From Thalassotalea sp. (GTDB lineage: Bacteria; Pseudomonadota; Gammaproteobacteria; Enterobacterales; Alteromonadaceae): a DNA stretch of 64,000 nucleotides. Where the stretch lies: contig JAKVCY010000187.1 of NCBI GenBank assembly GCA_022448425.1, positions 127 to 64,126 on the forward strand, written 5' to 3'. This document shows positions 1-64,000 of this stretch, one piece after another. Within the stretch, counting starts at the first letter, position 1. The number at the start of each line of letters is the position of its first letter. Below the pieces are notes generated by a model. That model did no database searches. It was not told where the DNA came from and saw only the letters and a list, made by a program, of their open reading frames with translations. The translations under genes and the position numbers were made by a program.

Positions 1-89
1 GTGTATGAAAGACAGGCTATTGCTACCTTTTTTATTGGTAATAAGTGATGAGAAACGAAGGCTCTTTTTAAGGGGGCTAAGTTAAATTA

Positions 90-479
90 CTACGGATTTA
101 ACTGGCTTAACTCGTTGATGCGCGTTCTGCTCATCTCGATATAACATCGTTTAAACACTGAACTCGCATTAGGATCAGGTGACATTGCAAGGTATTGCCA
201 ACGACAATTGTTTTCACGAAAACTAATAAAATTACTTTGTGTACGCTTAAACATTTTTAATGCACCACTGCGTCCGGTTTTAAGGGCAAGTTCTTCTAAT
301 ATGAATGTTTGGTTATTAACCCAAGTTTGTAATTCTCTATCAGTAGATGCCTTTACAGTGTCTAGGCAACGAGAATAAGCAACGTCATCTTCAGTAATGT
401 TGTCGCAGTCTTTCAGTGTCTTAGCCTCGAGATTGAAGCCAGACATTAACAGTACTAAGACAAATAAACTTTTCTTCAT
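90..479 (-). CDS. Secreted LprI/DUF1311-like (lysozyme inhibitor family) protein
   Basis: Signal peptide (MKKSLFVLVLLMSGFNLEA), Cys pairs and a Q..F..FRE.NC.W-like helical motif typical of DUF1311. Confidence 0.6.
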   Translation of the reverse strand: MKKSLFVLVLLMSGFNLEAKTLKDCDNITEDDVAYSRCLDTVKASTDRELQTWVNNQTFILEELALKTGRSGALKMFKRTQSNFISFRENNCRWQYLAMSPDPNASSVFKRCYIEMSRTRINELSQLNP

Positions 480-488
480 TGCTAAACC

Positions 489-791
489 TTAAGCGGGTAA
501 AACTTTCTTATAGGGTTTTACGATAACTTTTTCGTACACGCCAGCATCGATATATGGGTCAACATCTGCCCATGCTTTGGCATCTTCAAGTGAATTAAAT
601 TCAGCTACGACTAATGAGCCTGTGAAGCCTGCTTCTCCTGGATTCTCGGCGTCGATTGCAGGGCAAGGACCTGCTACAAGCAAACGGCCTTCGTCTTGAA
701 GCTGTTCTAGTCTTGCTAAGTGCGCCTCTCTTACTGGCATACGCAGAGGTAAGCTGTTGGCTACATCTTCACTATAGATCATGTAATACAT
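489..791 (-). CDS. yciI: YciI family protein
   Basis: [15 protein letters not shown] and DPY..AGVY motifs; 100 aa; next to yciB. Confidence 0.9.
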
Positions 792-831
792 GGGCTTTAT
801 ATCCTTGTCTAATTAATTTGTTTTTACTTGA

Positions 832-1398
832 TTATTCTTTATTTTCAGGGGAAGAGGCCTGGTCTTCATCTTCTTGAGGAAAATATTTGTATAACGCCAT
901 TATTGAGCTGATCGCGAACACGAACGTCATTCCCATTAAACCAAATACCTTAAAGTTTACCCAAACTTCCTGGCTGAAATTAAACGCTATGTACACGTTG
1001 AGTAAGCCACAGAATGTGAAAAAGCCAACCCAGCTTAGGTTGAGCTTATTCCAAATATTATCAGGCAGCTCAAGTGCCTCACCCATTAATTGTTTAATAA
1101 GGTTCTTTTTAAAAACGTATTGACTGACAACTAACCCCATTGCGAAGAATAGATTTACGATAGTGACCTTCCATTTTAAGAATGTGTCGTCTTTAAGGAA
1201 GATGGTAAGTCCACCAAAGCCTGCTATTAAACCAAATATAATCCAGTTTTTGGTTGGAACCTTCTGTTTTGTCGCGAAAAAATAAAGGATATGAAGAGCA
1301 GCACCAACAATTAGGGCTATAGTCGCTGTGTAGATATCGTAAAACTTATAGATGACGAAAAATAAAATGAGTGGAACGTATTCAAATAGTGTTTGCAT
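832..1398 (-). CDS. yciB: Inner-membrane spanning / intracellular septation protein A
   Basis: 5 hydrophobic segments, FLKWKVTI and WVNFKVFG motifs. Confidence 0.92.
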   Translation of the reverse strand: MQTLFEYVPLILFFVIYKFYDIYTATIALIVGAALHILYFFATKQKVPTKNWIIFGLIAGFGGLTIFLKDDTFLKWKVTIVNLFFAMGLVVSQYVFKKNLIKQLMGEALELPDNIWNKLNLSWVGFFTFCGLLNVYIAFNFSQEVWVNFKVFGLMGMTFVFAISSIMALYKYFPQEDEDQASSPENKE

Positions 1399-1532
1399 AA
1401 ATTGAATAAATGCTGTGGGCTAAGGCTCGTCATTCTACATAATGGAGCGGCCTTAGCCAACGTTAAAGTAGCCAATTTGCGTCAACCAGCCATCAAATTG
1501 CGGTTATCGGCAATGCTATGAATTAGACGATA

Positions 1533-2771
1533 TTATTGGTGAGTCATTAGGCCAAATGGGTCGTCGATTGAATGGGCAGGTTCAGTAAACCATTTAGGGC
1601 CGTTTTCAGTCATGTAAAAGTGATCCTCTAATCGAATACCGAACTCTTTAGGTAACACCAACATGGGCTCATTTGAAAAAGTCATACCAGGAGCTAATAG
1701 CGTCTTTTCACTGCCGACTAAATAAGGCCACTCGTGAATATCCAGCCCCGTGCCATGTCCTGTTCTGTGCGGACAACCAGGTGTTTGATAACCAGGGCCC
1801 ATGCCGTGAGCTGCTAGTAAATCACGAGCAGCGGTGTCTGCAACACCACAAGGCTCCCCTATTTTTGCCGCGTTAAAAGCCGCTAATTGCGCATCTTTTT
1901 CCAGTTGCCACATCGCTCGTTGTCGATCTGATGGCTCTCCAAATACATAGGTTCTGGTAATGTCAGAGTTGTATCCATATAGCTGACAACCTGTATCGAT
2001 AAGTACAACGTCATTTGTATCGAGGGCCTTCGGGTTCTTAACACCATGTGGGTAGCTAGAATCTTCGCCAAACAATACGATACAAAATGATGAACCATTT
2101 ACTGCCCCGACTTTTCGGTGGGCTTTATCAATAAATTCAGTCACTTCTTTGGTGGTTATACCTTCATGCAGTATGCTTGCAGCAGCTTGTTGTACACGGA
2201 GTGTCATGTCTTTTGCACGCTGCATTAGAGCAAGCTCACGTTCAGATTTACACATTCTACAGCCAGCAGTCACTGTCTTTGCGTCAACGAAATGAGTATT
2301 TGATAAAAGCTGTTGTAAGCCATTGGCAATGAAGAACGGCGTTGCTTCGTCAAGACCTAAGGTGCCAGATGCAGTACCTTTTTCTGCCAATAACTCTGCA
2401 ACCAACTGGTAAGGACTTTCATGCTCATGCCAGCCGTAGATTGGCCCTTTAATTTGCATATATTGGGTGAGGGTATCTACTTCAAAATGTGGTGCGATGT
2501 AAAAGATATCACCTTGTTGCGGAATAACTGCTGCTACCATACGCTCGCTGGCATACCAACGCGTACCGGTAAAATAATACAAATTAGATCCAGCGTTTAG
2601 GTACACAGCATCAATGTTTTGGGCTTTCATAAGCGCCTGAGCTTTCTCTATACGTGCCTGATATTCAGAGATTTGAATATCTTCAATACCATCTGTCATA
2701 TTTGACAAGCCTGAAAGTGCTTGCTCTGGTGTGCAGCCACCAATACCATTGCCATTTATGTTCATATTCAA
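1533..2771 (-). CDS. M24-family Xaa-Pro peptidase
   Basis: Creatinase-like N-domain; metal ligands in IDTG, SDITRT, HRTGHGTGLDIHE, SNEP, IRLEDH. Confidence 0.88.
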   Translation of the reverse strand: MNMNINGNGIGGCTPEQALSGLSNMTDGIEDIQISEYQARIEKAQALMKAQNIDAVYLNAGSNLYYFTGTRWYASERMVAAVIPQQGDIFYIAPHFEVDTLTQYMQIKGPIYGWHEHESPYQLVAELLAEKGTASGTLGLDEATPFFIANGLQQLLSNTHFVDAKTVTAGCRMCKSERELALMQRAKDMTLRVQQAAASILHEGITTKEVTEFIDKAHRKVGAVNGSSFCIVLFGEDSSYPHGVKNPKALDTNDVVLIDTGCQLYGYNSDITRTYVFGEPSDRQRAMWQLEKDAQLAAFNAAKIGEPCGVADTAARDLLAAHGMGPGYQTPGCPHRTGHGTGLDIHEWPYLVGSEKTLLAPGMTFSNEPMLVLPKEFGIRLEDHFYMTENGPKWFTEPAHSIDDPFGLMTHQ

Positions 2772-2915
2772 TCACGTTTTATTTAATATTGCATACAATA
2801 TACCTTAAGTGGGGCGTGCAGAAAATACGTATTATTAAAAACATGTATTTTCTTTTCGTTTCAACTTGATTTAGGCCTCATTAATGCGGCCGACAACTAA
2901 GATAGGAGGCGTCAG

Positions 2916-3767
2916 CTATAGCGCTTGTTTTAACTGTGTAGCTGTTAGGATTAGCGTGGGATCGGCTTCTTGAAAGTGCTCAACTCTTGCAACTGCCTGA
3001 GGTAGTCCTGCATCAGCTGCAGTCATAAGCCAAGCAAGTCCTAGCGCAGGATTTTCTTCAACTCCTTCAGAAAGGAAAAATGCACGTCCAATCGCGCCTC
3101 TCGACTTTAAGCAGCCTAGGCTCGCTGCTTTTTTAAAGAGTGGAATAGCCTGTTCGAATTCGCCGCTTTCTCTGAGTGCTTTGGCTTGGTTGAATAGGCT
3201 TTCTGCGTACTCCTTCTCATCAAAGGTATCGTTATCTAAATCTATTTGCGTCTCTGGTGAACCATTCATTGATTCTTGTACTTTCTGGTGGTCATGTGCC
3301 TCCACTTCAACCGGCTGAGCTTTGTCGGAATTTACCTCTTCCTCTGATACGTGCGAATAGCCAATCGATGCCGTATTTAAGCTGTTCACGGCTAAGTCAT
3401 CGTCAGCAAAGATGGCTTTGATATCTATATCTTTCGGCTTTTGCTGGATGAAACTCGACATCACTGTGTCATACCTTGCGTTGAGTTGCTCAATCGTGCT
3501 TTGTTGCTGGGATATTTGTTGTTTGAAGTAACTAATATCTTGATGTAGCTGAGCAATCGTTTGCTGATGCATCGCTGTTTGCTCGGCGTGAGACGATTTC
3601 AATGAACTAATGTATTGAGTATTTGCCAAGTCCACACGAGCTTGCTGTTTCTCATGTTGCCTTTCAAACTGGTTTAGTACGTTATTGATGGTTTGTTCGT
3701 AGTTTGATTTCATTTTTTCAAACCAACGAAATATTTGACTTGGTGCTTTGAAATTATCAGATGACAT
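2916..3767 (-). CDS. Coiled-coil protein with C-terminal Sel1/TPR-like repeats
   Basis: Gln-rich heptad N-terminus, acidic linker, then A..LF.KAA.LG and G...GV..N...G..W...AA..G Sel1 pattern. Confidence 0.65.
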   Translation of the reverse strand: MSSDNFKAPSQIFRWFEKMKSNYEQTINNVLNQFERQHEKQQARVDLANTQYISSLKSSHAEQTAMHQQTIAQLHQDISYFKQQISQQQSTIEQLNARYDTVMSSFIQQKPKDIDIKAIFADDDLAVNSLNTASIGYSHVSEEEVNSDKAQPVEVEAHDHQKVQESMNGSPETQIDLDNDTFDEKEYAESLFNQAKALRESGEFEQAIPLFKKAASLGCLKSRGAIGRAFFLSEGVEENPALGLAWLMTAADAGLPQAVARVEHFQEADPTLILTATQLKQAL

Positions 3768-4020
3768 GTGAATTTGGTCGACAAAAACAGTCTTTTCACT
3801 TTAATAGTTTCGCAATTTTAAATCAAACGCCTTTTTTGGAAACTCACTACTTTTGAGGGGGTATTGAGGCATTACTAAATAAATGGTCTATATCGAAAGT
3901 GAAAATAAGTTGTTACAAAACAGAAAATAGAAAATAGGCTAGTGGGAAGAAAAATATCTTCAATCTGCAATTTGACCAGAGGGTCAAGGATAGACGTGGT
4001 TGAGGCGAATATTAAATAAA

Positions 4021-4084
4021 CTGAGTGATTAATAGATTGTTAATAAAGCGCTGAGTGATTAACAGGTTGTTAATGAGGAGTTAA
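4021..4084. repeat. 30-bp-period tandem repeat with phased RTTAA elements upstream of the chemosensory operon
   Basis: CTGAGTGATTAAtAGaTTGTTAAT at 4021 and CTGAGTGATTAAcAGgTTGTTAAT at 4051; RTTAA at 4028/4039 and 4058/4069/4080. Confidence 0.8.
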
Positions 4085-4193
4085 AAATGTTTGTTAAATC
4101 AACAATATGCTTGACCATGCATTATATTCACCTATATTTTTATTAGCCTGCGCAAATCGCATAATGTCAGGGGCGCTTAATTAAGGATGAATT

Positions 4194-4478
4194 ATGTTCA
4201 CATTTCCTGCCGAGTTAACAATAGCTAACGCAGAACAATTTAAGGAAGCTCTGCTGGCGTATCAATCCGAAGAGCCAAATTTTCCCATTAATGATGAGGC
4301 CGTAGTCAAAATTGACACCATTGGTGTCCAATTGATTATCGTCACGCTCTACTATCTTTTATCGTTGAATAAAACTATTGAGTGGCAATGCAAGTCTCCT
4401 GTTGTAAGAGAGAGTATTGCCAAGCTGGGTGTAAAAGATCCTATGGTTTTGCAGTATTTGGATGCGCAAGGTAATTAA
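4194..4478 (+). CDS. STAS-domain protein (first gene of F7-type che operon)
   Basis: LTIANA...V.KIDTIGVQL STAS pattern; RBS AAGGA; position before cheY as in F7 clusters. Confidence 0.8.
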   Translation: MFTFPAELTIANAEQFKEALLAYQSEEPNFPINDEAVVKIDTIGVQLIIVTLYYLLSLNKTIEWQCKSPVVRESIAKLGVKDPMVLQYLDAQGN

Positions 4479-4502
4479 AATTAGAAATAAAGGAATTTTA
4501 GA

Positions 4503-4865
4503 ATGGCCAAAGTGCTTGTTGTAGATGATTCAAATTCAATTCGTGACATGGTGAGTTTTACGCTCAAAGGGGCGGGCCATCAAACTGTGGAAGCAGTGAA
4601 TGGTCAAGAAGGGTTATCGAAAGCCCAAGCTGGTGGTTTTGATTTAGTAATTTCTGACGTCAATATGCCGATTATGGACGGTATTACTTTGTGTCAAGAA
4701 CTAAGAAAACTCCCTAGCTTTAAATTCACGCCAATTTTAATGTTAACGACTGAAAGCTCTACAGACATGAAAATGAAAGGTAAAGCTGCTGGCGCAACGG
4801 GTTGGTTAGTTAAACCGTTTAATCCAGACAAATTATTGTCAACAATCAAACGTGTAATCAGGTAG
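4503..4865 (+). CDS. cheY: Chemotaxis response regulator CheY
   Basis: Single REC domain: VVDD, SDVNMP, LTT, KP. Confidence 0.93.
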   Translation: MAKVLVVDDSNSIRDMVSFTLKGAGHQTVEAVNGQEGLSKAQAGGFDLVISDVNMPIMDGITLCQELRKLPSFKFTPILMLTTESSTDMKMKGKAAGATGWLVKPFNPDKLLSTIKRVIR

Positions 4866-4871
4866 CTAGTT

Positions 4872-7076
4872 ATGAGCGTCGACCTATCGCAGTTTATTCC
4901 GACTTTCTTGGCAGAAAGTTTTGAAGGCTTAGAAATTATGGAGTCCGGGTTATTAAACCTAGAAGCCGGCGATAGTGAAATGATCAATGCCATATTTCGC
5001 GCTGCTCATTCGATAAAAGGAGGAGCTGGCACATTCGGTTTCGGTCATGTCACTGAATTCACGCATTTGGTTGAAACCTTGTTGGATGAAATGCGTGATG
5101 GTCGACGTGAAATTAATCCACAAGAAAAAGAAGTGCTACTCGCTTCAGTAGATTGTATTCGCTTGATGATTGAAGCGATTCAAAATGAAAACGAGTATGA
5201 TGATACATCTATCGTGATGGTAAGTGTGCAGTTATCAGAACTGCTAGCGAATGGCAATGAGCCAGCTCAGACCGACAAAGGTTTAAGCAGTTCGTCAGAG
5301 CCACTCGATTTGACACCATCAAATACCACTAAATGGAATATTCTGTTTATACCTGAGCACCACTTAGTGCAAACAGGTAACGATCCGTTGTTATTGTTCA
5401 GCGCTCTAGAAGATTTTGGAGAGTTAACGGCAACAGCCGTGTTAGACAACTTACCTTCAATTACTGAAATGGATGTGGAAGAGCTCTGCATGCATTGGCA
5501 ACTTACACTCATTTCTGATAATGCAACGGAAGACGATATTCGTGAGGTATTTGAATGGGTAGAAGATGAGTGTGAGCTGACAATTTCTGAGGAAGAGCTT
5601 GAGCAACCTATGCAAGAGGAGAGTGGTTCAACTGAAACTGGAGAACACGAGAACGGATCTGTTGACGCTACGCCATCGTCAGAACAACAATTGTCCAATG
5701 ACGACGAACAGTTGACTCAAACTGACTCTACTGCTGATACAAATAAAGCTGACAGCCAAGCAAGCAATGTAACTGCGTTATCGCCCAGTACTGACGATAA
5801 CAACTCTCCAAAGGCACCGAAAACACCAGCTAAATCTAAAGCAAAAACTGACCAAGGTTCGATTCGAGTGGGCGTCGACAAGGTTGATAGCTTAATTAAC
5901 CTTGTTGGTGAGCTTGTCATCACGCAAAGCATGCTGTCCGAGTTGGGGAATGATTTTGATCTATCAAAGGTTGAGAAATTAACCGCAGGTCTAGAGCAGT
6001 TGCTACAGAATACTAAAGAATTACAAGAAAGCGTTATGCGTATTCGCATGCTACCTATTAGTTTCGCATTTAACCGCTTTCCTCGATTAATTCATGATTT
6101 GTCGATGAAAACCGGCAAAGATATAGAGCTCATTATTAACGGTGAAAATACTGAACTAGATAAGACGGTTATGGAACAGATTGGTGATCCATTGGTGCAC
6201 TTGGTGCGCAATGCGGTTGACCATGGTATCGAACCTGTAGAGAAAAGGCTCGCTGCGGGTAAATCTGAAAAAGGTACTATTTGGCTAGATGCTTACCATC
6301 AAGGCGGCAGCATCGTCATTGAGATTCGAGACGATGGTGGCGGCATAAATCGTGACGCAGTGTTTAATAAGGCTGTCGAAAAAGGCTTAGTTGAGCCCAA
6401 CGCCACCTTAACCGATAACCAAGTCTTTGAGCTTATTTTCGAGCCTGGGTTTTCCACAGCCAAACAACTTAGCGATATTTCGGGCCGTGGCGTTGGGATG
6501 GACGTTGTTAAGCGCAATATTCAATCGCTTGGCGGCCGTATTCAAGTTGAATCAACGAAAGGTCAGGGCAGTACGTTTAAAGTACATTTACCGCTGACAC
6601 TAGCTATCTTAGATGGTCAGTTAGTAAGAGTGGGCGAAGAAGTTTTTGTTGTGCCACTGATTACCATTGTAGAGTCGCTTCAGGCAAAACCTGAACTCAT
6701 TAATAAAGTATCGGGCGACATGATGCTGTATCGATTGCGAGAAGACAATGTCCCGGTAATTCCTATCTTCCAATTGTTTAACCTGCCGGCTGAAAGTCAG
6801 TCAGTAGATAATTCTTTGCTCGTAGTAGTCGAGGCTGACGGGCAGAAGGTAGGCCTGATGGTCGACGATCTACTCGCACAGCAGCAGGTTGTAATTAAAA
6901 GTTTAAAAGATAATTATCAGGACGTAGCGGGTATATCCGGTGCAACAATTCTCGGTGACGGCTCTGTAGCAATGATCGTAGACGTTCCCGGGATTATTCA
7001 GATGGCACTTGAAATAGCACAGCAAAAGCAGAAACAGCGAAACAACGTTTACCAACTAGAAGGAGCGCTTAACTAA
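4872..7076 (+). CDS. cheA: Chemotaxis histidine kinase CheA
   Basis: P1 FRAAHSIKG, long acidic linker, dimerisation domain, HLVRNAVDHG, SGRGVGMDVV, C-terminal CheW-like domain. Confidence 0.96.
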   Translation: MSVDLSQFIPTFLAESFEGLEIMESGLLNLEAGDSEMINAIFRAAHSIKGGAGTFGFGHVTEFTHLVETLLDEMRDGRREINPQEKEVLLASVDCIRLMIEAIQNENEYDDTSIVMVSVQLSELLANGNEPAQTDKGLSSSSEPLDLTPSNTTKWNILFIPEHHLVQTGNDPLLLFSALEDFGELTATAVLDNLPSITEMDVEELCMHWQLTLISDNATEDDIREVFEWVEDECELTISEEELEQPMQEESGSTETGEHENGSVDATPSSEQQLSNDDEQLTQTDSTADTNKADSQASNVTALSPSTDDNNSPKAPKTPAKSKAKTDQGSIRVGVDKVDSLINLVGELVITQSMLSELGNDFDLSKVEKLTAGLEQLLQNTKELQESVMRIRMLPISFAFNRFPRLIHDLSMKTGKDIELIINGENTELDKTVMEQIGDPLVHLVRNAVDHGIEPVEKRLAAGKSEKGTIWLDAYHQGGSIVIEIRDDGGGINRDAVFNKAVEKGLVEPNATLTDNQVFELIFEPGFSTAKQLSDISGRGVGMDVVKRNIQSLGGRIQVESTKGQGSTFKVHLPLTLAILDGQLVRVGEEVFVVPLITIVESLQAKPELINKVSGDMMLYRLREDNVPVIPIFQLFNLPAESQSVDNSLLVVVEADGQKVGLMVDDLLAQQQVVIKSLKDNYQDVAGISGATILGDGSVAMIVDVPGIIQMALEIAQQKQKQRNNVYQLEGALN

Positions 7077-7600
7077 TGGACATTCAAGCTTTAGCGCAAG
7101 AGATCCCAGTAGAAGGAGAGTACTCTCTTGAAGGAATCGACTTCATTACCAATGGTGAGCAATATTTAACTTTTGTGTTAGATACGGAGCACTACGCAGT
7201 CGATATTCTTTGCGTTGAAGAGATACGCAGTTGGGAAAAACCGACGAAAATTCCTAACGCTCCGACACATGTTAAAGGTGTTATCAATATGCGCGGTGTC
7301 ATAGTTCCAGTCATTGATTTGCGTATTAAGTTTGGGATAGGTGAAGTGGCCTACTGTAAAACGACCGTTGTTATTGTCCTGACGTACGAATCCGATGCTC
7401 AAAGTCGCACAATAGGCTTTGTGGTAGATGCTGTGTCAGACGTACTAAATGCTGAAGAAAGTGAGATCAAAGCAGCCCCTGCGTTTGGTGGCATTATTCC
7501 ACACCATTACGTTAACGGTTTGGTTAATGTTGGTGAAGGCGTAGTGACACTGTTAGATGTTGAAGCACTTCAGCAAATTGAACCTCATGAAGTGGGGTAA
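7076..7600 (+). CDS. cheW: CheW adaptor 1
   Basis: YLTF..., VKGVINMRG.IVPVIDLR, GFVVDAVSDV; TAATG overlap with cheA stop. Confidence 0.93.
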   Translation: MDIQALAQEIPVEGEYSLEGIDFITNGEQYLTFVLDTEHYAVDILCVEEIRSWEKPTKIPNAPTHVKGVINMRGVIVPVIDLRIKFGIGEVAYCKTTVVIVLTYESDAQSRTIGFVVDAVSDVLNAEESEIKAAPAFGGIIPHHYVNGLVNVGEGVVTLLDVEALQQIEPHEVG

Positions 7601-7604
7601 CACA

Positions 7605-8090
7605 ATGGAACAAGAATACTTAACCTTTTTACTCAATGGCGAAGAATTTGGCGTAGATATTTTGTGTGTACAGGAAATTAGGGTGCTGAGTAAAGTAACA
7701 GAACTACCTAATAAACCTGACTATTTGAAAGGCGTGATAAATTTACGTGGTGTCATTATTCCTATCGTTGACTTGAGACAACGGTTTGGCAAAGAGCCTA
7801 TGGAATATAACGATAAAACGGTCACTATCATTTTGAAGAGTCAAGATTCAAGAAATCCTTCAATTGTCGGCATTATTGTCGATGCGGTATCTGATGTATA
7901 TAAATTTAGCGTAAGTGATATTCGACCTTCGCCGTCGCTTGGAAATCAAATCGACAATTGCTTTCTTAAAGGCCTAGCGACTGTCGAGAGCAAGTTAATC
8001 ATATTGCTTGATACCAACAATTTATTAAATCAAAACGAACTTTTTACAGTAGACAACGAAGTAGAAGAAGCTGAGTTGCTTGTCGATTAG
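7605..8090 (+). CDS. cheW: CheW adaptor 2
   Basis: GVINLRGVIIPIVDLR; start moved from 7557 to ATG 7605 (MEQEYLTF) just after the cheW1 stop. Confidence 0.92.
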   Translation: MEQEYLTFLLNGEEFGVDILCVQEIRVLSKVTELPNKPDYLKGVINLRGVIIPIVDLRQRFGKEPMEYNDKTVTIILKSQDSRNPSIVGIIVDAVSDVYKFSVSDIRPSPSLGNQIDNCFLKGLATVESKLIILLDTNNLLNQNELFTVDNEVEEAELLVD

Positions 8091-8117
8091 ATACAAGCCT
8101 GGATAGGATTACACATC

Positions 8118-10817
8118 ATGACACCAAAGCAAAACATTGCAGTTATCGAAAGCTGGAAAAAAGTACAGCCGATTGCATCTCAAGTCTCTCAGGTTTTTTA
8201 TGACGACCTTTGCGAAAAACATCCAAGTCTCAAGGCTTTTTTAGGCGAAGAGCTTTCGATCGCGAGAGACCAATTGGTGGCTAACCTAAATTCACTGGTT
8301 GAGACTTTAGTGGCAACTGATGAAGTTGTCATCGAAGACTTAGCAAAACATTTGCGTATTGGATTGGCTCCCGAGCAGTTTTCAGATGTAGGGCCTGCTT
8401 TATTAACATCTCTGGAAGTTGGACTTGAAAAAGACTTTACCGCGACAGTAAAGCGAGCATGGACAGCTCTGAATAAGTTAATTGTGGCAGCGATGGCACA
8501 ACAAGGCGCAAAGGGCACACCTTTAAATAAAGGAAACAAAGAGACTATGGGTACATCTGCCACTACTGATAACGAATTGGCCGTTAGGCTTCAAGGCGCA
8601 TTAGACCAATCTTCAACTGCATTCATGATGATCGATAGAGATTTTATCGTGACTTACGTGAACCAAGCGACGATGGATTTATTATCTGAGCATGAGGCGA
8701 CATTTCAAGTGAAGTGGCCAAACTTTGAAGCGGATAAAGATAAGGTTATCGGCTCATGTATCGACGTGTTTCATGAAAGGCCAGAGCATCAGAGAGAGTT
8801 GTTATCGGATGCGTCAAATTTGCCGTGGAAAACAGATATCCCAATTGAATATCTAACAATAGAAATTAACGTTACTGCGATTCATGACGGGGATGGCAAT
8901 CACATAGGCAACTCACTCGAGTGGCAAGATGTAACACAAGCCCGACACCAAGAAAACCAAGCTGTTCAGTTGCAAGGTGCCGTTGACCAATCAAATACGC
9001 CAAGCATGTTTATCGATCGTGATTTCAATATCACTTATGCGAATAAAGCTACATTGCAACTGTTGAAAAAGCATGAGGCAGTATTTGCTACAAAATGGCC
9101 AGGCTTTAGAGCAGATAAAGAACAGTTGATTGGTACTTGTATCGATGGATTTCATGTAAACCCTGACCATCAGCGTGCGTTGTTAGCTGATCCGAGTAAC
9201 CTTCCTTGGACTACCGATATTCATATTGAGCACCTTACTTTTGAACTCAACGTGACTGCGATAAACGATGCTCAGGGTAATTACATCGGCAATTCGCTGG
9301 AATGGCAGGATGTCACAGAAGTGCGCGATAAAGCGGTGCAAGTTGGACGCTTAATGTCAGCCGTTGAAGGTATGACGACCAATCTAATGATGGCCGATAC
9401 CAAAGGTAACATCGTTTATGCAAACCCTTCAGTATTAAACATGTTACGTCGACGAGAAGCTGAGTTAAAAGCGGTTTTACCTGCCTTTAACATTGATACG
9501 CTCTTGGGTACTAATTTTGATTCGTTCCATAAAAACCCAGCTCATCAACAAAATTTGTTAGGTAATCCTGATAATTTGCCTTATACCACAGAAATTTCTG
9601 TTGCAGGCTTGGCCTTCCAATTAATTGCGATACCACTAAGAGATGATAAGGGCGTGCACTTGGGTAGTGCAGTGCAATGGCTTGACTTGACAGAGCAAAA
9701 AGACACGCAAAATCAAGTTGAAGGCCTGATTAACGCGGCGATCTCTGGAGAGCTAACTCGTCGTATTGATACGTCAAATTACGAAGGGTTTATGAAAAAA
9801 CTTGGCGACAATATTAATAGTTTGATGGACGCTATTATCGAGCCGATAAATGATGCTATAAAGGTTGCTCAAGCGCTCGCTGATGGCGATCTTACGCAAG
9901 CGATGAATGGCGATTATGATGGCGAATTCTTAGCTCTTGCAGATGCCATGAATGATTCGATCGACAATTTGAGTAACATGGTTGACGAAATTCGCGATGC
10001 CTCGACCAATGTATTTGATTCGGCTAGAGAAATTGCCGAGGGCAACAACGAGCTTAGCCACCGCACAGAATCACAAGCCTCAAGCCTCGAAGAAACTGCG
10101 TCTGCAATGGAGCAATTAACCAGTACCGTACAGCAAAATGCGGAGAACGCGACGGAAGCAAGTAAGCTCTCTGCCAATGTTGTGACTAAAGCCGTAAATG
10201 GTGGCGATGTGGTTAAAAATGCTATTACCGCGATGAGTGATATCAATAAATCGAGTAAGAAGATTGCCGATATCATTAGCGTGATCGACGAAATAGCCTT
10301 CCAAACAAACCTACTTGCATTAAATGCTGCGGTTGAAGCCGCTAGAGCTGGCGAGCAAGGACGTGGTTTTGCCGTTGTTGCAGCCGAAGTACGTAACTTG
10401 GCACAACGCTCAGCAGGGGCTGCTAAAGAGATTAAGGGATTAATTAACGATAGTGTTGACGCTGTAAGTCAGGGTACGAAGCTCGTTGACGAAACAGGCC
10501 AAACATTTGAGCAACTTGTTAGTGCTATTGAAGAAGTAGGCAAGATGATAAACGATATCGATAGCGCAGGTAGAGAACAATCTGCTGGTATTGGAGAGGT
10601 TAGTGCGGCAGTTAGTCAAATGGATGAAATGACACAGCAAAATGCTTTACTAGTTGAAGAAGCTGCCGCGTCAAGTAAGTCAATGGAAGAACAAGCTCAA
10701 TTGCTACTGCAGCAAGTTGATTTCTTCAACAATGGCGAGGACGTCGAGGCGGATGCCAAACCAGTGAGGGCTGCTCCAACTAAGTCAACTCATTCCAACA
10801 AGGTATCAAAAACCTAA
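8118..10817 (+). CDS. Soluble Aer2-like chemoreceptor: globin + 3 PAS + HAMP + MCP signalling domain; C-terminal EWEEF tail out of frame (natural end probably 10885)
   Basis: No TM segment; globin helices with FY and LAKH; three PAS repeats with D.FH..P.HQ and EW/QW; [33 protein letters not shown] hairpin tip. Confidence 0.9.
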
Positions 10818-10893
10818 ACCGCCAACAAGAGAGCGCAAGCCGGTTCGACAAAACTGAGTCAGATGATGAATGGGAAGAGTTTTAGGCCAGTCA

Positions 10894-11739
10894 ATGACTA
10901 ACAATAGGGACAAAGCGTATCAGTTAAGTAGCCAAGACTTTAAATTTGTCTGCGACTATGTGTATGACGCAGCAGGCATAGTGCTAGGCGAGTCTAAGCG
11001 TGAAATGCTCTATCGCCGTTTGTCTAGGGTGATAAGAGAACGCGACTTATCAAGCTTTACGGAGTATTGCCAAATACTTCGAAAGCACCCTGAACGCGAG
11101 CAGACATATTTTATTAATGCGGTAACGACGAACTTAACTAGCTTTTATCGAGAAAAACATCATTTTGAGTATTTGCAGAACTATGAATTTCCTAAGCTGT
11201 TAACGCAAAACCTAGCGTCAAAACGTGTTCGAATATGGTCCTCTGCTAGTTCGACTGGTGAGGAGCCCTATAGTTTAGCGATAACAACTTACGAAGCGTT
11301 CAAGTCGTTACTAAGCCAATGGGATGTGAAGATACTTGCGACCGATATCGATAGTAATGTAATAGCCACCGCAAAAGCCGGCGTTTATGACAAAACACGA
11401 ATAGAAGGGATTCCGGGGCAAATCAGAAAGCGCTTTTTTCAACAAGGCACTGGAAACAATCGCGATAAGTTTAAGGTGGTGAGTTCAGCGAGAGATCTGA
11501 TTACGTTCAAAACGTTAAATTTGTTGCATGAATGGCCTATGAAGGGCCCTTTTGATGTGATTTTTTGCCGTAATGTGTTGATTTATTTTGACAAAGAAAC
11601 ACAGCTTTATTTGTTTGAACGCTATTACAATATGTTAAAGCCAGGTGGCTTACTTATGTTGGGACATAGTGAGAGTTTAGGTGCATTTCAGCCATATTTT
11701 GAAAATGTTGGCCGCACAATTTTTCGTAAGCCAGTTTAA
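10894..11739 (+). CDS. cheR: Chemotaxis methyltransferase CheR
   Basis: TTNLTSFYRE, WSSASSTGEEPYS, ATDID, CRNVLIYFD; start at ATG 10894 preferred because ATG 10870 overlaps the receptor tail. Confidence 0.93.
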   Translation: MTNNRDKAYQLSSQDFKFVCDYVYDAAGIVLGESKREMLYRRLSRVIRERDLSSFTEYCQILRKHPEREQTYFINAVTTNLTSFYREKHHFEYLQNYEFPKLLTQNLASKRVRIWSSASSTGEEPYSLAITTYEAFKSLLSQWDVKILATDIDSNVIATAKAGVYDKTRIEGIPGQIRKRFFQQGTGNNRDKFKVVSSARDLITFKTLNLLHEWPMKGPFDVIFCRNVLIYFDKETQLYLFERYYNMLKPGGLLMLGHSESLGAFQPYFENVGRTIFRKPV

Positions 11740-11768
11740 GTTGAGATTGGTTTTACAGAGTATTAGAG

Positions 11769-12431
11769 ATGTTAAGAACCGCAGAAAGGATTGAGGTTAA
11801 GTCTGTGTTGGCTAAATGCCTTCCAGAGTTTAAACACATTAACCATTATTGGGACAAACAAAGAAATATTGTCGTCGCTAAGATTTTGCCCGGAGAGTTC
11901 TATATGACCTCAAACGCGCTGACAATTTCGACTACATTAGGTTCATGTATCGCTGCTTGTATATGGGATGACCGAATGGGGATTGGTGGGATGAATCATT
12001 TTATGCTGCCAATCACTGATAAAAGCATCAACGAGGTTGACTGGGGAAGTCGAGGGTTAGCAAGTGATGCTTATAGATATGGCAATTTCGCCATGGAGCA
12101 CTTGGTAAACACCATTTTAAAAAATGGAGGTTATCGAGATAATTTGAAAGCCAAGGTTTTTGGTGGTGGCAAAGTATTGAAAAAAATGTCTGACGTTGGA
12201 GAACGTAACATTGATTTTGTGTTTGATTACTTATCAACTGAGAAAATCTCTGTTGTTTCGTATGATGTAGGATCGATATATCCGAGAAAGGTACTGTTCG
12301 AGCCAACGACAGGGAGAGCATTTGTTAAAAAACTTGATAACCTATCGAATGACACTATTGCACAGCGGGAACAAGATTACCGTTCGAGTATTGATAGTGG
12401 CCATGTTGAAGGCGATGTCGAGCTGTTTTAA
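11769..12431 (+). CDS. cheD: Chemoreceptor glutamine deamidase CheD
   Basis: PGE, TTLGSCIAAC, GGMNHFMLP, KVFGG; C-terminal extension ending GDVELF. Confidence 0.93.
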   Translation: MLRTAERIEVKSVLAKCLPEFKHINHYWDKQRNIVVAKILPGEFYMTSNALTISTTLGSCIAACIWDDRMGIGGMNHFMLPITDKSINEVDWGSRGLASDAYRYGNFAMEHLVNTILKNGGYRDNLKAKVFGGGKVLKKMSDVGERNIDFVFDYLSTEKISVVSYDVGSIYPRKVLFEPTTGRAFVKKLDNLSNDTIAQREQDYRSSIDSGHVEGDVELF

Positions 12432-12448
12432 CTAGCGGGTGAAAGGAT

Positions 12449-13531
12449 ATGAAAAAGATTAAGGTATTAATCGTTGATGATTCGTCTGTTATCCGAGGGT
12501 TAGTAAAGGAAATTATTAATCAGGATAGCGAGTTGGAAGTTGTTGGCGAGGCTCAAGACCCATATGTTGCACGCGATAAAATAAAACAGCTTAATCCGGA
12601 CGTTATTACGCTAGATGTAGAGATGCCGAAAATGGACGGCATTACCTTTTTGAGCAATCTCATGCGTTTAAGGCCTATGCCGGTAATTATGTTATCGACG
12701 CTGACTGAGAATGGTGCCGACATTACTTTGAAGGCACTAGAGTTGGGTGCAGTCGACTTCATTACCAAGCCTAGCTTTGAGTCTTTACTAGAGAATCGCA
12801 TGGTATTCAAAGATGACTTGATCGCAAAGATAAAGTCAGCCGTTGGCGTTGATCAAAAAGGGTTACAATTAGCCTCAACACTAAGAAAGTCAGATAACCA
12901 ATCAATTCTCTCCTTTACTGGTTGTAAGCGTAGTAATCATATAGTAGCCATTGGTGCGTCTACTGGTGGTACTGATGCAATTAAATCGATTTTGACGAGA
13001 CTGCCCAGTAATAGTCCGCCTATTGTAATAACACAGCACATACCACCAAAGTTTAGTGAACGATTTGCCAATAGACTCAATGAACATTGTGCTGTCACGG
13101 TTCAAGAAGCTAAACACGGACAAAAAATTAAGACAGGTAATGTGTATATTGCGCCGGGTGATCAACACTTAGTCGTTGTAGCAAAAGGCGGTGCGCTTTT
13201 CTGCACGTTAACTGATGAAGCACCAGTCAACAGGCATCGACCAGCGGTCGATGTGTTGTTTAATTCACTTTTACCCATGGCGGATAACGTTCAAGCGGTA
13301 TCGCTAACCGGCATGGGAACTGACGGTGCTAAAGGGATGCTGGATTTAAAAAATGCCGGTGCGAGAACAATTATTCAGGATAAAAATACCAGCTTAATTT
13401 GGGGAATGCCGGGCAGTGCGCATGCACTTTCTGCACATTCATCTGTGCTACCTTTAGATAAAGTTGCATTTGAAGTCCTTGATTTTGCGAAATTATCAAT
13501 AAAAGAAATGAAAGAGGTTGTAAATGGCTAG
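12449..13531 (+). CDS. cheB: Chemotaxis methylesterase CheB
   Basis: REC (TLDVEMP) + esterase [25 protein letters not shown]. Confidence 0.95.
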
Positions 13532-14717
13532 TGCCAATTTAAAACAAACTCTAATTGCGACACTGGCGTTGTCACTATTGTTATTGCTCAATGAATGGGT
13601 GCTAAATATTGGGGCGCTCAATACTGCGTTTTACCTGTTACTTATTGCGGCAGCAGGTTACGGATTGTTCTCTATGCAAATTCTTGATCAGCATCAGGGT
13701 GATGATCAAGATTTAGAAGGGGTTATTACTGAGGAAGTGAACCGATCGTTCAATGAGTTAGTAAGAGATTTAAAGGCCGTAATTGAACAAGAAACCTTGG
13801 TTCTATCTCAAGAGCATGAACGAGTTTCTATGTTGGTCAGAGATGCTGTCTTGGGTATTTCAGAGAGTTTTAAGTCGCTTCAGCAATTGAGCGCTGAACA
13901 GCAAGGTATGATTGAACACTTGATTAACTTTAATCAAAACCTCGGTGATGATGAAGAAACTAGCCTTGAGACGTTTGTCCAAGGTTCTAACAGAACATTG
14001 GAGAATTTTGTTGGTGTTATTATCAACACAAGTAAGCAGAGTCTAGAAACTATGGGATACACTGATGAAATGGTATCCAAGTTTGACAGCATATTTTCCC
14101 TTCTCGAGCAGGTAGAGGGCTTAGCGACTCAAACTAACTTATTAGCTCTTAATGCGGCAATTGAAGCAGCACGAGCAGGTGATGCTGGTCGCGGTTTCGC
14201 GGTAGTTGCTAATGAAGTAAGAGCGCTTTCACAGAACTCAACCGAATTAAATAACAACATTCGTGGACAGATATCTTCAGCACAAGAAACGATTGCTAGC
14301 TTGAGAAAATCGGTTGAAACTATAGCGTCAGCTGATATGAATCCTACACTTGAGGCGAAGCATCAAGTGATTGTCATGATGCAACACATTGCAGATGTGA
14401 ATAATAAAACACAAGGTGCGGTGGAAGAGTTGGCGTCTATTGCACCGCAAATAGCGGATGCCGTAACTACCGGTGTACGTGCATTACAATTTGAAGATTT
14501 GACCTATCAATCACTTGATTCTTTGACATTTAACATTAATAACTTAGTTAATATTAGTGAGCAGCTAGGCGACTTGGAAATTGATGCTAATATTGTGATA
14601 AAGCTGACATCTTTACATGACCAGTGTCAGGAACTTTTAACCAACTCAAAACAAGCTAATCAAGTACGCAGTGTCTCGCAGTCATCAATGGATGAAGGTG
14701 AAGTAGAATTATTTTAA
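13524..14717 (+). CDS. McpA/CttP-like chemoreceptor without periplasmic sensor
   Basis: Two adjacent N-terminal TM helices, [18 protein letters not shown]-terminus GEVELF like P. aeruginosa McpA. Confidence 0.85.
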
Positions 14718-14732
14718 CGAGGAGCTCGATAC

Positions 14733-15041
14733 ATGACCGTAAAAAAAATAACTAGTGATAGCGGTAAAGACGTTACCATTTCAATCGAAGATCGATTTGA
14801 TTTCTCGCTACATCAACTTTTTAGAGATAGCTATGCTGACTCAACTGCCAGCGGTAGTAAATTTACGCTAGACCTTTCAAAAACGTCTTATATGGATAGT
14901 TCAGCGCTTGGCATGATCTTGCTATTGAAAGATCACGCTGAGAAGATTAGTGGCAGCGTTACTATATCTAAACCGAGCGAACCAGTCGCAAAAATTCTGG
15001 AAATTGCGCAATTTAATCGCTTGCTAAAAATCGAGAAATAG
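14733..15041 (+). CDS. STAS anti-anti-sigma-type protein (HsbA/SpoIIAA-like)
   Basis: LDLSKTSYMDSSALGM contains the phosphorylatable Ser motif. Confidence 0.85.
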   Translation: MTVKKITSDSGKDVTISIEDRFDFSLHQLFRDSYADSTASGSKFTLDLSKTSYMDSSALGMILLLKDHAEKISGSVTISKPSEPVAKILEIAQFNRLLKIEK

Positions 15042-15043
15042 CA

Positions 15044-16762
15044 ATGGCAAGCGCACTCGAGCGTCGTTACAAATTAGCACTGGTTGTTGATGATTCAGTA
15101 ATGCAGTGTAAGGTATTGAGCGTGCTGCTCAAGGAGGAGGGCTATCGAGTCTTTACTGCCAATGACGGTGCTCGTGGTGTGGAGATGTACATAAAGTATC
15201 AGCCGGATCTGGTACTTATGGATATTAACATGCCGGTGATGGATGGCTATGAAGCAGCAAGGCAAATTAAAGCCTTGTCTAAACATACCCTTGCACCACT
15301 TATTTTTATCACCAGTATTGATACTGACCAGGCATTTATCGACAGTATTGAAGCAGGTGGTGACGGAATACTTGTCAGGCCATTTTCGCCAGAAGTTTTT
15401 AAAGCGAAGATAAAATCCATTCAGCGAATCAGTGATTTATACATACAGGTAAAGTCACTTCAACAAGCACAGCAAAAAGATGCTGAACTAGCTGAACAGT
15501 TGATGTCAGGTGTAATTGAATCAAGAAACTTCGCACTTGACCGCATCGGAATTGTTAAAAAAGCGGCTGAACTTTTTAGCGGTGATATTCAGTTAACAGC
15601 TCAATGTCCTAATGGCGATGTCAACGTATTACTTGGAGATTTCACAGGGCACGGGTTACGTTCGTCTATTGGCGCAATACCGCTAGCTGAAACCTTCAGG
15701 GTGATGACGAGGAAAGGCTTTTCACTTTTCGAAATCATCAGCCAATTCAATAGTCAACTATATGACTTACTTCCATCAGATCTGTTTTTAGCTGCAACAT
15801 TTATTAGTGTTTCTAGTCAAGACTCTACTGCATACATCTTCAATGCAGGACTTCCTGATACTTATATTTACAGTGATGAGGGCGAGGTTAGTCACAAACT
15901 TGGTTCGAGTCACCCACCATTAGGTGTATTGGAAAGTTTATTGCCTGGTAGCCAGTTAAGGGTTGTTTACATTAAAGATTCTGATCGCATATTGACACTT
16001 AGTGACGGGATTATTGAAGCGCGCAATGCCGATGGTGAAATGTATGGTATTGAGCGTTTCGAGCAAGCTGCTGAGTTGGGCTTTAGAAATGGCGCAGTGA
16101 CAGATACCATTGTTGCTGACTTAGAAAGCTTCTGTGAAGGAACGCTGCAAGAAGATGATATTTCTCTTATCGATATTCCATGTAACGGCTGGGAACCTTC
16201 CTTGTCTGTGGCACATTCAACTGTCGCTTCGGTAAGCGATGTAGAGTTTCAAGAGATCAAGCAAACAGGCGCTTCTTGGAGTTGGAAGCTAGTGCTCATT
16301 GGTGACAAACTCGCGAAAGTAAACCCTATCCCTATGGCCATGAGCTATTTGCACGAAATAGAGGGAAACAGCGAACAGTGGCAAAACCTCTACACTATTT
16401 TAACTGAGCTTTTTATCAACGCTTTAGATCATGGAGTGCTTGGGCTTAGTTCCGATCTCAAAAAAGAAGCAGAGGGTTTTGCACTATACTTTCAGGAGCG
16501 AGAGGAGAGGTTAAAGCAACTTGCGGTAGGTTCAGTAGAGATAATGTTGAACTTTGTGCGTGCGGAAGCAGGTGACGAAGTCGTTATAGAGGTTAAGGAC
16601 AGTGGAAATGGCTTTGATTTCGAGAAGGTACAAGAAAAGTTACAAGAAACTTCAGAATTATCATTGAGTGGTAGGGGAATTCAGCTCGTCTCTAAGCTTT
16701 GTAATGGTCTATATTATAAAGATAAAGGAACGCACGTAATCGCTAAATATGCAGTGAACTAA
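15044..16762 (+). CDS. REC-PP2C(SpoIIE)-Ser kinase fusion (HsbR-like)
   Basis: REC LMDINMP; PP2C LGDFTGHG, SDG, EDDIS; HATPase ELFINALDHG, DSGNGF, SGRGI. Confidence 0.87.
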   Translation: MASALERRYKLALVVDDSVMQCKVLSVLLKEEGYRVFTANDGARGVEMYIKYQPDLVLMDINMPVMDGYEAARQIKALSKHTLAPLIFITSIDTDQAFIDSIEAGGDGILVRPFSPEVFKAKIKSIQRISDLYIQVKSLQQAQQKDAELAEQLMSGVIESRNFALDRIGIVKKAAELFSGDIQLTAQCPNGDVNVLLGDFTGHGLRSSIGAIPLAETFRVMTRKGFSLFEIISQFNSQLYDLLPSDLFLAATFISVSSQDSTAYIFNAGLPDTYIYSDEGEVSHKLGSSHPPLGVLESLLPGSQLRVVYIKDSDRILTLSDGIIEARNADGEMYGIERFEQAAELGFRNGAVTDTIVADLESFCEGTLQEDDISLIDIPCNGWEPSLSVAHSTVASVSDVEFQEIKQTGASWSWKLVLIGDKLAKVNPIPMAMSYLHEIEGNSEQWQNLYTILTELFINALDHGVLGLSSDLKKEAEGFALYFQEREERLKQLAVGSVEIMLNFVRAEAGDEVVIEVKDSGNGFDFEKVQEKLQETSELSLSGRGIQLVSKLCNGLYYKDKGTHVIAKYAVN

Positions 16763-16771
16763 AGGCTAACC

Positions 16772-17001
16772 ATGAATGTTTTGATTGTTGACGATGATAA
16801 GTTAATGAGAAATGTGCTTAGTACTATGGTTAATCAAGCCGGACATCAAGCTTTCGCTGCCAATGGAAGTAGTCAAGCATTGGCATTAGTTGTAGCGACG
16901 ATTCGGCGACAGACAAGGATGAGCTTGTTTCACAGGCAGACAAAGCGCTTTACCTTGCAAAGAGTCAGGGCAGAAAATGCTACAGAGTGTATAAAAACTA
17001 A
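16772..17001 (+). pseudogene. REC-GGDEF gene remnant with large internal deletion
   Basis: REC start MNVLIVDDD...QAL; from 16876 another frame reads SIGISCSDDSATDKDELVSQADKALYLAKSQGRKCYRVYKN* (GGDEF C-terminus, TAA 16999-17001). Confidence 0.85.
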
Positions 17002-17019
17002 AAATCCAAGGGAGGTAAA

Positions 17020-18183
17020 GTGTTAGAAAAAAAATCGGTTCTTATTATTGATGATGATATGCAGTATTTAGAGTTGCTGTCTGAGTGTTTAGAGAATTCT
17101 TTTGCAGTTAAGGCCGCCTGTTCTATTTCTCATGCAGAGTCTATCGTAGAAGAGAACGGTAAATTTGATATTGCGCTTGTTGATGAATACATCGGTGATG
17201 ACATTGGTTCTGATTGGATCAAAACATCGGTTGATATAGGCAGTGTAGCTAGTTCGTTTGTCTTGTACTCTGGTTTGGCGACTGAAGACGCCATTATTAA
17301 AGGCTTAGAATGTGGTGCTGATGACTTTCTTGCAAAACCAATCTCTTTACTGACGTTAGAACAAAAGTTAACCAAGCTCATTAATTATCAAAATAAAATT
17401 GAGGGCTTTGAGAGCGAGTTAAGTTCAAAAGAACGTGTTATCAATGTTTCTATGGCACAGGCTTCCAAGTATGGTGCCTGTATGCAACTCACTTCACGTT
17501 TAAACCATTGCTTTAGTTTGGATGAGATAAGAGACGAACTTTTTTCATTTCTGTACGGAATGAATTTACATGGCTGTGTAGCATTTTATCCTCTGTCGGG
17601 TCAGCCGCTATTCTTCAGTTCTAAAAATGGTGTTTGTTCACCGGTAGAAGTAGAAGTGATGGAGGTCCTAAAGAGAAAACCACGTCTGTATCGTTTTGGA
17701 AACCGAACTATATTTAATCACCCATTGGCTTCTATTTTAATTCTGCATTTAGAAGAGGGCGCCATTGACACTGATATTTACATTGACGCCCTTGCGTCGG
17801 TAATACAGTGTGTAGGTGCTCGTATTGCATTTATTACTTACAAAAATTCGCTTGTTGAAGTTCAAGAACAAATTCAACAGGCGGTTGTTACGACCAAGAA
17901 AATGATCGAAATATCAAAACGGCATCAACAAGAGGTAATGAATGAGATTGTTCAAAATATTGGTATGAGTTTTCATGAATTGGATATGAATGAAGCCCAA
18001 GAGGACTATTTAACCGAGCTTATTCATAACGCCCTTAAACGACATACACAAGATGACGTTAACTTCCTAGAAGTGACTCGATTATTAGATGATGCCTTAT
18101 CAAGTGTCGACAAACTTAAATCACTCAATCAAGAGCAGCGAGTAGTGCCGCCAGAGCTTGATGAAGATGATGAGTTATTTTAA
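17020..18183 (+). CDS. Response regulator: REC + uncharacterised GAF-like/coiled-coil region
   Basis: IIDDD, LVDE, YSG, AKP receiver residues; about 260 aa C-terminal region ending EDDELF. Confidence 0.75.
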   Translation: MLEKKSVLIIDDDMQYLELLSECLENSFAVKAACSISHAESIVEENGKFDIALVDEYIGDDIGSDWIKTSVDIGSVASSFVLYSGLATEDAIIKGLECGADDFLAKPISLLTLEQKLTKLINYQNKIEGFESELSSKERVINVSMAQASKYGACMQLTSRLNHCFSLDEIRDELFSFLYGMNLHGCVAFYPLSGQPLFFSSKNGVCSPVEVEVMEVLKRKPRLYRFGNRTIFNHPLASILILHLEEGAIDTDIYIDALASVIQCVGARIAFITYKNSLVEVQEQIQQAVVTTKKMIEISKRHQQEVMNEIVQNIGMSFHELDMNEAQEDYLTELIHNALKRHTQDDVNFLEVTRLLDDALSSVDKLKSLNQEQRVVPPELDEDDELF

Positions 18184-20360
18184 TGTCAAACGTGCTCTCA
18201 GCAATAGAAGAACTTCCTTTTCCAGTTATCTCTATAGATAATAATGGCAATATCTTTACGTTGAATACATTAGCATCTAGCAAGTTTGAATACGAGGAAA
18301 CTGAACTTGCCGGCAAACCTCTTTCTTCGCTAATGACTACGCTTCAGTGTGAAGTGTTTGAGAACAGAAACAATGGCAACGCAAGTAATCAAAAGCATGA
18401 TCGTTGTGATTACAAAGTCATTACGAAATCCTGTAAATGGTTATATTTTTCTGGTTATCAAAAGCGCTCTGGCGACTTGGTTGTTTATTATTTTACAACT
18501 GAAGTAGATGAAGTAGATGAAATTCTTACCCAGTTTAGCCAAAGTCGTTCACTTATCTCACAACTTAAAGAACAAAATTCCTATCTGAAAATGGCTGAAA
18601 AAATCAGTCATTCCGGTCACTGGCGTTATTGTGTTGAAACAAGCTTTATGTTTTGGTCAACTGAGCTATACAATATTTTCGGCACTACCCCTGATAAATT
18701 TACCCCTTCGTCTGAGAATGATTTTGCTTTCTATGCCCCTTCAGAGCGCGATGAAATTAAGCAGCGGTTCTTTCAAAGTATATCTTTAGGAAAGCCTTAC
18801 TATCACAAATCATCGATAAAGTTATCTTCAGGTAGAAAGTTACGGTTAGAGATTATTGGCGAGTGCGAATTTGATAGCGCCGGTAAAGTCACTGCGCTGT
18901 TTGGCATATGCCGAGACGTCACTCAGAACGAGATTGTTTTCGAAAAACTGAAGTTATTGGCAATGGTGAACTATACCATTAAAGTGCCGATATTTTTTAT
19001 CGATGAACAAGACCACGTGGTTTACCAAGAATTGTCTCCTCAAGGCATGGCCTCTGGCGATGCAGGTTTGTTTAATAACATCAATTTTACCATTGAGGAG
19101 TATTTGTTATTTAAAAAAACGGCGAAAAAATCTGGCCAATTAAAAAGAACTCATGTGAGTTTTGACGAGTTCAACACTGTGTTTGATTTTTCAGTTACCT
19201 ACGAAGCACAGGAAGGAATTTACATTTGGATTGTTGAAAATGTAACGGAGAGGTTTCGCAAGGAGCAACAGCAAATTATTAGTAACCGCCTCGCTTTGCT
19301 AGGAAATACCTATGGCGGCGTTTCCCATGATATCAACAATATTTTAGGTGTTGCGCTTGGCGCTATTGAAATGTTGGAGATGAAAGTAGCGATGGGAGAA
19401 CAGAGTATCGCTAAGTATATTGATAGGGTGAAGAATGCTATCGACAAAGGTAAAGGAGTTACCGAACGACTACTTGCTTTTACAAGAAAGCCGATGGTGA
19501 AAGTCGTAGAGTTCGACCCGGTTCAGGAAATCATCGATAACAAGTACTTATTTCAACAAATGCTAATGAGTCCAATAATAAAGTTGTCATTTGATTTGCC
19601 CCTAGAACACTGCACCATTAATTTCCCTAAGGGTGAGTTCATCAATATTCTTTTAAATCTTGTTTTGAACTCTCAAGATGCCATCAAGGAGCAGGGGTTA
19701 AACGGCGAAATAAAAGTTTCAGTGACTTACAATGAAAGTGGTAGTGTCGAAATACACGTAATTGACAGTGGTATCGGTATCGAGTCGGAAAACATTGGCA
19801 AGATCTTTGACCCTTTTTATTCAAGTAAATCCGTAAATAAAGGGAATGGGATAGGGCTCGCGAATGTTTATAGCACTGTTTATAAACACAATGGCGAGAT
19901 AAAAGTGCAGGGGAAATCTTCTTTAGGCGGCGCACACTTTATGCTGTCTTTCCACTGCAAACGAGACGCGCTTATTCCTGCGAAACAAGAAGACAACACA
20001 GGACAAGATTTAATTGCTCAGTCTCGAATTTTGATACTTGATGATGAGGAGAGTATTGCTGAGTTTGTAGCGCTTTTTCTCGCCGATTTGGGTGCTAAAA
20101 CCGTAAAGGTATCTGACAAAGAAGCGCTTATTGATGCGGTCGAACATAAAGGGAAATTTGATATCTTTATCACCGATATGATTTTGCCCGAATTGACAGG
20201 TAAAGAGGCTGTTAGTATCGTCAAGCGCCATCAGCCGGATGTCCAGATTTTATCGATGAGTGGCTATATCGATAGCGAAGACGATAACTGGCCTTATCCA
20301 TTATTACGTAAACCATTTAATTCAGGAGAGCTTACTGAATTTTTAGCTCATTTGGGTTAA
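18183..20360 (+). CDS. Cytoplasmic PAS-PAS hybrid histidine kinase with C-terminal REC
   Basis: H-box GGVSHDINN, NLVLNSQDA, DSGIGI, GNGIGL; REC LDDEE...ITDM...KP; no TM. Confidence 0.88.
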   Translation: MSNVLSAIEELPFPVISIDNNGNIFTLNTLASSKFEYEETELAGKPLSSLMTTLQCEVFENRNNGNASNQKHDRCDYKVITKSCKWLYFSGYQKRSGDLVVYYFTTEVDEVDEILTQFSQSRSLISQLKEQNSYLKMAEKISHSGHWRYCVETSFMFWSTELYNIFGTTPDKFTPSSENDFAFYAPSERDEIKQRFFQSISLGKPYYHKSSIKLSSGRKLRLEIIGECEFDSAGKVTALFGICRDVTQNEIVFEKLKLLAMVNYTIKVPIFFIDEQDHVVYQELSPQGMASGDAGLFNNINFTIEEYLLFKKTAKKSGQLKRTHVSFDEFNTVFDFSVTYEAQEGIYIWIVENVTERFRKEQQQIISNRLALLGNTYGGVSHDINNILGVALGAIEMLEMKVAMGEQSIAKYIDRVKNAIDKGKGVTERLLAFTRKPMVKVVEFDPVQEIIDNKYLFQQMLMSPIIKLSFDLPLEHCTINFPKGEFINILLNLVLNSQDAIKEQGLNGEIKVSVTYNESGSVEIHVIDSGIGIESENIGKIFDPFYSSKSVNKGNGIGLANVYSTVYKHNGEIKVQGKSSLGGAHFMLSFHCKRDALIPAKQEDNTGQDLIAQSRILILDDEESIAEFVALFLADLGAKTVKVSDKEALIDAVEHKGKFDIFITDMILPELTGKEAVSIVKRHQPDVQILSMSGYIDSEDDNWPYPLLRKPFNSGELTEFLAHLG

Positions 20361-20396
20361 CGTAGTTTGACTTACTTATAATATACAGAGCCTTAT

Positions 20397-23300
20397 ATGC
20401 ACGGCGGTCCGAATCAAAATAAACAAAGAGGCTTTCTTTCACTTAGGTACAAGCTCACAGTAACTAGCTTTCTGGTATCGCTTGTAGCTGCCTTAGTGAT
20501 TTATTCTAGCTTTTATTTTCAAGGACGAAATATTCTCGACGAAAGCGCAGAATATGAAGTGCAACAAGAAGTTGATTTCATTGCGCCAGTAGTGAGTAAT
20601 TTAGTTAATCAAGCTCTTTTTGACACAGAGATTATCAGCAAAGCGCCAACGCTCAATGAATTGATAGCTGCCCATGTGAAAAACAGAGCTACCGACTCTC
20701 TGCAACTTGATAGTATAACTGCCATTGTCAACGGCATGCTTTCCCTGGCCGTTAGTGGCAAAAGCGAGTTTGCCCATATGATGCTAAGAGATGAAAGCGG
20801 TCAAATTCTTGCCCAAAGTCAGAACGAACGATTATCTCAAGAGTTTTACGCACAAATCCAAGATATTGCTCAGAGAGCAATAATTGAAGAAGGCGTAACA
20901 GCGAACAACCAATCAGTTTCTTTTAAATTTTTTACGCCACAAACTAGTTCGGCAAACAATAGTGGTTCTAGTTCAACAAATAGAAGTGGGGAGCAACAGT
21001 TATTCACTCAAGATAAAGCAGATATTAGGGGTTACCTAATTATCTTTAGGCAGATTGGTGCTTCCAATGAGTCGCCATTGTTTTTGGTCGCGACTGTAGC
21101 ACTTGAAAGCATTATGTCGGTAATAGATGCATTCCAGCGTGATGATAAATATTACTATCTCGTCGCCGCTGATAGCACTGTAGCGTATCAAACCGCAGAT
21201 ACTCGGCAATTAATTGAAGCCGAAACGAGTGTAGGCGAAGAGATAGTAAAATTAGTAAACAGTGATGTTTCTGCTTCGTTTGTTAGCCTAGATGAGGTGA
21301 TGCAGCATTCGATTAGTATTGCGTTTGCCCATCGCTTATCTTTCTCAGAAGGGAAAGTGCTATCTCCTTTATACCTGATTGCGTTACATCGAGAAAATCG
21401 ATTGGCGCAGGCGTTCAATCGACTAGAAGGACAAGCTATTGTTGTCGGTGTTTTGCTTGCTATTGCTATTTCTGCGCTTTCACTGCTTTTAGCCAACCGC
21501 TTAGTTCGACCTATGCTAAGCATGATGAAAAGCATTGAAGTATATGAAGAGACGGGGAAAATTGAGGCATTGCCAACGATCAAAAATGACGAAGTTGGAC
21601 GTTTAGCGCTGAGCTTTAAAAAAATGGTAGCCAGTGTTCAACGGCATCAAGCCTCATTGCTGGAAGTTGTTGATAGAACAAATCATACATCCAAGCTCTT
21701 GCAATCTGTCTTAGACTCGCTGCCGGACGCTTTAATTCGTGTAGATAGTGATGGGCATATTATTGCCTTTAATCACGCCGCAGAAACTATGTTTGATTAC
21801 ACAGAATCCCGGGTTTCAGGCCAACACTTTGGTTTGTTGATGCCCTATGAATTCAACCAAAGATTTCCAACGTTTCAGCAGTATATCGATGAGCAACAGG
21901 ATAAACCTTATCGCGGAGATGGCGATGAACAATCGGCAATTCGAAGAGATGGTGAGATATTCCCTGTTTTGATTAATTACAGTGTTGTTAATGCGGATAC
22001 TGTCAAGTCATACACTGTGACAGTTAAAGACAATACCTATTCTAAACTCCTAGAGTCGGAGCGTTTGGCTGCGCTTAAGGAAACTAAAGATCTTGCATGG
22101 CGCCTAGATTTTGCCCTGTCCGCGTCGCAAGTGGGAGTATGGGAGTTCAATAGCCAAACCAATCGTTTATCTTGGGATAAACGCACGTATCGACTTTATG
22201 GTTTTGAAAATAGGGATAATGTTTACCCTGAACAAGTTTGGCTAAAATCTATTGACGCCGAGTACCGAGAAACGGTCAAGTCAGCCATAAACGACTCGCT
22301 TAAAACCGGTCAAAATTTACATCAAATATACCGCGTTAATCTACCCGCGGGGAACTCAGTGTTTCTCGAAACTCATGCCAAGGTAATCTTTGAATCGCAG
22401 GGTAAGTATCATCGTATAGTGGGAACTAGCCAAGATGTTACCGAACAACACCTATTGGATGAATTAAAGCAGAATGCCCTTGATATGGCTGAGGATTCAC
22501 TGAAACTAAAATCAGAATTTCTTGCCAGTATGAGCCACGAAATTCGTACCCCTATGAATGGCGTCCTCGGCATGCTTGGTTTACTCGGAAATAGTGAGTT
22601 GACTAAACAACAGCAACACTATTTAGAACTTGCCAGTTCAAGCGCTCACTCATTATTAGATTTACTTAACGATATCCTTGATTTCTCTAAAATTGAAGCT
22701 GGAAAAATTGACATTGAGAATGTTGATTTTAATCTTACTCAACTGTTTTGCAATGTAGCGGAGTCGTTTGCTTTCAAGGCCCAAAAGAAAGACGTTGAAT
22801 TAGTACTAGATGTAGCCAACTTGAATGGCGTAGATGTTAGTGCCGATCCCACGAGAATCAGGCAAATTCTCACTAATTTAATCAGCAATGCCATCAAGTT
22901 TACAGAGCAAGGTGAAGTGGTTGTAAAGGCAGAGGTTAAGCCTATGTCGGACGGCGTTGAGCTAACTTGTTCGGTGCAAGACTCTGGCGTAGGCATTGAA
23001 AAAGAGCACATAGATAAGCTTTTTGATTCATTTACTCAAGTCGACTCTAGTACAACGCGTAAGTATGGTGGTACAGGACTTGGACTTGCGATTGTTAAGA
23101 AACTTTGTAATTTGATGGGTGGTGAGATTGAGGTAGAGAGTAAGTTAGGTCAGGGGAGTATATTTAGCTTCAGCTTAGCTTTACAAAAGTCAACGAAATT
23201 TAGACATGCTATCCAAAGTTTAGATGAAAAAGAATCAACTGATGTGAAAGGCTCTAGTCATTCTGCTCAGTTTGAAAACCTAAATGTGTTGATTGTTGAT

Positions 23301-24683
23301 GGCAATAAGAGCAGTGCAAATGCCCTTTCGACGCTGATGGCCACATGGGGTATTACCCCTTCAATTGTTAACAGTGGTCAACTAGCACTTGATGCGTTAA
23401 GTACTAGTGCAGATTCACCCATTAATATCGCGATGATTAACTGCACTTTAGAGGATGATACTGGCGCGGAACTTTGTCATAAGCTCGTGGAAAGTGAACA
23501 TAACTACGGTGATATTAAATGCGTCCTAATGACACCCATCGCCTATAGAAACGATACTGCAATGGGAAATATCGAAGTGATCGCTGATATTTTATCAAAA
23601 CCTATTAATCCTAATTTGTTGCGCGATGCGCTGACTAATTTGACGCAAGGAAGTGGCAGTGACGCAAAAGTAGAGAAGCACATAAAGTCAATTGATATCA
23701 GTAGTAAAGCCCGGTTCGGTAATACATTTGCAATTCAAGCCTTTGCCGAAGCAATAAAAGACAATGCCAACGGCGAGAGAAAACAACTTGAGAAAACGCT
23801 TGAGCGCATTAAATTACTTGTCGTAGAAGATAATCGAGTCAACCAGGCGGTCATTAAAGGCTTGCTTGAATGTATGCCAGCAGATATTACCCTGGCTGAG
23901 AATGGCCTAGAGGCACTAAACCTACTAAATCAACAACAGGTGGATTCGGAACAGGACGTATTTGACTTGGTGTTAATGGACTGTCAGATGCCGGAAATGG
24001 ATGGTTATCAAACAACACAAGCGATTAGAGCAGGTAAAGCTGGGGAGGCTTACCAAACAATCCCCATTATCGCGATGACCGCGAACGCGATGAAAGGTGA
24101 CAAGGAAAAGTGCCTTGCCGTAGGCATGGATGATTACCTTGCCAAACCGATTTATACAGCCCTTTTCTTTGAAAAGCTTGCGCATTGGGGGCTTGCAGTA
24201 ACAAAGGCTGATGTTATTGAAGAAGAGGCCTTTGCTTTGGAAATTGAAGCGCAACAAGATGCTAAAGAAGTGGACGACATTAACATTGATGAAATGCACT
24301 CCCTGACTGATGGTGTTAGTAGTGAATTCGTTTCAATTATTTGGGATGAATATGCGCTGTTAAAACGGGTACGTGACAATAAAGTGCTCGCAGAAAAACT
24401 TTTAAAGCTATTTGTTGATGAAGCCCCTGAACAGCTTTCGTCAATCCTACGAGCGCTGGAAAACCGTGATAAAGAGCAAATCATAGCTCATGCGCATAAG
24501 CTTAAGGGAGCTGCCAACAATATCAGTGCTAAGCAGCTTGGCGAACTACTCTATGATTTGGAGTTTTCTGCGAAGTCCGGTGAACTCGATAAACTAACGC
24601 ATTTTCAAACAACTTTGCCATCATGCTATCAAGCGTTGGTGGAAAGACTTAATGACTATTTTGCAAGTTTGCATGTAGAATAA
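20397..24683 (+). CDS. Membrane unorthodox histidine kinase: TM-sensor-TM-HAMP-PAS-PAS-HisKA-HATPase-REC-REC-Hpt
   Basis: FLASMSHEIRTPMNG, NLISNAIKFT, YGGTGLGL, LMDCQMP, Hpt AHKLKG. Confidence 0.92.
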   Translation: MHGGPNQNKQRGFLSLRYKLTVTSFLVSLVAALVIYSSFYFQGRNILDESAEYEVQQEVDFIAPVVSNLVNQALFDTEIISKAPTLNELIAAHVKNRATDSLQLDSITAIVNGMLSLAVSGKSEFAHMMLRDESGQILAQSQNERLSQEFYAQIQDIAQRAIIEEGVTANNQSVSFKFFTPQTSSANNSGSSSTNRSGEQQLFTQDKADIRGYLIIFRQIGASNESPLFLVATVALESIMSVIDAFQRDDKYYYLVAADSTVAYQTADTRQLIEAETSVGEEIVKLVNSDVSASFVSLDEVMQHSISIAFAHRLSFSEGKVLSPLYLIALHRENRLAQAFNRLEGQAIVVGVLLAIAISALSLLLANRLVRPMLSMMKSIEVYEETGKIEALPTIKNDEVGRLALSFKKMVASVQRHQASLLEVVDRTNHTSKLLQSVLDSLPDALIRVDSDGHIIAFNHAAETMFDYTESRVSGQHFGLLMPYEFNQRFPTFQQYIDEQQDKPYRGDGDEQSAIRRDGEIFPVLINYSVVNADTVKSYTVTVKDNTYSKLLESERLAALKETKDLAWRLDFALSASQVGVWEFNSQTNRLSWDKRTYRLYGFENRDNVYPEQVWLKSIDAEYRETVKSAINDSLKTGQNLHQIYRVNLPAGNSVFLETHAKVIFESQGKYHRIVGTSQDVTEQHLLDELKQNALDMAEDSLKLKSEFLASMSHEIRTPMNGVLGMLGLLGNSELTKQQQHYLELASSSAHSLLDLLNDILDFSKIEAGKIDIENVDFNLTQLFCNVAESFAFKAQKKDVELVLDVANLNGVDVSADPTRIRQILTNLISNAIKFTEQGEVVVKAEVKPMSDGVELTCSVQDSGVGIEKEHIDKLFDSFTQVDSSTTRKYGGTGLGLAIVKKLCNLMGGEIEVESKLGQGSIFSFSLALQKSTKFRHAIQSLDEKESTDVKGSSHSAQFENLNVLIVDGNKSSANALSTLMATWGITPSIVNSGQLALDALSTSADSPINIAMINCTLEDDTGAELCHKLVESEHNYGDIKCVLMTPIAYRNDTAMGNIEVIADILSKPINPNLLRDALTNLTQGSGSDAKVEKHIKSIDISSKARFGNTFAIQAFAEAIKDNANGERKQLEKTLERIKLLVVEDNRVNQAVIKGLLECMPADITLAENGLEALNLLNQQQVDSEQDVFDLVLMDCQMPEMDGYQTTQAIRAGKAGEAYQTIPIIAMTANAMKGDKEKCLAVGMDDYLAKPIYTALFFEKLAHWGLAVTKADVIEEEAFALEIEAQQDAKEVDDINIDEMHSLTDGVSSEFVSIIWDEYALLKRVRDNKVLAEKLLKLFVDEAPEQLSSILRALENRDKEQIIAHAHKLKGAANNISAKQLGELLYDLEFSAKSGELDKLTHFQTTLPSCYQALVERLNDYFASLHVE

Positions 24684-24743
24684 GTTAATTAATTGATTTT
24701 TATCAGCTAATATTAGCCTGTAAAGGATAATTAGTGAGGTTAT

Positions 24744-26174
24744 ATGCAAACTATTCTAGCGGTTGACGACGCTAAAGATACATTGATGTTATTAGAATTC
24801 GATTTGCAAGCCGAAGGCTATCAAGTTGTGACCACTAATGATGGTCTCTCTGCACTCTCTCGAATGGAGCATGGCGATATCGATCTCGTCTTACTCGATC
24901 TATATATGCCCGATTTCTCCGGGTTGCAAACCCTGCAAGCAATTCGTGAAAACGCAGATTTTGTTAATGTTCCAGTGGTTATGCTTTCTGCTTCAGACGA
25001 CGAAGACGAAATTGTCGAAGCGTTGGAGTTGGGTGCTCATGATTATGTTACAAAACCATACATTGCCAAGGTATTACTGGCTCGTATTCGCAATGCTTTG
25101 AGATTGAGAGAAAACTCTCTGAAGTTGGAAAATTTGGCACATAAAGATCATCTAACTGAATTGAATAATAAAGGGCATTTTGAAGAGCTAGCAAATAAAT
25201 CGATTAGCCATATGTCGCGCCAGAAAGAAAGTATAGCGATTGCGATGGTGGATATTGACCACTTCAAAAATGTTAATGATACCTATGGTCACGATGCTGG
25301 CGACAATGTACTGAGCTTTGTCGCAAAGTTGTTAGAAAAATCTTTCCGTGACTATGACATTGTAGGTCGAGTGGGTGGCGAAGAGTTTGCTGTGTGTATG
25401 CCTCACACTGAAAATCAAGATGCCTTTAATGCTTGTGAAAGGTTTCGTAAGAAACTTGCAAATGCGATTATTCCAATTGGTGAAGAATTGTCTATTAGTG
25501 TCACCACGAGTATAGGTGTGACCTCTGGCAATAGTGCTAATGGTGAGTTTGACTTTAAACAGTTAATGCATACTGCGGATGAAGCTTTATATGAAGCAAA
25601 AGCGACTTCTCGTAATGTCACTATTAGCCATTTTAGCGCTATGCTTAATGAAGAGCAGTCGGAAGTGACAAATGCGAGTTCAACAGAGGAAAGCCAGCCG
25701 ACAGAGAGTGTCTCAATGAGTAACCTCGATAGTGAGAGCTTTACTGATAGTGACGCATCTGTTAGCAATGCATCAGTTTCACTTGAGGACTTTACAACAG
25801 AGGATGTGAAAATGACGGAAGTAAATTCAGTGGAAATGGACGGTATTGACTATCAAATTGGCGTAGGTAACGTTTTAGGTGATGATGATTTATTTCGAGA
25901 AATCCTTCAAATGTTCCATGATGATCACCATCAAGATGGCGAAAAGATTCAGCAAGCTATTACATCAGAGGACTATGCTCAAGTGAAAAGTGTGGTTCAC
26001 ACGCTAAAAGGCGTATCCAGTTCAATAGGCGCTATGGAGCTTTTCGAGCAAACGAAATTACTTGATATTGCTATAAACCAGTATGACGCTGATAACTATC
26101 AACGTTTGTTTGAAAACGTCTCCTTCCAATTGACTCGCGTAATTTCAACGATAAAAAAAGAGCTAAACATATAA
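24744..26174 (+). CDS. REC-GGDEF diguanylate cyclase fused to C-terminal Hpt domain
   Basis: REC LLDLYMP; RDYD I-site and GRVGGEEF; acidic Ser-rich linker; Hpt VHTLKGVS. Confidence 0.88.
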   Translation: MQTILAVDDAKDTLMLLEFDLQAEGYQVVTTNDGLSALSRMEHGDIDLVLLDLYMPDFSGLQTLQAIRENADFVNVPVVMLSASDDEDEIVEALELGAHDYVTKPYIAKVLLARIRNALRLRENSLKLENLAHKDHLTELNNKGHFEELANKSISHMSRQKESIAIAMVDIDHFKNVNDTYGHDAGDNVLSFVAKLLEKSFRDYDIVGRVGGEEFAVCMPHTENQDAFNACERFRKKLANAIIPIGEELSISVTTSIGVTSGNSANGEFDFKQLMHTADEALYEAKATSRNVTISHFSAMLNEEQSEVTNASSTEESQPTESVSMSNLDSESFTDSDASVSNASVSLEDFTTEDVKMTEVNSVEMDGIDYQIGVGNVLGDDDLFREILQMFHDDHHQDGEKIQQAITSEDYAQVKSVVHTLKGVSSSIGAMELFEQTKLLDIAINQYDADNYQRLFENVSFQLTRVISTIKKELNI

Positions 26175-26206
26175 ATGTTTGGCTCTTCTACGTTTATTTA
26201 ATTGCG

Positions 26207-26476
26207 TTATTCAGCTGTAATATCGATATCTGTAGTCGGTATACAGCAACAACTCAATATCTCGCCGTCGCCAATAAACGCCAATGGCTCCCCTTGAGGG
26301 TAACAAACTTGGCCTTTGTTAAGGCTGATTCTGCAAGCGCCACAAAACCCATCTCGGCAATGATAATGCACTTCTACGTCGTGACTTTCCATGCATTCTA
26401 ATAGGTTCTTATGAGCATCGGTAAAGATGATATCTTTACCGTTTACTCTTACTTTTTTATTAGACGACTCAGTCAT
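26207..26476 (-). CDS. yfaE: 2Fe-2S ferredoxin for RNR maintenance
   Basis: CRDGFCGAC...CC; directly downstream of nrdB. Confidence 0.92.
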   Translation of the reverse strand: MTESSNKKVRVNGKDIIFTDAHKNLLECMESHDVEVHYHCRDGFCGACRISLNKGQVCYPQGEPLAFIGDGEILSCCCIPTTDIDITAE

Positions 26477-26541
26477 TTGTCGCTAGTTCAGAGACAAAGT
26501 CTCCTCGTGTTGTTTTCATTAACAACAGTGCCAGATAGCGC

Positions 26542-27672
26542 TTATAGCGCAAAGTCGTCGAAGTCGTCAGCAGATACTGCTGAATCAACTTGACCAACTA
26601 AGTAGCTAGAAATTTCAGTTTCTTGAGGTGCTACCTGAACGTTGTCACTAACGAGGTATGCATTCATCCATGGAAGAGGATTACTTTTTACTTCAAACGG
26701 CGAATCTAGTCCAATTGCAGCCATGCGTTGGTTGCTGATGTATTCAATGTATTGATTGAGGATTTCAGCGTTTAGGCCAATCATAGAACCATCTTTGAAT
26801 AGATACTGTGCCCATTCTTTTTCTTGCTCAACTACATCTAAGAAAATTTGACGGCCTTCTTCTTTTAACTCGTCGGCAATTTCTTTCATTTCTGGATCGT
26901 CTTTACCGGAGAACCAGTTATTTAAAATATGCTGAGTACCTGTTAAGTGAAGTGCTTCATCACGGGCGATAAGCTTGATGATCTTCGCGTTTCCTTCAAG
27001 TAACTCGCGTTCTGCGAATGCAAATGAACAAGCGAAACTTACGTAGAAACGAATTGCTTCAAGCGCGTTTACCGAGCAGATAGCTAGGAACAAGCGTTCT
27101 TTAAGCTTACGCTTTGACACTTCAATAGTTTTACCTTCAACTTCGTATTCACCTTCACCTTGGGATTGCATTAACTGTGTAGTGAGAATTACATCATCAA
27201 AATACTTAGCAATGCTACTCGCACGTTTCAGAATGGCAGGGTTTACGACGATGTCGTCAAACACTTCGCCAGGTTCTGTGAAAAGGTTGCGCAGGATGTG
27301 CGTGTACGAGCGAGAATGAATAGTCTCACTGAACGCCCATGTTTCAATCCATGTTTCTAACTCTGGTAACGAAACCAATGGTAGTAAAACAGCGTTAACT
27401 GAACGTGCAGCCATGCTGTCGAGTAGCGTTTGGTACTTTAAGTTAGAAATGAAAATGTGCTTTTCTGATGCCGTTAAGCCTTGCCAATCAGCGCGGTCTT
27501 TGGACACATCTACTTCCTCAGGGCGCCAGAAGAAGCTTAATTGCTTCTCGATTAGCTTTTCAAAAGAGGCATAACGCTGCTGGTCATAACGAGCAACGTT
27601 CACGCTATTACCTAAGAACATCGGCTCGAGTAGAGCGTTTGTTGGCGTTTGATTGAAAGTAGTGTAGGTCAT
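26542..27672 (-). CDS. nrdB: Class Ia ribonucleotide reductase beta subunit
   Basis: [42 protein letters not shown]; start at 27672 (MTYTTF) after GGAG. Confidence 0.97.
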
Positions 27673-27824
27673 TAAAAGCTCCAAAAAACATCATTTCTAA
27701 ATGATGCAATGCTGATAAAACACTGTTTTATTGATTGTTAGTGTGTTTCTTATATTTGTTACGTACAAAGCCGCATGATCGGTTTGATCGATGCGGCTCT
27801 AATTTGCTCTTTGGCTAATGCCAA

Positions 27825-30089
27825 TTAAATCTTACAAGCGCCGCCTTCACAGCCATCATCTTGTTGACTGTCATCTGCACCATCACGTGTATTGTGGTAG
27901 TACATTGTCTTAACGCCTAGCTTATACGCAGTTAATAAGTCTTTGATGATTTGCTTAACTGGTACCTTACCACCTTCGTATTTAGAAGGGTCGTAATTAG
28001 TATTTGCAGAGATTGTTTGGTCAACGAACTTTTGCATAATACCAACAAGCTCAAGGTAACCATCGTTGCTCGGAATATTCCACAATAACTCATAGTTGTC
28101 TTTTAAGCGTTTGTATTCTGGTACTACTTGCTTTAAGACACCATCTTTACTTGCTTTGATACTAATTAGGCCACGAGGTGGCTCAATGCCGTTAGTTGCA
28201 TTAGAAATCTGCGATGATGTTTCTGATGGCATTAGCGCAGAAACTGTAGAGTTTCTTACGCCGTGCTCTTTAATACTTTCACGCAGCGCTTCCCAATCTA
28301 AGTGAAGCTTTTCACCAGTAATTTGGTCAATCTCTTTCTTATAAGTATCGATTGGCAAGATGCCTTGGCTTAACTTTGTTTCGTTAAACAGCGGGCAAGC
28401 ACCTTGCTCTTTCGCCAATTGGTTCGAGGCTTTCAATAAGTAGTATTGAATTGCTTCGAAAGTACGGTGAGTTAATTTGTTTGCACTACCGTTAGAGTAG
28501 AACACACCGTTCTTCGCTAGATAGTAGGCGTAGTTAATTACACCTATGCCGAGCGTACGACGACCCATAGTAGCTGCCTGAGCAGCAGGTACTGGGTAGT
28601 CTTGGTAGTCTAGTAAGCTATCTAGTGCACGTACGGCCAAATCAGCTAAACCATCTAATTCATCTAAGCTTTCGATTGCGCCTAAATTAAATGCAGAAAG
28701 CGTACATAGTGCAATTTCACCATTTGGATCATTTACATCGTTTAATGGCTTAGTTGGCAATGCTATTTCTAGACACAAGTTACTTTGGCGAATTGGTGCA
28801 TATTCAGGGTTGAACGGGCTGTGTGTATTACAGTGGTCAACGTTCTGTAGATAAATACGGCCAGTGCTTGCTCGTTCTTGCGCAAATAAACTGAAGAGTT
28901 CAATTGCTTTGATTCGCTTTTTACGAATAGATTCGTCTTGTTCGTATTTAACATACAACTCTTCAAATTTGTCTTGGTCGGCAAAGAATGCATCGTATAA
29001 ACCAGGGACGTCGCTTGGGCTGAATAGCGTGATGTGTTCGCCCTTGATAAGGCGTTGATACATCAGCTTGTTAAATTGCACACCGTAATCTAAGTGACGT
29101 ACACGGTTTTCCTCAACACCGCGGTTGTTCTTAAGAACCAATAAGCTCTCTACTTCTAGATGCCATAAAGGATAGAACAAGGTCGCAGCACCACCACGAA
29201 CACCACCTTGTGAACAGCTCTTTACTGCTGTTTGGAAGTGTTTATAAAACGGGATACAACCGGTGTGGAAAGCTTCGCCGTTACGAATGTTACTGCCTAG
29301 CGCACGAATACGACCTGCATTAATGCCGATACCAGCACGCTGAGATACGTATTTTACAATAGCAGAAGATGTCGCGTTAATTGAATCTAAGCTGTCATCA
29401 CACTCAATCAATACACATGAAGAGAACTGACGTGTAGGCGTACGTACACCAGCCATTATTGGTGTAGGCAATGAAATCTTAAACGTTGAAATTGCGTTAT
29501 AGAATCCTTTTACATAATCAAGGCGTGTGTCTTTCGGGTACTTGGCAAAAAGACAAGCAGCAACAAGGATGTATAGGAACTGAGCACTCTCGTAAATATC
29601 ACCAGTAACACGGTTCTGTACTAAATATTTACCTTCTAACTGTTTTACCGCAGCGTAGCTAAAGTCAAGGTCACGACGGTGATCGATAAACGATTCCATC
29701 TCTTCGAATTCAGCTTGTGTATAGTCTTGTGTTAAGTGTTCGTCATACTTACCCATTTCGACCATGTTTAGCACGTGATCAAATAACTTAGGCGGCTCGA
29801 ATTGGCCGTATGCTTTTTTACGCAAGTGGAAGATAGCTAAACGAGCAGCCAAGTACTGGTAGTCAGGTGCTTCTTCTGAAATCAAGTCAGCCGCTGATTT
29901 AATGATAGTCTCATGAATGTCTTCAGTCTTGATGCCATCATAGAATTGAATATGGGATTTTAATTCAACTTGGGAAACCGATACATCTTCTAGGCCTTCG
30001 GAAGCCCAGGCAATCACTTTATGAATTTTTTCTAGATCGATTGCTTCTTTAGCGCCATTACGCTTAGTTACAAAGAGGTTACTATTCAT
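27825..30089 (-). CDS. nrdA: Class Ia ribonucleotide reductase alpha subunit
   Basis: ATP cone VTKRNG, FSSCVLI, QSNLCLEI, MPSETSS, C-terminal CEGGACKI. Confidence 0.98.
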   Translation of the reverse strand: MNSNLFVTKRNGAKEAIDLEKIHKVIAWASEGLEDVSVSQVELKSHIQFYDGIKTEDIHETIIKSAADLISEEAPDYQYLAARLAIFHLRKKAYGQFEPPKLFDHVLNMVEMGKYDEHLTQDYTQAEFEEMESFIDHRRDLDFSYAAVKQLEGKYLVQNRVTGDIYESAQFLYILVAACLFAKYPKDTRLDYVKGFYNAISTFKISLPTPIMAGVRTPTRQFSSCVLIECDDSLDSINATSSAIVKYVSQRAGIGINAGRIRALGSNIRNGEAFHTGCIPFYKHFQTAVKSCSQGGVRGGAATLFYPLWHLEVESLLVLKNNRGVEENRVRHLDYGVQFNKLMYQRLIKGEHITLFSPSDVPGLYDAFFADQDKFEELYVKYEQDESIRKKRIKAIELFSLFAQERASTGRIYLQNVDHCNTHSPFNPEYAPIRQSNLCLEIALPTKPLNDVNDPNGEIALCTLSAFNLGAIESLDELDGLADLAVRALDSLLDYQDYPVPAAQAATMGRRTLGIGVINYAYYLAKNGVFYSNGSANKLTHRTFEAIQYYLLKASNQLAKEQGACPLFNETKLSQGILPIDTYKKEIDQITGEKLHLDWEALRESIKEHGVRNSTVSALMPSETSSQISNATNGIEPPRGLISIKASKDGVLKQVVPEYKRLKDNYELLWNIPSNDGYLELVGIMQKFVDQTISANTNYDPSKYEGGKVPVKQIIKDLLTAYKLGVKTMYYHNTRDGADDSQQDDGCEGGACKI

Positions 30090-30201
30090 GAAAGACCTTG
30101 AGTTAGTTTTATTGTTCTAATTATTTTTACCGTAGATATTGATACTGGTTTTTGGGAGAACCAAGGAGATAATTCAACTAGTGTGTGTTTGAACATCCGA
30201 T

Positions 30202-30249
30202 GCACAATATATTGGGTTAATGAAAATTTATAATCACAAGATAATGAGG
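30202..30249. promoter_or_regulatory. Tandem NrdR boxes upstream of nrdA
   Basis: GCACAATATATTGGGT (30202-30217; 14/16 to acaCwAtATaTwGtgt) and TCACAAGATAATGAGG (30234-30249; 11/16), 32 bp apart. Confidence 0.8.
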
Positions 30250-30626
30250 TTTATAGGTGAATGCAAGTGCTAAAATATTGCCTGATTACTTAATAATCGA
30301 GACAAAAATTGGCTAGTTAGTAATGACTAACGTAGTAGTAACTTTTTTATTAGCATTTTCCAAAACGCAATGGTTTTTTTAGTTAAATTTTGCTTTATAG
30401 AATTAATTATCACATAAAATTACCTTTTTTATTTAATTTTGCTATATGTGTAATTAACCATAAATAATTCAAGGGCTTGCGTCATGAATTCCGCGATAGG
30501 TTATTAAATGAACGCTTCGTTTGTTTTGTAAACAGTACTTCTTTCTGGCATTAACATCTAGAAAGAAGTGTCGACAATTGGTCAGTATTTATCGAGAACC
30601 GAAGCGTTGCAATCTTTAAGCATTAG

Positions 30627-31280
30627 CTAAAACAAAGGGAATAATTCTTCCGGCGAATCAACTGAATGGTCAGCTTGCCACGATGAGCAAGCCTTTAGGT
30701 CTGCAATATAACCCCAGTTGGCAATAATTGAGTACATACCAGCAGCGTTTGCCGCTTCGATATCTCGTGGCGCGTCCCCGAGGTAAACACAGTCTTCAGG
30801 TGCAACGCCAATTTGTTTCGCCGCTTCTAATAACGGAGCAGGGTGCGGTTTTCTTTGTGGCAAAGAGTCGCCGCCGATTGTTGATTGACTACTGTTGAAT
30901 ATCGGAAAGAAAGGTAACAGTTTTAGTGTTAAATCGATTGGCTTATTTGTCACAATGCCCCAAGGGATATTGTGGGAAACCAAATAGCGAATGAGTTTTT
31001 CTATACCTTTGTAGGGTGTTGTATGGTCCGCTATGTTGTTATGGTAATAAGCTAAAAATTCAGCGCGCAATGTATCATAGTCGAAATCCTTAAGCCCTTG
31101 ACTAAAGCCAAGCTCTAATAAGCCTTTGGCTCCATCAGAGGCTATTGGACTGTAACGTTCTCTCGCTACTGTAGGTTGATTGTATTTTGTAAGTATGTAA
31201 TTGAGGGTTTCGCCCAAATCGTTAGCCGTATCGAGCAAGGTACCATCTAAGTCGAATAAGATGCCTTTGTACTTGTTCAT
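30627..31280 (-). CDS. HAD-family phosphatase (Gph/MupP-like)
   Basis: FDLDGTLLDT, VTNK, KPHP, GD..RDI; start at 31280 via TAATG overlap with ubiG. Confidence 0.87.
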   Translation of the reverse strand: MNKYKGILFDLDGTLLDTANDLGETLNYILTKYNQPTVARERYSPIASDGAKGLLELGFSQGLKDFDYDTLRAEFLAYYHNNIADHTTPYKGIEKLIRYLVSHNIPWGIVTNKPIDLTLKLLPFFPIFNSSQSTIGGDSLPQRKPHPAPLLEAAKQIGVAPEDCVYLGDAPRDIEAANAAGMYSIIANWGYIADLKACSSWQADHSVDSPEELFPLF

Positions 31281-31990
31281 TACAACACCTTTTGGCAACA
31301 CAAAATGTAATTAACATCTAAGCCTGGGCCTAGCTTGTGGTTGTCAGTTAATGGATTGTAATGAATGCCGGTCGCATCAATACACTTTAACCCCGCTGCT
31401 TCAGCCCAACTAATAAGATGAGAGGGGCGAATAAACTTGTCGTGATCGTGTGTGCCATCAGGTACCAATTTAAATAATTTCTCAGCCGCTAATATGGCCA
31501 GCAAGTATGCTTTGGTAGTTTTATTTAATGTTGAAAAGAATACGTAACCGCCGGGTTTTACCATACTAGAACATGCTTGGACTATAGATGAAGGGTCTGG
31601 CACGTGTTCGAGCATTTCCATACACGTAACAACATCGAAGCGAGCTGTGTTTACTGATGCCGTCTCTTCTGCAGTAATGCGTTGATAGTTGACTTCTACA
31701 CCTGACTCTAACGCATGGAGTTTAGCAACATTTAACGGCTCTTCGCCCATGTCAATGCCTGTGACTTTGGCACCTAATTTTGCGAGGCTTTCTGCTAAAA
31801 TACCGCCGCCGCAGCCTACATCGATAACTTCTTTACCAAATAATTCTTCCGCGTGTTGTAAGATAAACTGACGTCTCAACGGGTTGATTTGGTGAAGTGG
31901 TTTAAAGTCACCTGTTAGATCCCACCATTGGCTGGCCACTTTTTCAAATTTTGCGATTTCGTCCAAATTTACGTTGAGAGATTTTGTCAT
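31280..31990 (-). CDS. ubiG: Ubiquinone biosynthesis O-methyltransferase
   Basis: [35 protein letters not shown]. Confidence 0.96.
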
Positions 31991-32080
31991 TGCGATAAGG
32001 TATTTAGAAATTATGGCGCTGATTCTAAACCAATCATGTGCTGAAACCTAGATAGAAAATAAAAATCCGAAGTAAAATCT

Positions 32081-33367
32081 ATGTCAGAACCTCGTTTAAC
32101 CCGTGCCATTGGGCAGTTGGGTCTCGCCGCGTTAGCCATTAATGGTTTAATTGGTGCAGGCATTTATGCACTGCCAGCTGGAGCCGCAGAACTGAGCGGT
32201 AATTTCAGCCCGTGGGCATTTGTTATTTGCGCACTATTAATGTCGCTAGTGGTAATGAGCTTTGCTCAATTGTCTCTAGGCTTTTCAGGTACAGGCGGGC
32301 CAGTTGCTTATACTGAAAAAGCGTTTGGTGACCACGTTGCCTTCCAAACAACTTGGCTATTATATGTTGGTCGACTGACAGCTCTGGCCGCCAATACCAA
32401 CGCTATTGTCCTCTATATAAGCTTTTTTATTCCAGCCATATCCGATGGCGTATTAAATGGTTTAGCGTTGACTAGCGTATTACTTATAATCCTCGCAATA
32501 AACTTGTTTGCAGTAGATAAGGCAATGTCAGTCATTAATGGCATTACATTATTGAAGTTATTGCCTTTAGTCGCTTTTGTTGTTGTCGGGGTTAGCTATA
32601 TCGATGTGCCAAAGATGTTGTCTATTGATACACAAGCATTTACCGATATTGATAAAACTTTGCTTCTGCTGGTTTATGCATATATTGGCTTTGAGGGAGC
32701 AGTGGTTCCTGCTGGTGAAAGTAAGAACCCTAAACGGGAAATCGCCAAAGCGTTGATAGGCACTCTATTAGTCACCGCGATTTTATACTTTCTTATTCAG
32801 AGTATTAGTATTTCTATTTTGCCAAATATGGCGAATAGTAAAGCACCAATTGCTGATGCCGCATCAGTCATGATTGGCGGAATAGGCGCTACAATCATTT
32901 CAATTGCTGCAATAGTGTCGATTGCGGGTAACTTATCAACGGTAGTATTTACAGCACCACGCATGACATTTGCGCTCGCGAATCAAGGAAGCTTGCCCAC
33001 CTGGTTTGGCAAAATATCGTCTAGTAGTAAAGTGCCAACTCACTCGATTGTGTTTTTTGTCACGTTAGCATTGATATTAGCGGTTACAGGTAGCTTTGTA
33101 TGGTTAGCGATTGTTAGTTCGCTTGCTCGTTTAATAGGCTTTTTTATTACGATTGCAGCGCTGATTAAATTAAAACAAGAGTTTGTTACTGAAAATCGCT
33201 GGCTATTGCCACTAGGTATCACTATACCAGTTTTGGCACTTATTGTTTGCTTATGGTTAGCGTTTACCGCCTCATGGACATCGTGGTTAATGACTATACT
33301 CTTTATGATATTTGGCAGCGTGATGTACAAGTTGGTAAGCAAACGACAAGCTAGTTTGCAGTGCTAA
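32081..33367 (+). CDS. APC-family amino acid permease
   Basis: IGAGI, GGP..Y, AYIGFE, GESKNP; about 12 TM. Confidence 0.9.
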   Translation: MSEPRLTRAIGQLGLAALAINGLIGAGIYALPAGAAELSGNFSPWAFVICALLMSLVVMSFAQLSLGFSGTGGPVAYTEKAFGDHVAFQTTWLLYVGRLTALAANTNAIVLYISFFIPAISDGVLNGLALTSVLLIILAINLFAVDKAMSVINGITLLKLLPLVAFVVVGVSYIDVPKMLSIDTQAFTDIDKTLLLLVYAYIGFEGAVVPAGESKNPKREIAKALIGTLLVTAILYFLIQSISISILPNMANSKAPIADAASVMIGGIGATIISIAAIVSIAGNLSTVVFTAPRMTFALANQGSLPTWFGKISSSSKVPTHSIVFFVTLALILAVTGSFVWLAIVSSLARLIGFFITIAALIKLKQEFVTENRWLLPLGITIPVLALIVCLWLAFTASWTSWLMTILFMIFGSVMYKLVSKRQASLQC

Positions 33368-33445
33368 TGCTCATCGGCAAAGTTGATTTTGGGCAGCTGA
33401 CTCGGTAGATTGTCTGTTACTTAACTGACAAGATGTAAGATAAAC

Positions 33446-33991
33446 ATGAAAAATATAATAGAGCAGTTATCTAATTACAAAAGCGTTCACTTAAATAAAA
33501 GTAACATCAAAACTCATTTTGTAGGCATTCCGGCGATCATTTGGTCGGTTGCTTTGTTACTAAGCTTAGTGCAATTTGATTTCACGATTGCTGGCAATGA
33601 GGTAACGCTAAGTCTTTGCGTCATCATTTCTGTTTTAGTACTTTGCTATTATTTAGTGCTACACGTGCCACTAGCAATTATGCTTGCCGTAATATTTGGC
33701 CCGCTAATATATAGTGCTGGTTTATTCGTTGACTTTGAATACCCAGTACTTCTTGCTATTGGTGTGTTTGTTGTGGGGTGGGTGTTTCAATTTATTGGTC
33801 ATGCCTACGAGAAAGCAAAACCTGCCTTTGTTGATGATTTAATGCAATTATTGATTGGTCCGCTATTTTTGATTGCAGAGATTTACTTTGCATTAGGCCT
33901 GAATAAATCGCTTGAATCGCAAGTACACGAAAAGGCGGTTGAGAAGCGCAAGCTGTTTGAGCAAGCGAAGCGTCAAGAACAAGCCGCTTAA
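33446..33991 (+). CDS. Mpo1/DUF962-family membrane protein
   Basis: Y..VH....N..TH.VG.P and QFIGH..E..KPA. Confidence 0.85.
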   Translation: MKNIIEQLSNYKSVHLNKSNIKTHFVGIPAIIWSVALLLSLVQFDFTIAGNEVTLSLCVIISVLVLCYYLVLHVPLAIMLAVIFGPLIYSAGLFVDFEYPVLLAIGVFVVGWVFQFIGHAYEKAKPAFVDDLMQLLIGPLFLIAEIYFALGLNKSLESQVHEKAVEKRKLFEQAKRQEQAA

Positions 33992-34034
33992 GGTTGCGTT
34001 TATGTCACAGGGTTAGGGACAACAATATCTAAAT

Positions 34035-34073
34035 AAAAAAGGCCAGTTAACGTCGAGTTAACTGGCCTTTTTT
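34035..34073. terminator. Bidirectional Rho-independent terminator
   Basis: AAAAAAGGCCAGTTAAC-gtcga-GTTAACTGGCCTTTTTT. Confidence 0.9.
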
Positions 34074-34213
34074 AATGGTTAATCGTTCATATTTGAAGCA
34101 ACAATTCCAGTAGTTGAAACGCTTGATTTTTGAGCGTTATCTAGCGCTTGATAAACCTTGGAGAAGTATGCAGAATGGGGCTGTAAAAAGCGGTATGGCA
34201 TCCCCAAAAGTTG

Positions 34214-34222
34214 TGGTACTAT
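34214..34222 (+). promoter_or_regulatory. Putative extended -10 of gyrA
   Basis: TGgTACTAT about 60 nt before the start codon; no clear -35. Confidence 0.45.
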
Positions 34223-34283
34223 GCAGGGCTTAATTAAAATAATAATTTCGAAATTTTTGTAGAAATAGGGATACCAGCGATTT

Positions 34284-36983
34284 ATGTCCGATCTGGCAAA
34301 AGAAATACTCCCCGTCAATATTGAAGACGAGTTAAAAAACTCGTACTTAGATTACGCTATGAGCGTGATTGTCGGTCGTGCATTACCTGATGTACGCGAC
34401 GGATTAAAACCAGTACATAGACGTGTATTGTACGCGATGAACGTACTGGGCAATGACTATAACAAACCATACAAAAAATCAGCTCGTGTAGTTGGTGACG
34501 TTATCGGTAAATACCACCCGCACGGTGATACAGCTGTTTACGATACAATCGTTCGTCTAGCGCAAGACTTTTCTATGCGTTACATGTTGGTTGATGGTCA
34601 AGGTAACTTCGGCTCGGTAGACGGCGATTCAGCTGCTGCGATGCGTTATACCGAAATTCGAATGAATAAGATCTCTCACTCGATCCTTGCTGATTTAGAG
34701 AAAGAGACGGTCGACTTTGTGCCAAACTATGACGGCACAGAACAAATTCCAGAAGTTATGCCAACACGCATTCCTAACTTATTAGTGAATGGTACCTCAG
34801 GTATTGCTGTTGGTATGGCAACAAATATTCCTCCTCATAACTTAACAGAAGTGATCAATGGTTGTTTAGCGTTAATTGACAACGATGAGTTAACGATTGA
34901 TGAGTTGATGGAATACATCCCTGGCCCTGATTTCCCGACAGCAGGTATTATCAGTGGTAAAGCGGGTATTGTTGAAGCTTATAAAACAGGTCGCGGTAAA
35001 ATTAAGATCCGTGCCCGTGCTGAAATCGAAGTAGACGATAACTCTGGTAAAGAAACCATTGTTGTTCACGAGTTACCATACCAGGTGAACAAAGCCCGTC
35101 TTATCGAGAAGATGGCAGAATTGGTTAAAGAAAAACGCTTAGAAGGTATTTCTGCCTTACGTGATGAGTCTGACAAGGACGGCATGCGTATGGTTATCGA
35201 AGTTAAGCGTGGTGACGTTGGTGAGGTTGTACTTAATAACCTATATAAATTAACGCAAATGCAAGTGTCTTTCGGTCTGAACATGGTTGCCTTAACAGAA
35301 GGTCAACCTAAGCTATTCAACCTGAAAGAAATGCTTGAATCTTTCTTACTTCACCGTCGAGAAGTAGTAACACGCCGTACAATTTTCGAATTACGTAAAG
35401 CACGTGACCGTGCGCACATCTTAGAAGGTTTATCGATTGCGCTTGCTAATATCGATCCAGTTATCGAGCTAGTGAAGAGTTCATCAAACCGTAAAGATGC
35501 TGAAGAGAAGTTAGTGGCACAAGGCTGGGCTTTGGGCAATGTTGCAAGCATGCTGGAAGCAGCGGGTTCAGACGCAGCACGTCCAGAGTGGTTGGAACCA
35601 CAGTACGGTATTCGTGATGGCTTATATTATCTAACGCCTGAACAAGCGAAAGCTATTGTTGACTTACAGTTATACAAGCTTTCAGGCATGGAACACGAAA
35701 AGATTCTAAAAGAGTACAAAGAGTTATTAGACTTAATTGCAGAACTTTTGCACATTCTAAACTCGCCAGTTCGTTTGATGGAAGTAATCAAAGAAGAGCT
35801 TGAATTAATTCGTGATGAATTTGGTGATGAGCGCCGTACAGAGATTACAAATGCCTCGCATGACATCTCGTTAGAAGACTTAATTAACGAAGAAGATGTA
35901 GTAGTAACGCTTTCTCACGAAGGTTACGTTAAATACCAAGCGTTATCAGATTACGAAGCACAGCGCCGTGGTGGTAAGGGTAAAGCAGCGACTAAAATGA
36001 AGGAAGAAGACTTCATTGAACGCTTACTTGTTGCCAATACTCACGATACGATTTTGTGTTTCTCAAACCGTGGTAAGTTGTACTGGTTAAAAGTTTATCA
36101 ACTGCCGCTAGCGAGTCGTACCGCGCGTGGTCGTCCTATTGTTAACTTATTACCACTTGAGAGTGATGAGCGTATTACTGCAATTCTTCCTGTACGTGAG
36201 TACGAAGAAGACAAGTACATCATTATGGCGACAGCTTCAGGTACAGTTAAGAAAACGCCACTGACAGCATATTCTAACCAACGTGCTAACGGTATTATTG
36301 CGTTGAACTTACGCGATGACGATACGCTAATTGGTGTTGATATTACCAACGGTGAAAATGACATTATGTTGTTCTCAGATGAAGGTAAAGTGGTTCGTTT
36401 TAATGAGAAACAGCGCGACAGTGAAACTGGTGAAGTAAAACGTGACCCTGAAACTGGTGAAGAGTTACTTGCACTTCGTCCGATGGGACGTACAGCAACT
36501 GGTGTTCGTGGTATAAACTTAGAAGACGGTCAGAAAGTAGTGTCTCTAATTGTGCCGAAGAATGAAGGCGCAATCCTAACTGTGACCGAAAATGGTTATG
36601 GTAAGCGTACAGCTATTGAAGAGTACCCAGCGAAGAGTCGTGCAACCAAAGGTGTTGTATCAATCAAAGTGAGTGAGCGTAACGGTAAAGTTGTTGGCGC
36701 TGTTCAAGTTGAAGATAACGACGAAATTATGATGATCACAGATAACGGCACGTTAGTACGAACACGCGTTAACGAAGTGAGCGTCATTGGTCGTAACACT
36801 CAAGGTGTGAGATTGATTCGCACCGCTGAAGACGAACATGTAGTTGCGTTGCAGCGGATTGATGAGATTGAAGAGGCCGAAGACTTTATTGAAGGTGAAG
36901 TTGAGGTTGCAGAAGGTGCTAGTGAAGCGCCAGCAGAAAGTGCAGAGCTCAACTCAGATTCATCATCGGAGTCTGAAGAGTAA
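34284..36983 (+). CDS. gyrA: DNA gyrase subunit A
   Basis: [25 protein letters not shown], GyrA box QRRGGKG, beta-pinwheel repeats, acidic tail. Confidence 0.99.
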
Positions 36984-37001
36984 CGCCTTTTAGAAGAAAA
37001 C

Positions 37002-37031
37002 AAAAAAGGGCGGTTAACCGCCCTTTTTTTT
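37002..37031. terminator. Rho-independent terminator after gyrA
   Basis: AAAAAAGGGCGGTTAACCGCCCTTTTTTTT. Confidence 0.9.
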
Positions 37032-37104
37032 CGCTAAATTTAGCGATAGTGATTTTTAGTAAATTCAAAAACCGTATTAAATCTTTATAAAGAAGGAAAA
37101 GAAA

Positions 37105-38199
37105 ATGTCTGCACCGTTTAACTTTTGTGCTGGTCCTGCAATGCTGCCAGTAGATGTCATGAAGAAAGCTCAAGCGGAATTTTTAAACTGGCAAGACAAT
37201 GGCTGTTCAGTCATGGAAATGAGTCATCGCAGCCAGCCTTTTATTGCGTTAGCGAAAAAAGCAGAAGCAGAACTTCGTCAATTAATGACAATTCCTGAAA
37301 ACTATAAAGTGTTATTTATGCACGGTGGCGGTCGAGGCCAGTTTTCTGCTGTACCGTTAAATCTATTGTCGTTAGAAGGTAAAGCTGATTATTTAGTGTC
37401 GGGTTCTTGGTCAAAAGCTGCTGCAAAAGAGGCAAAGAATTTCGGTAACGTCAACGTTATTGATATCGTAGAGAACGAAGGTGGAGAAAAGCGTGTTATG
37501 GCAAATAACACATGGGCACTAAGCGAAGATGCTGAATATGTTCACTATTGTCCAAACGAAACTGTCGATGGCATCGAAATGTTTGATGTACCCAATGTGG
37601 GTGATGTGCCACTTGTGGCAGATATGTCCTCGACAATTTTATCGCACAAAATCGATGTTACGAAATTTGGTGTTATTTACGCCGGTGCACAAAAAAATAT
37701 TGGTCCGTCTGGGTTAACTATTGTCATCATTCGTGATGATTTGTTAGGGAAAGCTAGAAAAGAAACACCGTGTATTTTGAATTATACGTTCGCCGCCGAA
37801 AACGGTTCTATGTATAACACACCGCCTACATTTGCTTGGTACTTAGCCGGCTTAGTGTTTGAGTGGTTGTTAGCACAAGGTGGTGTATCGGCGATTGAAG
37901 CAGTAAACCAAGTAAAGGCTGATAAGCTTTATGCTTGTATTGATGGTAGTGACTTCTACCTTAATGACATTAACGAGATTAATCGTTCTCGCATGAATGT
38001 CCCATTTTGGTTGAAAGACGAATCGTTGAATGATGCGTTTTTGGCTGAAGCAAACCAAGCGGGCCTTTTAGCGCTGGAAGGTCACCGCAGTGTCGGCGGT
38101 ATGCGAGCAAGTATTTATAATGCTATGCCGCTAGAGGGGGTCGATGCACTTATCGCTTTTATGAACGCATTCGCTGAGCGTCATAAAACAAATAATTAG
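37105..38199 (+). CDS. serC: Phosphoserine aminotransferase
   Basis: [43 protein letters not shown]. Confidence 0.98.
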
Positions 38200-38266
38200 A
38201 AATAGAAGGAAATCGAAATGTCTTTAATGAAAACAAGTGTGCAAAAGCACCTGGAGGTTAACTGAA

Positions 38267-39559
38267 GTGGAACAGTTAACATTACAACCAATTGAAAAGA
38301 TTAATGGTGAAGTATTTTTACCAGGTTCAAAAAGTTTATCGAATCGCGCACTGCTTATTGCGGCGCTAGCGAAAGGTACGACAAAAATTACAAACCTTTT
38401 AGTGAGCGATGACATTAAGCATATGCTCAACGCGTTGACTAGCTTAGGTATTGATTACACGTTAAGCGAGTGTGGAACTGAATGTACCGTGGTTGGTAAT
38501 AGTGGTTTCTTCAAGCAAACTGACGTTGGTGCACCAGTTGAGTTATATCTTGGTAATGCAGGTACCGCAATGCGACCACTTTGTGCAGCCTTAGCGGCGA
38601 GTGAAGGCGAGTTTATCTTAACTGGTGAGCCTCGCATGAAAGAGCGTCCTATTGGGCATTTAGTCGACGCACTTGCTCAGCTTAATGCAAACGTAGAATA
38701 TGTTGAAAACAAAGATTACCCACCAGTAAAAATCAACGGTAAAACCTTAGGTGGAGAGCGAGTAACCATTGATGGGTCAATCTCTAGCCAGTTTTTGACC
38801 GCTATTTTGATGATTGCTCCACTATTACCAACAGATACCGAAATTGTTATTGAAGGTGAGTTGGTTTCTAAACCATACATCGACATTACGCTCGATATTA
38901 TGGAGAAATTTGGTGTAACGGTTGAAAACAAACAATACCAGTCGTTCTATGTGAAAGGACAGCAGAGCTATCAGGGTAGAGAACGCTATATGGTTGAAGG
39001 TGATGCGTCATCTGCATCTTACTTCCTTGCTGCCGGTGCAATTAAAGGTGGTGAAATTACCGTACATGGTGTTGGCTTATCGAGTGTACAGGGTGATAAG
39101 CACTTCGCAGATGTTCTGGAGAAAATGGGCGCTGAAGTTATTTGGCAAGAAGAGTCAATCACGGTAAAGGGAAAGCCATTGAAGGCGGTAGACATGGATA
39201 TGAATCATATCCCAGATGCCGCAATGACAATTGCGACAGCAGCATTGTTTGCTGAGGGCACGACTAGTATTCGTAATATCTACAACTGGCGCGTGAAAGA
39301 AACTGATCGTCTATCTGCTATGGCCACAGAACTAAGAAAAGTAGGTGCAACAGTGGACGAAGGTGAAGACTATATTACAGTGACACCGCCAGCTTCCCCA
39401 GTTCATGCTGATATAGACACCTATAATGACCACCGAATCGCCATGTGTTTTTCATTAGTAGCATTGAGTGACACACCCGTAACAATAAATGATCCTAAAT
39501 GTACCGCAAAAACCTTCCCTGACTATTTCGATAAGTTAGCACAAGTATCTTGTTCATAA
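38267..39559 (+). CDS. aroA: EPSP synthase
   Basis: [33 protein letters not shown]; GTG 38267 follows GGAGG (the ORF track start 38237 is probably too early). Confidence 0.97.
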
Positions 39560-39790
39560 ACAAATAACTGTTTAAGCATCGACACTTTTTATTGTTGGGT
39601 CATCGAACTCTAGCGAATAAAAGTGTCGTAGCTCTATCCTCGGCATCACAAAAGAGCATCACAAAAAGCTCAGAGAATATGAACAAGTTATACAGATATT
39701 TACAAATTGTGAAAAAATAAATTTTTAAACGATTTTCGATAATATTTCCCGTATAATGCAGCCGATTTGCGACATTAGGAGAAAAAATGT

Positions 39791-40486
39791 ATGCAAGAAA
39801 GCATTCCCGTAATCACCATTGATGGCCCAAGTGGCGCAGGCAAGGGCACCGTCTCGCGACTAGTTGCAGACCAGTTAGGCTGGCAACTTTTAGATAGCGG
39901 CGCTATTTACCGTGTACTTGCTGTGGCTTTATTACATCACAACATTGAAGTTGAAGAAGAAGAACCGTTAATTCCAATTGCAGCTCATTTAGACGTGCAG
40001 TTTGAAATTACCAGTGACGGGGAAAGTAAAGTTATTCTCGAAGGCGAAGACGTTTCAAATAGTATTCGTACAGAAGAAGTTGGCGCTTTAGCGTCGAAAG
40101 TAGCAGCGTTTCCGCGTATTCGTGAAGCTTTATTGCGTCGTCAAAGAGCATTTCGTGTTGAACCGGGTTTAGTTGCAGACGGCCGAGATATGGGCACAGT
40201 CGTGTTTACTGATGCACCGGTAAAAGTGTTCTTAACAGCGAGCGCTGAAGAGCGCGCAGAGCGAAGATTTAAACAGTTGAAGGAAAAGGGCTTTGATGTT
40301 AGAATCGGGCGCCTTTTAGATGACATACGTCAACGTGATGAGCGTGATCAAAACCGAACGGTTGCTCCGCTTGTTCCGGCAGAAGGTGCGTTAATTATTG
40401 ATTCTACAAAGCTTTCTATACAGGAAGTGGTCAATAAAATCCTTTCGTTTACGAACGAAAAGCTAACGCAATTTGCAGATATTTAA
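39791..40486 (+). CDS. cmk: Cytidylate kinase
   Basis: [29 protein letters not shown]. Confidence 0.98.
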
Positions 40487-40574
40487 ACCTTGAGTAAGGA
40501 TACGAAAGGTATTGTTAACAACCCCATGAAACATTGATGTTGATTGGATTACACAAATGAGTTTATACACAGGT
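40487..40574 (+). promoter_or_regulatory. rpsA 5' leader (likely S1 autoregulatory element)
   Basis: Contains TTAACAACCCCAT, resembling the enterobacterial rpsA leader as I recall it; lacks a strong SD. Confidence 0.5.
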
Positions 40575-42239
40575 ATGACTGAAAATTTTGCACAACTTTT
40601 TGAAGAAAGTTTAAAAGAGATCGAAACGCGCCCTGGTTCAATTATCAAGGGTACTGTTGTAAAAATCGAAAAAGACAACGTTATTGTTGACGCTGGTCTT
40701 AAGTCTGAGTCAGTAATTTCTATTGACCAATTCAAGAACTCTGCTGGTGAAGTAGAAATTGAAGTAGGTTCAGAAGTTGACGTAGCTTTAGATGCGACAG
40801 ACGATGGTTTCGGTGAAACTGTACTTTCTCGTGAAAAAGCAAAACGCCACGAAGCATGGCAAGTGCTTGAAAAAGCTTACGAAGAAAAAGAAACTGTTAT
40901 CGGTGTTATCAACGGTAAAGTTAAAGGTGGTTTCACTGTTGAAGTAAGCAACATTCGTGCATTCTTACCAGGCTCTCTAGTTGACGTACGTCCAGTTCGT
41001 GACACTGCGCACTTAGAAGGCAAAGATTTAGAATTCAAAGTTATTAAGCTTGACCAGAAGCGTAACAACGTTGTTGTTTCTCGCCGTGCTGTTATCGAAT
41101 CAGAAAGCAGCGTAGAACGTGACGAGTTACTAGAATCATTACAAGAAGGTCAAGAAGTTAAAGGTATCGTTAAGAACCTTACTGACTACGGTGCATTCGT
41201 AGACCTTGGTGGTATCGACGGTCTTCTTCACATCACTGACATGGCTTGGAAGCGTGTTAAGCACCCAAGTGAAATCGTTAACGTTGGTGATGAAATCCAA
41301 GTTAAAGTACTTAAGTTTGACCGTGAGCGTACTCGCGTATCATTAGGTATGAAGCAGTTAGGCGAGGACCCATGGGTAGCAATTGCTAACCGTTACCCAG
41401 AAGGTTCTAAGCTTTCTGGCCGCGTAACTAACTTAACAGACTACGGTTGTTTCGTTGAAATCCAAGAAGGCGTTGAAGGTCTTGTTCACGTTTCTGAAAT
41501 GGATTGGACTAACAAAAACATCCACCCATCTAAAGTTGTTAACTTAGGTGACACTGTTGAAGTATTAGTATTAGAGATTGACGAAGAACGTCGTCGTATT
41601 TCTCTAGGTCTTAAGCAGTGTGTTCCAAACCCTTGGGAAGAGTTCGCTAAGAACTTCAACAAAGGTGACAAAGTTAGCGGTAAGATCAAGTCAATCACTG
41701 ACTTCGGTATCTTCATCGGTCTTGACGGTGGCATCGACGGTCTTGTTCACTTATCTGACATTTCATGGAACGGCGGCGAAGAGGTTGTTCGTGAATACAA
41801 AAAAGGTGATGAGATCACAGCTGTTGTTCTTCAAGTTGACCCAGAGCGTGAGCGTATCTCTCTAGGTGTTAAGCAAGCTGAAGACGATCCTTTTAATATG
41901 TATCTGACAGATAACAAAAAAGGTGCTATTGTAAAAGGTAAAGTAGTTGAAGTTGACGCTAAAGGCGCTAAGATTGAATTAGCTGAAGGTGTTGAAGGCT
42001 ACCTACGTGTTTCTGACATTTCTCGTGACCGCATCGAAGATGCAACAACTGAATTGTCAGTTGGTGACGAAGTAGAAACTAAGTTCATGGGTGTTGATCG
42101 TAAGAACCGCACTATTAGCTTATCTATCAAAGCGAAAGATCAAGCTGAAGAGCGTCAAGCGATGGATAACTTGAACCAAGCAGACGATGCTGGTTTCTCT
42201 AACGCAATGGCAGAAGCATTCAAAAACGCTAAAGGTTAA
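40575..42239 (+). CDS. rpsA: 30S ribosomal protein S1
   Basis: [12 protein letters not shown] start; six S1 domains. Confidence 0.99.
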
Positions 42240-42328
42240 TCACCTATAGTGCTTAAAGGTAAGGAGGCGATTCGCCTCCTTGATATAAACTGCATTAGCG
42301 ATACGCTTAATGACGACTCGGAGGTCTA

Positions 42329-42616
42329 ATGACTAAATCAGAGCTCATTGAAAAATTGGCAGAGAAATTAGCACATATACCTGCTAAAGACGTTGAATCT
42401 GCTATCAAAGAGATCCTTGAAATGATGGCTCAATCTTTATCTAAAGGTGAGCGAATTGAAATTAGAGGTTTTGGTAGTTTTTCCTTGCACTATCGCGCAC
42501 CTCGTACTGGACGTAATCCTAAAACAGGTGAAGCAGTTGAATTGAGTGGTAAATACGTACCACACTTTAAGCCTGGCAAAGAGTTGCGTGAACGTGTGAA
42601 CGCATCAATTGCTTAG
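42329..42616 (+). CDS. ihfB: Integration host factor beta
   Basis: [35 protein letters not shown]. Confidence 0.98.
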
Positions 42617-42631
42617 TTGCGAAATTCTTTT

Positions 42632-42664
42632 AAAAACGGCATGCTTTAGCATGCCGTTTTTTTT
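42632..42664 (+). terminator. Rho-independent terminator after ihfB
   Basis: AAAAACGGCATGC-ttta-GCATGCCGTTTTTTTT. Confidence 0.9.
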
Positions 42665-42688
42665 CATCAAAAATATCTGGAAATACTT

Positions 42689-42919
42689 TTGAAATTCTAT
42701 CTAACGCTTACTTTGATGGTTGTTTTACTGCTGATTGCATTTGTATTTGGCAGTCAGAATGAACAGGTTATTGCTTTAAATTATTTAATCGCTAAAGCTA
42801 ATATTTCAGTGGCGATGGCTGTAAGTATTTTTACGGTACTTGGCTTTCTGTTAGGTATTCTGTTTATGATTTTGCTGAAGCTATTTAAGCCAAGAAAGCA
42901 AAAAGCAGTAAAAGGTTAG
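42689..42919 (+). CDS. lapA: LPS assembly protein A
   Basis: Two TM helices, N...NYL motif, between ihfB and lapB; TTG start. Confidence 0.85.
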   Translation: MKFYLTLTLMVVLLLIAFVFGSQNEQVIALNYLIAKANISVAMAVSIFTVLGFLLGILFMILLKLFKPRKQKAVKG

Positions 42920-42927
42920 CGCACTTC

Positions 42928-44097
42928 ATGTTGGAGTTGTTATTTCTATTGTTACCTGTGGCTATGGCTTATGGCTGGTTTATGGGACGCAATAGTATTA
43001 AACAGAAAGACCAAACCGAGAAACAAGACCTATCTATTAAATATTCAACTGGTTTGAATTATTTGTTGTCGAACCAACAAGATAAGGCGATCGATTACTT
43101 AATCGAAGCGCTGAAGGTTGAAGACGACACTGTTGAAGCTCATTTTGCTATGGCAAATCTCTTTCGCAGACGTGGTGAGTTAGATAGGGCGTTAAAGGTT
43201 CATGAACACCTAGTTAGGCATGGTAACTTGCCTTCGAAAGCTCAGCAGCAAGCGGTATTCGAGCTTGCTAAAGACTTCCTTACTGCGGGACTATACGATC
43301 GCGCAGAGCACATGTTTCAAAAGCTTTTAAAAGCAAAGCCTTATCAGCAAAAATCACTGACTTATTTGATGCAAATTTATCAGTCGACGAAGGACTGGCA
43401 GCAGGGTATAGCACTAAAAAAACAAATCGTTAAGCTCAAAGATAAACACTTGCTACATAACCTTGCGAACTTTTATTGTGAAGCATCTCTAGAAGCGCAA
43501 AAACAGGATAATTTTATTCAAGTCGTTGAATTACTCGAGCAAGCGTTGGCTTGTGATCCTAATTCTTGTCGCGCTAATTGGCAGCTTGCTGAAGTGTATG
43601 AAAGTCATGAACAATGTGAGCAAGCCGCTAAATGTTATCAGGCAATCTATCAGCAAGATAAAGAGTTTTTTCCTGATGTTATAGAAAAAATGCACAACTG
43701 CTATAAGTCACTCAATGCAGAGCAAGAGTTCTTTGCTTTTATACGCAAGGTTTATGACGAGACAGGTAGCACCAGCGCGTTAATAAAATATTTGGAATTT
43801 CTAACCGAGAAGCATGGTGAAACCAAAGCGATAGAGTTTTTACTTGGAGGCTTAAAGCGCAGGCCGACGATTCGTGGCTTTAAACATTTTGTGAAATTAC
43901 AATTGGTTTCTGACTCACCTGAAAAGCAAACAGAAAGCCTTGATGCAATTAAAGAGCTGATCTCTGCGTATATAAACATGCGACCCAGATATAGCTGCCG
44001 TACCTGCGGTTTTAATAGCAGCACGCACTATTGGTCCTGTCCGTCTTGTCATGATTGGGAGACGTTAAAGCCTGTTAGAGGCTTGGAAGGCGAATAA
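42928..44097 (+). CDS. lapB: LPS assembly protein B
   Basis: N-terminal TM, TPR repeats, rubredoxin-like CRTCG...CPSC. Confidence 0.96.
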   Translation: MLELLFLLLPVAMAYGWFMGRNSIKQKDQTEKQDLSIKYSTGLNYLLSNQQDKAIDYLIEALKVEDDTVEAHFAMANLFRRRGELDRALKVHEHLVRHGNLPSKAQQQAVFELAKDFLTAGLYDRAEHMFQKLLKAKPYQQKSLTYLMQIYQSTKDWQQGIALKKQIVKLKDKHLLHNLANFYCEASLEAQKQDNFIQVVELLEQALACDPNSCRANWQLAEVYESHEQCEQAAKCYQAIYQQDKEFFPDVIEKMHNCYKSLNAEQEFFAFIRKVYDETGSTSALIKYLEFLTEKHGETKAIEFLLGGLKRRPTIRGFKHFVKLQLVSDSPEKQTESLDAIKELISAYINMRPRYSCRTCGFNSSTHYWSCPSCHDWETLKPVRGLEGE

Positions 44098-44113
44098 GTT
44101 AAAGTATTGTTGT

Positions 44114-44137
44114 AAAGGGAGCTTAGCTCCCTTTTTT
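44114..44137. terminator. Terminator between convergent lapB and serine hydrolase
   Basis: AAAGGGAGCT-t-AGCTCCCTTTTTT. Confidence 0.8.
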
Positions 44138-44158
44138 ATTCAATGATGGCTATATTTT

Positions 44159-45451
44159 CTAATCTTCGCTGTTTTCTAGGGCAGTCTTACGTGCGATAAA
44201 CAGCTTAACTAACGGTTTGACAATTTGACTGAACTCATGAAAAGAATCCGTTTTGGTATTGATATTAACTGCCAGCGAAAAGTTGTGATCAGGTATCACC
44301 ATCAGAAAGCTCTGAGCACCTCTAGATACACCGCCGTGATGTGCATATCGCATTTTGCCAATCTCATTACCTAAATCAATATCATGAACCCGCCAACCGA
44401 TGGCATAGCTTTGTTCATTTATTTTACCGTTATTCAGTTTTTGTGGTGTCCATAACATTTCACGTATGGAGTCCTTTAAAAAGCTATCTGACATAAAGCC
44501 TTGGCCAAATGTAGCCAAGTCGATTGAAGTAGATAACCAACCGCCACCAGCGAGCCTGTGGCTCAAATCAACATCGCGCCAAAGTCTTACGCGAGTAGAT
44601 TGATTATCTTTAATATAAAAACGTGACAACTGCTGGCTCGGTTGAACTTTGTGTTCTTCAACCGTATTACGCATGTTTAATGGAGTAAATACGTTTTCTT
44701 GCATCCATTGCTGATACGTTTTTTCTGCTAGCTTTTGCACTGCAGAGCTCAACAGCACAGTGCCTAAGCTCGAATAGTAAAAACGTTCACCCGGTCTCGA
44801 AAGTAATTGGCTTTCATCAAATAACAAGACTGCATCATCAACATTAGGGTAGAAGGTGTTAAGTTGAATGGTCTTTAGCAAGCCTGGTATTTCTGTGTTT
44901 TCTTTGTAATGAGGCATACCTGCAGAATGTGATGCAAGTTGGGCAAGCGTTATGTTCAACCACGCCTGATTAGGTAGTGGATTAAACACGTCTTCAAGCT
45001 TGGTATCTAAGCTGGCTAAGTCTTGTTGAATCAACGTTGCTAATCCTGCTGACGTTAACGCTTTAGACGTGCTACCAATGCGCACTAGTGTATTGGCAGT
45101 CATCGGTTGGTTGTTTTTAATATTCCCCCAGCCAGCAGCACCATGCCAAACTAAGTTGTCGTCTATTGCTATGGCAACTGAAATACCCGGAGAGTTGATT
45201 GCAACTCTATGATCGTTAATTAACTCTTGTGCTTGTTCGGCAACCAATTTATATCGAGGGTCAAGAAGTTGATGCGACTCAGGAATTTCGGCCATACTTC
45301 TTGAGTCAATGTCGGGTAACGTTATAAAGCCCCATGGTAACAGCGGTACTTGATATCGGTGCGCATAAAACTGGTAAATTGGAAATACGTGATAACAGAC
45401 GCTTACCAAAACTAAAATAACAGCGGTGACTACTACTTTCTTTAAAGTCAT
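44159..45451 (-). CDS. Exported/anchored serine hydrolase (class C beta-lactamase/PBP fold)
   Basis: STSK (SxxK), YSS, HHGG motifs; N-terminal hydrophobic segment. Confidence 0.85.
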   Translation of the reverse strand: MTLKKVVVTAVILVLVSVCYHVFPIYQFYAHRYQVPLLPWGFITLPDIDSRSMAEIPESHQLLDPRYKLVAEQAQELINDHRVAINSPGISVAIAIDDNLVWHGAAGWGNIKNNQPMTANTLVRIGSTSKALTSAGLATLIQQDLASLDTKLEDVFNPLPNQAWLNITLAQLASHSAGMPHYKENTEIPGLLKTIQLNTFYPNVDDAVLLFDESQLLSRPGERFYYSSLGTVLLSSAVQKLAEKTYQQWMQENVFTPLNMRNTVEEHKVQPSQQLSRFYIKDNQSTRVRLWRDVDLSHRLAGGGWLSTSIDLATFGQGFMSDSFLKDSIREMLWTPQKLNNGKINEQSYAIGWRVHDIDLGNEIGKMRYAHHGGVSRGAQSFLMVIPDHNFSLAVNINTKTDSFHEFSQIVKPLVKLFIARKTALENSED

Positions 45452-45538
45452 TTAAAACACTCTCAAATCTAAAGTTGCTGCCATTAAAAGGAAAGCGTTA
45501 GTTTTTATCTGCTCAAAAATAAAAAATGCTGTGCATTT

Positions 45539-46618
45539 TTAAAATTGATCACGATATTGAGTCGGTGTCATCCCCATTTGTTGTTTAAAAGCTCGATTAA
45601 ATGAAGCGATTGAGCCGTAACCAGTGTCTAATGCAATTGTAAGAATAGGAATATGTTTTTGATCTACTTGTTTGAGTTGTTCACATACACAGGGTATTCG
45701 ATAGCTGTTTAAATAATGGGAAAAGTTAGTAAAGCCTAGTTCTTGGTTAATTAACACACGAAGCTGATGTTCGGGTAACGCCATCTTCTCTGAGAGTCGT
45801 TTTACCGTTAGCTCTTGCTCTTTATATAGCCCTTGTTCCATCAAAGTTTTTAGTTTATCGAGTTCTTTTTGTTGAGTTGTTGAACGTTCACCTTGCTTAA
45901 CATTTGATTGTCTAATAGTGCCAGAACATACTTGTGCGTGATCAATTGGCTTGTTGATTGCCTTCTCACGAGTCTTATGATTGAGTACAACTTTAGCGGC
46001 AACGTAAAAGCTCAACGCTAAAATTAATGCCGCATTACCTATACTAAAAACAGCCGTATCCTTAACATCTAAAAAAACAAATTCAAACAGTGTCAACACT
46101 GTCATGTATGCACAGCAGCCCGTGATAAGTATCAAGCGCATATTACGTCTTCTATCAACGAGGTCATCCCAATACCCCAAGGCGGATCTAATCAACACGA
46201 TAATTAGGATAACTAATCCAACCAAATGACTTAAATCGTGAATGGCTCCTCGACCAGGTGTGAGCAAGAAAAAGCCAGCTAAGAACAGGCACCACATAAC
46301 AATAGGGAGGTATATTAGTTTCGCCAATTTTGAACTAAGTGATTCAGGCGCTAACACCGCTTGTGAAAACCATAGAATGGCAAAGGATGTTAGATCGGTC
46401 GCCAAGAGGAGAGGCTGTCTTAGCCAACCATAATCGCGATTAGGAATTGGTGTTGTAAGTAAGACATAGGCGGAGATACCGATGATTAAAGCCATTGAAG
46501 GCCATTTTGTTTCCGTTTGGTTTGCTATGTAAAGGTAGGAGGCAAGAAAAAATAAAATGCCAACAGTACCAAATCGAAAAAATAAATCGAGAACTTCGAT
46601 AGGAAGTAGAGAAATCAT
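45539..46618 (-). CDS. Membrane-embedded AraC-family regulator
   Basis: About 7 N-terminal TM helices; C-terminal HTH_18 (GYGSIASFNRAFK...TP..YR). Confidence 0.87.
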   Translation of the reverse strand: MISLLPIEVLDLFFRFGTVGILFFLASYLYIANQTETKWPSMALIIGISAYVLLTTPIPNRDYGWLRQPLLLATDLTSFAILWFSQAVLAPESLSSKLAKLIYLPIVMWCLFLAGFFLLTPGRGAIHDLSHLVGLVILIIVLIRSALGYWDDLVDRRRNMRLILITGCCAYMTVLTLFEFVFLDVKDTAVFSIGNAALILALSFYVAAKVVLNHKTREKAINKPIDHAQVCSGTIRQSNVKQGERSTTQQKELDKLKTLMEQGLYKEQELTVKRLSEKMALPEHQLRVLINQELGFTNFSHYLNSYRIPCVCEQLKQVDQKHIPILTIALDTGYGSIASFNRAFKQQMGMTPTQYRDQF

Positions 46619-46774
46619 AATATGTAAAAATAGTTATCGAACCAAGGAGGTTAGCAAGCAATCAAATAGATATAAATGAATCGATAAAAATATTCACAAT
46701 AACATACCAGTTTTCTTCGATATTTTTATGTGTAAAGGGTAAAATAGCGTAAAATTTTTCTATAGGAATTTGCC

Positions 46775-47470
46775 ATGAGTGAAGCAAAAGTCGTTGTTGC
46801 CCTAGACTTCGATAATCAAAAAGATGCGTTAGCCTTTGTTGATAAAATCCAACCGTCAGATTGTCGCTTAAAAGTAGGCAAAGAAATGTTTACTTATTTC
46901 GGACCAGACTTTGTTAGAGAGCTAGTTAAACGTGGCTTTGATGTTTTCCTAGACCTTAAATTTCACGATATCCCAAATACTGTTGCTAAGGCTGTAACAG
47001 CAGCTGCCGAGCTCGGGGTTTGGATGGTTAATGTCCACGCTTCTGGTGGCACAAAAATGATGGAAAAAGCAAAAGAAGCACTCGTGCCATATGGCGACAA
47101 AGCACCTTTGCTAATTGCGGTAACCGTATTGACGAGCATGGGCGAAGAAGACTTAGTGGGAATTGGCATTGACAAACTGCCTGCTGAGCATGTTAATAGC
47201 TTGGCAACGCTTGCACAGAATGCCGGTTTAGACGGTGTTGTATGTTCTGCATGGGAAGCTGAATCACTAAAAGAAACATTTGGTGAAGATTTTAAGCTTG
47301 TTACGCCGGGTATTAGGCCAGCGGGTAGTAGCACAGACGATCAAAAGCGTATTATGACGCCTGAACAAGCAGTTGAAGTAGGGGTTGATTACCTAGTTAT
47401 CGGACGCCCAATTACTCAAGCTGAAGACCCACATCAAGTGCTTCAGGATATTAACCAATCGCTTAGCTAA
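46775..47470 (+). CDS. pyrF: OMP decarboxylase
   Basis: [33 protein letters not shown]. Confidence 0.98.
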
Positions 47471-47579
47471 CTTTTTACTACCTAGCTTTGACAAATCCTT
47501 GAATGCAGTCTAATTCTTAATATGCGGTCACATTAAGTGACCGTTTTATTACATGGAAATAAATATACAAGGATAGAAT

Positions 47580-47885
47580 ATGAAAACTTTCAAACTTGCT
47601 GCTTTAGCAGCTCCATTGTTATGCCTGTCATTTAATACTTTTGCTTTTGCCGATGATGAAGTCGTTGAATCTAGTCTTAAGTCTGTGATTACCAAACCTT
47701 TGAATATAAATCATGCCACGGTTGAGCAACTCATGGCACTTAAAGGTATTGGTAAGAAGAAAGCACAAGCGATTGTCTCATATCGAGAAGAGTACGGTGC
47801 GTTTATCACCGTGAGTGATTTAGTCAATGTCAAAGGTATTGGTGAAAAGATATTAGATGACAACGCTTCATTACTGTCTATTTAA
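47580..47885 (+). CDS. comEA: ComEA-family helix-hairpin-helix DNA-binding protein
   Basis: Signal peptide; LNINHAT..L..LKGIG.KKAQAIV..R; L..VKGIG. Confidence 0.88.
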   Translation: MKTFKLAALAAPLLCLSFNTFAFADDEVVESSLKSVITKPLNINHATVEQLMALKGIGKKKAQAIVSYREEYGAFITVSDLVNVKGIGEKILDDNASLLSI

Positions 47886-47902
47886 TTGACTCAAGCCAAT
47901 TT

Positions 47903-47927
47903 AAGCTCGCTTATGCGGGCTTTTTTT
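47903..47927 (+). terminator. Terminator after comEA
   Basis: AAGCTCGC-ttat-GCGGGCTTTTTTT. Confidence 0.85.
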
Positions 47928-47944
47928 ATTGGTAATGACAAAAG

Positions 47945-47971
47945 AAAAAAACGCTCTATCGAAATAGAGCG
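47945..47971 (-). terminator. Orphan minus-strand terminator
   Basis: On minus: CGCTCTAT-ttcg-ATAGAGCG-TTTTTTT; no minus-strand ORF of 60 aa or more upstream. Confidence 0.8.
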
Positions 47972-48340
47972 CCAAGTCGACTAAAACGTTAAACAGAACG
48001 AGAACGTCGAGGGATAAATTTCTGTATGACCTCAGGTTAAAGAAATAGCTGACAGTATGGTGCTAATTCTTGTGTAACCCAGTACAGCAATGTCATTCAG
48101 GGATGTCCGGGGGATAGCAATTGTTCATCCACGACACACAGGATAGATGCAATATATGACAGTTAAATGACAAGGATTATTAAGTTATTGTGACAGCGTT
48201 AGGTTCAATTACGATTGGATTATTCAACCGCGGAGAACTTGAGCTTGAACATAAGCGTTTGTATGGATGGCTTCCATCTTGAATTAGACTCCGTATACAA
48301 TGGTGTAACTATATAAAACGTAATAATAAATTGATTAACC

Positions 48341-50167
48341 GTGTCAGAAAAAAAACTGCAACATTTTTATATTGCTGAAGAGCAATCAATTTACCTACTG
48401 AGTCATAAAGATGCGACTAAGCTGAAAACTTGGGTAGATCTTTGTCAGCGTCAACTTGCGGCAATGGGATATCGGAATATTTCACTTGTTGGAAAGGGAG
48501 CTTATGGATTCGTGTTTGCAGGAGAAGATAACGCAGGTAAACACTATGTGTTCAAGTTTTCTAGAATTACACTGCCACAACACGTCCAAGATAGATTAGA
48601 AGAAGAAGCTGAGATCCAACAACAGCTTAGCCATGCTCAAATCCCTTCAGTTATTGAGTATCGAAAAATTAAACGCCAGTCAATTCTACAAATGACGCGA
48701 GCGCCAGGGATAGATCTTGAACAGCATTCACATCAGCAAGGGCCATTGCCCGCAGAGCAAGTTGTTTCTTTCGCAATACAGTTAATTGACTTGCTTAAAT
48801 ACTTAAGGGACGAGAAGCAACATCCTGCTGGTAAACCTATCGTGCACGGCGATATAAAACCTTCTAACCTCGTATTTGACCAGGAAACGGGGAGGTTGCA
48901 ACTTATCGACTGGGGATCAGCTGTTTTCGCGCAACTTGATGAAGACGGTCAAACAACGGCAAACAACGTTATGGACTTGATGAGTAGCGATTTGCAACAT
49001 ACGAATGCGCGCTTAGGGGATGTATATTTTATAGGGCCTGAACAAATCATTGGCGGGTTATCATCGCCACGATTTGATGAGCAAGGTGCAGCAGCTACTT
49101 TATATGCGTTAGCGTCAGGTCAATCATGCCGTTACGGTAAAAACATTATTCCTGCGTCAAGTTTGGGTTTACCAAAGTTACTTGCCCAAGTACTTGATGG
49201 TTTGCTAAGTGAAGACCCGAAGATAAGAGCCCAAGCCGGGGATTACTTGATTAATAATCAACGGTTGTTGAGTAATCTTGTGTTGTCAAAAAGCCCCGCA
49301 CATCAACAGATAACCCCCTTGATACCTGTTTGGGTAAGGCACTCAAGTGAACTTATTGATACCGTTGTTTATGGCTCTCGTAAATCATTTCTACGCGAAG
49401 AAAGTGATGATAGTGCGTTAACTGAAGTGGATGACGTACAACTAGAGAAATACTATAAGAATTATCTAATGGGAATGGGAGATAATGAGAAAGCGTTTGT
49501 GGCAGCGGTTAGTCGTTTAGGTAATTTCCCTGTCGTGGGTGGCCTTGCTGTGCGTTGGGAAAAAGACGGGGTTTATGTAGATTCAAATCTTTCGCTATTT
49601 GATGAAAGCTTAAAACAATCCTTCCAAAGTGCGGTGAACAACATGATTCATCTGGCGCAAGGGATATTTAGAATTGGCATGTTTAAGAGTTGCCTGTTTA
49701 ACGCCCGTAATACGTTGCACGTTGAGCGAGTAGACTCAACAGTACCTTTTATCGCGGCAAAAGGGCAGTTCATTCCGTTTGATGTAAGTGTTATCCCAGA
49801 GCTTGATGACGAGACCAAGCTACATTCTTATTTTGAAGACGGCAAAGACCCTGATGAATATCTGCATTTGCCTGATGAAATTATGGCGGAACTCGCGAAA
49901 CTTAATTTAATTCACCATACAGGTTGTATTATTTTCGAAGTCTTACCTACGCATTTAAAGATACATAGTTATCTAATGTTACTGAATCACGAGCGAGAAG
50001 CAGAGTTTAAGCAGTGCTTAGCCAACATTTTGAGTCTACTGCCAACAATAAAAGGGCTTGGTATTTCAGGCTTTATGAAGCTACCCTACAAAGACACCCG
50101 TTTTTTCGAGCATATTAATCAATTGCCTGAGAAATTTTATCCGAAAAACCCGAAAGCGGGCCAATAA
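48341..50167 (+). CDS. Hanks-type Ser/Thr protein kinase with uncharacterised C-terminal region
   Basis: GKGAYG, VFK, HGDIKPSN, IDWG, GPEQ; no TM. Confidence 0.85.
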   Translation: MSEKKLQHFYIAEEQSIYLLSHKDATKLKTWVDLCQRQLAAMGYRNISLVGKGAYGFVFAGEDNAGKHYVFKFSRITLPQHVQDRLEEEAEIQQQLSHAQIPSVIEYRKIKRQSILQMTRAPGIDLEQHSHQQGPLPAEQVVSFAIQLIDLLKYLRDEKQHPAGKPIVHGDIKPSNLVFDQETGRLQLIDWGSAVFAQLDEDGQTTANNVMDLMSSDLQHTNARLGDVYFIGPEQIIGGLSSPRFDEQGAAATLYALASGQSCRYGKNIIPASSLGLPKLLAQVLDGLLSEDPKIRAQAGDYLINNQRLLSNLVLSKSPAHQQITPLIPVWVRHSSELIDTVVYGSRKSFLREESDDSALTEVDDVQLEKYYKNYLMGMGDNEKAFVAAVSRLGNFPVVGGLAVRWEKDGVYVDSNLSLFDESLKQSFQSAVNNMIHLAQGIFRIGMFKSCLFNARNTLHVERVDSTVPFIAAKGQFIPFDVSVIPELDDETKLHSYFEDGKDPDEYLHLPDEIMAELAKLNLIHHTGCIIFEVLPTHLKIHSYLMLLNHEREAEFKQCLANILSLLPTIKGLGISGFMKLPYKDTRFFEHINQLPEKFYPKNPKAGQ

Positions 50168-50196
50168 TCAGGCAATAGCCAAAAAGGAATAGACGT

Positions 50197-50574
50197 ATGG
50201 AAAATCCAAAGTTAGGTGAAATCGCTTGGTTAGATTTAACTGTCGACGATGCTAGCAGTATTAAAGATTCATATGAGCAAGTAATCGGGTGGAAAGTGGA
50301 ACCCGTATCTATGGGAGATTATCAAGATTACTCTATGATTGCTGAATCAACGGGCCGTGCGGCAGCAGGTGTATGTCATGCAAGAGGCGCTAATGCCGAT
50401 TTACCTGCTATGTGGCTACCTTACTTTTTGGTAGAAGATGTTAAAAAGTCTGCGCAAGTAGTTGTGCTCAATGGAGGCACCTAGCACACCAAGATAAAGG
50501 TGATGGGTAATGACAAGTTTGTCGTTATTACGGATCCCGCCGGTGCTGCTTGTGCCCTTTATCAACAAGGTTAA
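50197..50574 (+). pseudogene. VOC/glyoxalase-family gene interrupted by in-frame TAG (50482-50484)
   Basis: IAWLDLTV...WLPYFLVED, then after TAG the same frame gives HTKIKVMGNDKFVVITDPAGAACALYQQG* (TAA 50572-50574). Confidence 0.8.
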
Positions 50575-50820
50575 TCATAAATCTCTTTAACCTGCACTCG
50601 GGTTAGGAAGTTAGCCAATATATTCTATATGCTAACAATATTAATAGTTTATATTTCTAACGAGAAGTTTATTCTTAGTACAAGGCAAATTTACTCCTCA
50701 ATAGTTATTCTATTGTGAGTGAATTTAACGCTTTAATCAGGATAAATAGCCGTTGGAAAGCAATTTGTTATCCCAAGTTCAGGTTCTTTAGTCTTTCATC
50801 TAACACTTCAGGCATACTGA

Positions 50821-52176
50821 TTAGGTGTGAGCATCATAGTTGTCACCTGTGCTCATTGGTAAAAACAATGTTTGATAAAGACGTGTTGCATAACCGTCAG
50901 TCATGCCTGATACATAGTCAGCAATTACACGATAATGGTTTTCTCCACTGTCCGCGGCATTTCTCCAACGCTTGGCTGTTGCTGTCGTCAGTAGTCTTTC
51001 CGGATCGGACGAAAGTGCCTCAAATAGTTCCATTACTATTTGCTGGCCACGATATTCGACTCGTTGGATAGCAGGAAGCTTTACAACAAATTTCAGTACA
51101 AAGTTTTTAAAGATTTGCAGCATTTGTGCTTGTGCATCAGGGAGCTTTGCATTGTATCTCAGTAGTGGAGATTCAAACTCACCAGTGTCAGTGTCCACTA
51201 GTGACAGGCTAATAGCCGTAATCAGATAATTTACTAAACCACCAATCGCGTCTTTTTGCATATGGTGGTGTTCAGAAAATAATTTGTCGGTTAGGGTTTT
51301 ACTGTAGCTAGTTAGCCAATTGTCACCGATTTCTTGTAATGGCTTTATCACATATTCGTCGAAGTCATTTCGATTTACCACATGCGTGACAATCGCATCT
51401 TCTAAGTCATGAATACCATAGGCGATATCGTCGGCGAGCTCCATGATGGAACAATCAAGTGACTTAAATACCGTTCGGCTGTGTTGCTTTTCGCGTTCCA
51501 CAATGGTCTGAAATAATGCTTGGTCGCTATCGCCTAATGGCGACAATATCCAATCCAAAATTTCTTGATCGTCAGAATAAAGCCCCTTTGGCGGGTGCCA
51601 TTCGCTAGCCTTTAATTGCCTAAAGTTTTGTGGTGCACGGTTAGGCATTTTATGAACTAAGTTCTCAATGGTTTGTGGATACTTGATAAGGCCAAGTAAA
51701 GTACGGCGCGATAAATTCATACCGTAGCCTTCACTAAATGGTTCTAATTTAGCCACAATGCGAAGGGTTTGACCGTTGCCTTCGAAACCTCCGTGTTTAC
51801 GCATCATGTAGTGCAGGGCAACCTCTCCACCATGGCCAAAAGGTGGGTGACCAATATCATGCGCAAGACACAAAGCTTCAATTAGCGTATCGTCGTCCGG
51901 AAATAGTGACTGAGCGAGTTCAGGGTATTTAGATCTGAGTTGCGCTGTAATGCCAGAGCCAATTTGTGCTGCTTCGAGTGAATGCGTAAGTCGAGTGCGA
52001 TAGAAATCACTTTGGCCTGAACTGATGACTTGCGTTTTTGATTGTAAACGTCTAAACGCAGCAGAGTGCAGTATACGTGCTCTATCACGTTGAAAAGGTG
52101 TGCGATGATCGTGCTGACGTTTGGTTAATTTTTCAAATCGTCTTGCTAACCAACTATCATCAATTACATTGCTCAT
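50821..52176 (-). CDS. HD-domain dGTP triphosphohydrolase family protein
   Basis: RDRARILHSAAFRRLQ.KTQV, RTRLTHSLE, HDIGHPPFGHGGE, EGNGQ, ADDIAY..HDLED; start at 52176 after GAGG. Confidence 0.92.
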   Translation of the reverse strand: MSNVIDDSWLARRFEKLTKRQHDHRTPFQRDRARILHSAAFRRLQSKTQVISSGQSDFYRTRLTHSLEAAQIGSGITAQLRSKYPELAQSLFPDDDTLIEALCLAHDIGHPPFGHGGEVALHYMMRKHGGFEGNGQTLRIVAKLEPFSEGYGMNLSRRTLLGLIKYPQTIENLVHKMPNRAPQNFRQLKASEWHPPKGLYSDDQEILDWILSPLGDSDQALFQTIVEREKQHSRTVFKSLDCSIMELADDIAYGIHDLEDAIVTHVVNRNDFDEYVIKPLQEIGDNWLTSYSKTLTDKLFSEHHHMQKDAIGGLVNYLITAISLSLVDTDTGEFESPLLRYNAKLPDAQAQMLQIFKNFVLKFVVKLPAIQRVEYRGQQIVMELFEALSSDPERLLTTATAKRWRNAADSGENHYRVIADYVSGMTDGYATRLYQTLFLPMSTGDNYDAHT

Positions 52177-52373
52177 AAGCGTCCTCTTTGGCCAGTGACT
52201 TACAGTATGTATAATACTGCACCTAATAGTGTCTATCATAGCCAACTATCGGCTTAAATTACTAGCAAATTCAACATACTTGAGTGGCCATTTAGGGGGA
52301 AGAAAGAATTTGAAATTGAAGAGTAAGTTATTTATCTGTCTTGCTCTTCGAAAAGTGAAAATTGTTAGAGGGG

Positions 52374-53339
52374 CTATTTTTTAGCAATAAAGATTGCACG
52401 TTGAGGTGCAGGGTAGCCTTCAATTGTTTTCGATTGGTCATTAGGATCAAGAAAATCACTCAATGATTCGGTGTCAATCCAATCTGTCTTACGTTGTTCC
52501 TCTAATGCGGTGATATCAGTATTAACCATGCGAACATCGCTGAATCCACATCGCTCTAACCAAGCACACATTGCTTTGCCGCTTGGCAAAAACCAAACAT
52601 TGCGCATTTTTGCATAACGCTCACCCGGCACAAGTACTGTGTTTTCATCACCATCAACAATTAACGTTTCCAACACGAGCTCACCGCCTTTGACGAGTTG
52701 TGCTTTAAGCTGATAGATAAAATCTATCGGTGAACGCCTGTGATAAAGCACGCCCATCGCAAATACAGTGTCAAATGCATTTAATTCTGGAAGTTGCTCT
52801 ACACCTAAAGGTAGCAAGTTAACGCTGGGGTTTTTGATAAAGTGTTGAACCGCATTAAATTGCATCACAAACAATTGCGTTGGGTCGATACCCACAACAA
52901 ACTTCGCACCAGCCCCGCGCATACGCCACAAGTGGTAGCCACTGCCACAGCCGATGTCGAGAACGTATTTATTTTTTAGGTCGCTAATATGAGGAACTAG
53001 TCGATCCCATTTAAAATCTGAACGCCATTCTGTATCGATATGCAAACCATGGATATGATATGGACCTTTGCGCCATGGTTTGAGTTTTTTCAGCATATGC
53101 TCAAGGCGTTTTAGTTGCCCACTATCTATTTCTTCTGGCTTACCAACGCTCACGCTATTGGCTAAATCTACAAATTCGGTATGGGTTACGGGTAACTGTT
53201 CCAACACTTTTCGCCACTGTGCAAATTCGCCATGTAGGTGGTGCTTTTGCCAGTCGGTCAATTGTGTAGGAAGGGTGTCTAGCCAGTGACTTAGGCGATT
53301 TGTAGCTATTTGTTGATAAAACGTATTATAGAAACTCAT
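52374..53339 (-). CDS. cmoB: tRNA 5-methoxyuridine(34)/carboxymethyltransferase CmoB
   Basis: [40 protein letters not shown]. Confidence 0.96.
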
Positions 53340-54083
53340 CTATTTTTCGCCCTTAATGGCAACCATCGAAGTAAAGTTAAAACATTGGAACCATGGTGTT
53401 ACTTCGCCAAATCCAGCCTGTGCTAAACGTGTCTTGTGCTCTGCAAGTGTATCCGGTCTCATCACGTTTTCTAACGCAGTGCGCTTCTGAGCGATTTCGA
53501 GTTCACTGTATCCATTGGCGCGCTTAAAATCATGATGTAAATCGATTAATAACTCGTTTGCCGTCTCTGACTGGCCGGTAATTTTTTCAGAAAGCACTAG
53601 AATGCCGCCGGGCACTAGCCCTCTGAAAACTTTATCCATCAACGCTTGGCGCTTTTCTTTTTCGATGAATTGTAGTGTGAAGTTAAGCACGACAATTGAC
53701 GCGTTTTCGATCTCAATTATTTCAATATTGTCTTTAACAATTGTAACGGGGGTTTTGCCTTTGAAGGCTGAAACGTGCATCTTACAGCGTTCAACCATAG
53801 CGTCAGAATTGTCGACACCTATGATTTCAACATGATCTTCGGTAATTGCACGACGCATTGCGAGTGTTGCGGCACCTAAAGAGCAACCCAAGTCGTATAT
53901 CTTCGTATTAGGTTTTGCATAGCGCAGGCTTAAGCGGCCAATAGTGTCAATAATCGTGTTGTATCCAGGCACAGAACGACTGACCATATCAGGAAAAACT
54001 TCTACTACCTGAGCATCAAAAGTAAAGTCTTTAACTTGGCTATGCGGGTTAGAATAAATTAAATCGGTATTTGAACCTTGCAT
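53340..54083 (-). CDS. cmoA: Carboxy-SAM synthase CmoA
   Basis: FPDMVSRSVPGY, YDLGCSLG, NFTLQF, KRANGYSELEI.QKR. Confidence 0.96.
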   Translation of the reverse strand: MQGSNTDLIYSNPHSQVKDFTFDAQVVEVFPDMVSRSVPGYNTIIDTIGRLSLRYAKPNTKIYDLGCSLGAATLAMRRAITEDHVEIIGVDNSDAMVERCKMHVSAFKGKTPVTIVKDNIEIIEIENASIVVLNFTLQFIEKEKRQALMDKVFRGLVPGGILVLSEKITGQSETANELLIDLHHDFKRANGYSELEIAQKRTALENVMRPDTLAEHKTRLAQAGFGEVTPWFQCFNFTSMVAIKGEK

Positions 54084-54187
54084 GAATGAGGACTTTTTTA
54101 GTTAAACTTCCTATATTTTAACTGAAGCGATTGATCTTGATAAGATAATATTGCAAGGTTCCGGTCTACGGGTAAGTTAAGGGTATA

Positions 54188-57067
54188 TTGCCAATGTGTA
54201 AAATAAGATGGTTTGGCATTTGTTTGCTGTTGTTATTAGAGGTTGTAGGGCTAGGAAACTCTGGCTTACGCTCGGCTTTAGCAAATGATTTGGCAGTGCC
54301 AGAGCAATCCGTTAGCACATTTTCCCCTGACAAAGTCTTTTCGATTGCATTCAGTAATGAGTCCTACCCGCATCAGTTCGTCAATAAGGAAGGCGAACCT
54401 GATGGCATAATGAAAGACTTCTGGCAGCTCTGGGCTGAAAAGCAGGGCGTTACTATTCAATTTGTACCTATGTCATGGCAGCAAACGCTCGATAGTATTC
54501 AACGTAATGATATAGATTTTCACGCAGGATTGTCGTTTACGCTCGAGCGTACTGAATTTATTAATTTCAGTACCGGTGTATTTCCGACCTACAGTTTTAT
54601 TTATCTAAACGAATCCCTCCCTAGCATTACCCATGTTGATCAACTAACACCATACACTGTCGGCGTGGTTAAAGGTTCAAGCCATGGTTCGACATTGCGA
54701 GAGTCGAATCCACGCATTCAACAGATTGTGTTCGATACTCGAGCCCAAGTGTATAAGGCTGCGATGGCCAAAGAAATTCTAGCCTTTGTTGAACTTGAAA
54801 GGCTTGATGATAGTTTCGAAGAGCTTGCTCAATTAACGTCGCTTTATCCTCGTTTTAGACGCATAAACTACCAAACAAGTGACTATGCTGCGGGCTTGTC
54901 AAAGGACGATGTCAAAATGCTTGCATTTGTTAACCAGGGTATCGAAAAAGTTACTTTGGCTGAGCGACGAGAAATTGAGAATAAGTGGCTCAAATCACAA
55001 AAGACCAGCGTAGGTGTAACGCTGGCTTTCACTGACAATGTAGCACCTTATATGGGGCATTCCGCATCTGGACAGCCACAGGGGTTGTTTCTTGATATTT
55101 GGCGTTTGTGGTCTAGTTATACTGGGATGCCAGTCGCTTTTGTTGGCGATACGATGAGTCGGTCGATTGAACAGGTAAGAACAGGCAGGGTTGACGCACA
55201 TATTGCTTATCCAGGTAGCAATGGTGTTGTAAACGATCTTGCAAAAGCGTCGAAAGTCTATGAAGTTTGCTCTGGCGTCTTTGTATCCCAAGCGATGCCA
55301 GGCATTGAGAACATGGCTCAACTTACAGGCAGGAATTTGGGCGTGTTTGTTACGTCACCTTATATCGACACGATAAAAACCGAATACCCGTCAATAAATC
55401 TAGTTTACTTTACTAATCATCAAGAGATGATTAGTGCTGCCGAGCGAGGTCAAATCGATGCAGCGATAAGTGAAGTAGAAAACATGCATGTGCAATTGGT
55501 TAATGCCAACCTACAGTCGCTTTTTTATTTGCTTGACGAGCCTAAATTCAGTGTTGATATATTCGCTTTGGTCAACTCCGAAAATGAGGCGTTGGCAGAT
55601 TACATTCGTGAGGGGTTTGAGCGTATTCCTGAGAGCGAGCTCTGGGCGTTAGAAGATACGTGGCTAACTGTTAAGGACAGTAGCTATTTTAGAGAGCAGG
55701 GCCAGAAGGTTGATTTAAGCGCTGAGCAAGTCAAATGGGTCATGGAAAACTCAACCATTAAAGTTGGTATGGTTAAAGACTGGGAACCACTAGAGTTTGT
55801 CGATGAGCAAGGACGCCCCCAAGGTATCAACATCGATATCATTAACAAAGTGGCTGAAAGCGTAGGTTTAGAAGTGCAAATTGTCACTTACGACACTTGG
55901 ACAACACTGCTAGATGATTTATACGGTGCTGAGGTAGATGTGATACTGGGAGCATCTCAAACCGAGCAACGTGAGAGTTTCCTGACGGTAAGTGAGCCTT
56001 ATTTGGAAGCGCCATGGAGCATTATTCATAAGCAAACGCTAAAAGAAATCAGAAGTATTAGAGATTTCAACGGTAAACAACTCGCCATTATTAAAGACTA
56101 TCAATTGATTGACTACATTCGTAGCCAATACCCAAATATTTTTCTAACCGTTGTAGAGTCTATCGACGAAGGCGTTCGCGCAGTTCAGCAGAATGTTGCT
56201 GATGGCTTCATCGAGGTACTGCCGGTAGCATCAAAAGTCACGAATCAAGAAAGCATTGTACCTTTAAGAATTTCAGTAGTGCCTGAGTTACCGCTGCAGG
56301 ATTATCGAATAGCGCTGCGCAAAGAGCAAACCGAGCTCAAAACTCTGATTAACGAGGGCTTGATGAACATGTCTGATCAAGAGCGTCAAGCGATTCTAGA
56401 TAAGTGGTTTAGTGTGAGCATTCAAACAGGGTTAGACCGACGTTGGGTCGCGAAAATTGCAGCACAGTTGGGCTTTGCGATTTTTATCATCATAGCTATT
56501 GTTGTTTATTGGAACCGTAAGCTTAGACAAGAAGTTGGCTTGCGCCGCGATTTAGAAGTTCAAATGAAGCATATGGCGACTCATGACGAGTTGACAGGAA
56601 TCGCAAACCGCGTATTGTTGAAATCTCAAATGGAGCAGGCTATTGCATTGCACCAAAGACAAGGCCTCAAGTTGGCCGTGTTATTTGTTGACTTAGACGG
56701 CTTCAAACAGGTCAACGATGAACATGGTCATGAAATCGGCGATCAAGTGCTGAAAGAAGTCGCTAAAAGGTTGCAAGGCTGTGTTCGAAGTTCTGACACC
56801 GTATGTCGATTTGGTGGTGATGAGTTCATCCTTCTGCTCACAAGTTTGAATAACCTAGAAGAAGCAGGCTTTATAGCTGAGAAGGTGATCAAGCTAGTCA
56901 GCGAAACCTATCGCATTGGCGAAATTGAAGCAAAACTGGGCTCTAGTATCGGTATTGCTATGTTCCCCGACGATGGCCAGGAAGGTGGAGACTTGCTGAA
57001 AATGGCGGATACATTGATGTATCGAGTAAAAGCCAGTGGTAAGAATGGTTATCTATATCGCAAATAA
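54188..57067 (+). CDS. Diguanylate cyclase with three periplasmic binding (PBPb) domains, TM and GGDEF
   Basis: Repeated P....G.P.G...D PBPb motifs (x3), one TM, RSSD I-site, RFGGDEF. Confidence 0.88.
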   Translation: MPMCKIRWFGICLLLLLEVVGLGNSGLRSALANDLAVPEQSVSTFSPDKVFSIAFSNESYPHQFVNKEGEPDGIMKDFWQLWAEKQGVTIQFVPMSWQQTLDSIQRNDIDFHAGLSFTLERTEFINFSTGVFPTYSFIYLNESLPSITHVDQLTPYTVGVVKGSSHGSTLRESNPRIQQIVFDTRAQVYKAAMAKEILAFVELERLDDSFEELAQLTSLYPRFRRINYQTSDYAAGLSKDDVKMLAFVNQGIEKVTLAERREIENKWLKSQKTSVGVTLAFTDNVAPYMGHSASGQPQGLFLDIWRLWSSYTGMPVAFVGDTMSRSIEQVRTGRVDAHIAYPGSNGVVNDLAKASKVYEVCSGVFVSQAMPGIENMAQLTGRNLGVFVTSPYIDTIKTEYPSINLVYFTNHQEMISAAERGQIDAAISEVENMHVQLVNANLQSLFYLLDEPKFSVDIFALVNSENEALADYIREGFERIPESELWALEDTWLTVKDSSYFREQGQKVDLSAEQVKWVMENSTIKVGMVKDWEPLEFVDEQGRPQGINIDIINKVAESVGLEVQIVTYDTWTTLLDDLYGAEVDVILGASQTEQRESFLTVSEPYLEAPWSIIHKQTLKEIRSIRDFNGKQLAIIKDYQLIDYIRSQYPNIFLTVVESIDEGVRAVQQNVADGFIEVLPVASKVTNQESIVPLRISVVPELPLQDYRIALRKEQTELKTLINEGLMNMSDQERQAILDKWFSVSIQTGLDRRWVAKIAAQLGFAIFIIIAIVVYWNRKLRQEVGLRRDLEVQMKHMATHDELTGIANRVLLKSQMEQAIALHQRQGLKLAVLFVDLDGFKQVNDEHGHEIGDQVLKEVAKRLQGCVRSSDTVCRFGGDEFILLLTSLNNLEEAGFIAEKVIKLVSETYRIGEIEAKLGSSIGIAMFPDDGQEGGDLLKMADTLMYRVKASGKNGYLYRK

Positions 57068-57226
57068 CCTTGATAACAATTACTTTAAACTGGTATTACT
57101 TGAGGCTCTGGTTGAGGGGAAAGCAAAATATTTAATCGGTGAATCTCCCCTTTGTTCCTCTCAAACTTCAACATGCTAAAAGTTAAATCGGAAGCGGCTA
57201 TTTTTCGGGGTGACTTTACTAAGCTT

Positions 57227-57235
57227 TGCTATATA
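57227..57235 (+). promoter_or_regulatory. Extended -10 promoter upstream of aspS
   Basis: TGcTATAAT, perfect consensus. Confidence 0.6.
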
Positions 57236-57298
57236 ATATCTGGCAATTTTATGTCTTCCCGCTGATTTAGCGGGTTTTTCATTTCAGGATAATTCTAA

Positions 57299-59071
57299 AT
57301 GCGCAGTCATTATTGTGGTGAGGTAAACGAATCTCACGTAGGGCAAGTAGTCACGTTATGTGGTTGGGTTAATCGTCGTCGCGACTTAGGTGCGGTAATT
57401 TTCTTAGATCTTCGTGATCGCGAAGGTTTAGTTCAAGTTGTTTTCGATCCAGATTTACCAGAGGTTTTAGATACAGCCAACACGCTTCGTAACGAGTTTT
57501 GTGTCCTAGTTAAAGGTAAGGTGCGTGCTCGCCCAGAAAGCCAAGTTAACAAAGACATGGCAACAGGTGCTATTGAAGTATTAGGTTTAGAGTTAACAAT
57601 TTTGAACAAGTCTGCTCCTTTACCGCTTGACTCAAACCAAGAAAACTCAGAAGAGCAACGTTTAAAGTATCGCTACCTTGATTTACGTCGTGCTGAAATG
57701 ACAGAGCGCTTAAAGTTCCGTGCTAAAATCACTGCTGCTGTACGTCAATCTCTTGAATCTCAAGGCTTCATGGATATCGAAACGCCAATTCTTACTGCAG
57801 CTACCCCAGAAGGTGCTCGTGATTACTTGGTGCCAAGCCGCACACACAAAGGTAAGTTCTTCGCATTGCCACAATCACCTCAGTTATTTAAGCAATTACT
57901 GATGATGTCTGGTATGGAGCGCTATTACCAAATCGTTAAGTGTTTCCGCGATGAAGACTTACGTGCAGATCGCCAACCAGAATTTACACAAATCGATATT
58001 GAAACGTCATTCATGACGGCTGACCAAGTGATGGAAGTAACGGAGAAAATGATCCGTGAATTATTCCTAAACTTACTAGATGTTGATTTAGGCGATTTCC
58101 CTCGCGTGCCTTATTCAGAGGCGATGACACGTTTTGGCTCTGATAAGCCAGATCTGCGTAATCCGCTAGAGATTGTAGATGTTGCTGACATCTTAAAAGA
58201 CGCAGAATTCAAAGTATTCTCTGGTCCAGCAAACGATGAAAAAGGTCGTGTAGCGGTTATTCGTGTGCCAGAAGGTGCTGCGAGATTCTCGCGCAAGAAC
58301 ATCGACGATTTAACTAAGTTTGTCGGTATCTACGGTGCTAAAGGCATGCCTTGGCTTAAAGTAAATGATAAAGCTGGTGGCATGGAAGGCATTCAATCAC
58401 CAATTCTTAAGTTCCTAAACGAAGAAGCGGTTAATGCTTTATTAGCGCGCACTGGTGCTGAAACGGGTGATATTATCTTCTTCGGTTCAGATACCTATAA
58501 CGTGGTTACTGAGTCGTTAGGTGCACTTCGCTTGAAATTAGGTGAAGAGCTTGGTTTAGTTGCTGACGAGTGGAAACCATTGTGGGTTGTTGACTTCCCT
58601 ATGTTTGAGGAAGTTGATGGTCAAATGCACGCGCTTCATCACCCATTTACTGCGCCAAGCAATATGACACCTGAAGAGTTAGAAGCACAACCAGTTGGTG
58701 CCTTGTCTAACGCGTACGACATGGTGTTAAATGGTTGTGAATTAGGTGGTGGTTCTGTGCGTATCCACGACCAAGCAATGCAAGCTGCTGTATTTAGAAT
58801 CTTAGGTATCAGCGATGAAGAAGCACAAGAGAAGTTCGGCTTCCTACTTGAAGCACTTCAATATGGTGCTCCACCGCACGCGGGCCTAGCATTTGGTTTA
58901 GACCGATTAGTGATGTTGATGACAGGTGCTAGTTCAATTCGTGACGTAATGGCGTTCCCGAAAACGACAACTGCAGCATGTCCATTAACGAACGCGCCAG
59001 GTCAAGCAAACCCTGCACAACTTGAAGAACTTAATATTCAAACGCTTGTGCAAGACGATAGTGCTGAATAA
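57299..59071 (+). CDS. aspS: Aspartyl-tRNA synthetase
   Basis: [49 protein letters not shown]. Confidence 0.99.
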
Positions 59072-59115
59072 TGACCAAAAGGTCATTGATACAATACGTT
59101 TAATCGTTTACTAAT

Positions 59116-59151
59116 AAAAACGCGCTTTTAATCATTGAAAGCGCGTTTTTT
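59116..59151 (+). terminator. Terminator after aspS
   Basis: AAAAACGCGCTTT...AAAGCGCGTTTTTT. Confidence 0.85.
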
Positions 59152-59162
59152 GTGAGGAAAAT

Positions 59163-59693
59163 TTGCCAATTATTTTAGGAATAGACCCTGGCTCACGCGT
59201 AACTGGCTATGGGATTATCGAACAGAATGGTCACTCTTTTACGTATTTAGGTAGCGGCTGCATTAGAGCTATCGCCCAAGGCGAAGACTTAGCCACACGT
59301 TTGCAGACAATCTTTGCTGGTGTTTCTGAACTGGTTATTCAATTTAAGCCTGATATGTTTGCGATTGAACAAGTCTTTATGGCATCTAATCCTGATTCAG
59401 CGTTGAAGCTGGGGCAAGCTCGTGGCGCAGCTATCGTAGCGGCAACTAATGCAGGATTGGATATCGCAGAATACTCGGCACGACAAATCAAACAGTCAGT
59501 GGTTGGCACTGGTGCTGCTGATAAAACGCAAGTTCAACATATGGTTAAGTCAATTTTAAAGCTACCTGGTACGCCACAGGCAGATGCGGCAGATGCTCTT
59601 GCTGTTGCGCTTTGCCATGCTCATAGCCATGATTCCATCAGCAAAATGGCAGGGCAGGTGAGTAAAACTGTTCGTGGCCGCTTAAGAAAGTAA
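59163..59693 (+). CDS. ruvC: Holliday junction resolvase
   Basis: [27 protein letters not shown]; TTG start. Confidence 0.97.
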
Positions 59694-59724
59694 CAACTGG
59701 AAGTTGTCGGCTTAATAAATGGTT

Positions 59725-59744
59725 TACTGTATAAATATCTAGTG
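59725..59744. promoter_or_regulatory. Degenerate LexA (SOS) box upstream of ruvA
   Basis: taCTGTATAAATATCTAGtg: CTG-N10-TAG, one mismatch from CTG-N10-CAG. Confidence 0.5.
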
Positions 59745-59780
59745 TTAAGCTTTTCACCATGTTAACCATGGAATTTTAAT

Positions 59781-60401
59781 GTGATTGGACAATTAAAAGG
59801 GCTGCTTGTTGATAAGCAACCGCCGGATATTGTAATCGACTGCAACGGTGTTGGTTATGAAGTACAAGTACCTATGACAACTTTGTACGCATTACCTGAG
59901 CTCAATGAACCTACCTTACTTTATACACATTTCGTTGTTCGCGAAGATGCGCAATTACTTTATGGTTTTGCTACCAAGGTAGATCGCAAGCTTTTCCGTT
60001 TATTAATTAAGGCCAGTGGTGTAGGGCCGAAGTTAGCATTGGCTATTTTGTCGGGTATGTCTGCAGAGCAATTTGTTAGCTGTGTTGCACATGATGACGC
60101 CTCTACTATCGTTAAAATACCGGGTATTGGTAAGAAAACGGCAGAGCGCTTACTCATTGAAATGCGCGACCGCATTAAAGATTGGCAAGTTGAAAGTCAT
60201 GCCAGTATGCCTGATGCGATGCCGCTTGAGTTGGCAGCAGAAAACACCTTTATCAAGTCTGATGCTAAAGGGGATGCTTTAAACGCCTTGATTTCTTTGG
60301 GGTACACGCAAGGACAAGCAGATAAGGCGATTAAAGCGGTTTATCATAAAGACAAGTCAAGCGAAGTACTGATTAAAGATGCGCTTAAAGCTATGTTTTA
60401 A
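59781..60401 (+). CDS. ruvA: Holliday junction branch migration protein RuvA
   Basis: MIGQLKG, GVGYEV, VREDA..LYGF, GVGPKLA, PGIGKKTAER. Confidence 0.98.
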   Translation: MIGQLKGLLVDKQPPDIVIDCNGVGYEVQVPMTTLYALPELNEPTLLYTHFVVREDAQLLYGFATKVDRKLFRLLIKASGVGPKLALAILSGMSAEQFVSCVAHDDASTIVKIPGIGKKTAERLLIEMRDRIKDWQVESHASMPDAMPLELAAENTFIKSDAKGDALNALISLGYTQGQADKAIKAVYHKDKSSEVLIKDALKAMF

Positions 60402-60538
60402 GCGTTACGTTTACCGATAAACAATTAACGAAAAAACGAACGATAAAAACAAACAGTTAATATTAGACTTAATAAATTTGTGCTAATGCCTAGGGTAGTA
60501 TAAGTGCCTAGGACAGCAACAACGTCTAGGAATAAGAA

Positions 60539-61540
60539 ATGATAGAAGCGGATCGATTAATACAACCAGTTGCAACAGTTGAAGATGAAGGCGTAGATCG
60601 CGCTATTCGTCCGAAAATGCTGACCGATTATACTGGTCAAGATCACGTTAAGGCACAAATGGAAATTTTCATTCCTGCCGCGAAGAATCGAGGCGAGCCG
60701 CTTGATCACCTGCTGATTTTTGGACCGCCAGGCTTAGGCAAAACCACACTAGCCAATATCGTTGCTAATGAAATGGGCGTAAATATTCGTACCACTTCTG
60801 GCCCTGTACTCGAAAAAGCTGGCGATTTAGCCGCATTGTTAACTAACCTCGAAGAAAACGATGTGTTGTTTATCGATGAGATTCATCGCTTGAGTCCAAT
60901 GGTGGAAGAAGTACTTTATCCTGCAATGGAAGATTACCAGTTAGATATTATGATTGGTGAGGGGCCAGCCGCACGTTCTATTAAATTAGATCTGCCGCCT
61001 TTTACATTGATTGGTGCGACTACGAGAGCTGGCGCCTTAACGTCTCCATTGAGGGATAGATTTGGCATTGTGCAACGTTTAGAATTTTATTCGAGTACAG
61101 ATCTTACCGATATCGTACTGCGTTCTGCTCATTTCCTAAATCTTACCATTGATGAACAAGGTGCCTTTGAGGTGGCTCGTCGATCTCGTGGTACTCCGCG
61201 TATTGCTAACCGTCTATTACGTCGTGTTCGCGACTATGCTGATGTTAAAACGGGTGGAGTTGTAAACCAAGAATCTGCCGCAAAAGCATTGGATATGTTA
61301 GAAGTCGACAATGAAGGTTTTGACATTATGGATAGAAAATTACTGCAGGCTATCATTGACAAATTCATGGGTGGCCCAGTTGGATTAGATAACTTAGCTG
61401 CGGCCATTGGTGAAGAACGAGAAACGATAGAGGATGTTTTGGAGCCCTTCTTAATTCAACAAGGCTTTTTACAGCGAACACCAAGAGGGCGCATTGTAAC
61501 AGAGCGTACCTATCAACATTTTGGCTTAGCCAAGCCGTAA
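60539..61540 (+). CDS. ruvB: Holliday junction helicase RuvB
   Basis: [28 protein letters not shown]. Confidence 0.99.
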
Positions 61541-61652
61541 TAACTTTTACACGTCTTAATATCACTATATTGGGGCAGAGCAGCTAGTACCTTTGTTTAA
61601 TCACTGTCACTGTTCTAATCTAAATAGTCTCATTCCCCAATAAATTTTAGGC

Positions 61653-61680
61653 AAAAAAAAGCCCGCTTAGTGAAGCGGGC
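61653..61680 (-). terminator. Orphan minus-strand terminator
   Basis: 8-bp perfect stem followed by 8 U on minus; could also end ruvB read-through in the other direction. Confidence 0.8.
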
Positions 61681-61815
61681 CAACTTAATAAAGTTGATAG
61701 AAGGAAGTTAATAGTTCCAGGAAACATGTCAGAGAGAAGAGACAGTATCAATACTACCTATTCTTCAAGAAATCTGGGCGTGTGAGACTTTCTCACTGCG
61801 CTAGCTCAGAAAACA
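61653..61815 (-). ncRNA. Candidate small regulatory RNA (about 160 nt)
   Basis: Minus-strand TTGTTG-N17-TAGAAT (61849-61821), internal hairpin, CU-rich core, terminator GCCCGCTT-cact-AAGCGGGC-T8. Confidence 0.55.
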
Positions 61816-62147
61816 AGAGTATTCTAAACAAGTCTTACCACCCCAACAAACTAATTAAATTTTATTTTCGCATTAGAAAAATTAATGCAATAATTATTTC
61901 GTGGTATTGCCTCAATGTCTCTAATGAATAGATATATAGGGATGTTGGTAATAAAGTGAATAATTATTTATATATTTTGCATGCTGGTTGGATGTTAAAA
62001 AATATAACTAAAAAGTTAATATGAAACCGTAGAGAAATTAATTTACAAATATTCACTAATTTAATTGTATACAAGCCTTGTTAGCACAGGCGTTAATTAT
62101 TAATATGGTCCCCATAATAAGAGTAATTTGAATTCACAGTCTTCCCT

Positions 62148-62558
62148 ATGTCTTTGCCGTCGTTTCAATTTCCTGTACGTGTCTATTATGAAGACACAGA
62201 TGCTGGCGGCATTGTCTATTATGCCAACTATTTAAAGTTTTTTGAACGGGCCCGAACTGAATGGCTTCGCACATTAGGTATTGAACAATCAAAGTTTTTA
62301 GAACATTCCATTGGTTTCGTTGTCAGACGAGTTGAGATGGACAATCTGGCATCAGCGCGGTTAGATGATGCGCTAACAGTTCACTCTCAAATCGTTCGAC
62401 TTAAAAGAGCCAGTATTATCTTTGATCAACAAATTACAGATAGTAATGGAAAAGAATTATGTCGGGTTTCGGTCTCAGTGGCATGTATCGATTTTACAAA
62501 ACATAAACCATGCCAAATCCCAGAGTTTATTTTAGGAGCGTTAAAAAGTGTCAGCTGA
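62148..62558 (+). CDS. ybgC: Tol-Pal-associated acyl-CoA thioesterase
   Basis: [28 protein letters not shown]. Confidence 0.96.
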
Positions 62559-63225
62559 ACTGTCAATTTTAGATTTGTTTTTACAAGCGAGTTTGTTAGT
62601 AAAATCTGTAATGTTAATCCTTTTGGGTTTTTCAGTAGCAAGTTGGGCAATGATATTCCAGCGCAAAAAAGCACTAGACGGTGCTTTGGTTCAGTTAAAA
62701 CAATTTGAAGACAAGTTTTGGAGCGGTGCAGATCTAAACAAGCTATATGCTGAAATTACTTCTCGCCCAACTGTGCAAGGTATTGAAAGTTTATTTGTGG
62801 CCGGCTTTAAAGAGTTCGCGCGTTTACGTAAAAGCAATGTTCACGCGCCACAGGCGATTGTTGATGGTACTCATCGTGCCATGCGCGTTGCGTTATCGCG
62901 TGAAGTGGACAGCCTAGAGACACATTTACCATTTATGGCGACGGTTGGTTCAATTAGCCCTTACATTGGTTTATTTGGAACCGTTTGGGGGATCATGAAC
63001 TCATTTATCGCTTTAGGTGCGGTGCAGCAAGCTACGCTAGCAATGGTTGCGCCGGGTATTGCAGAGGCGCTAGTTGCAACAGCAATGGGCCTTTTCGCTG
63101 CAATTCCTGCGGTAATGGCTTTCAACCGTTTTAGCCACAAAGTTGAAAAGATAGAAAACAGCTACGCTAACTTTATGGAAGAGTTCTCGGCGATTTTACA
63201 TCGCCAATCAGCAGCTGAGCACTAG
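62548..63225 (+). CDS. tolQ: TolQ
   Basis: [28 protein letters not shown]. Confidence 0.97.
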
Positions 63226-63236
63226 GGAGTAACTTA

Positions 63237-63659
63237 ATGTACAACCGTGTTCGAAGAAGAAAAGTTGCAGAAATAAATGTAGTTCCCTACATCGATGTAA
63301 TGCTGGTGTTGTTGATTATCTTCATGGTAACTGCCCCTCTTATTACACAAGGCGTAAAAGTTGAATTGCCAAAGGCGGAGGCTGAACCATTAGATGAAGA
63401 TAGTAAAACGCCTATCGTTGCTTCCGTTGATGCTCAAGGGAATTACTTTATCGCAGAAGGTACGGGGAAAAACCGTAACGTGACGGCAGAGCAGTTAGCG
63501 ATTGAAGTTGCAGCACAGCTGCAACTGGATCCTGAAAAGCCTGTTGTTGTTAATGGTGATGGCGCGGTGTCTTATGATGCTGTGGTTCAGTTGATGGTAC
63601 TACTACAAAAAGCTGGTGTGCCTTCAGTTGGCTTAATGACAGATAATCCGGAGAACTAA
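63237..63659 (+). CDS. tolR: TolR
   Basis: EINVVPYIDVMLVLLIIFM. Confidence 0.97.
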   Translation: MYNRVRRRKVAEINVVPYIDVMLVLLIIFMVTAPLITQGVKVELPKAEAEPLDEDSKTPIVASVDAQGNYFIAEGTGKNRNVTAEQLAIEVAAQLQLDPEKPVVVNGDGAVSYDAVVQLMVLLQKAGVPSVGLMTDNPEN

Positions 63660-63662
63660 CAC

Positions 63663-64000
63663 TTGTCCGGTAAGTACTCTTGGCCGATCGTTTTTAGTGT
63701 TGGCTTACATATGGGTTTAGGGTTGGTTTTGTTGATGGGGAATTTCTCTTCTCACAAGCCAACACCAACTCAACTGCAAGTTAATTTGCAAACCAAGACT
63801 CAACCTATTCAAGCTTTCGCTATTGATAGGGCAGTGTTAGAGAAGCAGGCTGAAAAAAAACGCAAGATTGAAGAACAAAAGAAAGCTGCTGAGCGAAATC
63901 GCCTTCGAGAGATTGAAGAACGAAAAGCTGCAGCTAAGCGCAAACGCGAAGAGCAAGCACGTAAGAAAAAGTTAGAAGCGCAGCGCAAAGAAAAAGAAAA
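63663..64000 (+). CDS. tolA: TolA (5' partial, runs off the window)
   Basis: TTG 63663 after GGAG; MSGKYSWPIVFSVGLHMG TM with S..LH motif, then K/E/A-rich helix; not in the ORF track. Confidence 0.9.
   Translation, partial: MSGKYSWPIVFSVGLHMGLGLVLLMGNFSSHKPTPTQLQVNLQTKTQPIQAFAIDRAVLEKQAEKKRKIEEQKKAAERNRLREIEERKAAAKRKREEQARKKKLEAQRKEKE

Follow-up and report, generated by a model that had tools for sequence, protein, structure and literature searches.

A Colwelliaceae gene cluster in which a stage-1 F7 chemosensory system and its partner switch adjoin a putative HptB-type extension

What does an F7 chemosensory system control when its genes lie beside those of a partner switch, hybrid kinases and a cyclase, and do such genes form one system? 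We addressed this question in a 64,000-nucleotide stretch of DNA (the window). The cluster host is a marine Colwelliaceae bacterium. The ORF listing placed 16 signalling ORFs (g1 to g16) at 4194-26174, all co-oriented on the plus strand. This agreed with the first-pass annotation, which had described about 16 co-oriented genes from STAS-cheY to REC-GGDEF-Hpt, and each domain it had named was recovered by Pfam (Table 1). Both edges of the cluster were sharp, with housekeeping genes on the minus strand at each side, namely a TPR protein, an M24 peptidase and yciB/yciI upstream and nrdB/nrdA downstream. The genes were spaced by -44 to +60 bp with the sole exception of 257 bp between 16762 and 17020; i.e., the claim that all gaps were overlaps or shorter than about 60 bp held everywhere except at this gap. 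No terminator-like hairpin was found in the plus strand intergenic spaces within the cluster, and the first good one lay past the last gene. The 426-bp divergent region preceding g1 had its best sigma-70-like match at 4111..4138, and a direct repeat at 4021..4077 may serve as an operator. The cluster is predicted to be co-transcribed.

Table 1. Positions in the window of the cluster genes and associated features
Feature	Position	Strand	Pfam domain order	Basis and remarks
Candidate operator, direct repeat CTGAGTGATTAA(T/C)AG(A/G)TTGTTAAT, two copies	4021..4077	.		Sequence reading; upstream of cluster
Candidate sigma-70-like promoter	4111..4138	+		TTGACC-16-TATATT, 10/12 matches; consensus match only
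g1, weak STAS	4194..4478	+	Weak STAS	Pfam STAS 20.6 bits, under gathering score
g2, CheY	4503..4865	+	CheY	Pfam Response_reg 4e-27
g3, CheA (Hpt/P1, dimerisation, HATPase, CheW-like P5)	4872..7076	+	CheA	Pfam
g4, CheW	7076..7600	+	CheW	Pfam
g5, second CheW	7557..8090	+	CheW	Pfam
g6, Aer2-like soluble receptor	8118..10817	+	PAS-HAMP-MCP	Pfam; 3' end truncated by frameshift
A5 run, one A missing, shifting the g6 frame	10808..10812	+		One added A extends the ORF to ...SDDEWEEF*
DDEWEEF-stop, CheR/CheB-tethering pentapeptide of g6, out of frame	10862..10885	+		Reading with one A added
g7, CheR	10870..11739	+	CheR	Pfam
g8, CheD, C-terminus GDVELF	11769..12431	+	CheD	Pfam
g9, CheB (REC + methylesterase)	12449..13531	+	CheB	Pfam
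g10, McpA-like receptor, C-terminus GEVELF	13524..14717	+	MCP-signal-only	Pfam
g11, STAS anti-sigma-factor antagonist (CrsA/HsbA-like), phosphorylatable Ser56	14733..15041	+	STAS	Pfam STAS 4e-12
g12, REC-PP2C-GHKL kinase/anti-sigma (CrsR/HsbR-like)	15044..16762	+	REC-SpoIIE(PP2C)-HATPase_c_2	Pfam
Relic of REC-GGDEF gene (17th gene), internally deleted and frameshifted	16772..17001	+		tblastn with intact L001 gene
g13, response regulator, unannotated family	17020..18183	+	REC-unknown	Pfam recovers REC only
g14, cytoplasmic PAS-PAS-HisKA-HATPase-REC hybrid kinase, without Hpt	18183..20360	+	PAS-HisKA-HATPase-REC	Pfam
g15, membrane hybrid kinase	20397..24683	+	PAS-HisKA-HATPase-REC-REC-Hpt	Pfam
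g16, cyclase fused to HptB-like domain	24744..26174	+	REC-GGDEF-Hpt	Pfam
Terminator-like hairpin	26419..26441	+		10-pair stem, then T-rich tail

The first twelve genes were compared with published F7 clusters. g1-g12 matched, gene for gene, the already-described oxygen-sensing stage-1 ("ancestral") F7 cluster, represented by cluster III of V. cholerae, in both its first half (STAS, cheY, cheA, cheW, cheW and aer2-like) and its second half (cheR, cheD, cheB, mcpA-like, STAS and Ser phosphatase) (PMC7184735). The stage-1 definition already includes F7 together with a partner switch (Ortega 2020, PMC7184735); the join of the two had been put forward as an undescribed system, and it is not one. 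Other stage-1 traits were shared: cheZ is absent, the soluble PAS-haem receptor has a signalling domain of 36H length, and the McpA tail is conserved. The g1-g12 order was also identical in the Vibrio chromid cluster, and g3 was 48% identical to the CheA of the Vibrio stage-1 F7 cluster. The new part of the cluster is the block downstream of g12, where, unlike stage-1 F7, five more co-oriented signalling genes follow (g13-g16 and a relic). In V. cholerae cluster III the next gene, after the CrsR homologue, encodes a FapA homologue, and in Vibrio sp. THAF191d the product is a 557-aa protein that matches none of g13-g16.

Direct reading of g1 showed D-T-I in place of the canonical D-S-S motif; therefore, g1 has no Ser at the usual phospho-site. 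Its orthologues occupy the equivalent position in loci L002 and L007, the only che-bearing relatives extending back this far (the remainder begin within cheY or cheA), and Vibrio L081 has an unaligned 97-aa ORF there. g2 has the complete set D12/D13/D57/T87/K109. The true starts of g5 and g7 are probably the ATG at 7605 and M9 at 10894, respectively, as orthologue alignments begin at residues 14-18 and 8-13. g10 has two N-terminal hydrophobic helices and no sensor domain, and the domain make-up of g6 and g10 supported the original description of the F7 part as Aer2/McpA-type.

The receptor g6 consists of a globin, three PAS-heme-type domains, a di-HAMP and a 36H-length signalling domain, which aligned to E. 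coli MCP models with its length unchanged. It scored 1069.6 bits over residues 147-896 against the NCBIfam model of Vibrio Aer2, below the cut-off of 1200. As in V. vulnificus Aer2 (VvAer2), a tri-PAS-haem O2 sensor, three tandem PAS domains each carry the FH...W haem/O2 residues and precede a di-HAMP, a 36H kinase-control module and an EWEEF tail, described in VvAer2 as a tether (PMC10107281). Unlike VvAer2 and the stage-1 receptor, g6 has an extra N-terminal globin of ~130 aa (6e-10 against PDB 3s1i) with a conserved proximal His, shared by several Colwelliaceae orthologues. The earlier description of the gene did not contain this globin, and a globin-Aer2 fusion was not found in the literature searched. 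The C-terminus reads [DQ]EWEEF in all g6 relatives; however, the window copy differs from stage-1 F7 in that its EWEEF is out of frame because of a 1-nt frameshift in the A5 run.

A second defect was found at the 257-bp gap, which is a dead-gene relic holding both ends of a REC-GGDEF gene. In tblastn, residues 2-44 of the L001 protein matched 16763-16891 (E 6e-14) and residues 267-307 matched 16876-16998 in a different frame (E 6e-11). The gene is intact at the equivalent position in L001, L005 and L082. These two defects raise the possibility that the system is being lost in this genome and no longer works as a unit, since the frameshift removes the receptor's tether for the methylation enzymes and one cyclase gene is down to a 230-bp relic. 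However, the 16 ORFs that remain are all of full length and keep their catalytic motifs intact, the frameshift lies in a homopolymer, where it may reflect an error of sequencing or assembly, and the relic gene is also missing from most relatives that otherwise retain the cluster. We therefore regard decay as highly improbable.

The partner switch is formed by g11 and g12. Aligned to TM1442, D55-S56 of g11 falls on the DS motif. g12 has the invariant PP2C residues (D199, GHG, D321-G322 and D371-D372), and its kinase N- and G-box residues are likewise invariant. Phosphorylation residues are kept in every cluster receiver except g15-REC1; the g12 receiver has Arg at the Lys109 equivalent in all Colwelliaceae copies, which may alter its phospho-chemistry. 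Domains and catalytic residues confirmed the HsbA/HsbR architecture proposed for the pair, and one JGI homologue (P0063) is annotated as 'HptB-dependent secretion and biofilm response regulator'. The pair corresponds to CrsA/CrsR of S. oneidensis, an RpoS partner switch through which Che1 has already been proposed to act (PMC9855816, PMC6482189); in the published hypothesis, RpoS comes under chemosensory control by way of CrsR/CrsA (PMC9855816). S. oneidensis Che1 also carries a REC-PP2C-kinase/anti-sigma protein and a STAS antagonist inside the F7 cluster (Bouillet 2016; Fortier 2022, PMC9855816). It differs in its stage-2 order, with mcpA-STAS-phosphatase in front, and in having a single cheW; genes for an Hpt, a hybrid kinase or a cyclase are not reported in the locus.

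Downstream, g13 comprises a REC, a long helix, a GAF/PAS-like a/b domain, a helical hairpin and, at the C-terminus, an acidic disordered tail whose last residues are EDDELF. Its AF2 model (pLDDT 81.8) best matched the fold of 6oaq, a REC-helix-GAF protein. The start of g14 overlaps the stop of g13. g15 comprises a TM, a ~300-aa periplasmic region, a second TM, PAS-PAS-HisKA-HATPase, a pseudo-REC with Asn at the phospho-Asp position, a REC and an Hpt. g16 has RDYD-IVGRV-GGEEF, an RxxD I-site and Hpt HTLKG, as read from the sequence. A C-terminal D-x-E-L-F tail of the form [DE]x[DE]LF is common to CheD (g8), McpA (g10) and g13. Among 2187 ORFs of unrelated loci, a single one matched the slightly broader C-terminal pattern [IVLED][DE][LF]F. 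The tail is conserved on CheD in Vibrio and ten other che-bearing Colwelliaceae loci and on McpA in relatives; the McpA C-terminus was known to be conserved, with its role unassigned (PMC7184735). Most of the 415 clusters of the g13 family have the tail, and it is likewise present in the majority of a widespread REC-X / EAL-REC-X family.

The arrangement recurs in relatives. In ten other Colwelliaceae loci with che genes (g12 57-75% identical to that of the window), STAS, CrsR, g13, g14 and an Hpt-bearing gene lie downstream. Of 11 other Colwelliaceae loci, the six with both junctions visible have the complete arrangement; the other five agree over the part they cover, their 5' edge lying at cheA. 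The linkage that had been claimed is thus conserved, and in the window the hybrid kinases, Hpt domains and cyclase do adjoin g11/g12. Wherever their downstream side can be seen, these loci adjoin nrdAB. With the window included, each of the 13 Colwelliaceae loci sampled has an Hpt-bearing gene after g12, and in three (L004, L006 and L008) the Hpt part of g16 is a stand-alone, HptB-like gene of 130-132 aa. g15 was found in L001, L082, L084 and L085 and is missing in the six other che-bearing relatives. The extension does not belong to F7 systems in general. The Vibrio stage-1 cluster and V. cholerae lack g13-g16, indicating that F7-CrsR works without the extension. Conversely, L003 and L008 retain STAS-CrsR-Hpt without che genes in the flanks fetched, indicating that the switch can run on the Hpt branch alone.

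It could be argued that g1-g12 are self-contained and that g13-g16 are merely a separate two-component/c-di-GMP operon at a shared conserved site in Colwelliaceae. Vibrio stage-1 clusters stop at the CrsR homologue, the g12/g13 junction is a seam at which a gene was inserted or deleted, g13 has a strong ribosome-binding site of its own (GGAGG 5 nt upstream of the GTG start), and distant g13-family members are often solitary or accompany HK and REC-EAL genes in places where no che gene lies closer than 10 kb. However, g13 and g14 co-vary with the che block; both are present in 11/11 loci with che genes and 0/2 without, i.e., presence follows the block in 13/13 loci through at least two independent events, the two che-less loci not being sisters on the g12 tree. 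In addition, the tail common to g13, CheD and McpA is rare elsewhere, the gap from g12 to g13 measures 18-59 bp in L006, L002 and L004 and in the window contains no terminator-like hairpin, and Saliniradius independently has a g13-family regulator and a PAS hybrid kinase, divergently oriented, beside a stage-2 F7/CrsR cluster. Mere neighbourhood is therefore a somewhat unlikely explanation.

Wsp, which PMC5085249 cites (its ref 54), is a chemosensory cluster encoded with a REC-GGDEF output (WspR). It belongs to the ACF class, its receptor is a membrane protein and its CheA is a CheA-REC hybrid. The window likewise combines a chemosensory cluster with a REC-GGDEF output, whereas it is of the F7 class and its cyclases lie beyond a partner switch and phosphorelay. 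The P. aeruginosa HptB-HsbR-HsbA-HsbD pathway also resembles the window, as Hpt-less hybrid kinases act through an Hpt on a REC-PP2C-kinase that in turn acts on a STAS protein with Ser56, a diguanylate cyclase was recruited to that locus in evolution, and the locus has merged with chemotaxis-type genes (cheW/cheR) (PMC5085249, PMC6482189). Unlike in P. aeruginosa, the window Hpt is fused to REC-GGDEF (stand-alone in some relatives), the cyclase is soluble REC-GGDEF whereas HsbD is 6TM-GGDEF, the cluster itself encodes the kinases, which are orphans in P. aeruginosa, and a complete F7 system is attached. The published identity between HsbR and CrsR is only ~25% (PMC5085249, PMC6482189).

This resemblance suggests another reading, in which, as in Pseudomonas, the hybrid kinase-to-Hpt branch alone phosphorylates the switch receiver, and the F7 array signals elsewhere, either via CheY or via McpA into the motility (F6) array, its co-location serving co-regulation alone. 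The survival of STAS-CrsR-Hpt in L003 and L008, the Hpt gene after g12 in each Colwelliaceae locus sampled, the role of HptB as the known HsbR donor (PMC6482189) and the association of McpA with the F6 array (PMC7184735, PMC9855816) are consistent with it. However, Vibrio and Shewanella F7 clusters have CrsA/CrsR with no Hpt gene nearby; therefore, another donor must exist there, most simply CheA. STAS and CrsR also co-evolved in position with the F7 genes across stages 1 and 2. Both parts of this reading, Hpt-only control and co-location for co-regulation alone, appear unlikely.

We consider it moderately probable that the locus is one conserved chromosomal signalling supercluster, comprising F7, a partner switch and an HptB-type extension, with convergent inputs. 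In this model, g1-g10 would be a canonical stage-1 F7 system in which the soluble haem receptor (globin and three PAS-haem-type domains) forms arrays with CheA and two CheW, CheR, CheD and CheB provide adaptation, and CheY and the sensor-less McpA-like receptor also take part. The state of the g12 receiver would set the balance of the g12 PP2C phosphatase and GHKL kinase acting on g11 Ser56, and this balance would determine if a sigma factor, presumably RpoS by analogy with CrsR and HsbR, is retained by the kinase/anti-sigma domain. As a Colwelliaceae-specific extension, g13-g16 would supply the HptB-type branch; g14 (cytoplasmic PAS) and g15 (membrane) would feed the Hpt domains at the C-termini of g15 and g16, which could phosphorylate the receivers of g12, g13 and g16. 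The first-pass annotation had proposed serial flow from gas sensing through phosphorelay to partner switch. The anatomy points elsewhere: an Hpt (P1) domain is part of CheA itself and the hybrid kinases bring PAS or periplasmic sensors of their own, so parallel inputs on the receivers fit better, and convergence rather than a linear chain is most likely. O2 status would enter via CheA-P1 and other cues via the hybrid kinases and Hpt, to be integrated at the g12 receiver and the REC-GGDEF cyclase. The system is predicted to act on sigma-factor availability and c-di-GMP rather than on the flagellar motor. We counted against the supercluster model the decay of the window copy (g6 frameshift and REC-GGDEF relic), the g12 receiver Arg, the absence of g15 from 6 of 10 che-bearing relatives, the distance of many g13-family members from any che genes, the Vibrio clusters that lack the extension and the two Colwelliaceae loci that lack che genes. 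The D-x-E-L-F C-terminal tail is the freshest lead from this locus, and the g13-g16 extension offers testable clues to what the poorly understood F7 system controls.

Sixteen plus-strand ORFs (g1–g16) filled the signalling cluster, in which g1–g12 form the F7 chemosensory part with its partner switch and g13–g16 form an extension. Intergenic gaps ranged from -44 to +60 bp, with the g12–g13 space (257 bp) as the sole exception. Terminator-like hairpins were absent from the plus-strand intergenic spaces inside the cluster, and one was located 245 nt past g16; we infer that the genes are co-transcribed. Upstream, the minus strand carried genes for a TPR protein, an M24 peptidase, YciB, and YciI; downstream, minus-strand nrdB and nrdA were followed by gyrA, serC, aroA, rpsA, and others. 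GC content was flat over the window at about 41%, and the g12 protein was 99% identical to a 'Colwelliaceae bacterium' MAG protein and 72–74% identical to Thalassotalea proteins. The window belongs to the core chromosome of a member of the Colwelliaceae; a mobile-element origin was rejected because of the flat base composition, the core-gene flanks, and the same site beside nrdAB across genera. A 26-nt direct repeat (CTGAGTGATTAAYAGRTTGTTAAT) occurred in two copies, approximately 35 nt ahead of the best-matching promoter-like site that precedes g1, and is, judging from its sequence, a candidate regulator binding site. Elsewhere in the window, a gene encoded a 608-aa eukaryote-type Ser/Thr protein kinase.

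Features of the cluster, its surroundings, and the comparison loci (window positions unless a locus is named; domains of g1–g16 by Pfam)
Feature	Position	Content
Signalling cluster	4194-26174	g1–g16, plus strand
Direct repeat	4021-4077	two copies
g1		weak STAS
g2		CheY
g3		CheA
g4, g5		CheW each
g6		PAS-HAMP-MCP receptor
g6 globin	8118-8560	residues 1-146
g6 A5 run	10808-10812	1-nt loss
DDEWEEF-stop	10862-10885	other frame than g6
g7		CheR
g8		CheD
CheD tail	12414-12431	GDVELF
g9		CheB
g10		MCP, signalling domain alone
McpA tail	14700-14717	GEVELF
g11		STAS
g12		REC-PP2C-HATPase_c_2
g12 receiver	15044-15420	Arg for conserved Lys
REC-GGDEF relic	16772-17001	230 bp; N-terminal 43 and C-terminal 41 codons, different frames
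g13		REC + 260 unannotated residues
g13 tail	18166-18183	EDDELF
g14		PAS-PAS-HisKA-HATPase-REC
g15		1428-aa membrane hybrid kinase, two receivers + Hpt
g15 first receiver	23320-23730	residues about 975-1110
g16		REC-GGDEF-Hpt
Ser/Thr protein kinase gene	48341-50167	608 aa
SBP_bac_3-GGDEF gene	54188-57067	959 aa
Vibrio locus L081	11353-11370, 13593-13610	tails
Locus L082	2333-5686	globin-bearing Aer2-like orthologue
Locus L084	2998-5778	globin-bearing Aer2-like orthologue
Locus L085	3100-5856	globin-bearing Aer2-like orthologue
Saliniradius locus L086	15-11164	stage-2 F7 cluster
Locus L088	5994-11158	g13-family regulator, REC-EAL, sensor kinase
Locus L090	2247-11107	g13-family regulator, REC-EAL, sensor kinase

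The order of g1–g12 corresponded gene for gene to the stage-1 F7 definition, STAS-cheY-cheA-cheW-cheW-aer2-cheR-cheD-cheB-mcpA-STAS-Ser phosphatase (Ortega et al. 2020, PMC7184735), and the same string was present on a Vibrio chromid with per-protein identities of 29–61%. For an F7-class assignment of CheA, CheB, and CheR, the support was indirect, consisting of 40–50% identity to the Vibrio stage-1 cluster and full synteny with it. The stage-1 definition includes a separate F6 system with cheZ, and no further che genes were found beyond the cluster within the 64-kb window. The McpA-like g10 contained only the MCP signalling domain and ended in a non-pentapeptide tail, matching the stage-1 McpA feature; Ortega et al. 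(PMC7184735) noted a conserved McpA C-terminus with Val at position 2 and gave its role as unknown. Genes g1–g12 are already described.

Against the NCBIfam model for Aer2 (Vibrio), the Aer2-like receptor g6 scored 1069.6 bits over residues 147–896, below the equivalog cut-off of 1200; by the NCBIfam rule it is no equivalog, and it is a close relative whose N-terminus differs. Residues 571–875 aligned to positions 216–520 of the E. coli MCP model in equal lengths, and g6 was assigned to heptad class 36H because the alignment to E. coli MCP models shows no length change. Each of three PAS repeats carried the FH...W residues typical of haem/O2-binding Aer2 PAS domains, a tri-PAS architecture known in V. 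vulnificus Aer2 and common to both receptors (PMC10107281). The PAS domains were preceded by a globin of ~130 aa (Pfam Globin, 23.2 bits), which aligned to haemoglobin-like 3s1i (phmmer, 6e-10) including the proximal His; this His and the B10 Tyr were conserved. Precomputed Pfam hits placed the globin also in the g6 orthologues of Thalassomonas, T. euphylliae, and T. sediminis. With a globin and three PAS domains, the receptor could potentially hold four haem sites, and a literature search returned no globin-Aer2 fusion. The stage-1 C-terminal pentapeptide x-[HFYW]-xx-[HFYW] was absent from the g6 ORF, which ended in NKVSKT, and all g6 relatives compared ended in [DQ]EWEEF. The missing motif was encoded in another frame 45 nt past the ORF end, and one A added to the shortened A5 run restored this frame. 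Therefore, the absence of the pentapeptide was rejected as a lineage trait, its cause being a frameshift, whether a genuine mutation that inactivates the motif or an error in sequencing the homopolymer.

The partner-switch protein g12 showed the REC-PP2C-GHKL kinase/anti-sigma architecture of CrsR/HsbR-type proteins, with the gene for a STAS antagonist (g11) adjoining. Its PP2C metal-binding residues (D199, GHG, D321-G322, and D371-D372) and the N- and G-box residues of its kinase were invariant in 10 homologues of 59–100% identity. When g11 was aligned to the Thermotoga antagonist TM1442, D55-S56 fell on the phospho-serine DS motif; the phosphorylatable Ser of HsbA is Ser56 (PMC6482189). The receivers of the cluster kept the DD/D/T-S/K set with two exceptions. 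In g12, Arg replaced the conserved Lys (CheY K109), likewise in all ten aligned Colwelliaceae homologues, and the Lys was kept in Vibrio and in one distant gammaproteobacterial homologue. In g15, the first receiver had Asn at the phospho-Asp position and lacked the acidic pair, indicating that it is a pseudo-receiver. The g11/g12 pair corresponds to S. oneidensis CrsA/CrsR (STAS and REC-PP2C-kinase), described as a partner switch sequestering RpoS (PMC9855816, PMC6482189). The homologous pair in P. aeruginosa, HsbR/HsbA, receives its input from hybrid kinases via HptB and has a link to the cyclase HsbD (PMC6482189, PMC5085249). The first-pass annotation proposed that F7 output runs to the partner switch instead of the motor; the idea agrees with the literature, in which it is an already published hypothesis for CrsA/CrsR of S. 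oneidensis.

The downstream genes carried Hpt domains in g16 and g15 (Pfam, 8.6e-11 and 1.1e-11), with the HxxKG-type motifs HTLKG and HKLKG. As in the HptB phosphorelay definition, the Hpt module was encoded with hsbR- and hsbA-type genes, and it was a stand-alone gene of 130–132 aa in three relatives (L004, L006, and L008). The HisKA-HATPase-REC protein g14 had no Hpt of its own and intact receiver residues, which fits an HptB-dependent hybrid kinase. The sequence RDYD-IVGRV-GGEEF in g16 combines a GG[DE]EF site with an RxxD I-site that precedes it by five residues (Pfam GGDEF, 9.5e-45), the motif set predicted for an active diguanylate cyclase. Far downstream, a fusion protein of GGDEF and three SBP_bac_3 (periplasmic solute-binding) domains is another c-di-GMP input in the window. 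The g12–g13 gap contained the remains of a REC-GGDEF gene, opening with ATG and a receiver N-terminus 10 nt past the g12 stop and closing with a GGDEF C-terminus in another frame. Using the intact Thalassotalea algicola REC-GGDEF as the tblastn query, residues 2–44 (E 6e-14) and 267–307 (E 6e-11) were matched, and an intact gene occupied this position in three relatives (T. algicola L001, L005, and L082); therefore, the 257-bp gap is a dead 17th gene. Its reading as an operon boundary was rejected, as the space holds a gene relic and no terminator-like hairpin.

We surveyed 12 further Colwelliaceae loci, whose g12 was 57–75% identical to that of the window. The g12-alignment contig search used a generic receiver motif (LMDINMP[VI]) and brought in 71 unrelated receiver loci; the synteny survey is small because only L001–L009 from this search were useful, and these were topped up by look-up of contigs encoding homologues. 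The che genes were present in 10 of the 12 loci; in all ten, STAS-CrsR was followed by g13, g14, and a gene with an Hpt domain, and (yfaE-)nrdB-nrdA adjoined wherever the flank was visible. Most of them start within cheY or cheA, and g1 was confirmed only in L002 and L007. The Hpt domain was part of REC-GGDEF-Hpt in eight of these and a protein of its own (132 aa) in two, and g15 was present in four. The conserved linkage of the downstream modules to the che block expected at first pass was borne out in these Colwelliaceae loci. As a general F7 feature, the extension was not borne out: the gene after the Vibrio cluster encoded a protein unrelated to g13–g16, and in V. cholerae the next gene was a FapA homologue, indicating that the extension is lineage-specific. 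A main rival explanation, in which the two halves of the cluster are only neighbours, has to be weighed between the linkage in Colwelliaceae and these clusters lacking the extension. The remaining two loci had no che gene in the 8–10 kb fetched upstream of STAS; g13 and g14 were also missing, and STAS-CrsR was still followed by Hpt, either stand-alone or as REC-Hpt plus REC-GGDEF-Hpt. The two loci were not sisters in a neighbour-joining tree of g12; therefore, at least two joint gains or losses of the che block and g13/g14 have occurred. The core conserved in all these loci is STAS-CrsR-Hpt, the trio also formed by hsbA-hsbR-hptB; the F7 block and g13/g14 go together. The other main rival, that the partner switch is served by the Hpt branch alone, would accord with this trio. 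The new part is the Hpt/hybrid-kinase/cyclase extension joined to the F7 cluster and conserved across Colwelliaceae genera.

The first gene of the extension, g13, encoded a normal receiver. In 20 g13 homologues, Pfam at E up to 5 returned no domain in the C-terminal 260 residues, hits to RecU and Ada3 being rejected as noise. In the AlphaFold2 prediction (diverse input alignment, pLDDT 81.8), the receiver is followed by a long helix, an a/b domain resembling GAF/PAS, and a helical hairpin, and the protein ends in an acidic tail without order. Receivers dominated two Foldseek searches; the only longer and best fold match, 6oaq (TM 0.26–0.35), is a REC-helix-GAF sensor kinase fragment, which supports the predicted layout and says nothing of function. 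An exhaustive profile-free search with residues 126–387 recovered 415 clusters at 50% identity, 115 of them at E <= 1e-10, in two architectures, REC-X and EAL-REC-X. Outside Colwelliaceae, we assessed the context in six loci chosen from 18 proteins returned by an HMM-based search with distant family sequences: one member lay beside an F7/CrsR cluster, two followed a histidine kinase and a REC-EAL gene, and three were solitary. In the first, from Saliniradius amylolyticus (CP029347), a 1278-aa PAS hybrid kinase and a g13-family regulator (tail DDDILF) were divergent from the stage-2 cluster (mcpA, STAS, CrsR, cheY, cheA, and cheW), indicating that the association of this family and a hybrid kinase with F7/CrsR is seen outside Colwelliaceae. 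In L088 and L090, the regulators were directly downstream of REC-EAL genes and sensor kinases, one REC-EAL being fused to hemerythrin; these neighbours and the EAL-REC-X fusions link the family to c-di-GMP degradation.

A [DE]x[DE]LF C-terminus occurred in three of the 125 window ORFs of at least 60 aa: CheD, McpA, and g13. The CheD tail was conserved in the ten other che-bearing Colwelliaceae loci and in Vibrio, and the McpA tail wherever the gene was present, Saliniradius included. Of 120 close g13 homologues, the C-terminus was [DE]LF in 114, VLF in five, and EFF in one. In 94 of 150 distant family representatives, a variable linker led to a hydrophobic residue and a final Phe, for the most part as D[IV]ELF. 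A slightly broader pattern matched only one of 2187 ORFs from unrelated loci. No mention of this tail on CheD or the regulator family was found in the literature, a full-text search for strings such as EVELF giving only noise. We read the tail as a candidate tether, like EWEEF of Aer2, because tethers are marked by a variable linker that closes with a conserved peptide. On this basis we raise a tentative, rather unlikely possibility: that the acidic D-[IVE]-E-L-F tail works as a docking peptide in the manner of the NWETF/EWEEF tether of chemoreceptors, recruiting CheD, McpA, and the widespread REC-X/EAL-REC-X family to one site within or close to the ancestral F7 array. The most original lead is the tail that CheD and McpA have in common with a large, unannotated family of regulators.

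With its anatomy, motifs, and synteny directly observed, the cluster is best supported as a composite integrator. Haem-based O2 sensing by the Aer2 array would drive CheA, and g14 and g15 would drive the Hpt domains by PAS and periplasmic sensing. Both phosphodonors, CheA and the Hpt domains, are of Hpt fold and could serve the g12, g13, and g16 receivers. The g12 protein would turn receiver state into STAS Ser56 phosphorylation and release of a putative sigma factor, and g16 (formerly also the relic gene) would turn it into c-di-GMP. Each of these phosphotransfer steps, like the sigma factor, is proposed.

For a specialist, the locus is useful rather than astonishing. One conserved gene string holds both signalling routes known to control CrsR/HsbR-type switches, until now known only from separate organisms: Shewanella and Vibrio for the chemosensory system, and Pseudomonas for the HptB phosphorelay with its cyclase. 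The locus is a compact experimental system for the question of which donor phosphorylates the switch. The shared D-x-E-L-F tail is a concrete hypothesis testable by peptide binding. If it is true, the g13/g14 pair and the EAL-fused relatives would be the missing link from F7 arrays to c-di-GMP/phosphorelay signalling, and the Colwelliaceae supercluster would be one locus where that wiring is written out.

Follow-up and report, generated by a model that had tools for sequence, protein, structure and literature searches.

A cyclase response regulator with a tethered Hpt domain is a probable link from sensor kinases to c-di-GMP and a stress-sigma partner switch in Thalassotalea

A stretch of 64,000 nt of Thalassotalea sp. 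DNA (the window) contains a gene whose single product carries a receiver (REC), a GGDEF domain, a disordered tether and an Hpt domain, and which we name RGH. The explanation towards which we lean, with rather more belief than doubt, is that RGH is a cyclase of the DgcR/WspR type, activated by phosphorylation, inhibited by its product and flexibly tethered to the HptB-like Hpt of its gene cluster. This Hpt would take phosphate from hybrid kinases lacking one and deliver it both to the receiver of RGH and to that of a partner switch. RGH probably links sensor kinases in this way to both c-di-GMP and the stress-sigma partner switch. The gene and its parts are the following:

24744..26174, + strand: RGH (REC-GGDEF-linker-Hpt), 476 aa; open reading frame with three Pfam domains
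24753..25091, + strand: receiver domain, residues 4-116 (Pfam Response_reg, E 6.7e-27)
25065..25142, + strand: continuous helix, residues 108-133, from the last REC helix into GGDEF (AF2 secondary structure)
25137..25616, + strand: GGDEF domain, residues 132-291 (Pfam, E 9.5e-45)
25347-25358, + strand: I-site RDYD, residues 202-205, five residues N-terminal of GGEEF (IVGRV between)
25374-25388, + strand: GGEEF, residues 211-215, inside the Pfam GGDEF domain
25629..25835, + strand: disordered, acidic and Ser-rich tether, residues 296-364 (AF2 pLDDT <50 over 299-362)
25836..26171, + strand: Hpt domain, residues 365-476 (Pfam Hpt over 386-455, E 8.6e-11)

The frame is unbroken over 24744-26174 (+): its 476 codons are translated with zero internal stops, a GAGG Shine-Dalgarno sequence lies 6 nt 5' of the ATG, and an intergenic gap of 60 nt separates it from the upstream kinase gene. 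Scanning for promoters and terminators around RGH gave nothing better than shuffled sequence. With one open frame and three Pfam domains above their cut-offs, the fusion proposed by the initial annotation is real, and the read-through artefact that it had allowed for is contradicted by an architecture search, in which REC, GGDEF and Hpt were all found in 120 of the 120 best database relatives of RGH.

The receiver has a complete pocket, with D8, D9, S82, K104 and the phospho-acceptor D52 (codon 24897-24899), and these five residues are identical in all 28 aligned orthologues. Equally invariant in this alignment are R202, D205, G211-F215, D170, D172, N178 and D179 of the GGDEF domain, and the five residues between RxxD and GGEEF are the canonical spacing of an I-site. 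Among 22 further genomic copies, 20 keep all key residues (D8, D9, D52, S82, K104, RxxD, GGEEF and H419xxKG); the sole receiver-residue exception among 23 genomic copies is a D52N change in genus g53. The best Foldseek match of the RGH model is DgcR (6zxb_A; target-normalised TM-score 0.85, rmsd 3.4 over 294 columns), and the NCBIfam DgcR profile matches RGH with E 2e-61. The score falls under the equivalog cut-offs (207 versus 500 bits), and RGH is therefore no DgcR orthologue. Taken together, domains, residues, helix and fold make RGH a likely response-regulator diguanylate cyclase of the DgcR/WspR kind, with cyclase activity predicted from its sequence.

The tether is the one poorly conserved part of the protein. 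Its 69 aa (about 296-364) include 16 D/E, 23 S/T and a single K/R, it is longer than in most relatives (range 23-71 aa), and a search of this expanded linker for tandem repeats gave none. A candidate internal translation start, GAGGA-N7-ATG, lies in it at 25800-25814. The tether has a mean pairwise identity of 0.11, compared with 0.52-0.62 in all domains, so that the Hpt (0.53) is as conserved as the catalytic GGDEF domain (0.52). The Hpt scores 42.4 bits in Pfam against a gathering cut-off of 24.6. Its histidine, His419 (25998-26000), lies in HTLKGVSSSIG (family motif HTLKGVxxSxGA) and is preceded by a conserved GIDYQIGVxNVLGD helix; the helices of the domain (381-474) are predicted at pLDDT 85-94 by AF2. 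H419, K422 and G423 are unchanged across the 28 aligned orthologues, the 22 further genomic copies and the free forms of the Hpt described below. By sequence and fold the domain resembles a functional Hpt (PF01627), for which phosphotransfer is predicted. Orthology to a solved Hpt was considered and dropped, as matches to PDB sequences were too weak (the best being a Shewanella sensor Hpt, E 0.004). The pTM of the full model is 0.48, with no confident interdomain packing or docking of Hpt to REC. The initial annotation had read all these elements from the letters: the active-looking GGEEF and RxxD I-site are borne out, as is the Hpt with its conserved His, and the acidic/Ser composition of the linker stands, but its length is about 69 aa and not the approximately 60 aa given there.

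RGH is the last gene of a cluster in which Che1-type, STAS and REC-PP2C-kinase genes precede it on the same strand:

4194..14717, + strand: Che1/F7-type chemosensory genes (Pfam), namely STAS, CheY, CheA, two CheW, Aer2-like MCP, CheR, CheD, CheB and a soluble McpA-like MCP
14733..15041, + strand: STAS anti-sigma-factor antagonist of CrsA/HsbA type (Pfam STAS, E 3.8e-12; TIGR00377)
15044..16762, + strand: REC-PP2C(SpoIIE)-HATPase_c_2 protein of CrsR/HsbR type (Pfam), here the REC-PP2C-kinase
16772..17026, + strand: remnant of a second, plain REC-GGDEF gene with an internal deletion (match to the intact gene of locus L002)
17020..18183, + strand: REC protein, 387 aa, whose 260-aa output region has no Pfam match (Pfam REC only)
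18183..20360, + strand: hybrid kinase, 725 aa (Pfam PAS-PAS-HisKA-HATPase-REC, no Hpt)
20397..24683, + strand: unorthodox hybrid kinase, 1428 aa, directly 5' of RGH (Pfam HAMP-PAS-HisKA-HATPase, REC1, REC2, Hpt)

The 725-aa kinase has an intact H-box (SHDINN) and an intact REC (DIFITD) and, as had been noted from the sequence, lacks an Hpt, Pfam finding PAS-PAS-HisKA-HATPase-REC only; it is a candidate phosphodonor for the Hpt of RGH. Loci L009 and L012 have its orthologue shortly before RGH without a detected cluster gene intervening, and there the Hpt of RGH is the sole Hpt of the cluster. The source genome as a whole holds 16 hybrid-kinase frames without Hpt (the one at 18183 and 15 others) versus 8 Hpt domains. 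The 1428-aa kinase, which the initial annotation did not mention, has its H-box (SHEIRTP) at 714, a degenerate REC1 with Asn at the acceptor position, a REC2 with DLVLMD, and an Hpt with HAHKLKG. Ahead of RGH, loci L001-L006, L011, L015 and L025 have either its orthologue or a remnant consisting of REC and Hpt. As for the other genes, orthologues of the REC protein at 17020 are 58-76% identical and mostly take the corresponding position in the loci that have one, and the plain REC-GGDEF gene is intact in L002-L004, L018-L020 and L031. Aligned with the window in two frames, the intact 290-aa gene of L002 matches with residues 6-48 at 16763-16891 and 271-311 at 16876-16998.

The RGH family is confined to genera of the Thalassotalea/Colwellia/Thalassomonas type, judging from the genomes searched: no orthologue was found in 372 genomes of 30 other families of the order, which returned generic kinase Hpts only, and one more distant relative was found in the metagenomic P0150 lineage (40% identical, His kept, different gene context). 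Within the family, 43 of 151 genomes have an RGH-type Hpt, which is fused in 41 and free in 2, as well as in a few metagenome contigs. Orthologues of the REC-PP2C-kinase (at least 52% identity) are present in 39 of the 151, and 34 of these 39 also have an RGH-type Hpt; in 33 of the 34 both lie on the same contig and the same strand, with the Hpt downstream and no more than about 12 kb away. They are immediate neighbours in L007, L008, L013, L016 and L030, and the loci keep a common gene order of STAS, REC-PP2C-kinase, optional genes and RGH.

This association can be broken in both directions. Nine genomes have an intact RGH, no REC-PP2C-kinase (E<=1e-40) and no che cluster at the RGH locus; here RGH stands alone, flanked by a pepP-like gene and yfaE, at the locus anchored beside yfaE-nrdBA. 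The Hpt must hence also have a job without the partner switch. Conversely, an RGH-type Hpt is missing from at least four genomes of good assembly that do have an orthologue of the REC-PP2C-kinase, and one of these, L019, also has the Hpt-less kinase but no Hpt nearby; the Hpt is therefore obligatory for neither partner. The proposal that RGH is the output node of the cluster is thus half right: RGH does end the cluster, but it persists at yfaE-nrdBA in nine genomes with neither partner switch nor local che cluster.

Natural variants separate the Hpt from the cyclase. A free Hpt of 126-130 aa, in the same clade as the RGH Hpt (support 93/97), occurs in L007, in L013 and on the metagenome contig L027. 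In the first two genomes it directly follows the REC-PP2C-kinase; in L027 it lies further 3' of the partner switch, after the REC protein and an orthologue of the 725-aa Hpt-less kinase, which directly precedes it. A further candidate, P0123, was rejected as an independent free Hpt, since it is a frameshifted RGH (L028, L029). In genus g53 both fused copies are D52N with H419 retained, L008 being a genome with such a D52N fusion, and a third genome of the genus has lost REC-GGDEF and retained the Hpt. No relaxed selection was found on the D52N receivers, which are 91% identical to each other and, as is usual, 61% identical to those of other genera. The histidine is kept in g53 despite D52N or the loss of REC-GGDEF, so it has a job beyond its own receiver. 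The suggestion that RGH merges the roles of HptB and of a cyclase gains comparative support from these variants, the RGH Hpt occupying the slot of a free Hpt of the same clade (L007 and L013; in L027 further 3'), although the equivalence is one of position.

According to the explanation we prefer, receivers of Hpt-less hybrid kinases would phosphorylate His419, the 725-aa kinase at 18183 being the candidate in cis and the 15 others in the genome further potential donors. His419 would then pass phosphate to Asp52 of its own chain, in cis or across a dimer, and phospho-Asp52 would shift the register of the REC-GGDEF helix and switch on c-di-GMP synthesis, which the RxxD I-site would cap through product inhibition. 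His419 would also phosphorylate the receiver of the CrsR/HsbR-like REC-PP2C-kinase and so set the STAS partner switch. We infer each phosphotransfer step and its direction, as well as the cyclase activity, from the residues and gene orders given above. Against this scheme, the kinase at 20397, having its own Hpt, could serve Asp52 without His419, and this 1428-aa protein would be an equally good donor to the RGH receiver. Also against it are the genomes that have the REC-PP2C-kinase and no RGH-type Hpt, the purely positional equivalence to HptB, the feeding of CrsR in Shewanella described below, and the model in which Hpt and REC do not dock with confidence.

The same kinase figures in a scheme of reverse polarity, which we consider unlikely though worth weighing. 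Here RGH would correspond to D1 and H2 of an unorthodox relay into which a cyclase has been inserted. The first phosphorylation would be that of Asp52, with the Hpt of the neighbouring 1428-aa kinase, an orthodox kinase or CheA as donor, and it would turn the cyclase on. From Asp52 the phosphate would go to His419 and then to the receiver of the REC-PP2C-kinase, a route like D1->H2->D2 in ArcB and BarA. In kinases of the ArcB/BarA type REC lies ahead of Hpt in the chain, as it does in RGH. Nine loci besides the window encode, directly 5' of RGH, either a kinase with its own Hpt or a short protein of REC and Hpt, and in L008 and L016 RGH follows the partner switch in a cluster without a hybrid kinase. 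However, the D52N receiver of g53 cannot be phosphorylated and the His is still conserved, and the Hpt of L007, L013 and L027 has no REC in its own chain, so that His419 would have to accept phosphate from the receiver of another protein. Furthermore, the nine genomes with RGH alone offer no partner-switch receiver downstream. Since transfer between Hpt and REC is reversible, the scheme overlaps with the explanation we prefer.

Less probable again, and in our view quite doubtful, is that the Hpt serves its own receiver alone as a private port of entry that insulates the cyclase; it would play no part towards the CrsR/HsbR-like protein, and its adjacency to the partner switch would reflect nothing but shared regulation. 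The nine genomes in which RGH stands alone between the pepP-like gene and yfaE agree with this, as do the at least four in which the partner switch does without an RGH-type Hpt, and a tether of 23-71 residues would raise the local concentration of Hpt at its own receiver. Yet L007 and L013 keep a free Hpt directly after the REC-PP2C-kinase once REC-GGDEF has been lost, and H419 persists in the D52N copies, where decay would be expected once Asp52 is gone.

It is very unlikely that the Hpt-like domain relays no phosphate at all and acts as a docking or dimerisation module, or as a phosphate sink that modulates the cyclase. The low pTM and the disordered tether leave room for such a role, the model giving no function, but the HxxKG motif of His419 is invariant in fused and free forms, the 40%-identical P0150 outlier keeps the His as HKLKE, and the Pfam score of the domain exceeds its cut-off. 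Finally, that RGH is two genes (REC-GGDEF and hpt) joined by sequencing error or read-through can be dismissed, given a single stop-free frame and a fusion that recurs in each of the 120 best relatives, whose sources are independent isolates and metagenomes, as well as in 41 of the 151 family genomes. The only broken copies go the opposite way, the frameshifted fusion in L028 and L029 having been annotated as a stand-alone Hpt gene.

Multikinase networks have their bottlenecks in Hpt proteins. For Pseudomonas (HptB/HsbR/HsbD) and Shewanella (CrsR/CrsA), the choice that an Hpt makes among receivers and the coupling between phosphorelays and c-di-GMP are topics of active interest. We raise tentatively, and would not wager on it, that RGH is a branching relay node in which one tethered His splits phosphate between the receiver of the cyclase and a CrsR/HsbR-type receiver, hard-wiring c-di-GMP to the release of stress or flagellar sigma factors. 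If so, it would point to a phosphodonor route into che1-linked switches of the CrsR type, and the natural variants, from the full fusion through the D52N fusion to the free Hpt, would record the decay of such a node into an HptB-like protein. If the Hpt feeds its own receiver alone, RGH is a tidy but ordinary domain fusion. The lineage itself supplies controls (D52N copies in which the His is intact, a free Hpt, a fusion without partner switch), making RGH a compact system in non-pathogenic marine bacteria for tethering versus relay specificity, for the kinases that feed a CrsR-type switch, and for the stoichiometry of c-di-GMP and sigma factor.

We found no description of the REC-GGDEF-Hpt layout in open-access literature text, where the family has no name; its parts have several counterparts. 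DgcR of Leptospira, WspR and PleD (PDB 6zxb, 3bre and 1w25) share with RGH a REC with intact pocket, a helical connector, GGEEF and an RxxD I-site, but all are without the Hpt that RGH has. ArcB, BarA, the 1428-aa kinase of the window and free REC-Hpt proteins share with it a receiver followed by an Hpt and the multistep His-Asp-His-Asp logic; unlike ArcB and BarA, RGH has no HisKA and HATPase_c core, and a cyclase and a disordered tether lie between its receiver and its Hpt.

The HptB pathway of Pseudomonas aeruginosa has the gene order hsbA-hsbR-hptB, and HptB phosphorylates HsbR (PMC6482189). As in the RGH cluster, a STAS antagonist and a REC-PP2C-kinase are followed by an Hpt on the same strand, and the pathway includes a diguanylate cyclase. 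Phosphate enters the Hpt from hybrid kinases that lack one, and the pathway decides between motility and biofilm and on sigma-factor output, both of which we propose for RGH too. HptB is a free Hpt of 116 aa and HsbD a separate, receiver-less cyclase controlled by binding of phospho-HsbA (PMC5085249, PMC6482189), whereas the RGH Hpt is tethered to a receiver-controlled cyclase. Similarity between the RGH Hpt and HptB (7c1i_A) is negligible (E 0.44, 14 bits). Their equivalence is positional only, that is, the RGH Hpt is neither a sequence orthologue of HptB nor a stand-alone protein. Unlike HsbR, the REC-PP2C-kinase of the RGH cluster is che1-linked, as CrsR is. In Shewanella oneidensis, the Che1 system is the presumed source of input for the che1-linked CrsR, and the Che1-CrsR-CrsA locus as described comprises 10 genes, with no Hpt, hybrid kinase or cyclase (PMC9855816; Bouillet et al. 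2016 as cited there). That locus shares with the window CheA/Y/W/R/D/B, Aer2, McpA, STAS and a REC-PP2C-kinase in one direction of transcription (PMC9855816), to which loci of the Colwelliaceae type add up to five signalling genes, with RGH as the last.

RGH, the REC-GGDEF-linker-Hpt protein of the window, is encoded by one uninterrupted frame of 476 codons (24744-26174, +), which starts 60 nt after the stop codon of the upstream kinase and has GAGG as its ribosome-binding site. All three Pfam domains exceed the curated cut-offs: Response_reg at residues 4-116 (E 6.7e-27), GGDEF at 132-291 (E 9.5e-45) and Hpt at 386-455 (E 8.6e-11). The cyclase domain carries GGEEF at residues 211-215 and RDYD at 202-205, that is, five residues before it, which is the canonical spacing of an inhibitory site. 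The Hpt histidine is His419, within HTLKGVSSSIG, and the tether (residues 296-364) holds 23 Ser/Thr, 16 acidic and 1 basic residue. Frame, Pfam and motifs confirm the initial annotation, which had described a receiver, a GGEEF cyclase with an RxxD site, an acidic/Ser linker and an Hpt with its His. The AlphaFold2 model (mean pLDDT 80) contains three folded modules, with a helix (108-133) running unbroken from receiver into cyclase, an all-helical Hpt (pLDDT 85-94) and pLDDT <50 across residues 299-362; as the pTM is just 0.48, relative module placement is not predicted. Its top structural match is the DgcR REC-GGDEF cyclase (6zxb_A, target-normalised TM-score 0.85, 32% identity); PleD and WspR rank next. 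Within the tether, GAGGA lies 7 nt upstream of an in-frame ATG (window 25800-25814, Met357), a start that could in principle yield a free, ~120-aa Hpt. Of the relatives, solely the two nearest (97% and 85% identity) share Met357, the rest of the tether is unconserved, and in such a GA-rich acidic linker the motif may well be a chance occurrence.

The fusion is genuine and defines a conserved family. Among 5.8 billion proteins searched, all 120 best matches to RGH (429-488 aa) combine REC, GGDEF and Hpt; those with names belong to Thalassotalea, Colwellia, Thalassomonas and Colwelliaceae/Alteromonadaceae MAGs, and are annotated merely as 'diguanylate cyclase'. Neither REC-GGDEF-Hpt nor GGDEF-Hpt is named as a layout in the open-access literature searched. 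Invariant in 28 aligned orthologues are D8, D9, D52 (the phospho-acceptor), S82 and K104 of the receiver, D170, D172, N178, D179, R202, D205 and GGEEF, and H419, K422 and G423 of the Hpt. Mean pairwise identity among relatives is 0.62 for REC, 0.52 for GGDEF and 0.53 for Hpt, so the Hpt is constrained to the same degree as the catalytic domain; for the tether, with an identity of 0.11 and a length of 23 to 71 residues, mere presence suffices. We found the RGH-type Hpt in 43 of 151 genomes from the GTDB family of the source genome, 41 of them with a 410-493 aa frame, that is, the fusion, and generic kinase Hpts were the sole matches in 372 genomes from 30 other families of the order. When the Hpt alone was compared with 1.8 billion cluster representatives, just ~20 exceeded 43% identity. 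One more distant lineage was found, the metagenomic P0150 (40% identity overall), which retains the His in HKLKE, in a different gene context. The 446-aa metagenomic relative at L034 8001-9341 (40% identical) has HKLKE in place of HTLKG, no Pfam Hpt call and an unrelated context in which an unannotated 1133-aa protein comes next; it could represent a second fusion lineage. Two independent metagenome assemblies (L028 2-1041, L029 1-1040) hold a fusion copy frameshifted within the GGDEF domain, the Hpt of which gene callers report as a separate 123-aa protein.

RGH closes a run of 17 genes on one strand (4194-26174), after which come yfaE-nrdB-nrdA in convergent orientation.

Gene cluster ending in RGH (window coordinates)
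4194-14717, +: STAS, CheY, CheA, CheW, CheW, Aer2-like MCP, CheR, CheD, CheB, soluble McpA-like MCP
from 14733, +: STAS
from 15044, +: REC-PP2C-HATPase_c_2 (REC-PP2C-kinase)
ORF 16772-17026, +: 84-codon remnant
17020-18183, +: REC protein, unknown output
from 18183, +: 725-aa hybrid kinase without Hpt
20397-24683, +: unorthodox kinase of 1428 aa (REC1 degenerate, REC2 good, own Hpt)
from 24744, +: RGH

The first twelve genes correspond in content to the che1 locus of Shewanella oneidensis, of which the CrsR/CrsA partner switch, with RpoS as target, is part (PMC9855816). CrsR/CrsA are homologous to HsbR/HsbA of P. aeruginosa, in which the HsbR receiver is phosphorylated by HptB, a free Hpt protein (PMC6482189). 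The remnant is a collapsed second cyclase gene (window 16763-16998): the intact 290-aa REC-GGDEF of relatives, carried by L002-L004, L018-L020 and L031, matches it twice in different frames (residues 6-48 and 271-311), and ~220 codons are deleted. The C-terminal ~260 aa of the 17020-18183 protein had no Pfam or NCBIfam match; the protein occupies the same slot, with 58-76% identity, in most loci having it, and its most divergent copy, in L025, is 43% identical. In REC1 of the 1428-aa kinase (residues ~1000-1130), the acceptor position is occupied by Asn (NIAMINCTLEDD); REC2 (DLVLMDCQMPEMDG) is canonical, as is the Hpt (HAHKLKG). The initial annotation missed this Hpt; it rightly described the 18183 kinase as lacking one, as the Pfam check agrees. 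H-box (SHDINN) and receiver Asp of the latter are both intact. The source genome encodes eight Hpt-carrying frames (CheA, the 1428-aa kinase, one other unorthodox kinase, a REC-Hpt frame, two 384-aa frames, a free 132-aa Hpt and RGH) for sixteen HATPase_c + REC frames without Hpt, the 18183 kinase among them, implying that many kinases need an Hpt in trans.

We mapped the window proteins onto 30 loci from genomes and three contexts from metagenomes, the genomes sampled being related and some incomplete. yfaE-nrdBA adjoins RGH almost everywhere, with variable content upstream. The full cluster is found in L002, L003, L004, L006 and L011; in L009 and L012 an Hpt-less kinase lies just upstream of RGH and the cluster holds no other Hpt (domains checked); in L008, L016 and L030 RGH directly follows the REC-PP2C-kinase. 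Free Hpts of the same clade lie immediately 3' of the REC-PP2C-kinase in L007 (126 aa, 17109-17489, +) and L013 (130 aa, 6727-7119, -). L027 has STAS, REC-PP2C-kinase, REC protein, an Hpt-less hybrid kinase of 841 aa and then a free Hpt (127 aa, 6001-6384, +; 63% identity to that of RGH). All these free forms retain GID..G..NVL and HTLKG. In L005, L010, L014 and L021-L026 RGH stands alone, flanked by a pepP-like gene and yfaE or with nothing but a small REC-Hpt protein before it; in these nine RGH-only genomes the REC-PP2C-kinase was not found anywhere at E<=1e-40. L018-L020 have the partner switch and the plain 290-aa REC-GGDEF without an RGH-type Hpt, and L017 the partner switch with both of these missing. 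In L005 (16611-17642, +), L015 (2150-3157, -) and L025 (16772-17656, +) the gene directly 5' of the fusion encodes a small REC-Hpt protein of 294-343 aa, related to the C terminus of the 1428-aa kinase, so that two neighbouring genes each carry an Hpt domain. Across the 151 genomes, 34 have both the RGH-type Hpt and a REC-PP2C-kinase orthologue (in 33, <=~12 kb apart on one contig), 9 the Hpt only and 5 the orthologue only, counts given without a statistic because the genomes are related. In a maximum-likelihood tree, fused and free Hpts form one clade separate from other Hpts (93/97), and the free Hpts of L007, L027 and three metagenomes group with the fused copy of L008 (100/98). The domain is short, the bootstrap not fully settled and the basal order unsupported, so that the tree only hints at which way the change went, by fission or by fusion.

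We consider it probable that RGH is a DgcR/WspR-like, product-inhibited cyclase fused to the HptB-equivalent of the cluster, with a predicted relay via His419; every phosphotransfer step and enzyme activity in this model is what we infer. Receivers of Hpt-less hybrid kinases would charge His419, which would discharge to Asp52, turning the cyclase on, and also to the CrsR/HsbR-like receiver, setting the partner switch. Two fused copies from one genus, g53 (L008 868-2223, -; L030 1020-2372, -), bear on this, since both read LILLNMYMP, with Asn in place of Asp52, and retain D8, D9, S82, K104, RxxD, GGEEF and H419. Their receivers are 91% identical to each other and 61% to those of other genera, the family average, and hence are not decaying. 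The third g53 genome (L007) has lost REC-GGDEF and retained the Hpt, and in all three the Hpt-bearing gene is directly 3' of the REC-PP2C-kinase, in a cluster without hybrid kinase. Retention of H419 beside D52N, together with the Hpt-only L007, argues that the His is selected for a role independent of phosphorylation of its own receiver. From gene order, the obvious candidate client in g53 is the adjacent partner-switch receiver. The nine RGH-only genomes show a likely role for the Hpt without the partner switch too, which would most simply be played with its own receiver.

Hpt-REC phosphotransfer is reversible, making the opposite polarity, from Asp52 via His419 to the partner switch, a feasible partial rival, but a rather unlikely one; the D52N and free-Hpt forms show that it cannot be the sole route. 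These same lineages are at odds with an Hpt serving exclusively the receiver of RGH itself, which agrees with the RGH-only genomes and which we hold to be more doubtful still. A non-relay Hpt is contradicted by the invariant HxxKG and is very improbable, and an artefactual fusion is excluded.

By sequence RGH is not an orthologue of HptB (7c1i, E 0.44), which is a free protein, whereas the Hpt of RGH is not; its architecture is not HsbD-like; and it is no equivalog of DgcR, the NCBIfam model of which scores 207 bits (E 2e-61) against a cut-off of 500 bits. The predicted circuit logic of RGH is that of HptB-HsbR-HsbA-HsbD and CrsR-CrsA.

Follow-up and report, generated by a model that had tools for sequence, protein, structure and literature searches.

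A conserved small RNA gene with a GcvA-type promoter box between ruvB and ybgC of Thalassotalea, a candidate counterpart of GcvB in its family

GcvB is treated as a conserved small RNA (sRNA) that can be followed through its R1 seed and its position beside gcvA, and its GU-rich R1 is among the best-conserved of sRNA seeds. OxyS, another sRNA, responds to peroxide and is encoded divergently from oxyR, the gene of its regulator. GcvB is under the control of GcvA and glycine and carries the seed regions R1 to R3, of which R1 and R3 define its function in Escherichia coli (PMC9299463). The published GcvA site reads ATTAG-n5-CTAAT; in E. coli gcvB, the site IR1 is centred at -65 (PMC5002191; also PMC3658693) and a weaker site, IR2, lies beside the -35 box (PMC5002191). 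In the open literature, we found no description of GcvB or of the locus reported here for Colwellia, Alteromonadales or Pseudoalteromonas, and the locus goes unmentioned in the papers on sRNAs of Shewanella and Pseudoalteromonas.

The window analysed here is a stretch of 64,000 nucleotides from Thalassotalea sp. (assembly GCA_022448425.1, contig JAKVCY010000187.1). An initial annotation of it had proposed a complete sRNA gene on the minus strand between ruvB and ybgC, and all the positions and features it gave for that gene are present on that strand. The locus, in window positions, is composed as follows.

Flanking genes, all on the plus strand: aspS, ruvC, ruvA and ruvB upstream; ybgC, tolQ, tolR and tolA downstream.
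61872..61886, minus strand: putative GcvA-type LysR box IR1, ATTAa-N5-CTAAT, beginning at -72 and centred at -65 from the predicted start.
61871-61887, minus strand: palindrome GCATTA-N7-TAATGC, which spans IR1.
61850..61864, minus strand: promoter-proximal site that would correspond to E. coli IR2, assigned by position only, with a conserved ATTAG half-site (61855-61851) beside the -35 element.
61844..61849, minus strand: -35 element TTGTTG, of which TTG is kept; relatives have TTGTCA or TTGCCA.
61821..61826, minus strand: -10 element TAGAAT, kept as TAnAAT, after a 17-nt spacer.
61653..61814, minus strand: predicted sRNA transcript of ~162 nt, from G61814 (7 nt past the -10 element) to the end of the U8 tail.
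61773..61810, minus strand: stem-loop SL1, a basal stem CUG(A)GCU/AGC(C)CAG around the hairpin GUGAGA-aag-UCUCAC.
61795-61781, minus strand: the inner hairpin of SL1, in DNA letters GTGAGA-aag-TCTCAC.
61732..61766, minus strand: stem-loop SL2, differing in sequence and length among genera, its 3' arm entering the CU-rich stretch.
61730..61741, minus strand: CU-rich stretch CUCUUCUCUCUG, a candidate anti-Shine-Dalgarno (anti-SD) seed.
61715..61729, minus strand: ACAUGUUUCCUGGAA, complementary to an SD-plus-AUG context, a candidate seed at the place of the R1 region of GcvB.
61728-61718, minus strand: CAUGUUUCCUG.
61692..61709, minus strand: AACUUCCUUCUAUCAACU, which contains UUCCUUCUAUCAACU; its ACUUCCU is common to GcvB region R2.
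61708-61699, minus strand: ACUUCCUUCU.
61681..61696, minus strand: small hairpin CAACUU-uauu-AAGUUG, directly before the terminator.
61653..61680, minus strand: intrinsic terminator, GCCCGCUU-cacu-AAGCGGGC and U8, a 3' module typical of Hfq binding.

The terminator stem (GGCCCGCTTCACTAAGCGGGC) with its U8 is the sole terminator-like site returned by the terminator scan between 61400 and 62300, and it lies on the minus strand. In a fold of the window locus, the core holding CUCUUCUCUCUG, ACAUGUUUCCUGGAA and AACUUCCUUCUAUCAACU is mostly unpaired. An own promoter, no ORF, an unpaired conserved seed and a 3' hairpin with a U-tail are the general marks of Hfq-class sRNAs, and all of them can be read in this locus. 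The -35/-10 pair was not listed by the promoter scan, TTGTTG falling below the match rule of the scan, and promoter-like sites were equally frequent in shuffled and in real sequence; transcription and its exact 5' end at G61814 are predictions. Taken alone, the single-sequence fold is only mildly better than that of shuffled sequences (z = -2.2), so that the significance of the element rests on its conservation.

When the whole gap was compared with the genomes of relatives by BLAST, only the block 61642-61887 aligned. This block was matched in each of the seven further species of the genus and in numerous other family genera, and BLAST detected the element in 17 of the 24 family genomes sampled. 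In every case, the block lies upstream of ybgC and on the strand opposite to it; ruvB is usually its other neighbour, and where ruvB is elsewhere the block still accompanies ybgC. A covariance model (model R1) built from an alignment of 37 species (A1), which gives the window locus 140.6 bits, retrieved a single copy in 112 out of 151 genomes and in 48 out of 59 genera of the GTDB family, Colwellia and Thalassotalea included; these counts are samples under strict filters, in which an element not found is not the same as an element absent. The conservation in the ruvB-ybgC gap of relatives by which the initial annotation had proposed to judge the gene is thus observed. Weaker copies with the same box were present in two more families of the order (f6 and f18), and the 20 weak-scoring loci of the family that were fetched all had the same architecture, nearly all of them adjoining ybgC. 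With one genome scanned per species, the invariant 3' motif was found in exact form in 52 species records, nearly all from Colwelliaceae, which were labelled Colwellia, Cognaticolwellia, Thalassotalea, Thalassomonas and Litorilituus, plus one labelled Endozoicomonas.

The promoter box, the -35 and -10 elements, the 5' stem, the core and the terminator are conserved in register over the 48 genera, with covariation. On A1, the four specified helices were paired in 88% of the cells, against 26-48% when the partners were slid by 1-3 columns; 12 pairs were altered on both sides, and none of 500 shuffles reached the observed covariation score. Helices 1 and 2 have four both-side-changed pairs each, and the terminator has four compensatory pairs and 97% of its cells paired. 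Among independently folded homologues, 21 have C:G and 12 have U:A as the basal pair of SL1, while the six pairs of the small hairpin are invariant or G-U, this hairpin reading CAAC-acuu-GUUG in other genera. Among the stretches of the core, the CU-rich one is conserved across Colwelliaceae as UCUyUUCUCUCUG, ACAUGUUUCCUGGAA is the most widely conserved of the family (other genera read AUGUUCCCUGGA) and UUCCUUCUAUCAACU is invariant in the 37 aligned species.

These data bear on two readings in which there would be no sRNA at all. In the first, the hairpin would be nothing other than the terminator of ruvB, an outcome that the initial annotation had named as fatal to its proposal, and the promoter hexamers would be chance matches in AT-rich DNA. 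This is the sole hairpin downstream of ruvB, and the promoter scan does yield as many sites in shuffled sequence. However, the U-tract lies on the minus strand only, so the hairpin is not simply a ruvB terminator; moreover, the block keeps with ybgC where ruvB is elsewhere, and conservation in register over 48 genera together with covariation contradicts this reading, which we regard as very improbable. In the second, the locus would encode a small protein, either from a minus-strand ORF starting MFPG or from a plus-strand ORF of 19 codons with an SD. The 34-aa minus-strand frame (61751-61647) does have an in-frame ATG at 61727-61725, and CCAGGAAACATG precedes the 19-codon frame on the plus strand. 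Nevertheless, several species have ATA in place of the minus-strand ATG, which has no SD, the frame from it traverses the terminator, the plus-strand frame crosses the variable SL2, and indels disrupt both frames between genera, which leaves a small protein as the least probable of all the readings weighed here, next to negligible. The statement of the initial annotation that the gene contains no real ORF thus holds.

Given its covarying stems, the ATA found at the ORF start of several species and the indels that interrupt the frame, the element is a structured non-coding RNA. Judged by sequence, the ruvB-ybgC gap holds a real, conserved and so far unannotated sRNA gene on the minus strand, and the proposal of a complete gene, with promoter, hairpins and U8 terminator and without a conserved ORF, is borne out by its conservation and covariation. 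On the opposite strand, window positions 61716-61785 present a near-ideal ribosome-binding site (RBS), CCAGGAAACATG, followed by the non-conserved 19-codon frame MSERRDSINTTYSSRNLGV; the plus strand reads in this way because the core of the sRNA is an anti-SD/AUG sequence.

The palindrome upstream of the promoter reads CATTAG-N5-CTAATG in relatives, with TTTTT or AAAAA as spacer and a second ATTAG abutting the -35 element; the box of the window has one mismatch (ATTAa). The box was found in 42 out of 45 non-identical loci, perfect in 36, at a fixed distance to the conserved 5' motif, and the alignments show tttATTAGTTTG conserved at the promoter-proximal site. With G61814 as +1, the box and promoter have the same geometry as in the annotated E. 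coli gcvB: the first position of the box is -72 and its centre -65, and in both genes the -35 element starts at -35 and the -10 element at -12. The correspondence extends to the first transcribed bases (ACUUCCUGAGCC for E. coli gcvB versus GUUUUCUGAGCU in the window), and the 5' end, nnUUnCUGAGC, is at the distance from the -10 element seen in E. coli gcvB. The locus therefore has, as far as its sequence tells, the arrangement of a GcvA-dependent gcvB promoter, with ATTAG-n5-CTAAT sites near -65 and -43, the proximal site being the weaker one, an ATTAG half-site adjoining the -35 element. By this likeness, the upstream palindrome is a GcvA-type LysR box. The initial annotation had considered it a possible operator; a regulatory site it appears to be, but, as a GcvA-type box placed as in E. 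coli gcvB, it would be the site of an activator rather than the operator of a repressor.

Each of the other seven species of the genus encodes GcvA itself, as do the further members of the family that were tested; the protein is 67-69% identical to E. coli GcvA and has a near-identical helix-turn-helix. In closed genomes of the genus, gcvA is located > 1 Mb from the sRNA gene, and in relatives the same box is found upstream of gcvA. Neither gcvA nor gcvTHP was found in the assembly of the window (216 contigs, 93% complete). From the nearest relative, both are expected 2-3 kb past the ends of contigs C216 (start) and C21 (end), and they are probably missing through an assembly gap and not through gene loss. 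In the relatives examined, no GcvA-type box was found upstream of gcvT, which points to a regulator other than GcvA for the glycine cleavage operon of the family. About 100-130 nt upstream of gcvT, these relatives have a conserved GTTGTTGAATCAAC palindrome and a TTTTTGTAAATC motif (loci L190-L193).

The sRNA could be real and its box nonetheless bound by another LysR-type regulator, or the gene could be unresponsive to glycine. The assembly of the window, in which gcvA was not found, encodes several GcvA-family paralogues (the best 42% identical), and the missing box at gcvT of relatives would fit such a reading as well. However, gcvA is expected just past a contig end and is present in every other species of the genus (7/7), the DNA-reading helix of GcvA is almost unchanged from E. 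coli, and the same box occurs in the gcvA promoter region of relatives, as autoregulation predicts. We consider a different regulator improbable, and control by GcvA remains the preferred reading.

Boxes of this type also precede other genes in relatives. At five gcvA loci (L053-L057, in genomes G004, G007, G006, G014 and G021), a divergent promoter of the same geometry occupies the place where enterics have gcvB, its -35 hexamer beginning 37 nt past the start of the box and being separated by a 17-nt spacer from TAGAAT. This promoter precedes a conserved, structured leader of ~150 nt, whose stems covary around the loop UUCCCAACCC and which matches no Rfam family; a secreted protein of ~95 aa (MKTTLLALITGALAF...) comes after the leader. 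A third perfect CATTAG-N5-CTAATG box, with similar spacing, is found at L203 (G004:C1 ~834,356) and L204 (G006:C1 ~3,562,570), where it precedes an orthologous small membrane protein of ~85 aa (MN..FFDA.SWIGLA...). Given the boxes before the genes of these ~95-aa and ~85-aa proteins, the GcvA regulon of the genus seems to consist of small genes.

We compared the RNA with canonical GcvB (RF00022). The RF00022 model aligns over its full length to the window locus at 20.7 bits, below the Rfam gathering threshold of 42 bits, and no genome out of the 151 of the family contains a match above this cut-off. Neither the window region nor any of 20 homologous loci gave an Rfam match that reached its gathering score. 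The initial annotation had not recognized the RNA. A better RF00022 match elsewhere in the assembly (C177, 30 bits) was rejected, being the 3' end of a dsbC-like gene with its terminator, and no other convincing GcvB was found in the genome. By contrast, canonical GcvB was detected in seven other families of the order (151-genome order sample), so that in the sampled genomes the new RNA and canonical GcvB are complementary by family. All 19 canonical loci checked are divergent from gcvA, unlike the gene of the window, which lies between ruvB and ybgC.

Similarity within the RNA is limited. The core of the GU-rich R1 seed, GAUGUUGUGUUUGCA, is contained in every canonical GcvB inspected and absent from all the homologues that were read; the place of the R1 region is taken by the core ACAUGUUCCCUGGA, and the part shared with the R1 seed is only AUGUU...UG.A within ACAUGUUYCCUGGA. 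Region R3 is absent. For R2, ACUUCCUUCU in Colwelliaceae and UUUCCUUC in other genera compare with ACUUCCUGU in GcvB, a short CU-rich motif that could agree by chance; it lies at the equivalent place, before the 3' hairpins. The 3' half of the RNA resembles that of the canonical GcvB of one family. In three genomes of genus g96, the best RF00022 match genome-wide (29-31 bits) is this sRNA, and, reciprocally, 12 out of 22 weak matches of our covariance model fall on canonical gcvB, with E-values of 0.15-6 and possibly driven by the terminator. Because GcvB-type R1 and R3 are lacking and the similarity is weak, we do not assign the RNA to RF00022. A separate sRNA-like element in family f18 (L050, genome G041) has a partly GU-rich stretch, CCUGUUGUGUUACUGUUCCUGUGUA, and a terminator and scores 38 bits with RF00022; it has neither a GcvA box nor an adjacent gcvA, while other genomes of f18 contain the box-driven variant.

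Taken together, we think it probable that the gene encodes an sRNA with a sigma-70 promoter activated by GcvA at the -65 box, and that this sRNA is the counterpart of GcvB in the family, probably as a strongly diverged ortholog. Its support at the level of sequence comes from the anatomy of the gene, its conservation and covariation, the geometry of the GcvA-type box and a distribution complementary to that of canonical GcvB. On orthology as such, the chances appear evenly balanced. In the main competing reading, GcvB was lost and an sRNA without kinship to it came under GcvA and took over its function, the likeness of the promoters arising from the requirements common to GcvA promoters of class-II type. 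The absence of R1 and R3 sequence, a locus different from that of gcvB and a sequence and covariance-model similarity under significance would all be accounted for in this way, and in relatives the box and its spacing recur at two other promoters, which drive protein genes, so GcvA promoters of such geometry are not unique to gcvB. However, a family-level distribution complementary to that of canonical GcvB, a CUGAGC 5' motif positioned as in E. coli, an ACUUCCU resembling R2 and the rank of this RNA as the best RF00022 match in genus g96 speak against an analogue. We thus consider an analogue unlikely, although clearly less so than a different regulator.

In the preferred reading of a diverged ortholog, the gene was probably relocated from gcvA to the region upstream of ybgC-tol-pal, retaining its promoter, the 5' stem and the R2-like ACUUCCU, while the GU-rich R1 seed was exchanged for CU-rich and anti-SD/AUG sequences. 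More tentatively, and at somewhat under an even chance, a GcvB lineage spanning the whole family of marine Alteromonadaceae sensu GTDB and at least two neighbouring families may have kept its GcvA-controlled promoter, moved to ybgC-tol-pal and swapped R1 for the CU-rich and anti-SD/AUG seeds. This history would then represent a natural rewiring of a regulon whose input stayed unchanged.

As a working model of a GcvB counterpart, plentiful glycine or amino acids would lead GcvA to switch on the sRNA from the -65 box. The unpaired core (CUCUUCUCUCUG, ACAUGUUUCCUGGAA and ACUUCCUUCUAUC) would then pair, aided by Hfq, with the SD and start-codon regions of target mRNAs, and this pairing would block their translation. 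Occlusion of the RBS is the most likely action, since the conserved stretches are complementary to purine-rich SD sequences and to an SD-AUG context (CCAGGAAACAUGU). An hfq gene is present in the genome of the window and, together with the terminator with its U8 tail and the anti-SD/AUG seeds, makes an Hfq-type translational repressor a reasonable inference.

Energy-based searches for targets covered 4187 self-called start regions of one genome, the assembly of the window (G000). Co-folding of the whole sRNA with these start regions gave the same distribution as a core-reversed control, and by duplex energy the core did not surpass its reversed version or windows inside coding sequences. Seed matches of at least 9 nt were enriched 2.7-fold at start regions (93 versus 34), which is only as expected, as any anti-SD/AUG sequence would give it. 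In a search for perfect 12-mer complements in 26 genomes, TGATAGAAGGAA and CCAGGRAACATG matched nothing but the sRNA gene itself, apart from a few scattered exceptions. The start regions of three Na+/alanine-glycine symporter genes had no notable match. Within a beta-oxidation-type cluster on contig C166 (36-47 kb), which includes genes for an acyl-CoA dehydrogenase, MaoC, an SDR, a thiolase and an acyl-CoA ligase, matches to the sRNA seeds occur at several start regions. The top candidate, the thiolase of this cluster, was rejected, as its collinear three-seed match was found only in G000 and its nearest relative.

These results suggest that abundant marine heterotrophs, among them Colwellia, Thalassotalea and many other genera, have an unannotated RNA that shares the regulator of GcvB and differs from it in its seeds and its address. 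Annotation based on Rfam misses this RNA, which no Rfam family covers. If the proposed reading is confirmed, the RNA would offer a tractable system for the change of an sRNA target set under a fixed input and a way into the glycine and amino-acid signalling of cold-adapted marine bacteria, and the covariance model would serve to annotate the gene in no fewer than 48 of the 59 genera sampled. Were the RNA to be only an analogue, it would still represent a new family of conserved sRNAs whose regulator is defined.

Among described systems, the toxic sRNA of Betaproteobacteria (RF02278) and anti-hemB (RF02837) resemble the new RNA in having unpaired, pyrimidine-rich stretches complementary to the RBS and, after these, a strong terminator. 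Their models match the locus weakly (25.9 and 21.6 bits, respectively), over UGUUUCCU and the terminator. Membership in either family was rejected, as these scores are far under cut-offs of ~50 bits, the features are generic and both the taxa and the promoter control differ. The arrangement is also of the OxyS type, as an sRNA promoter has a LysR T-N11-A box upstream of its -35 element (background and PMC5002191), but here the gene of the presumed regulator is unlinked and the box is of the GcvA and not of the OxyR type.

GcvB, whose canonical form is hosted by Enterobacteriaceae, Vibrionaceae and Pasteurellaceae, is the closest of the known systems. Both RNAs are single-copy and 100-235 nt long. 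They share the GcvA box ATTAG-N5-CTAAT centred at -65 with identical positions of the -35 and -10 elements, a 5' CUGAGC that closes the first stem-loop, and a small hairpin ahead of a terminator that ends in a long run of U, with an ACUUCCU before these that may correspond to R2. The new RNA differs from GcvB in that CU-rich and ACAUGUUYCCUGGA stretches replace R1 and R3 and in that its gene is divergent from ybgC-tolQRA and not from gcvA; in the sampled genomes, it occurs only in those families where canonical GcvB was not found.
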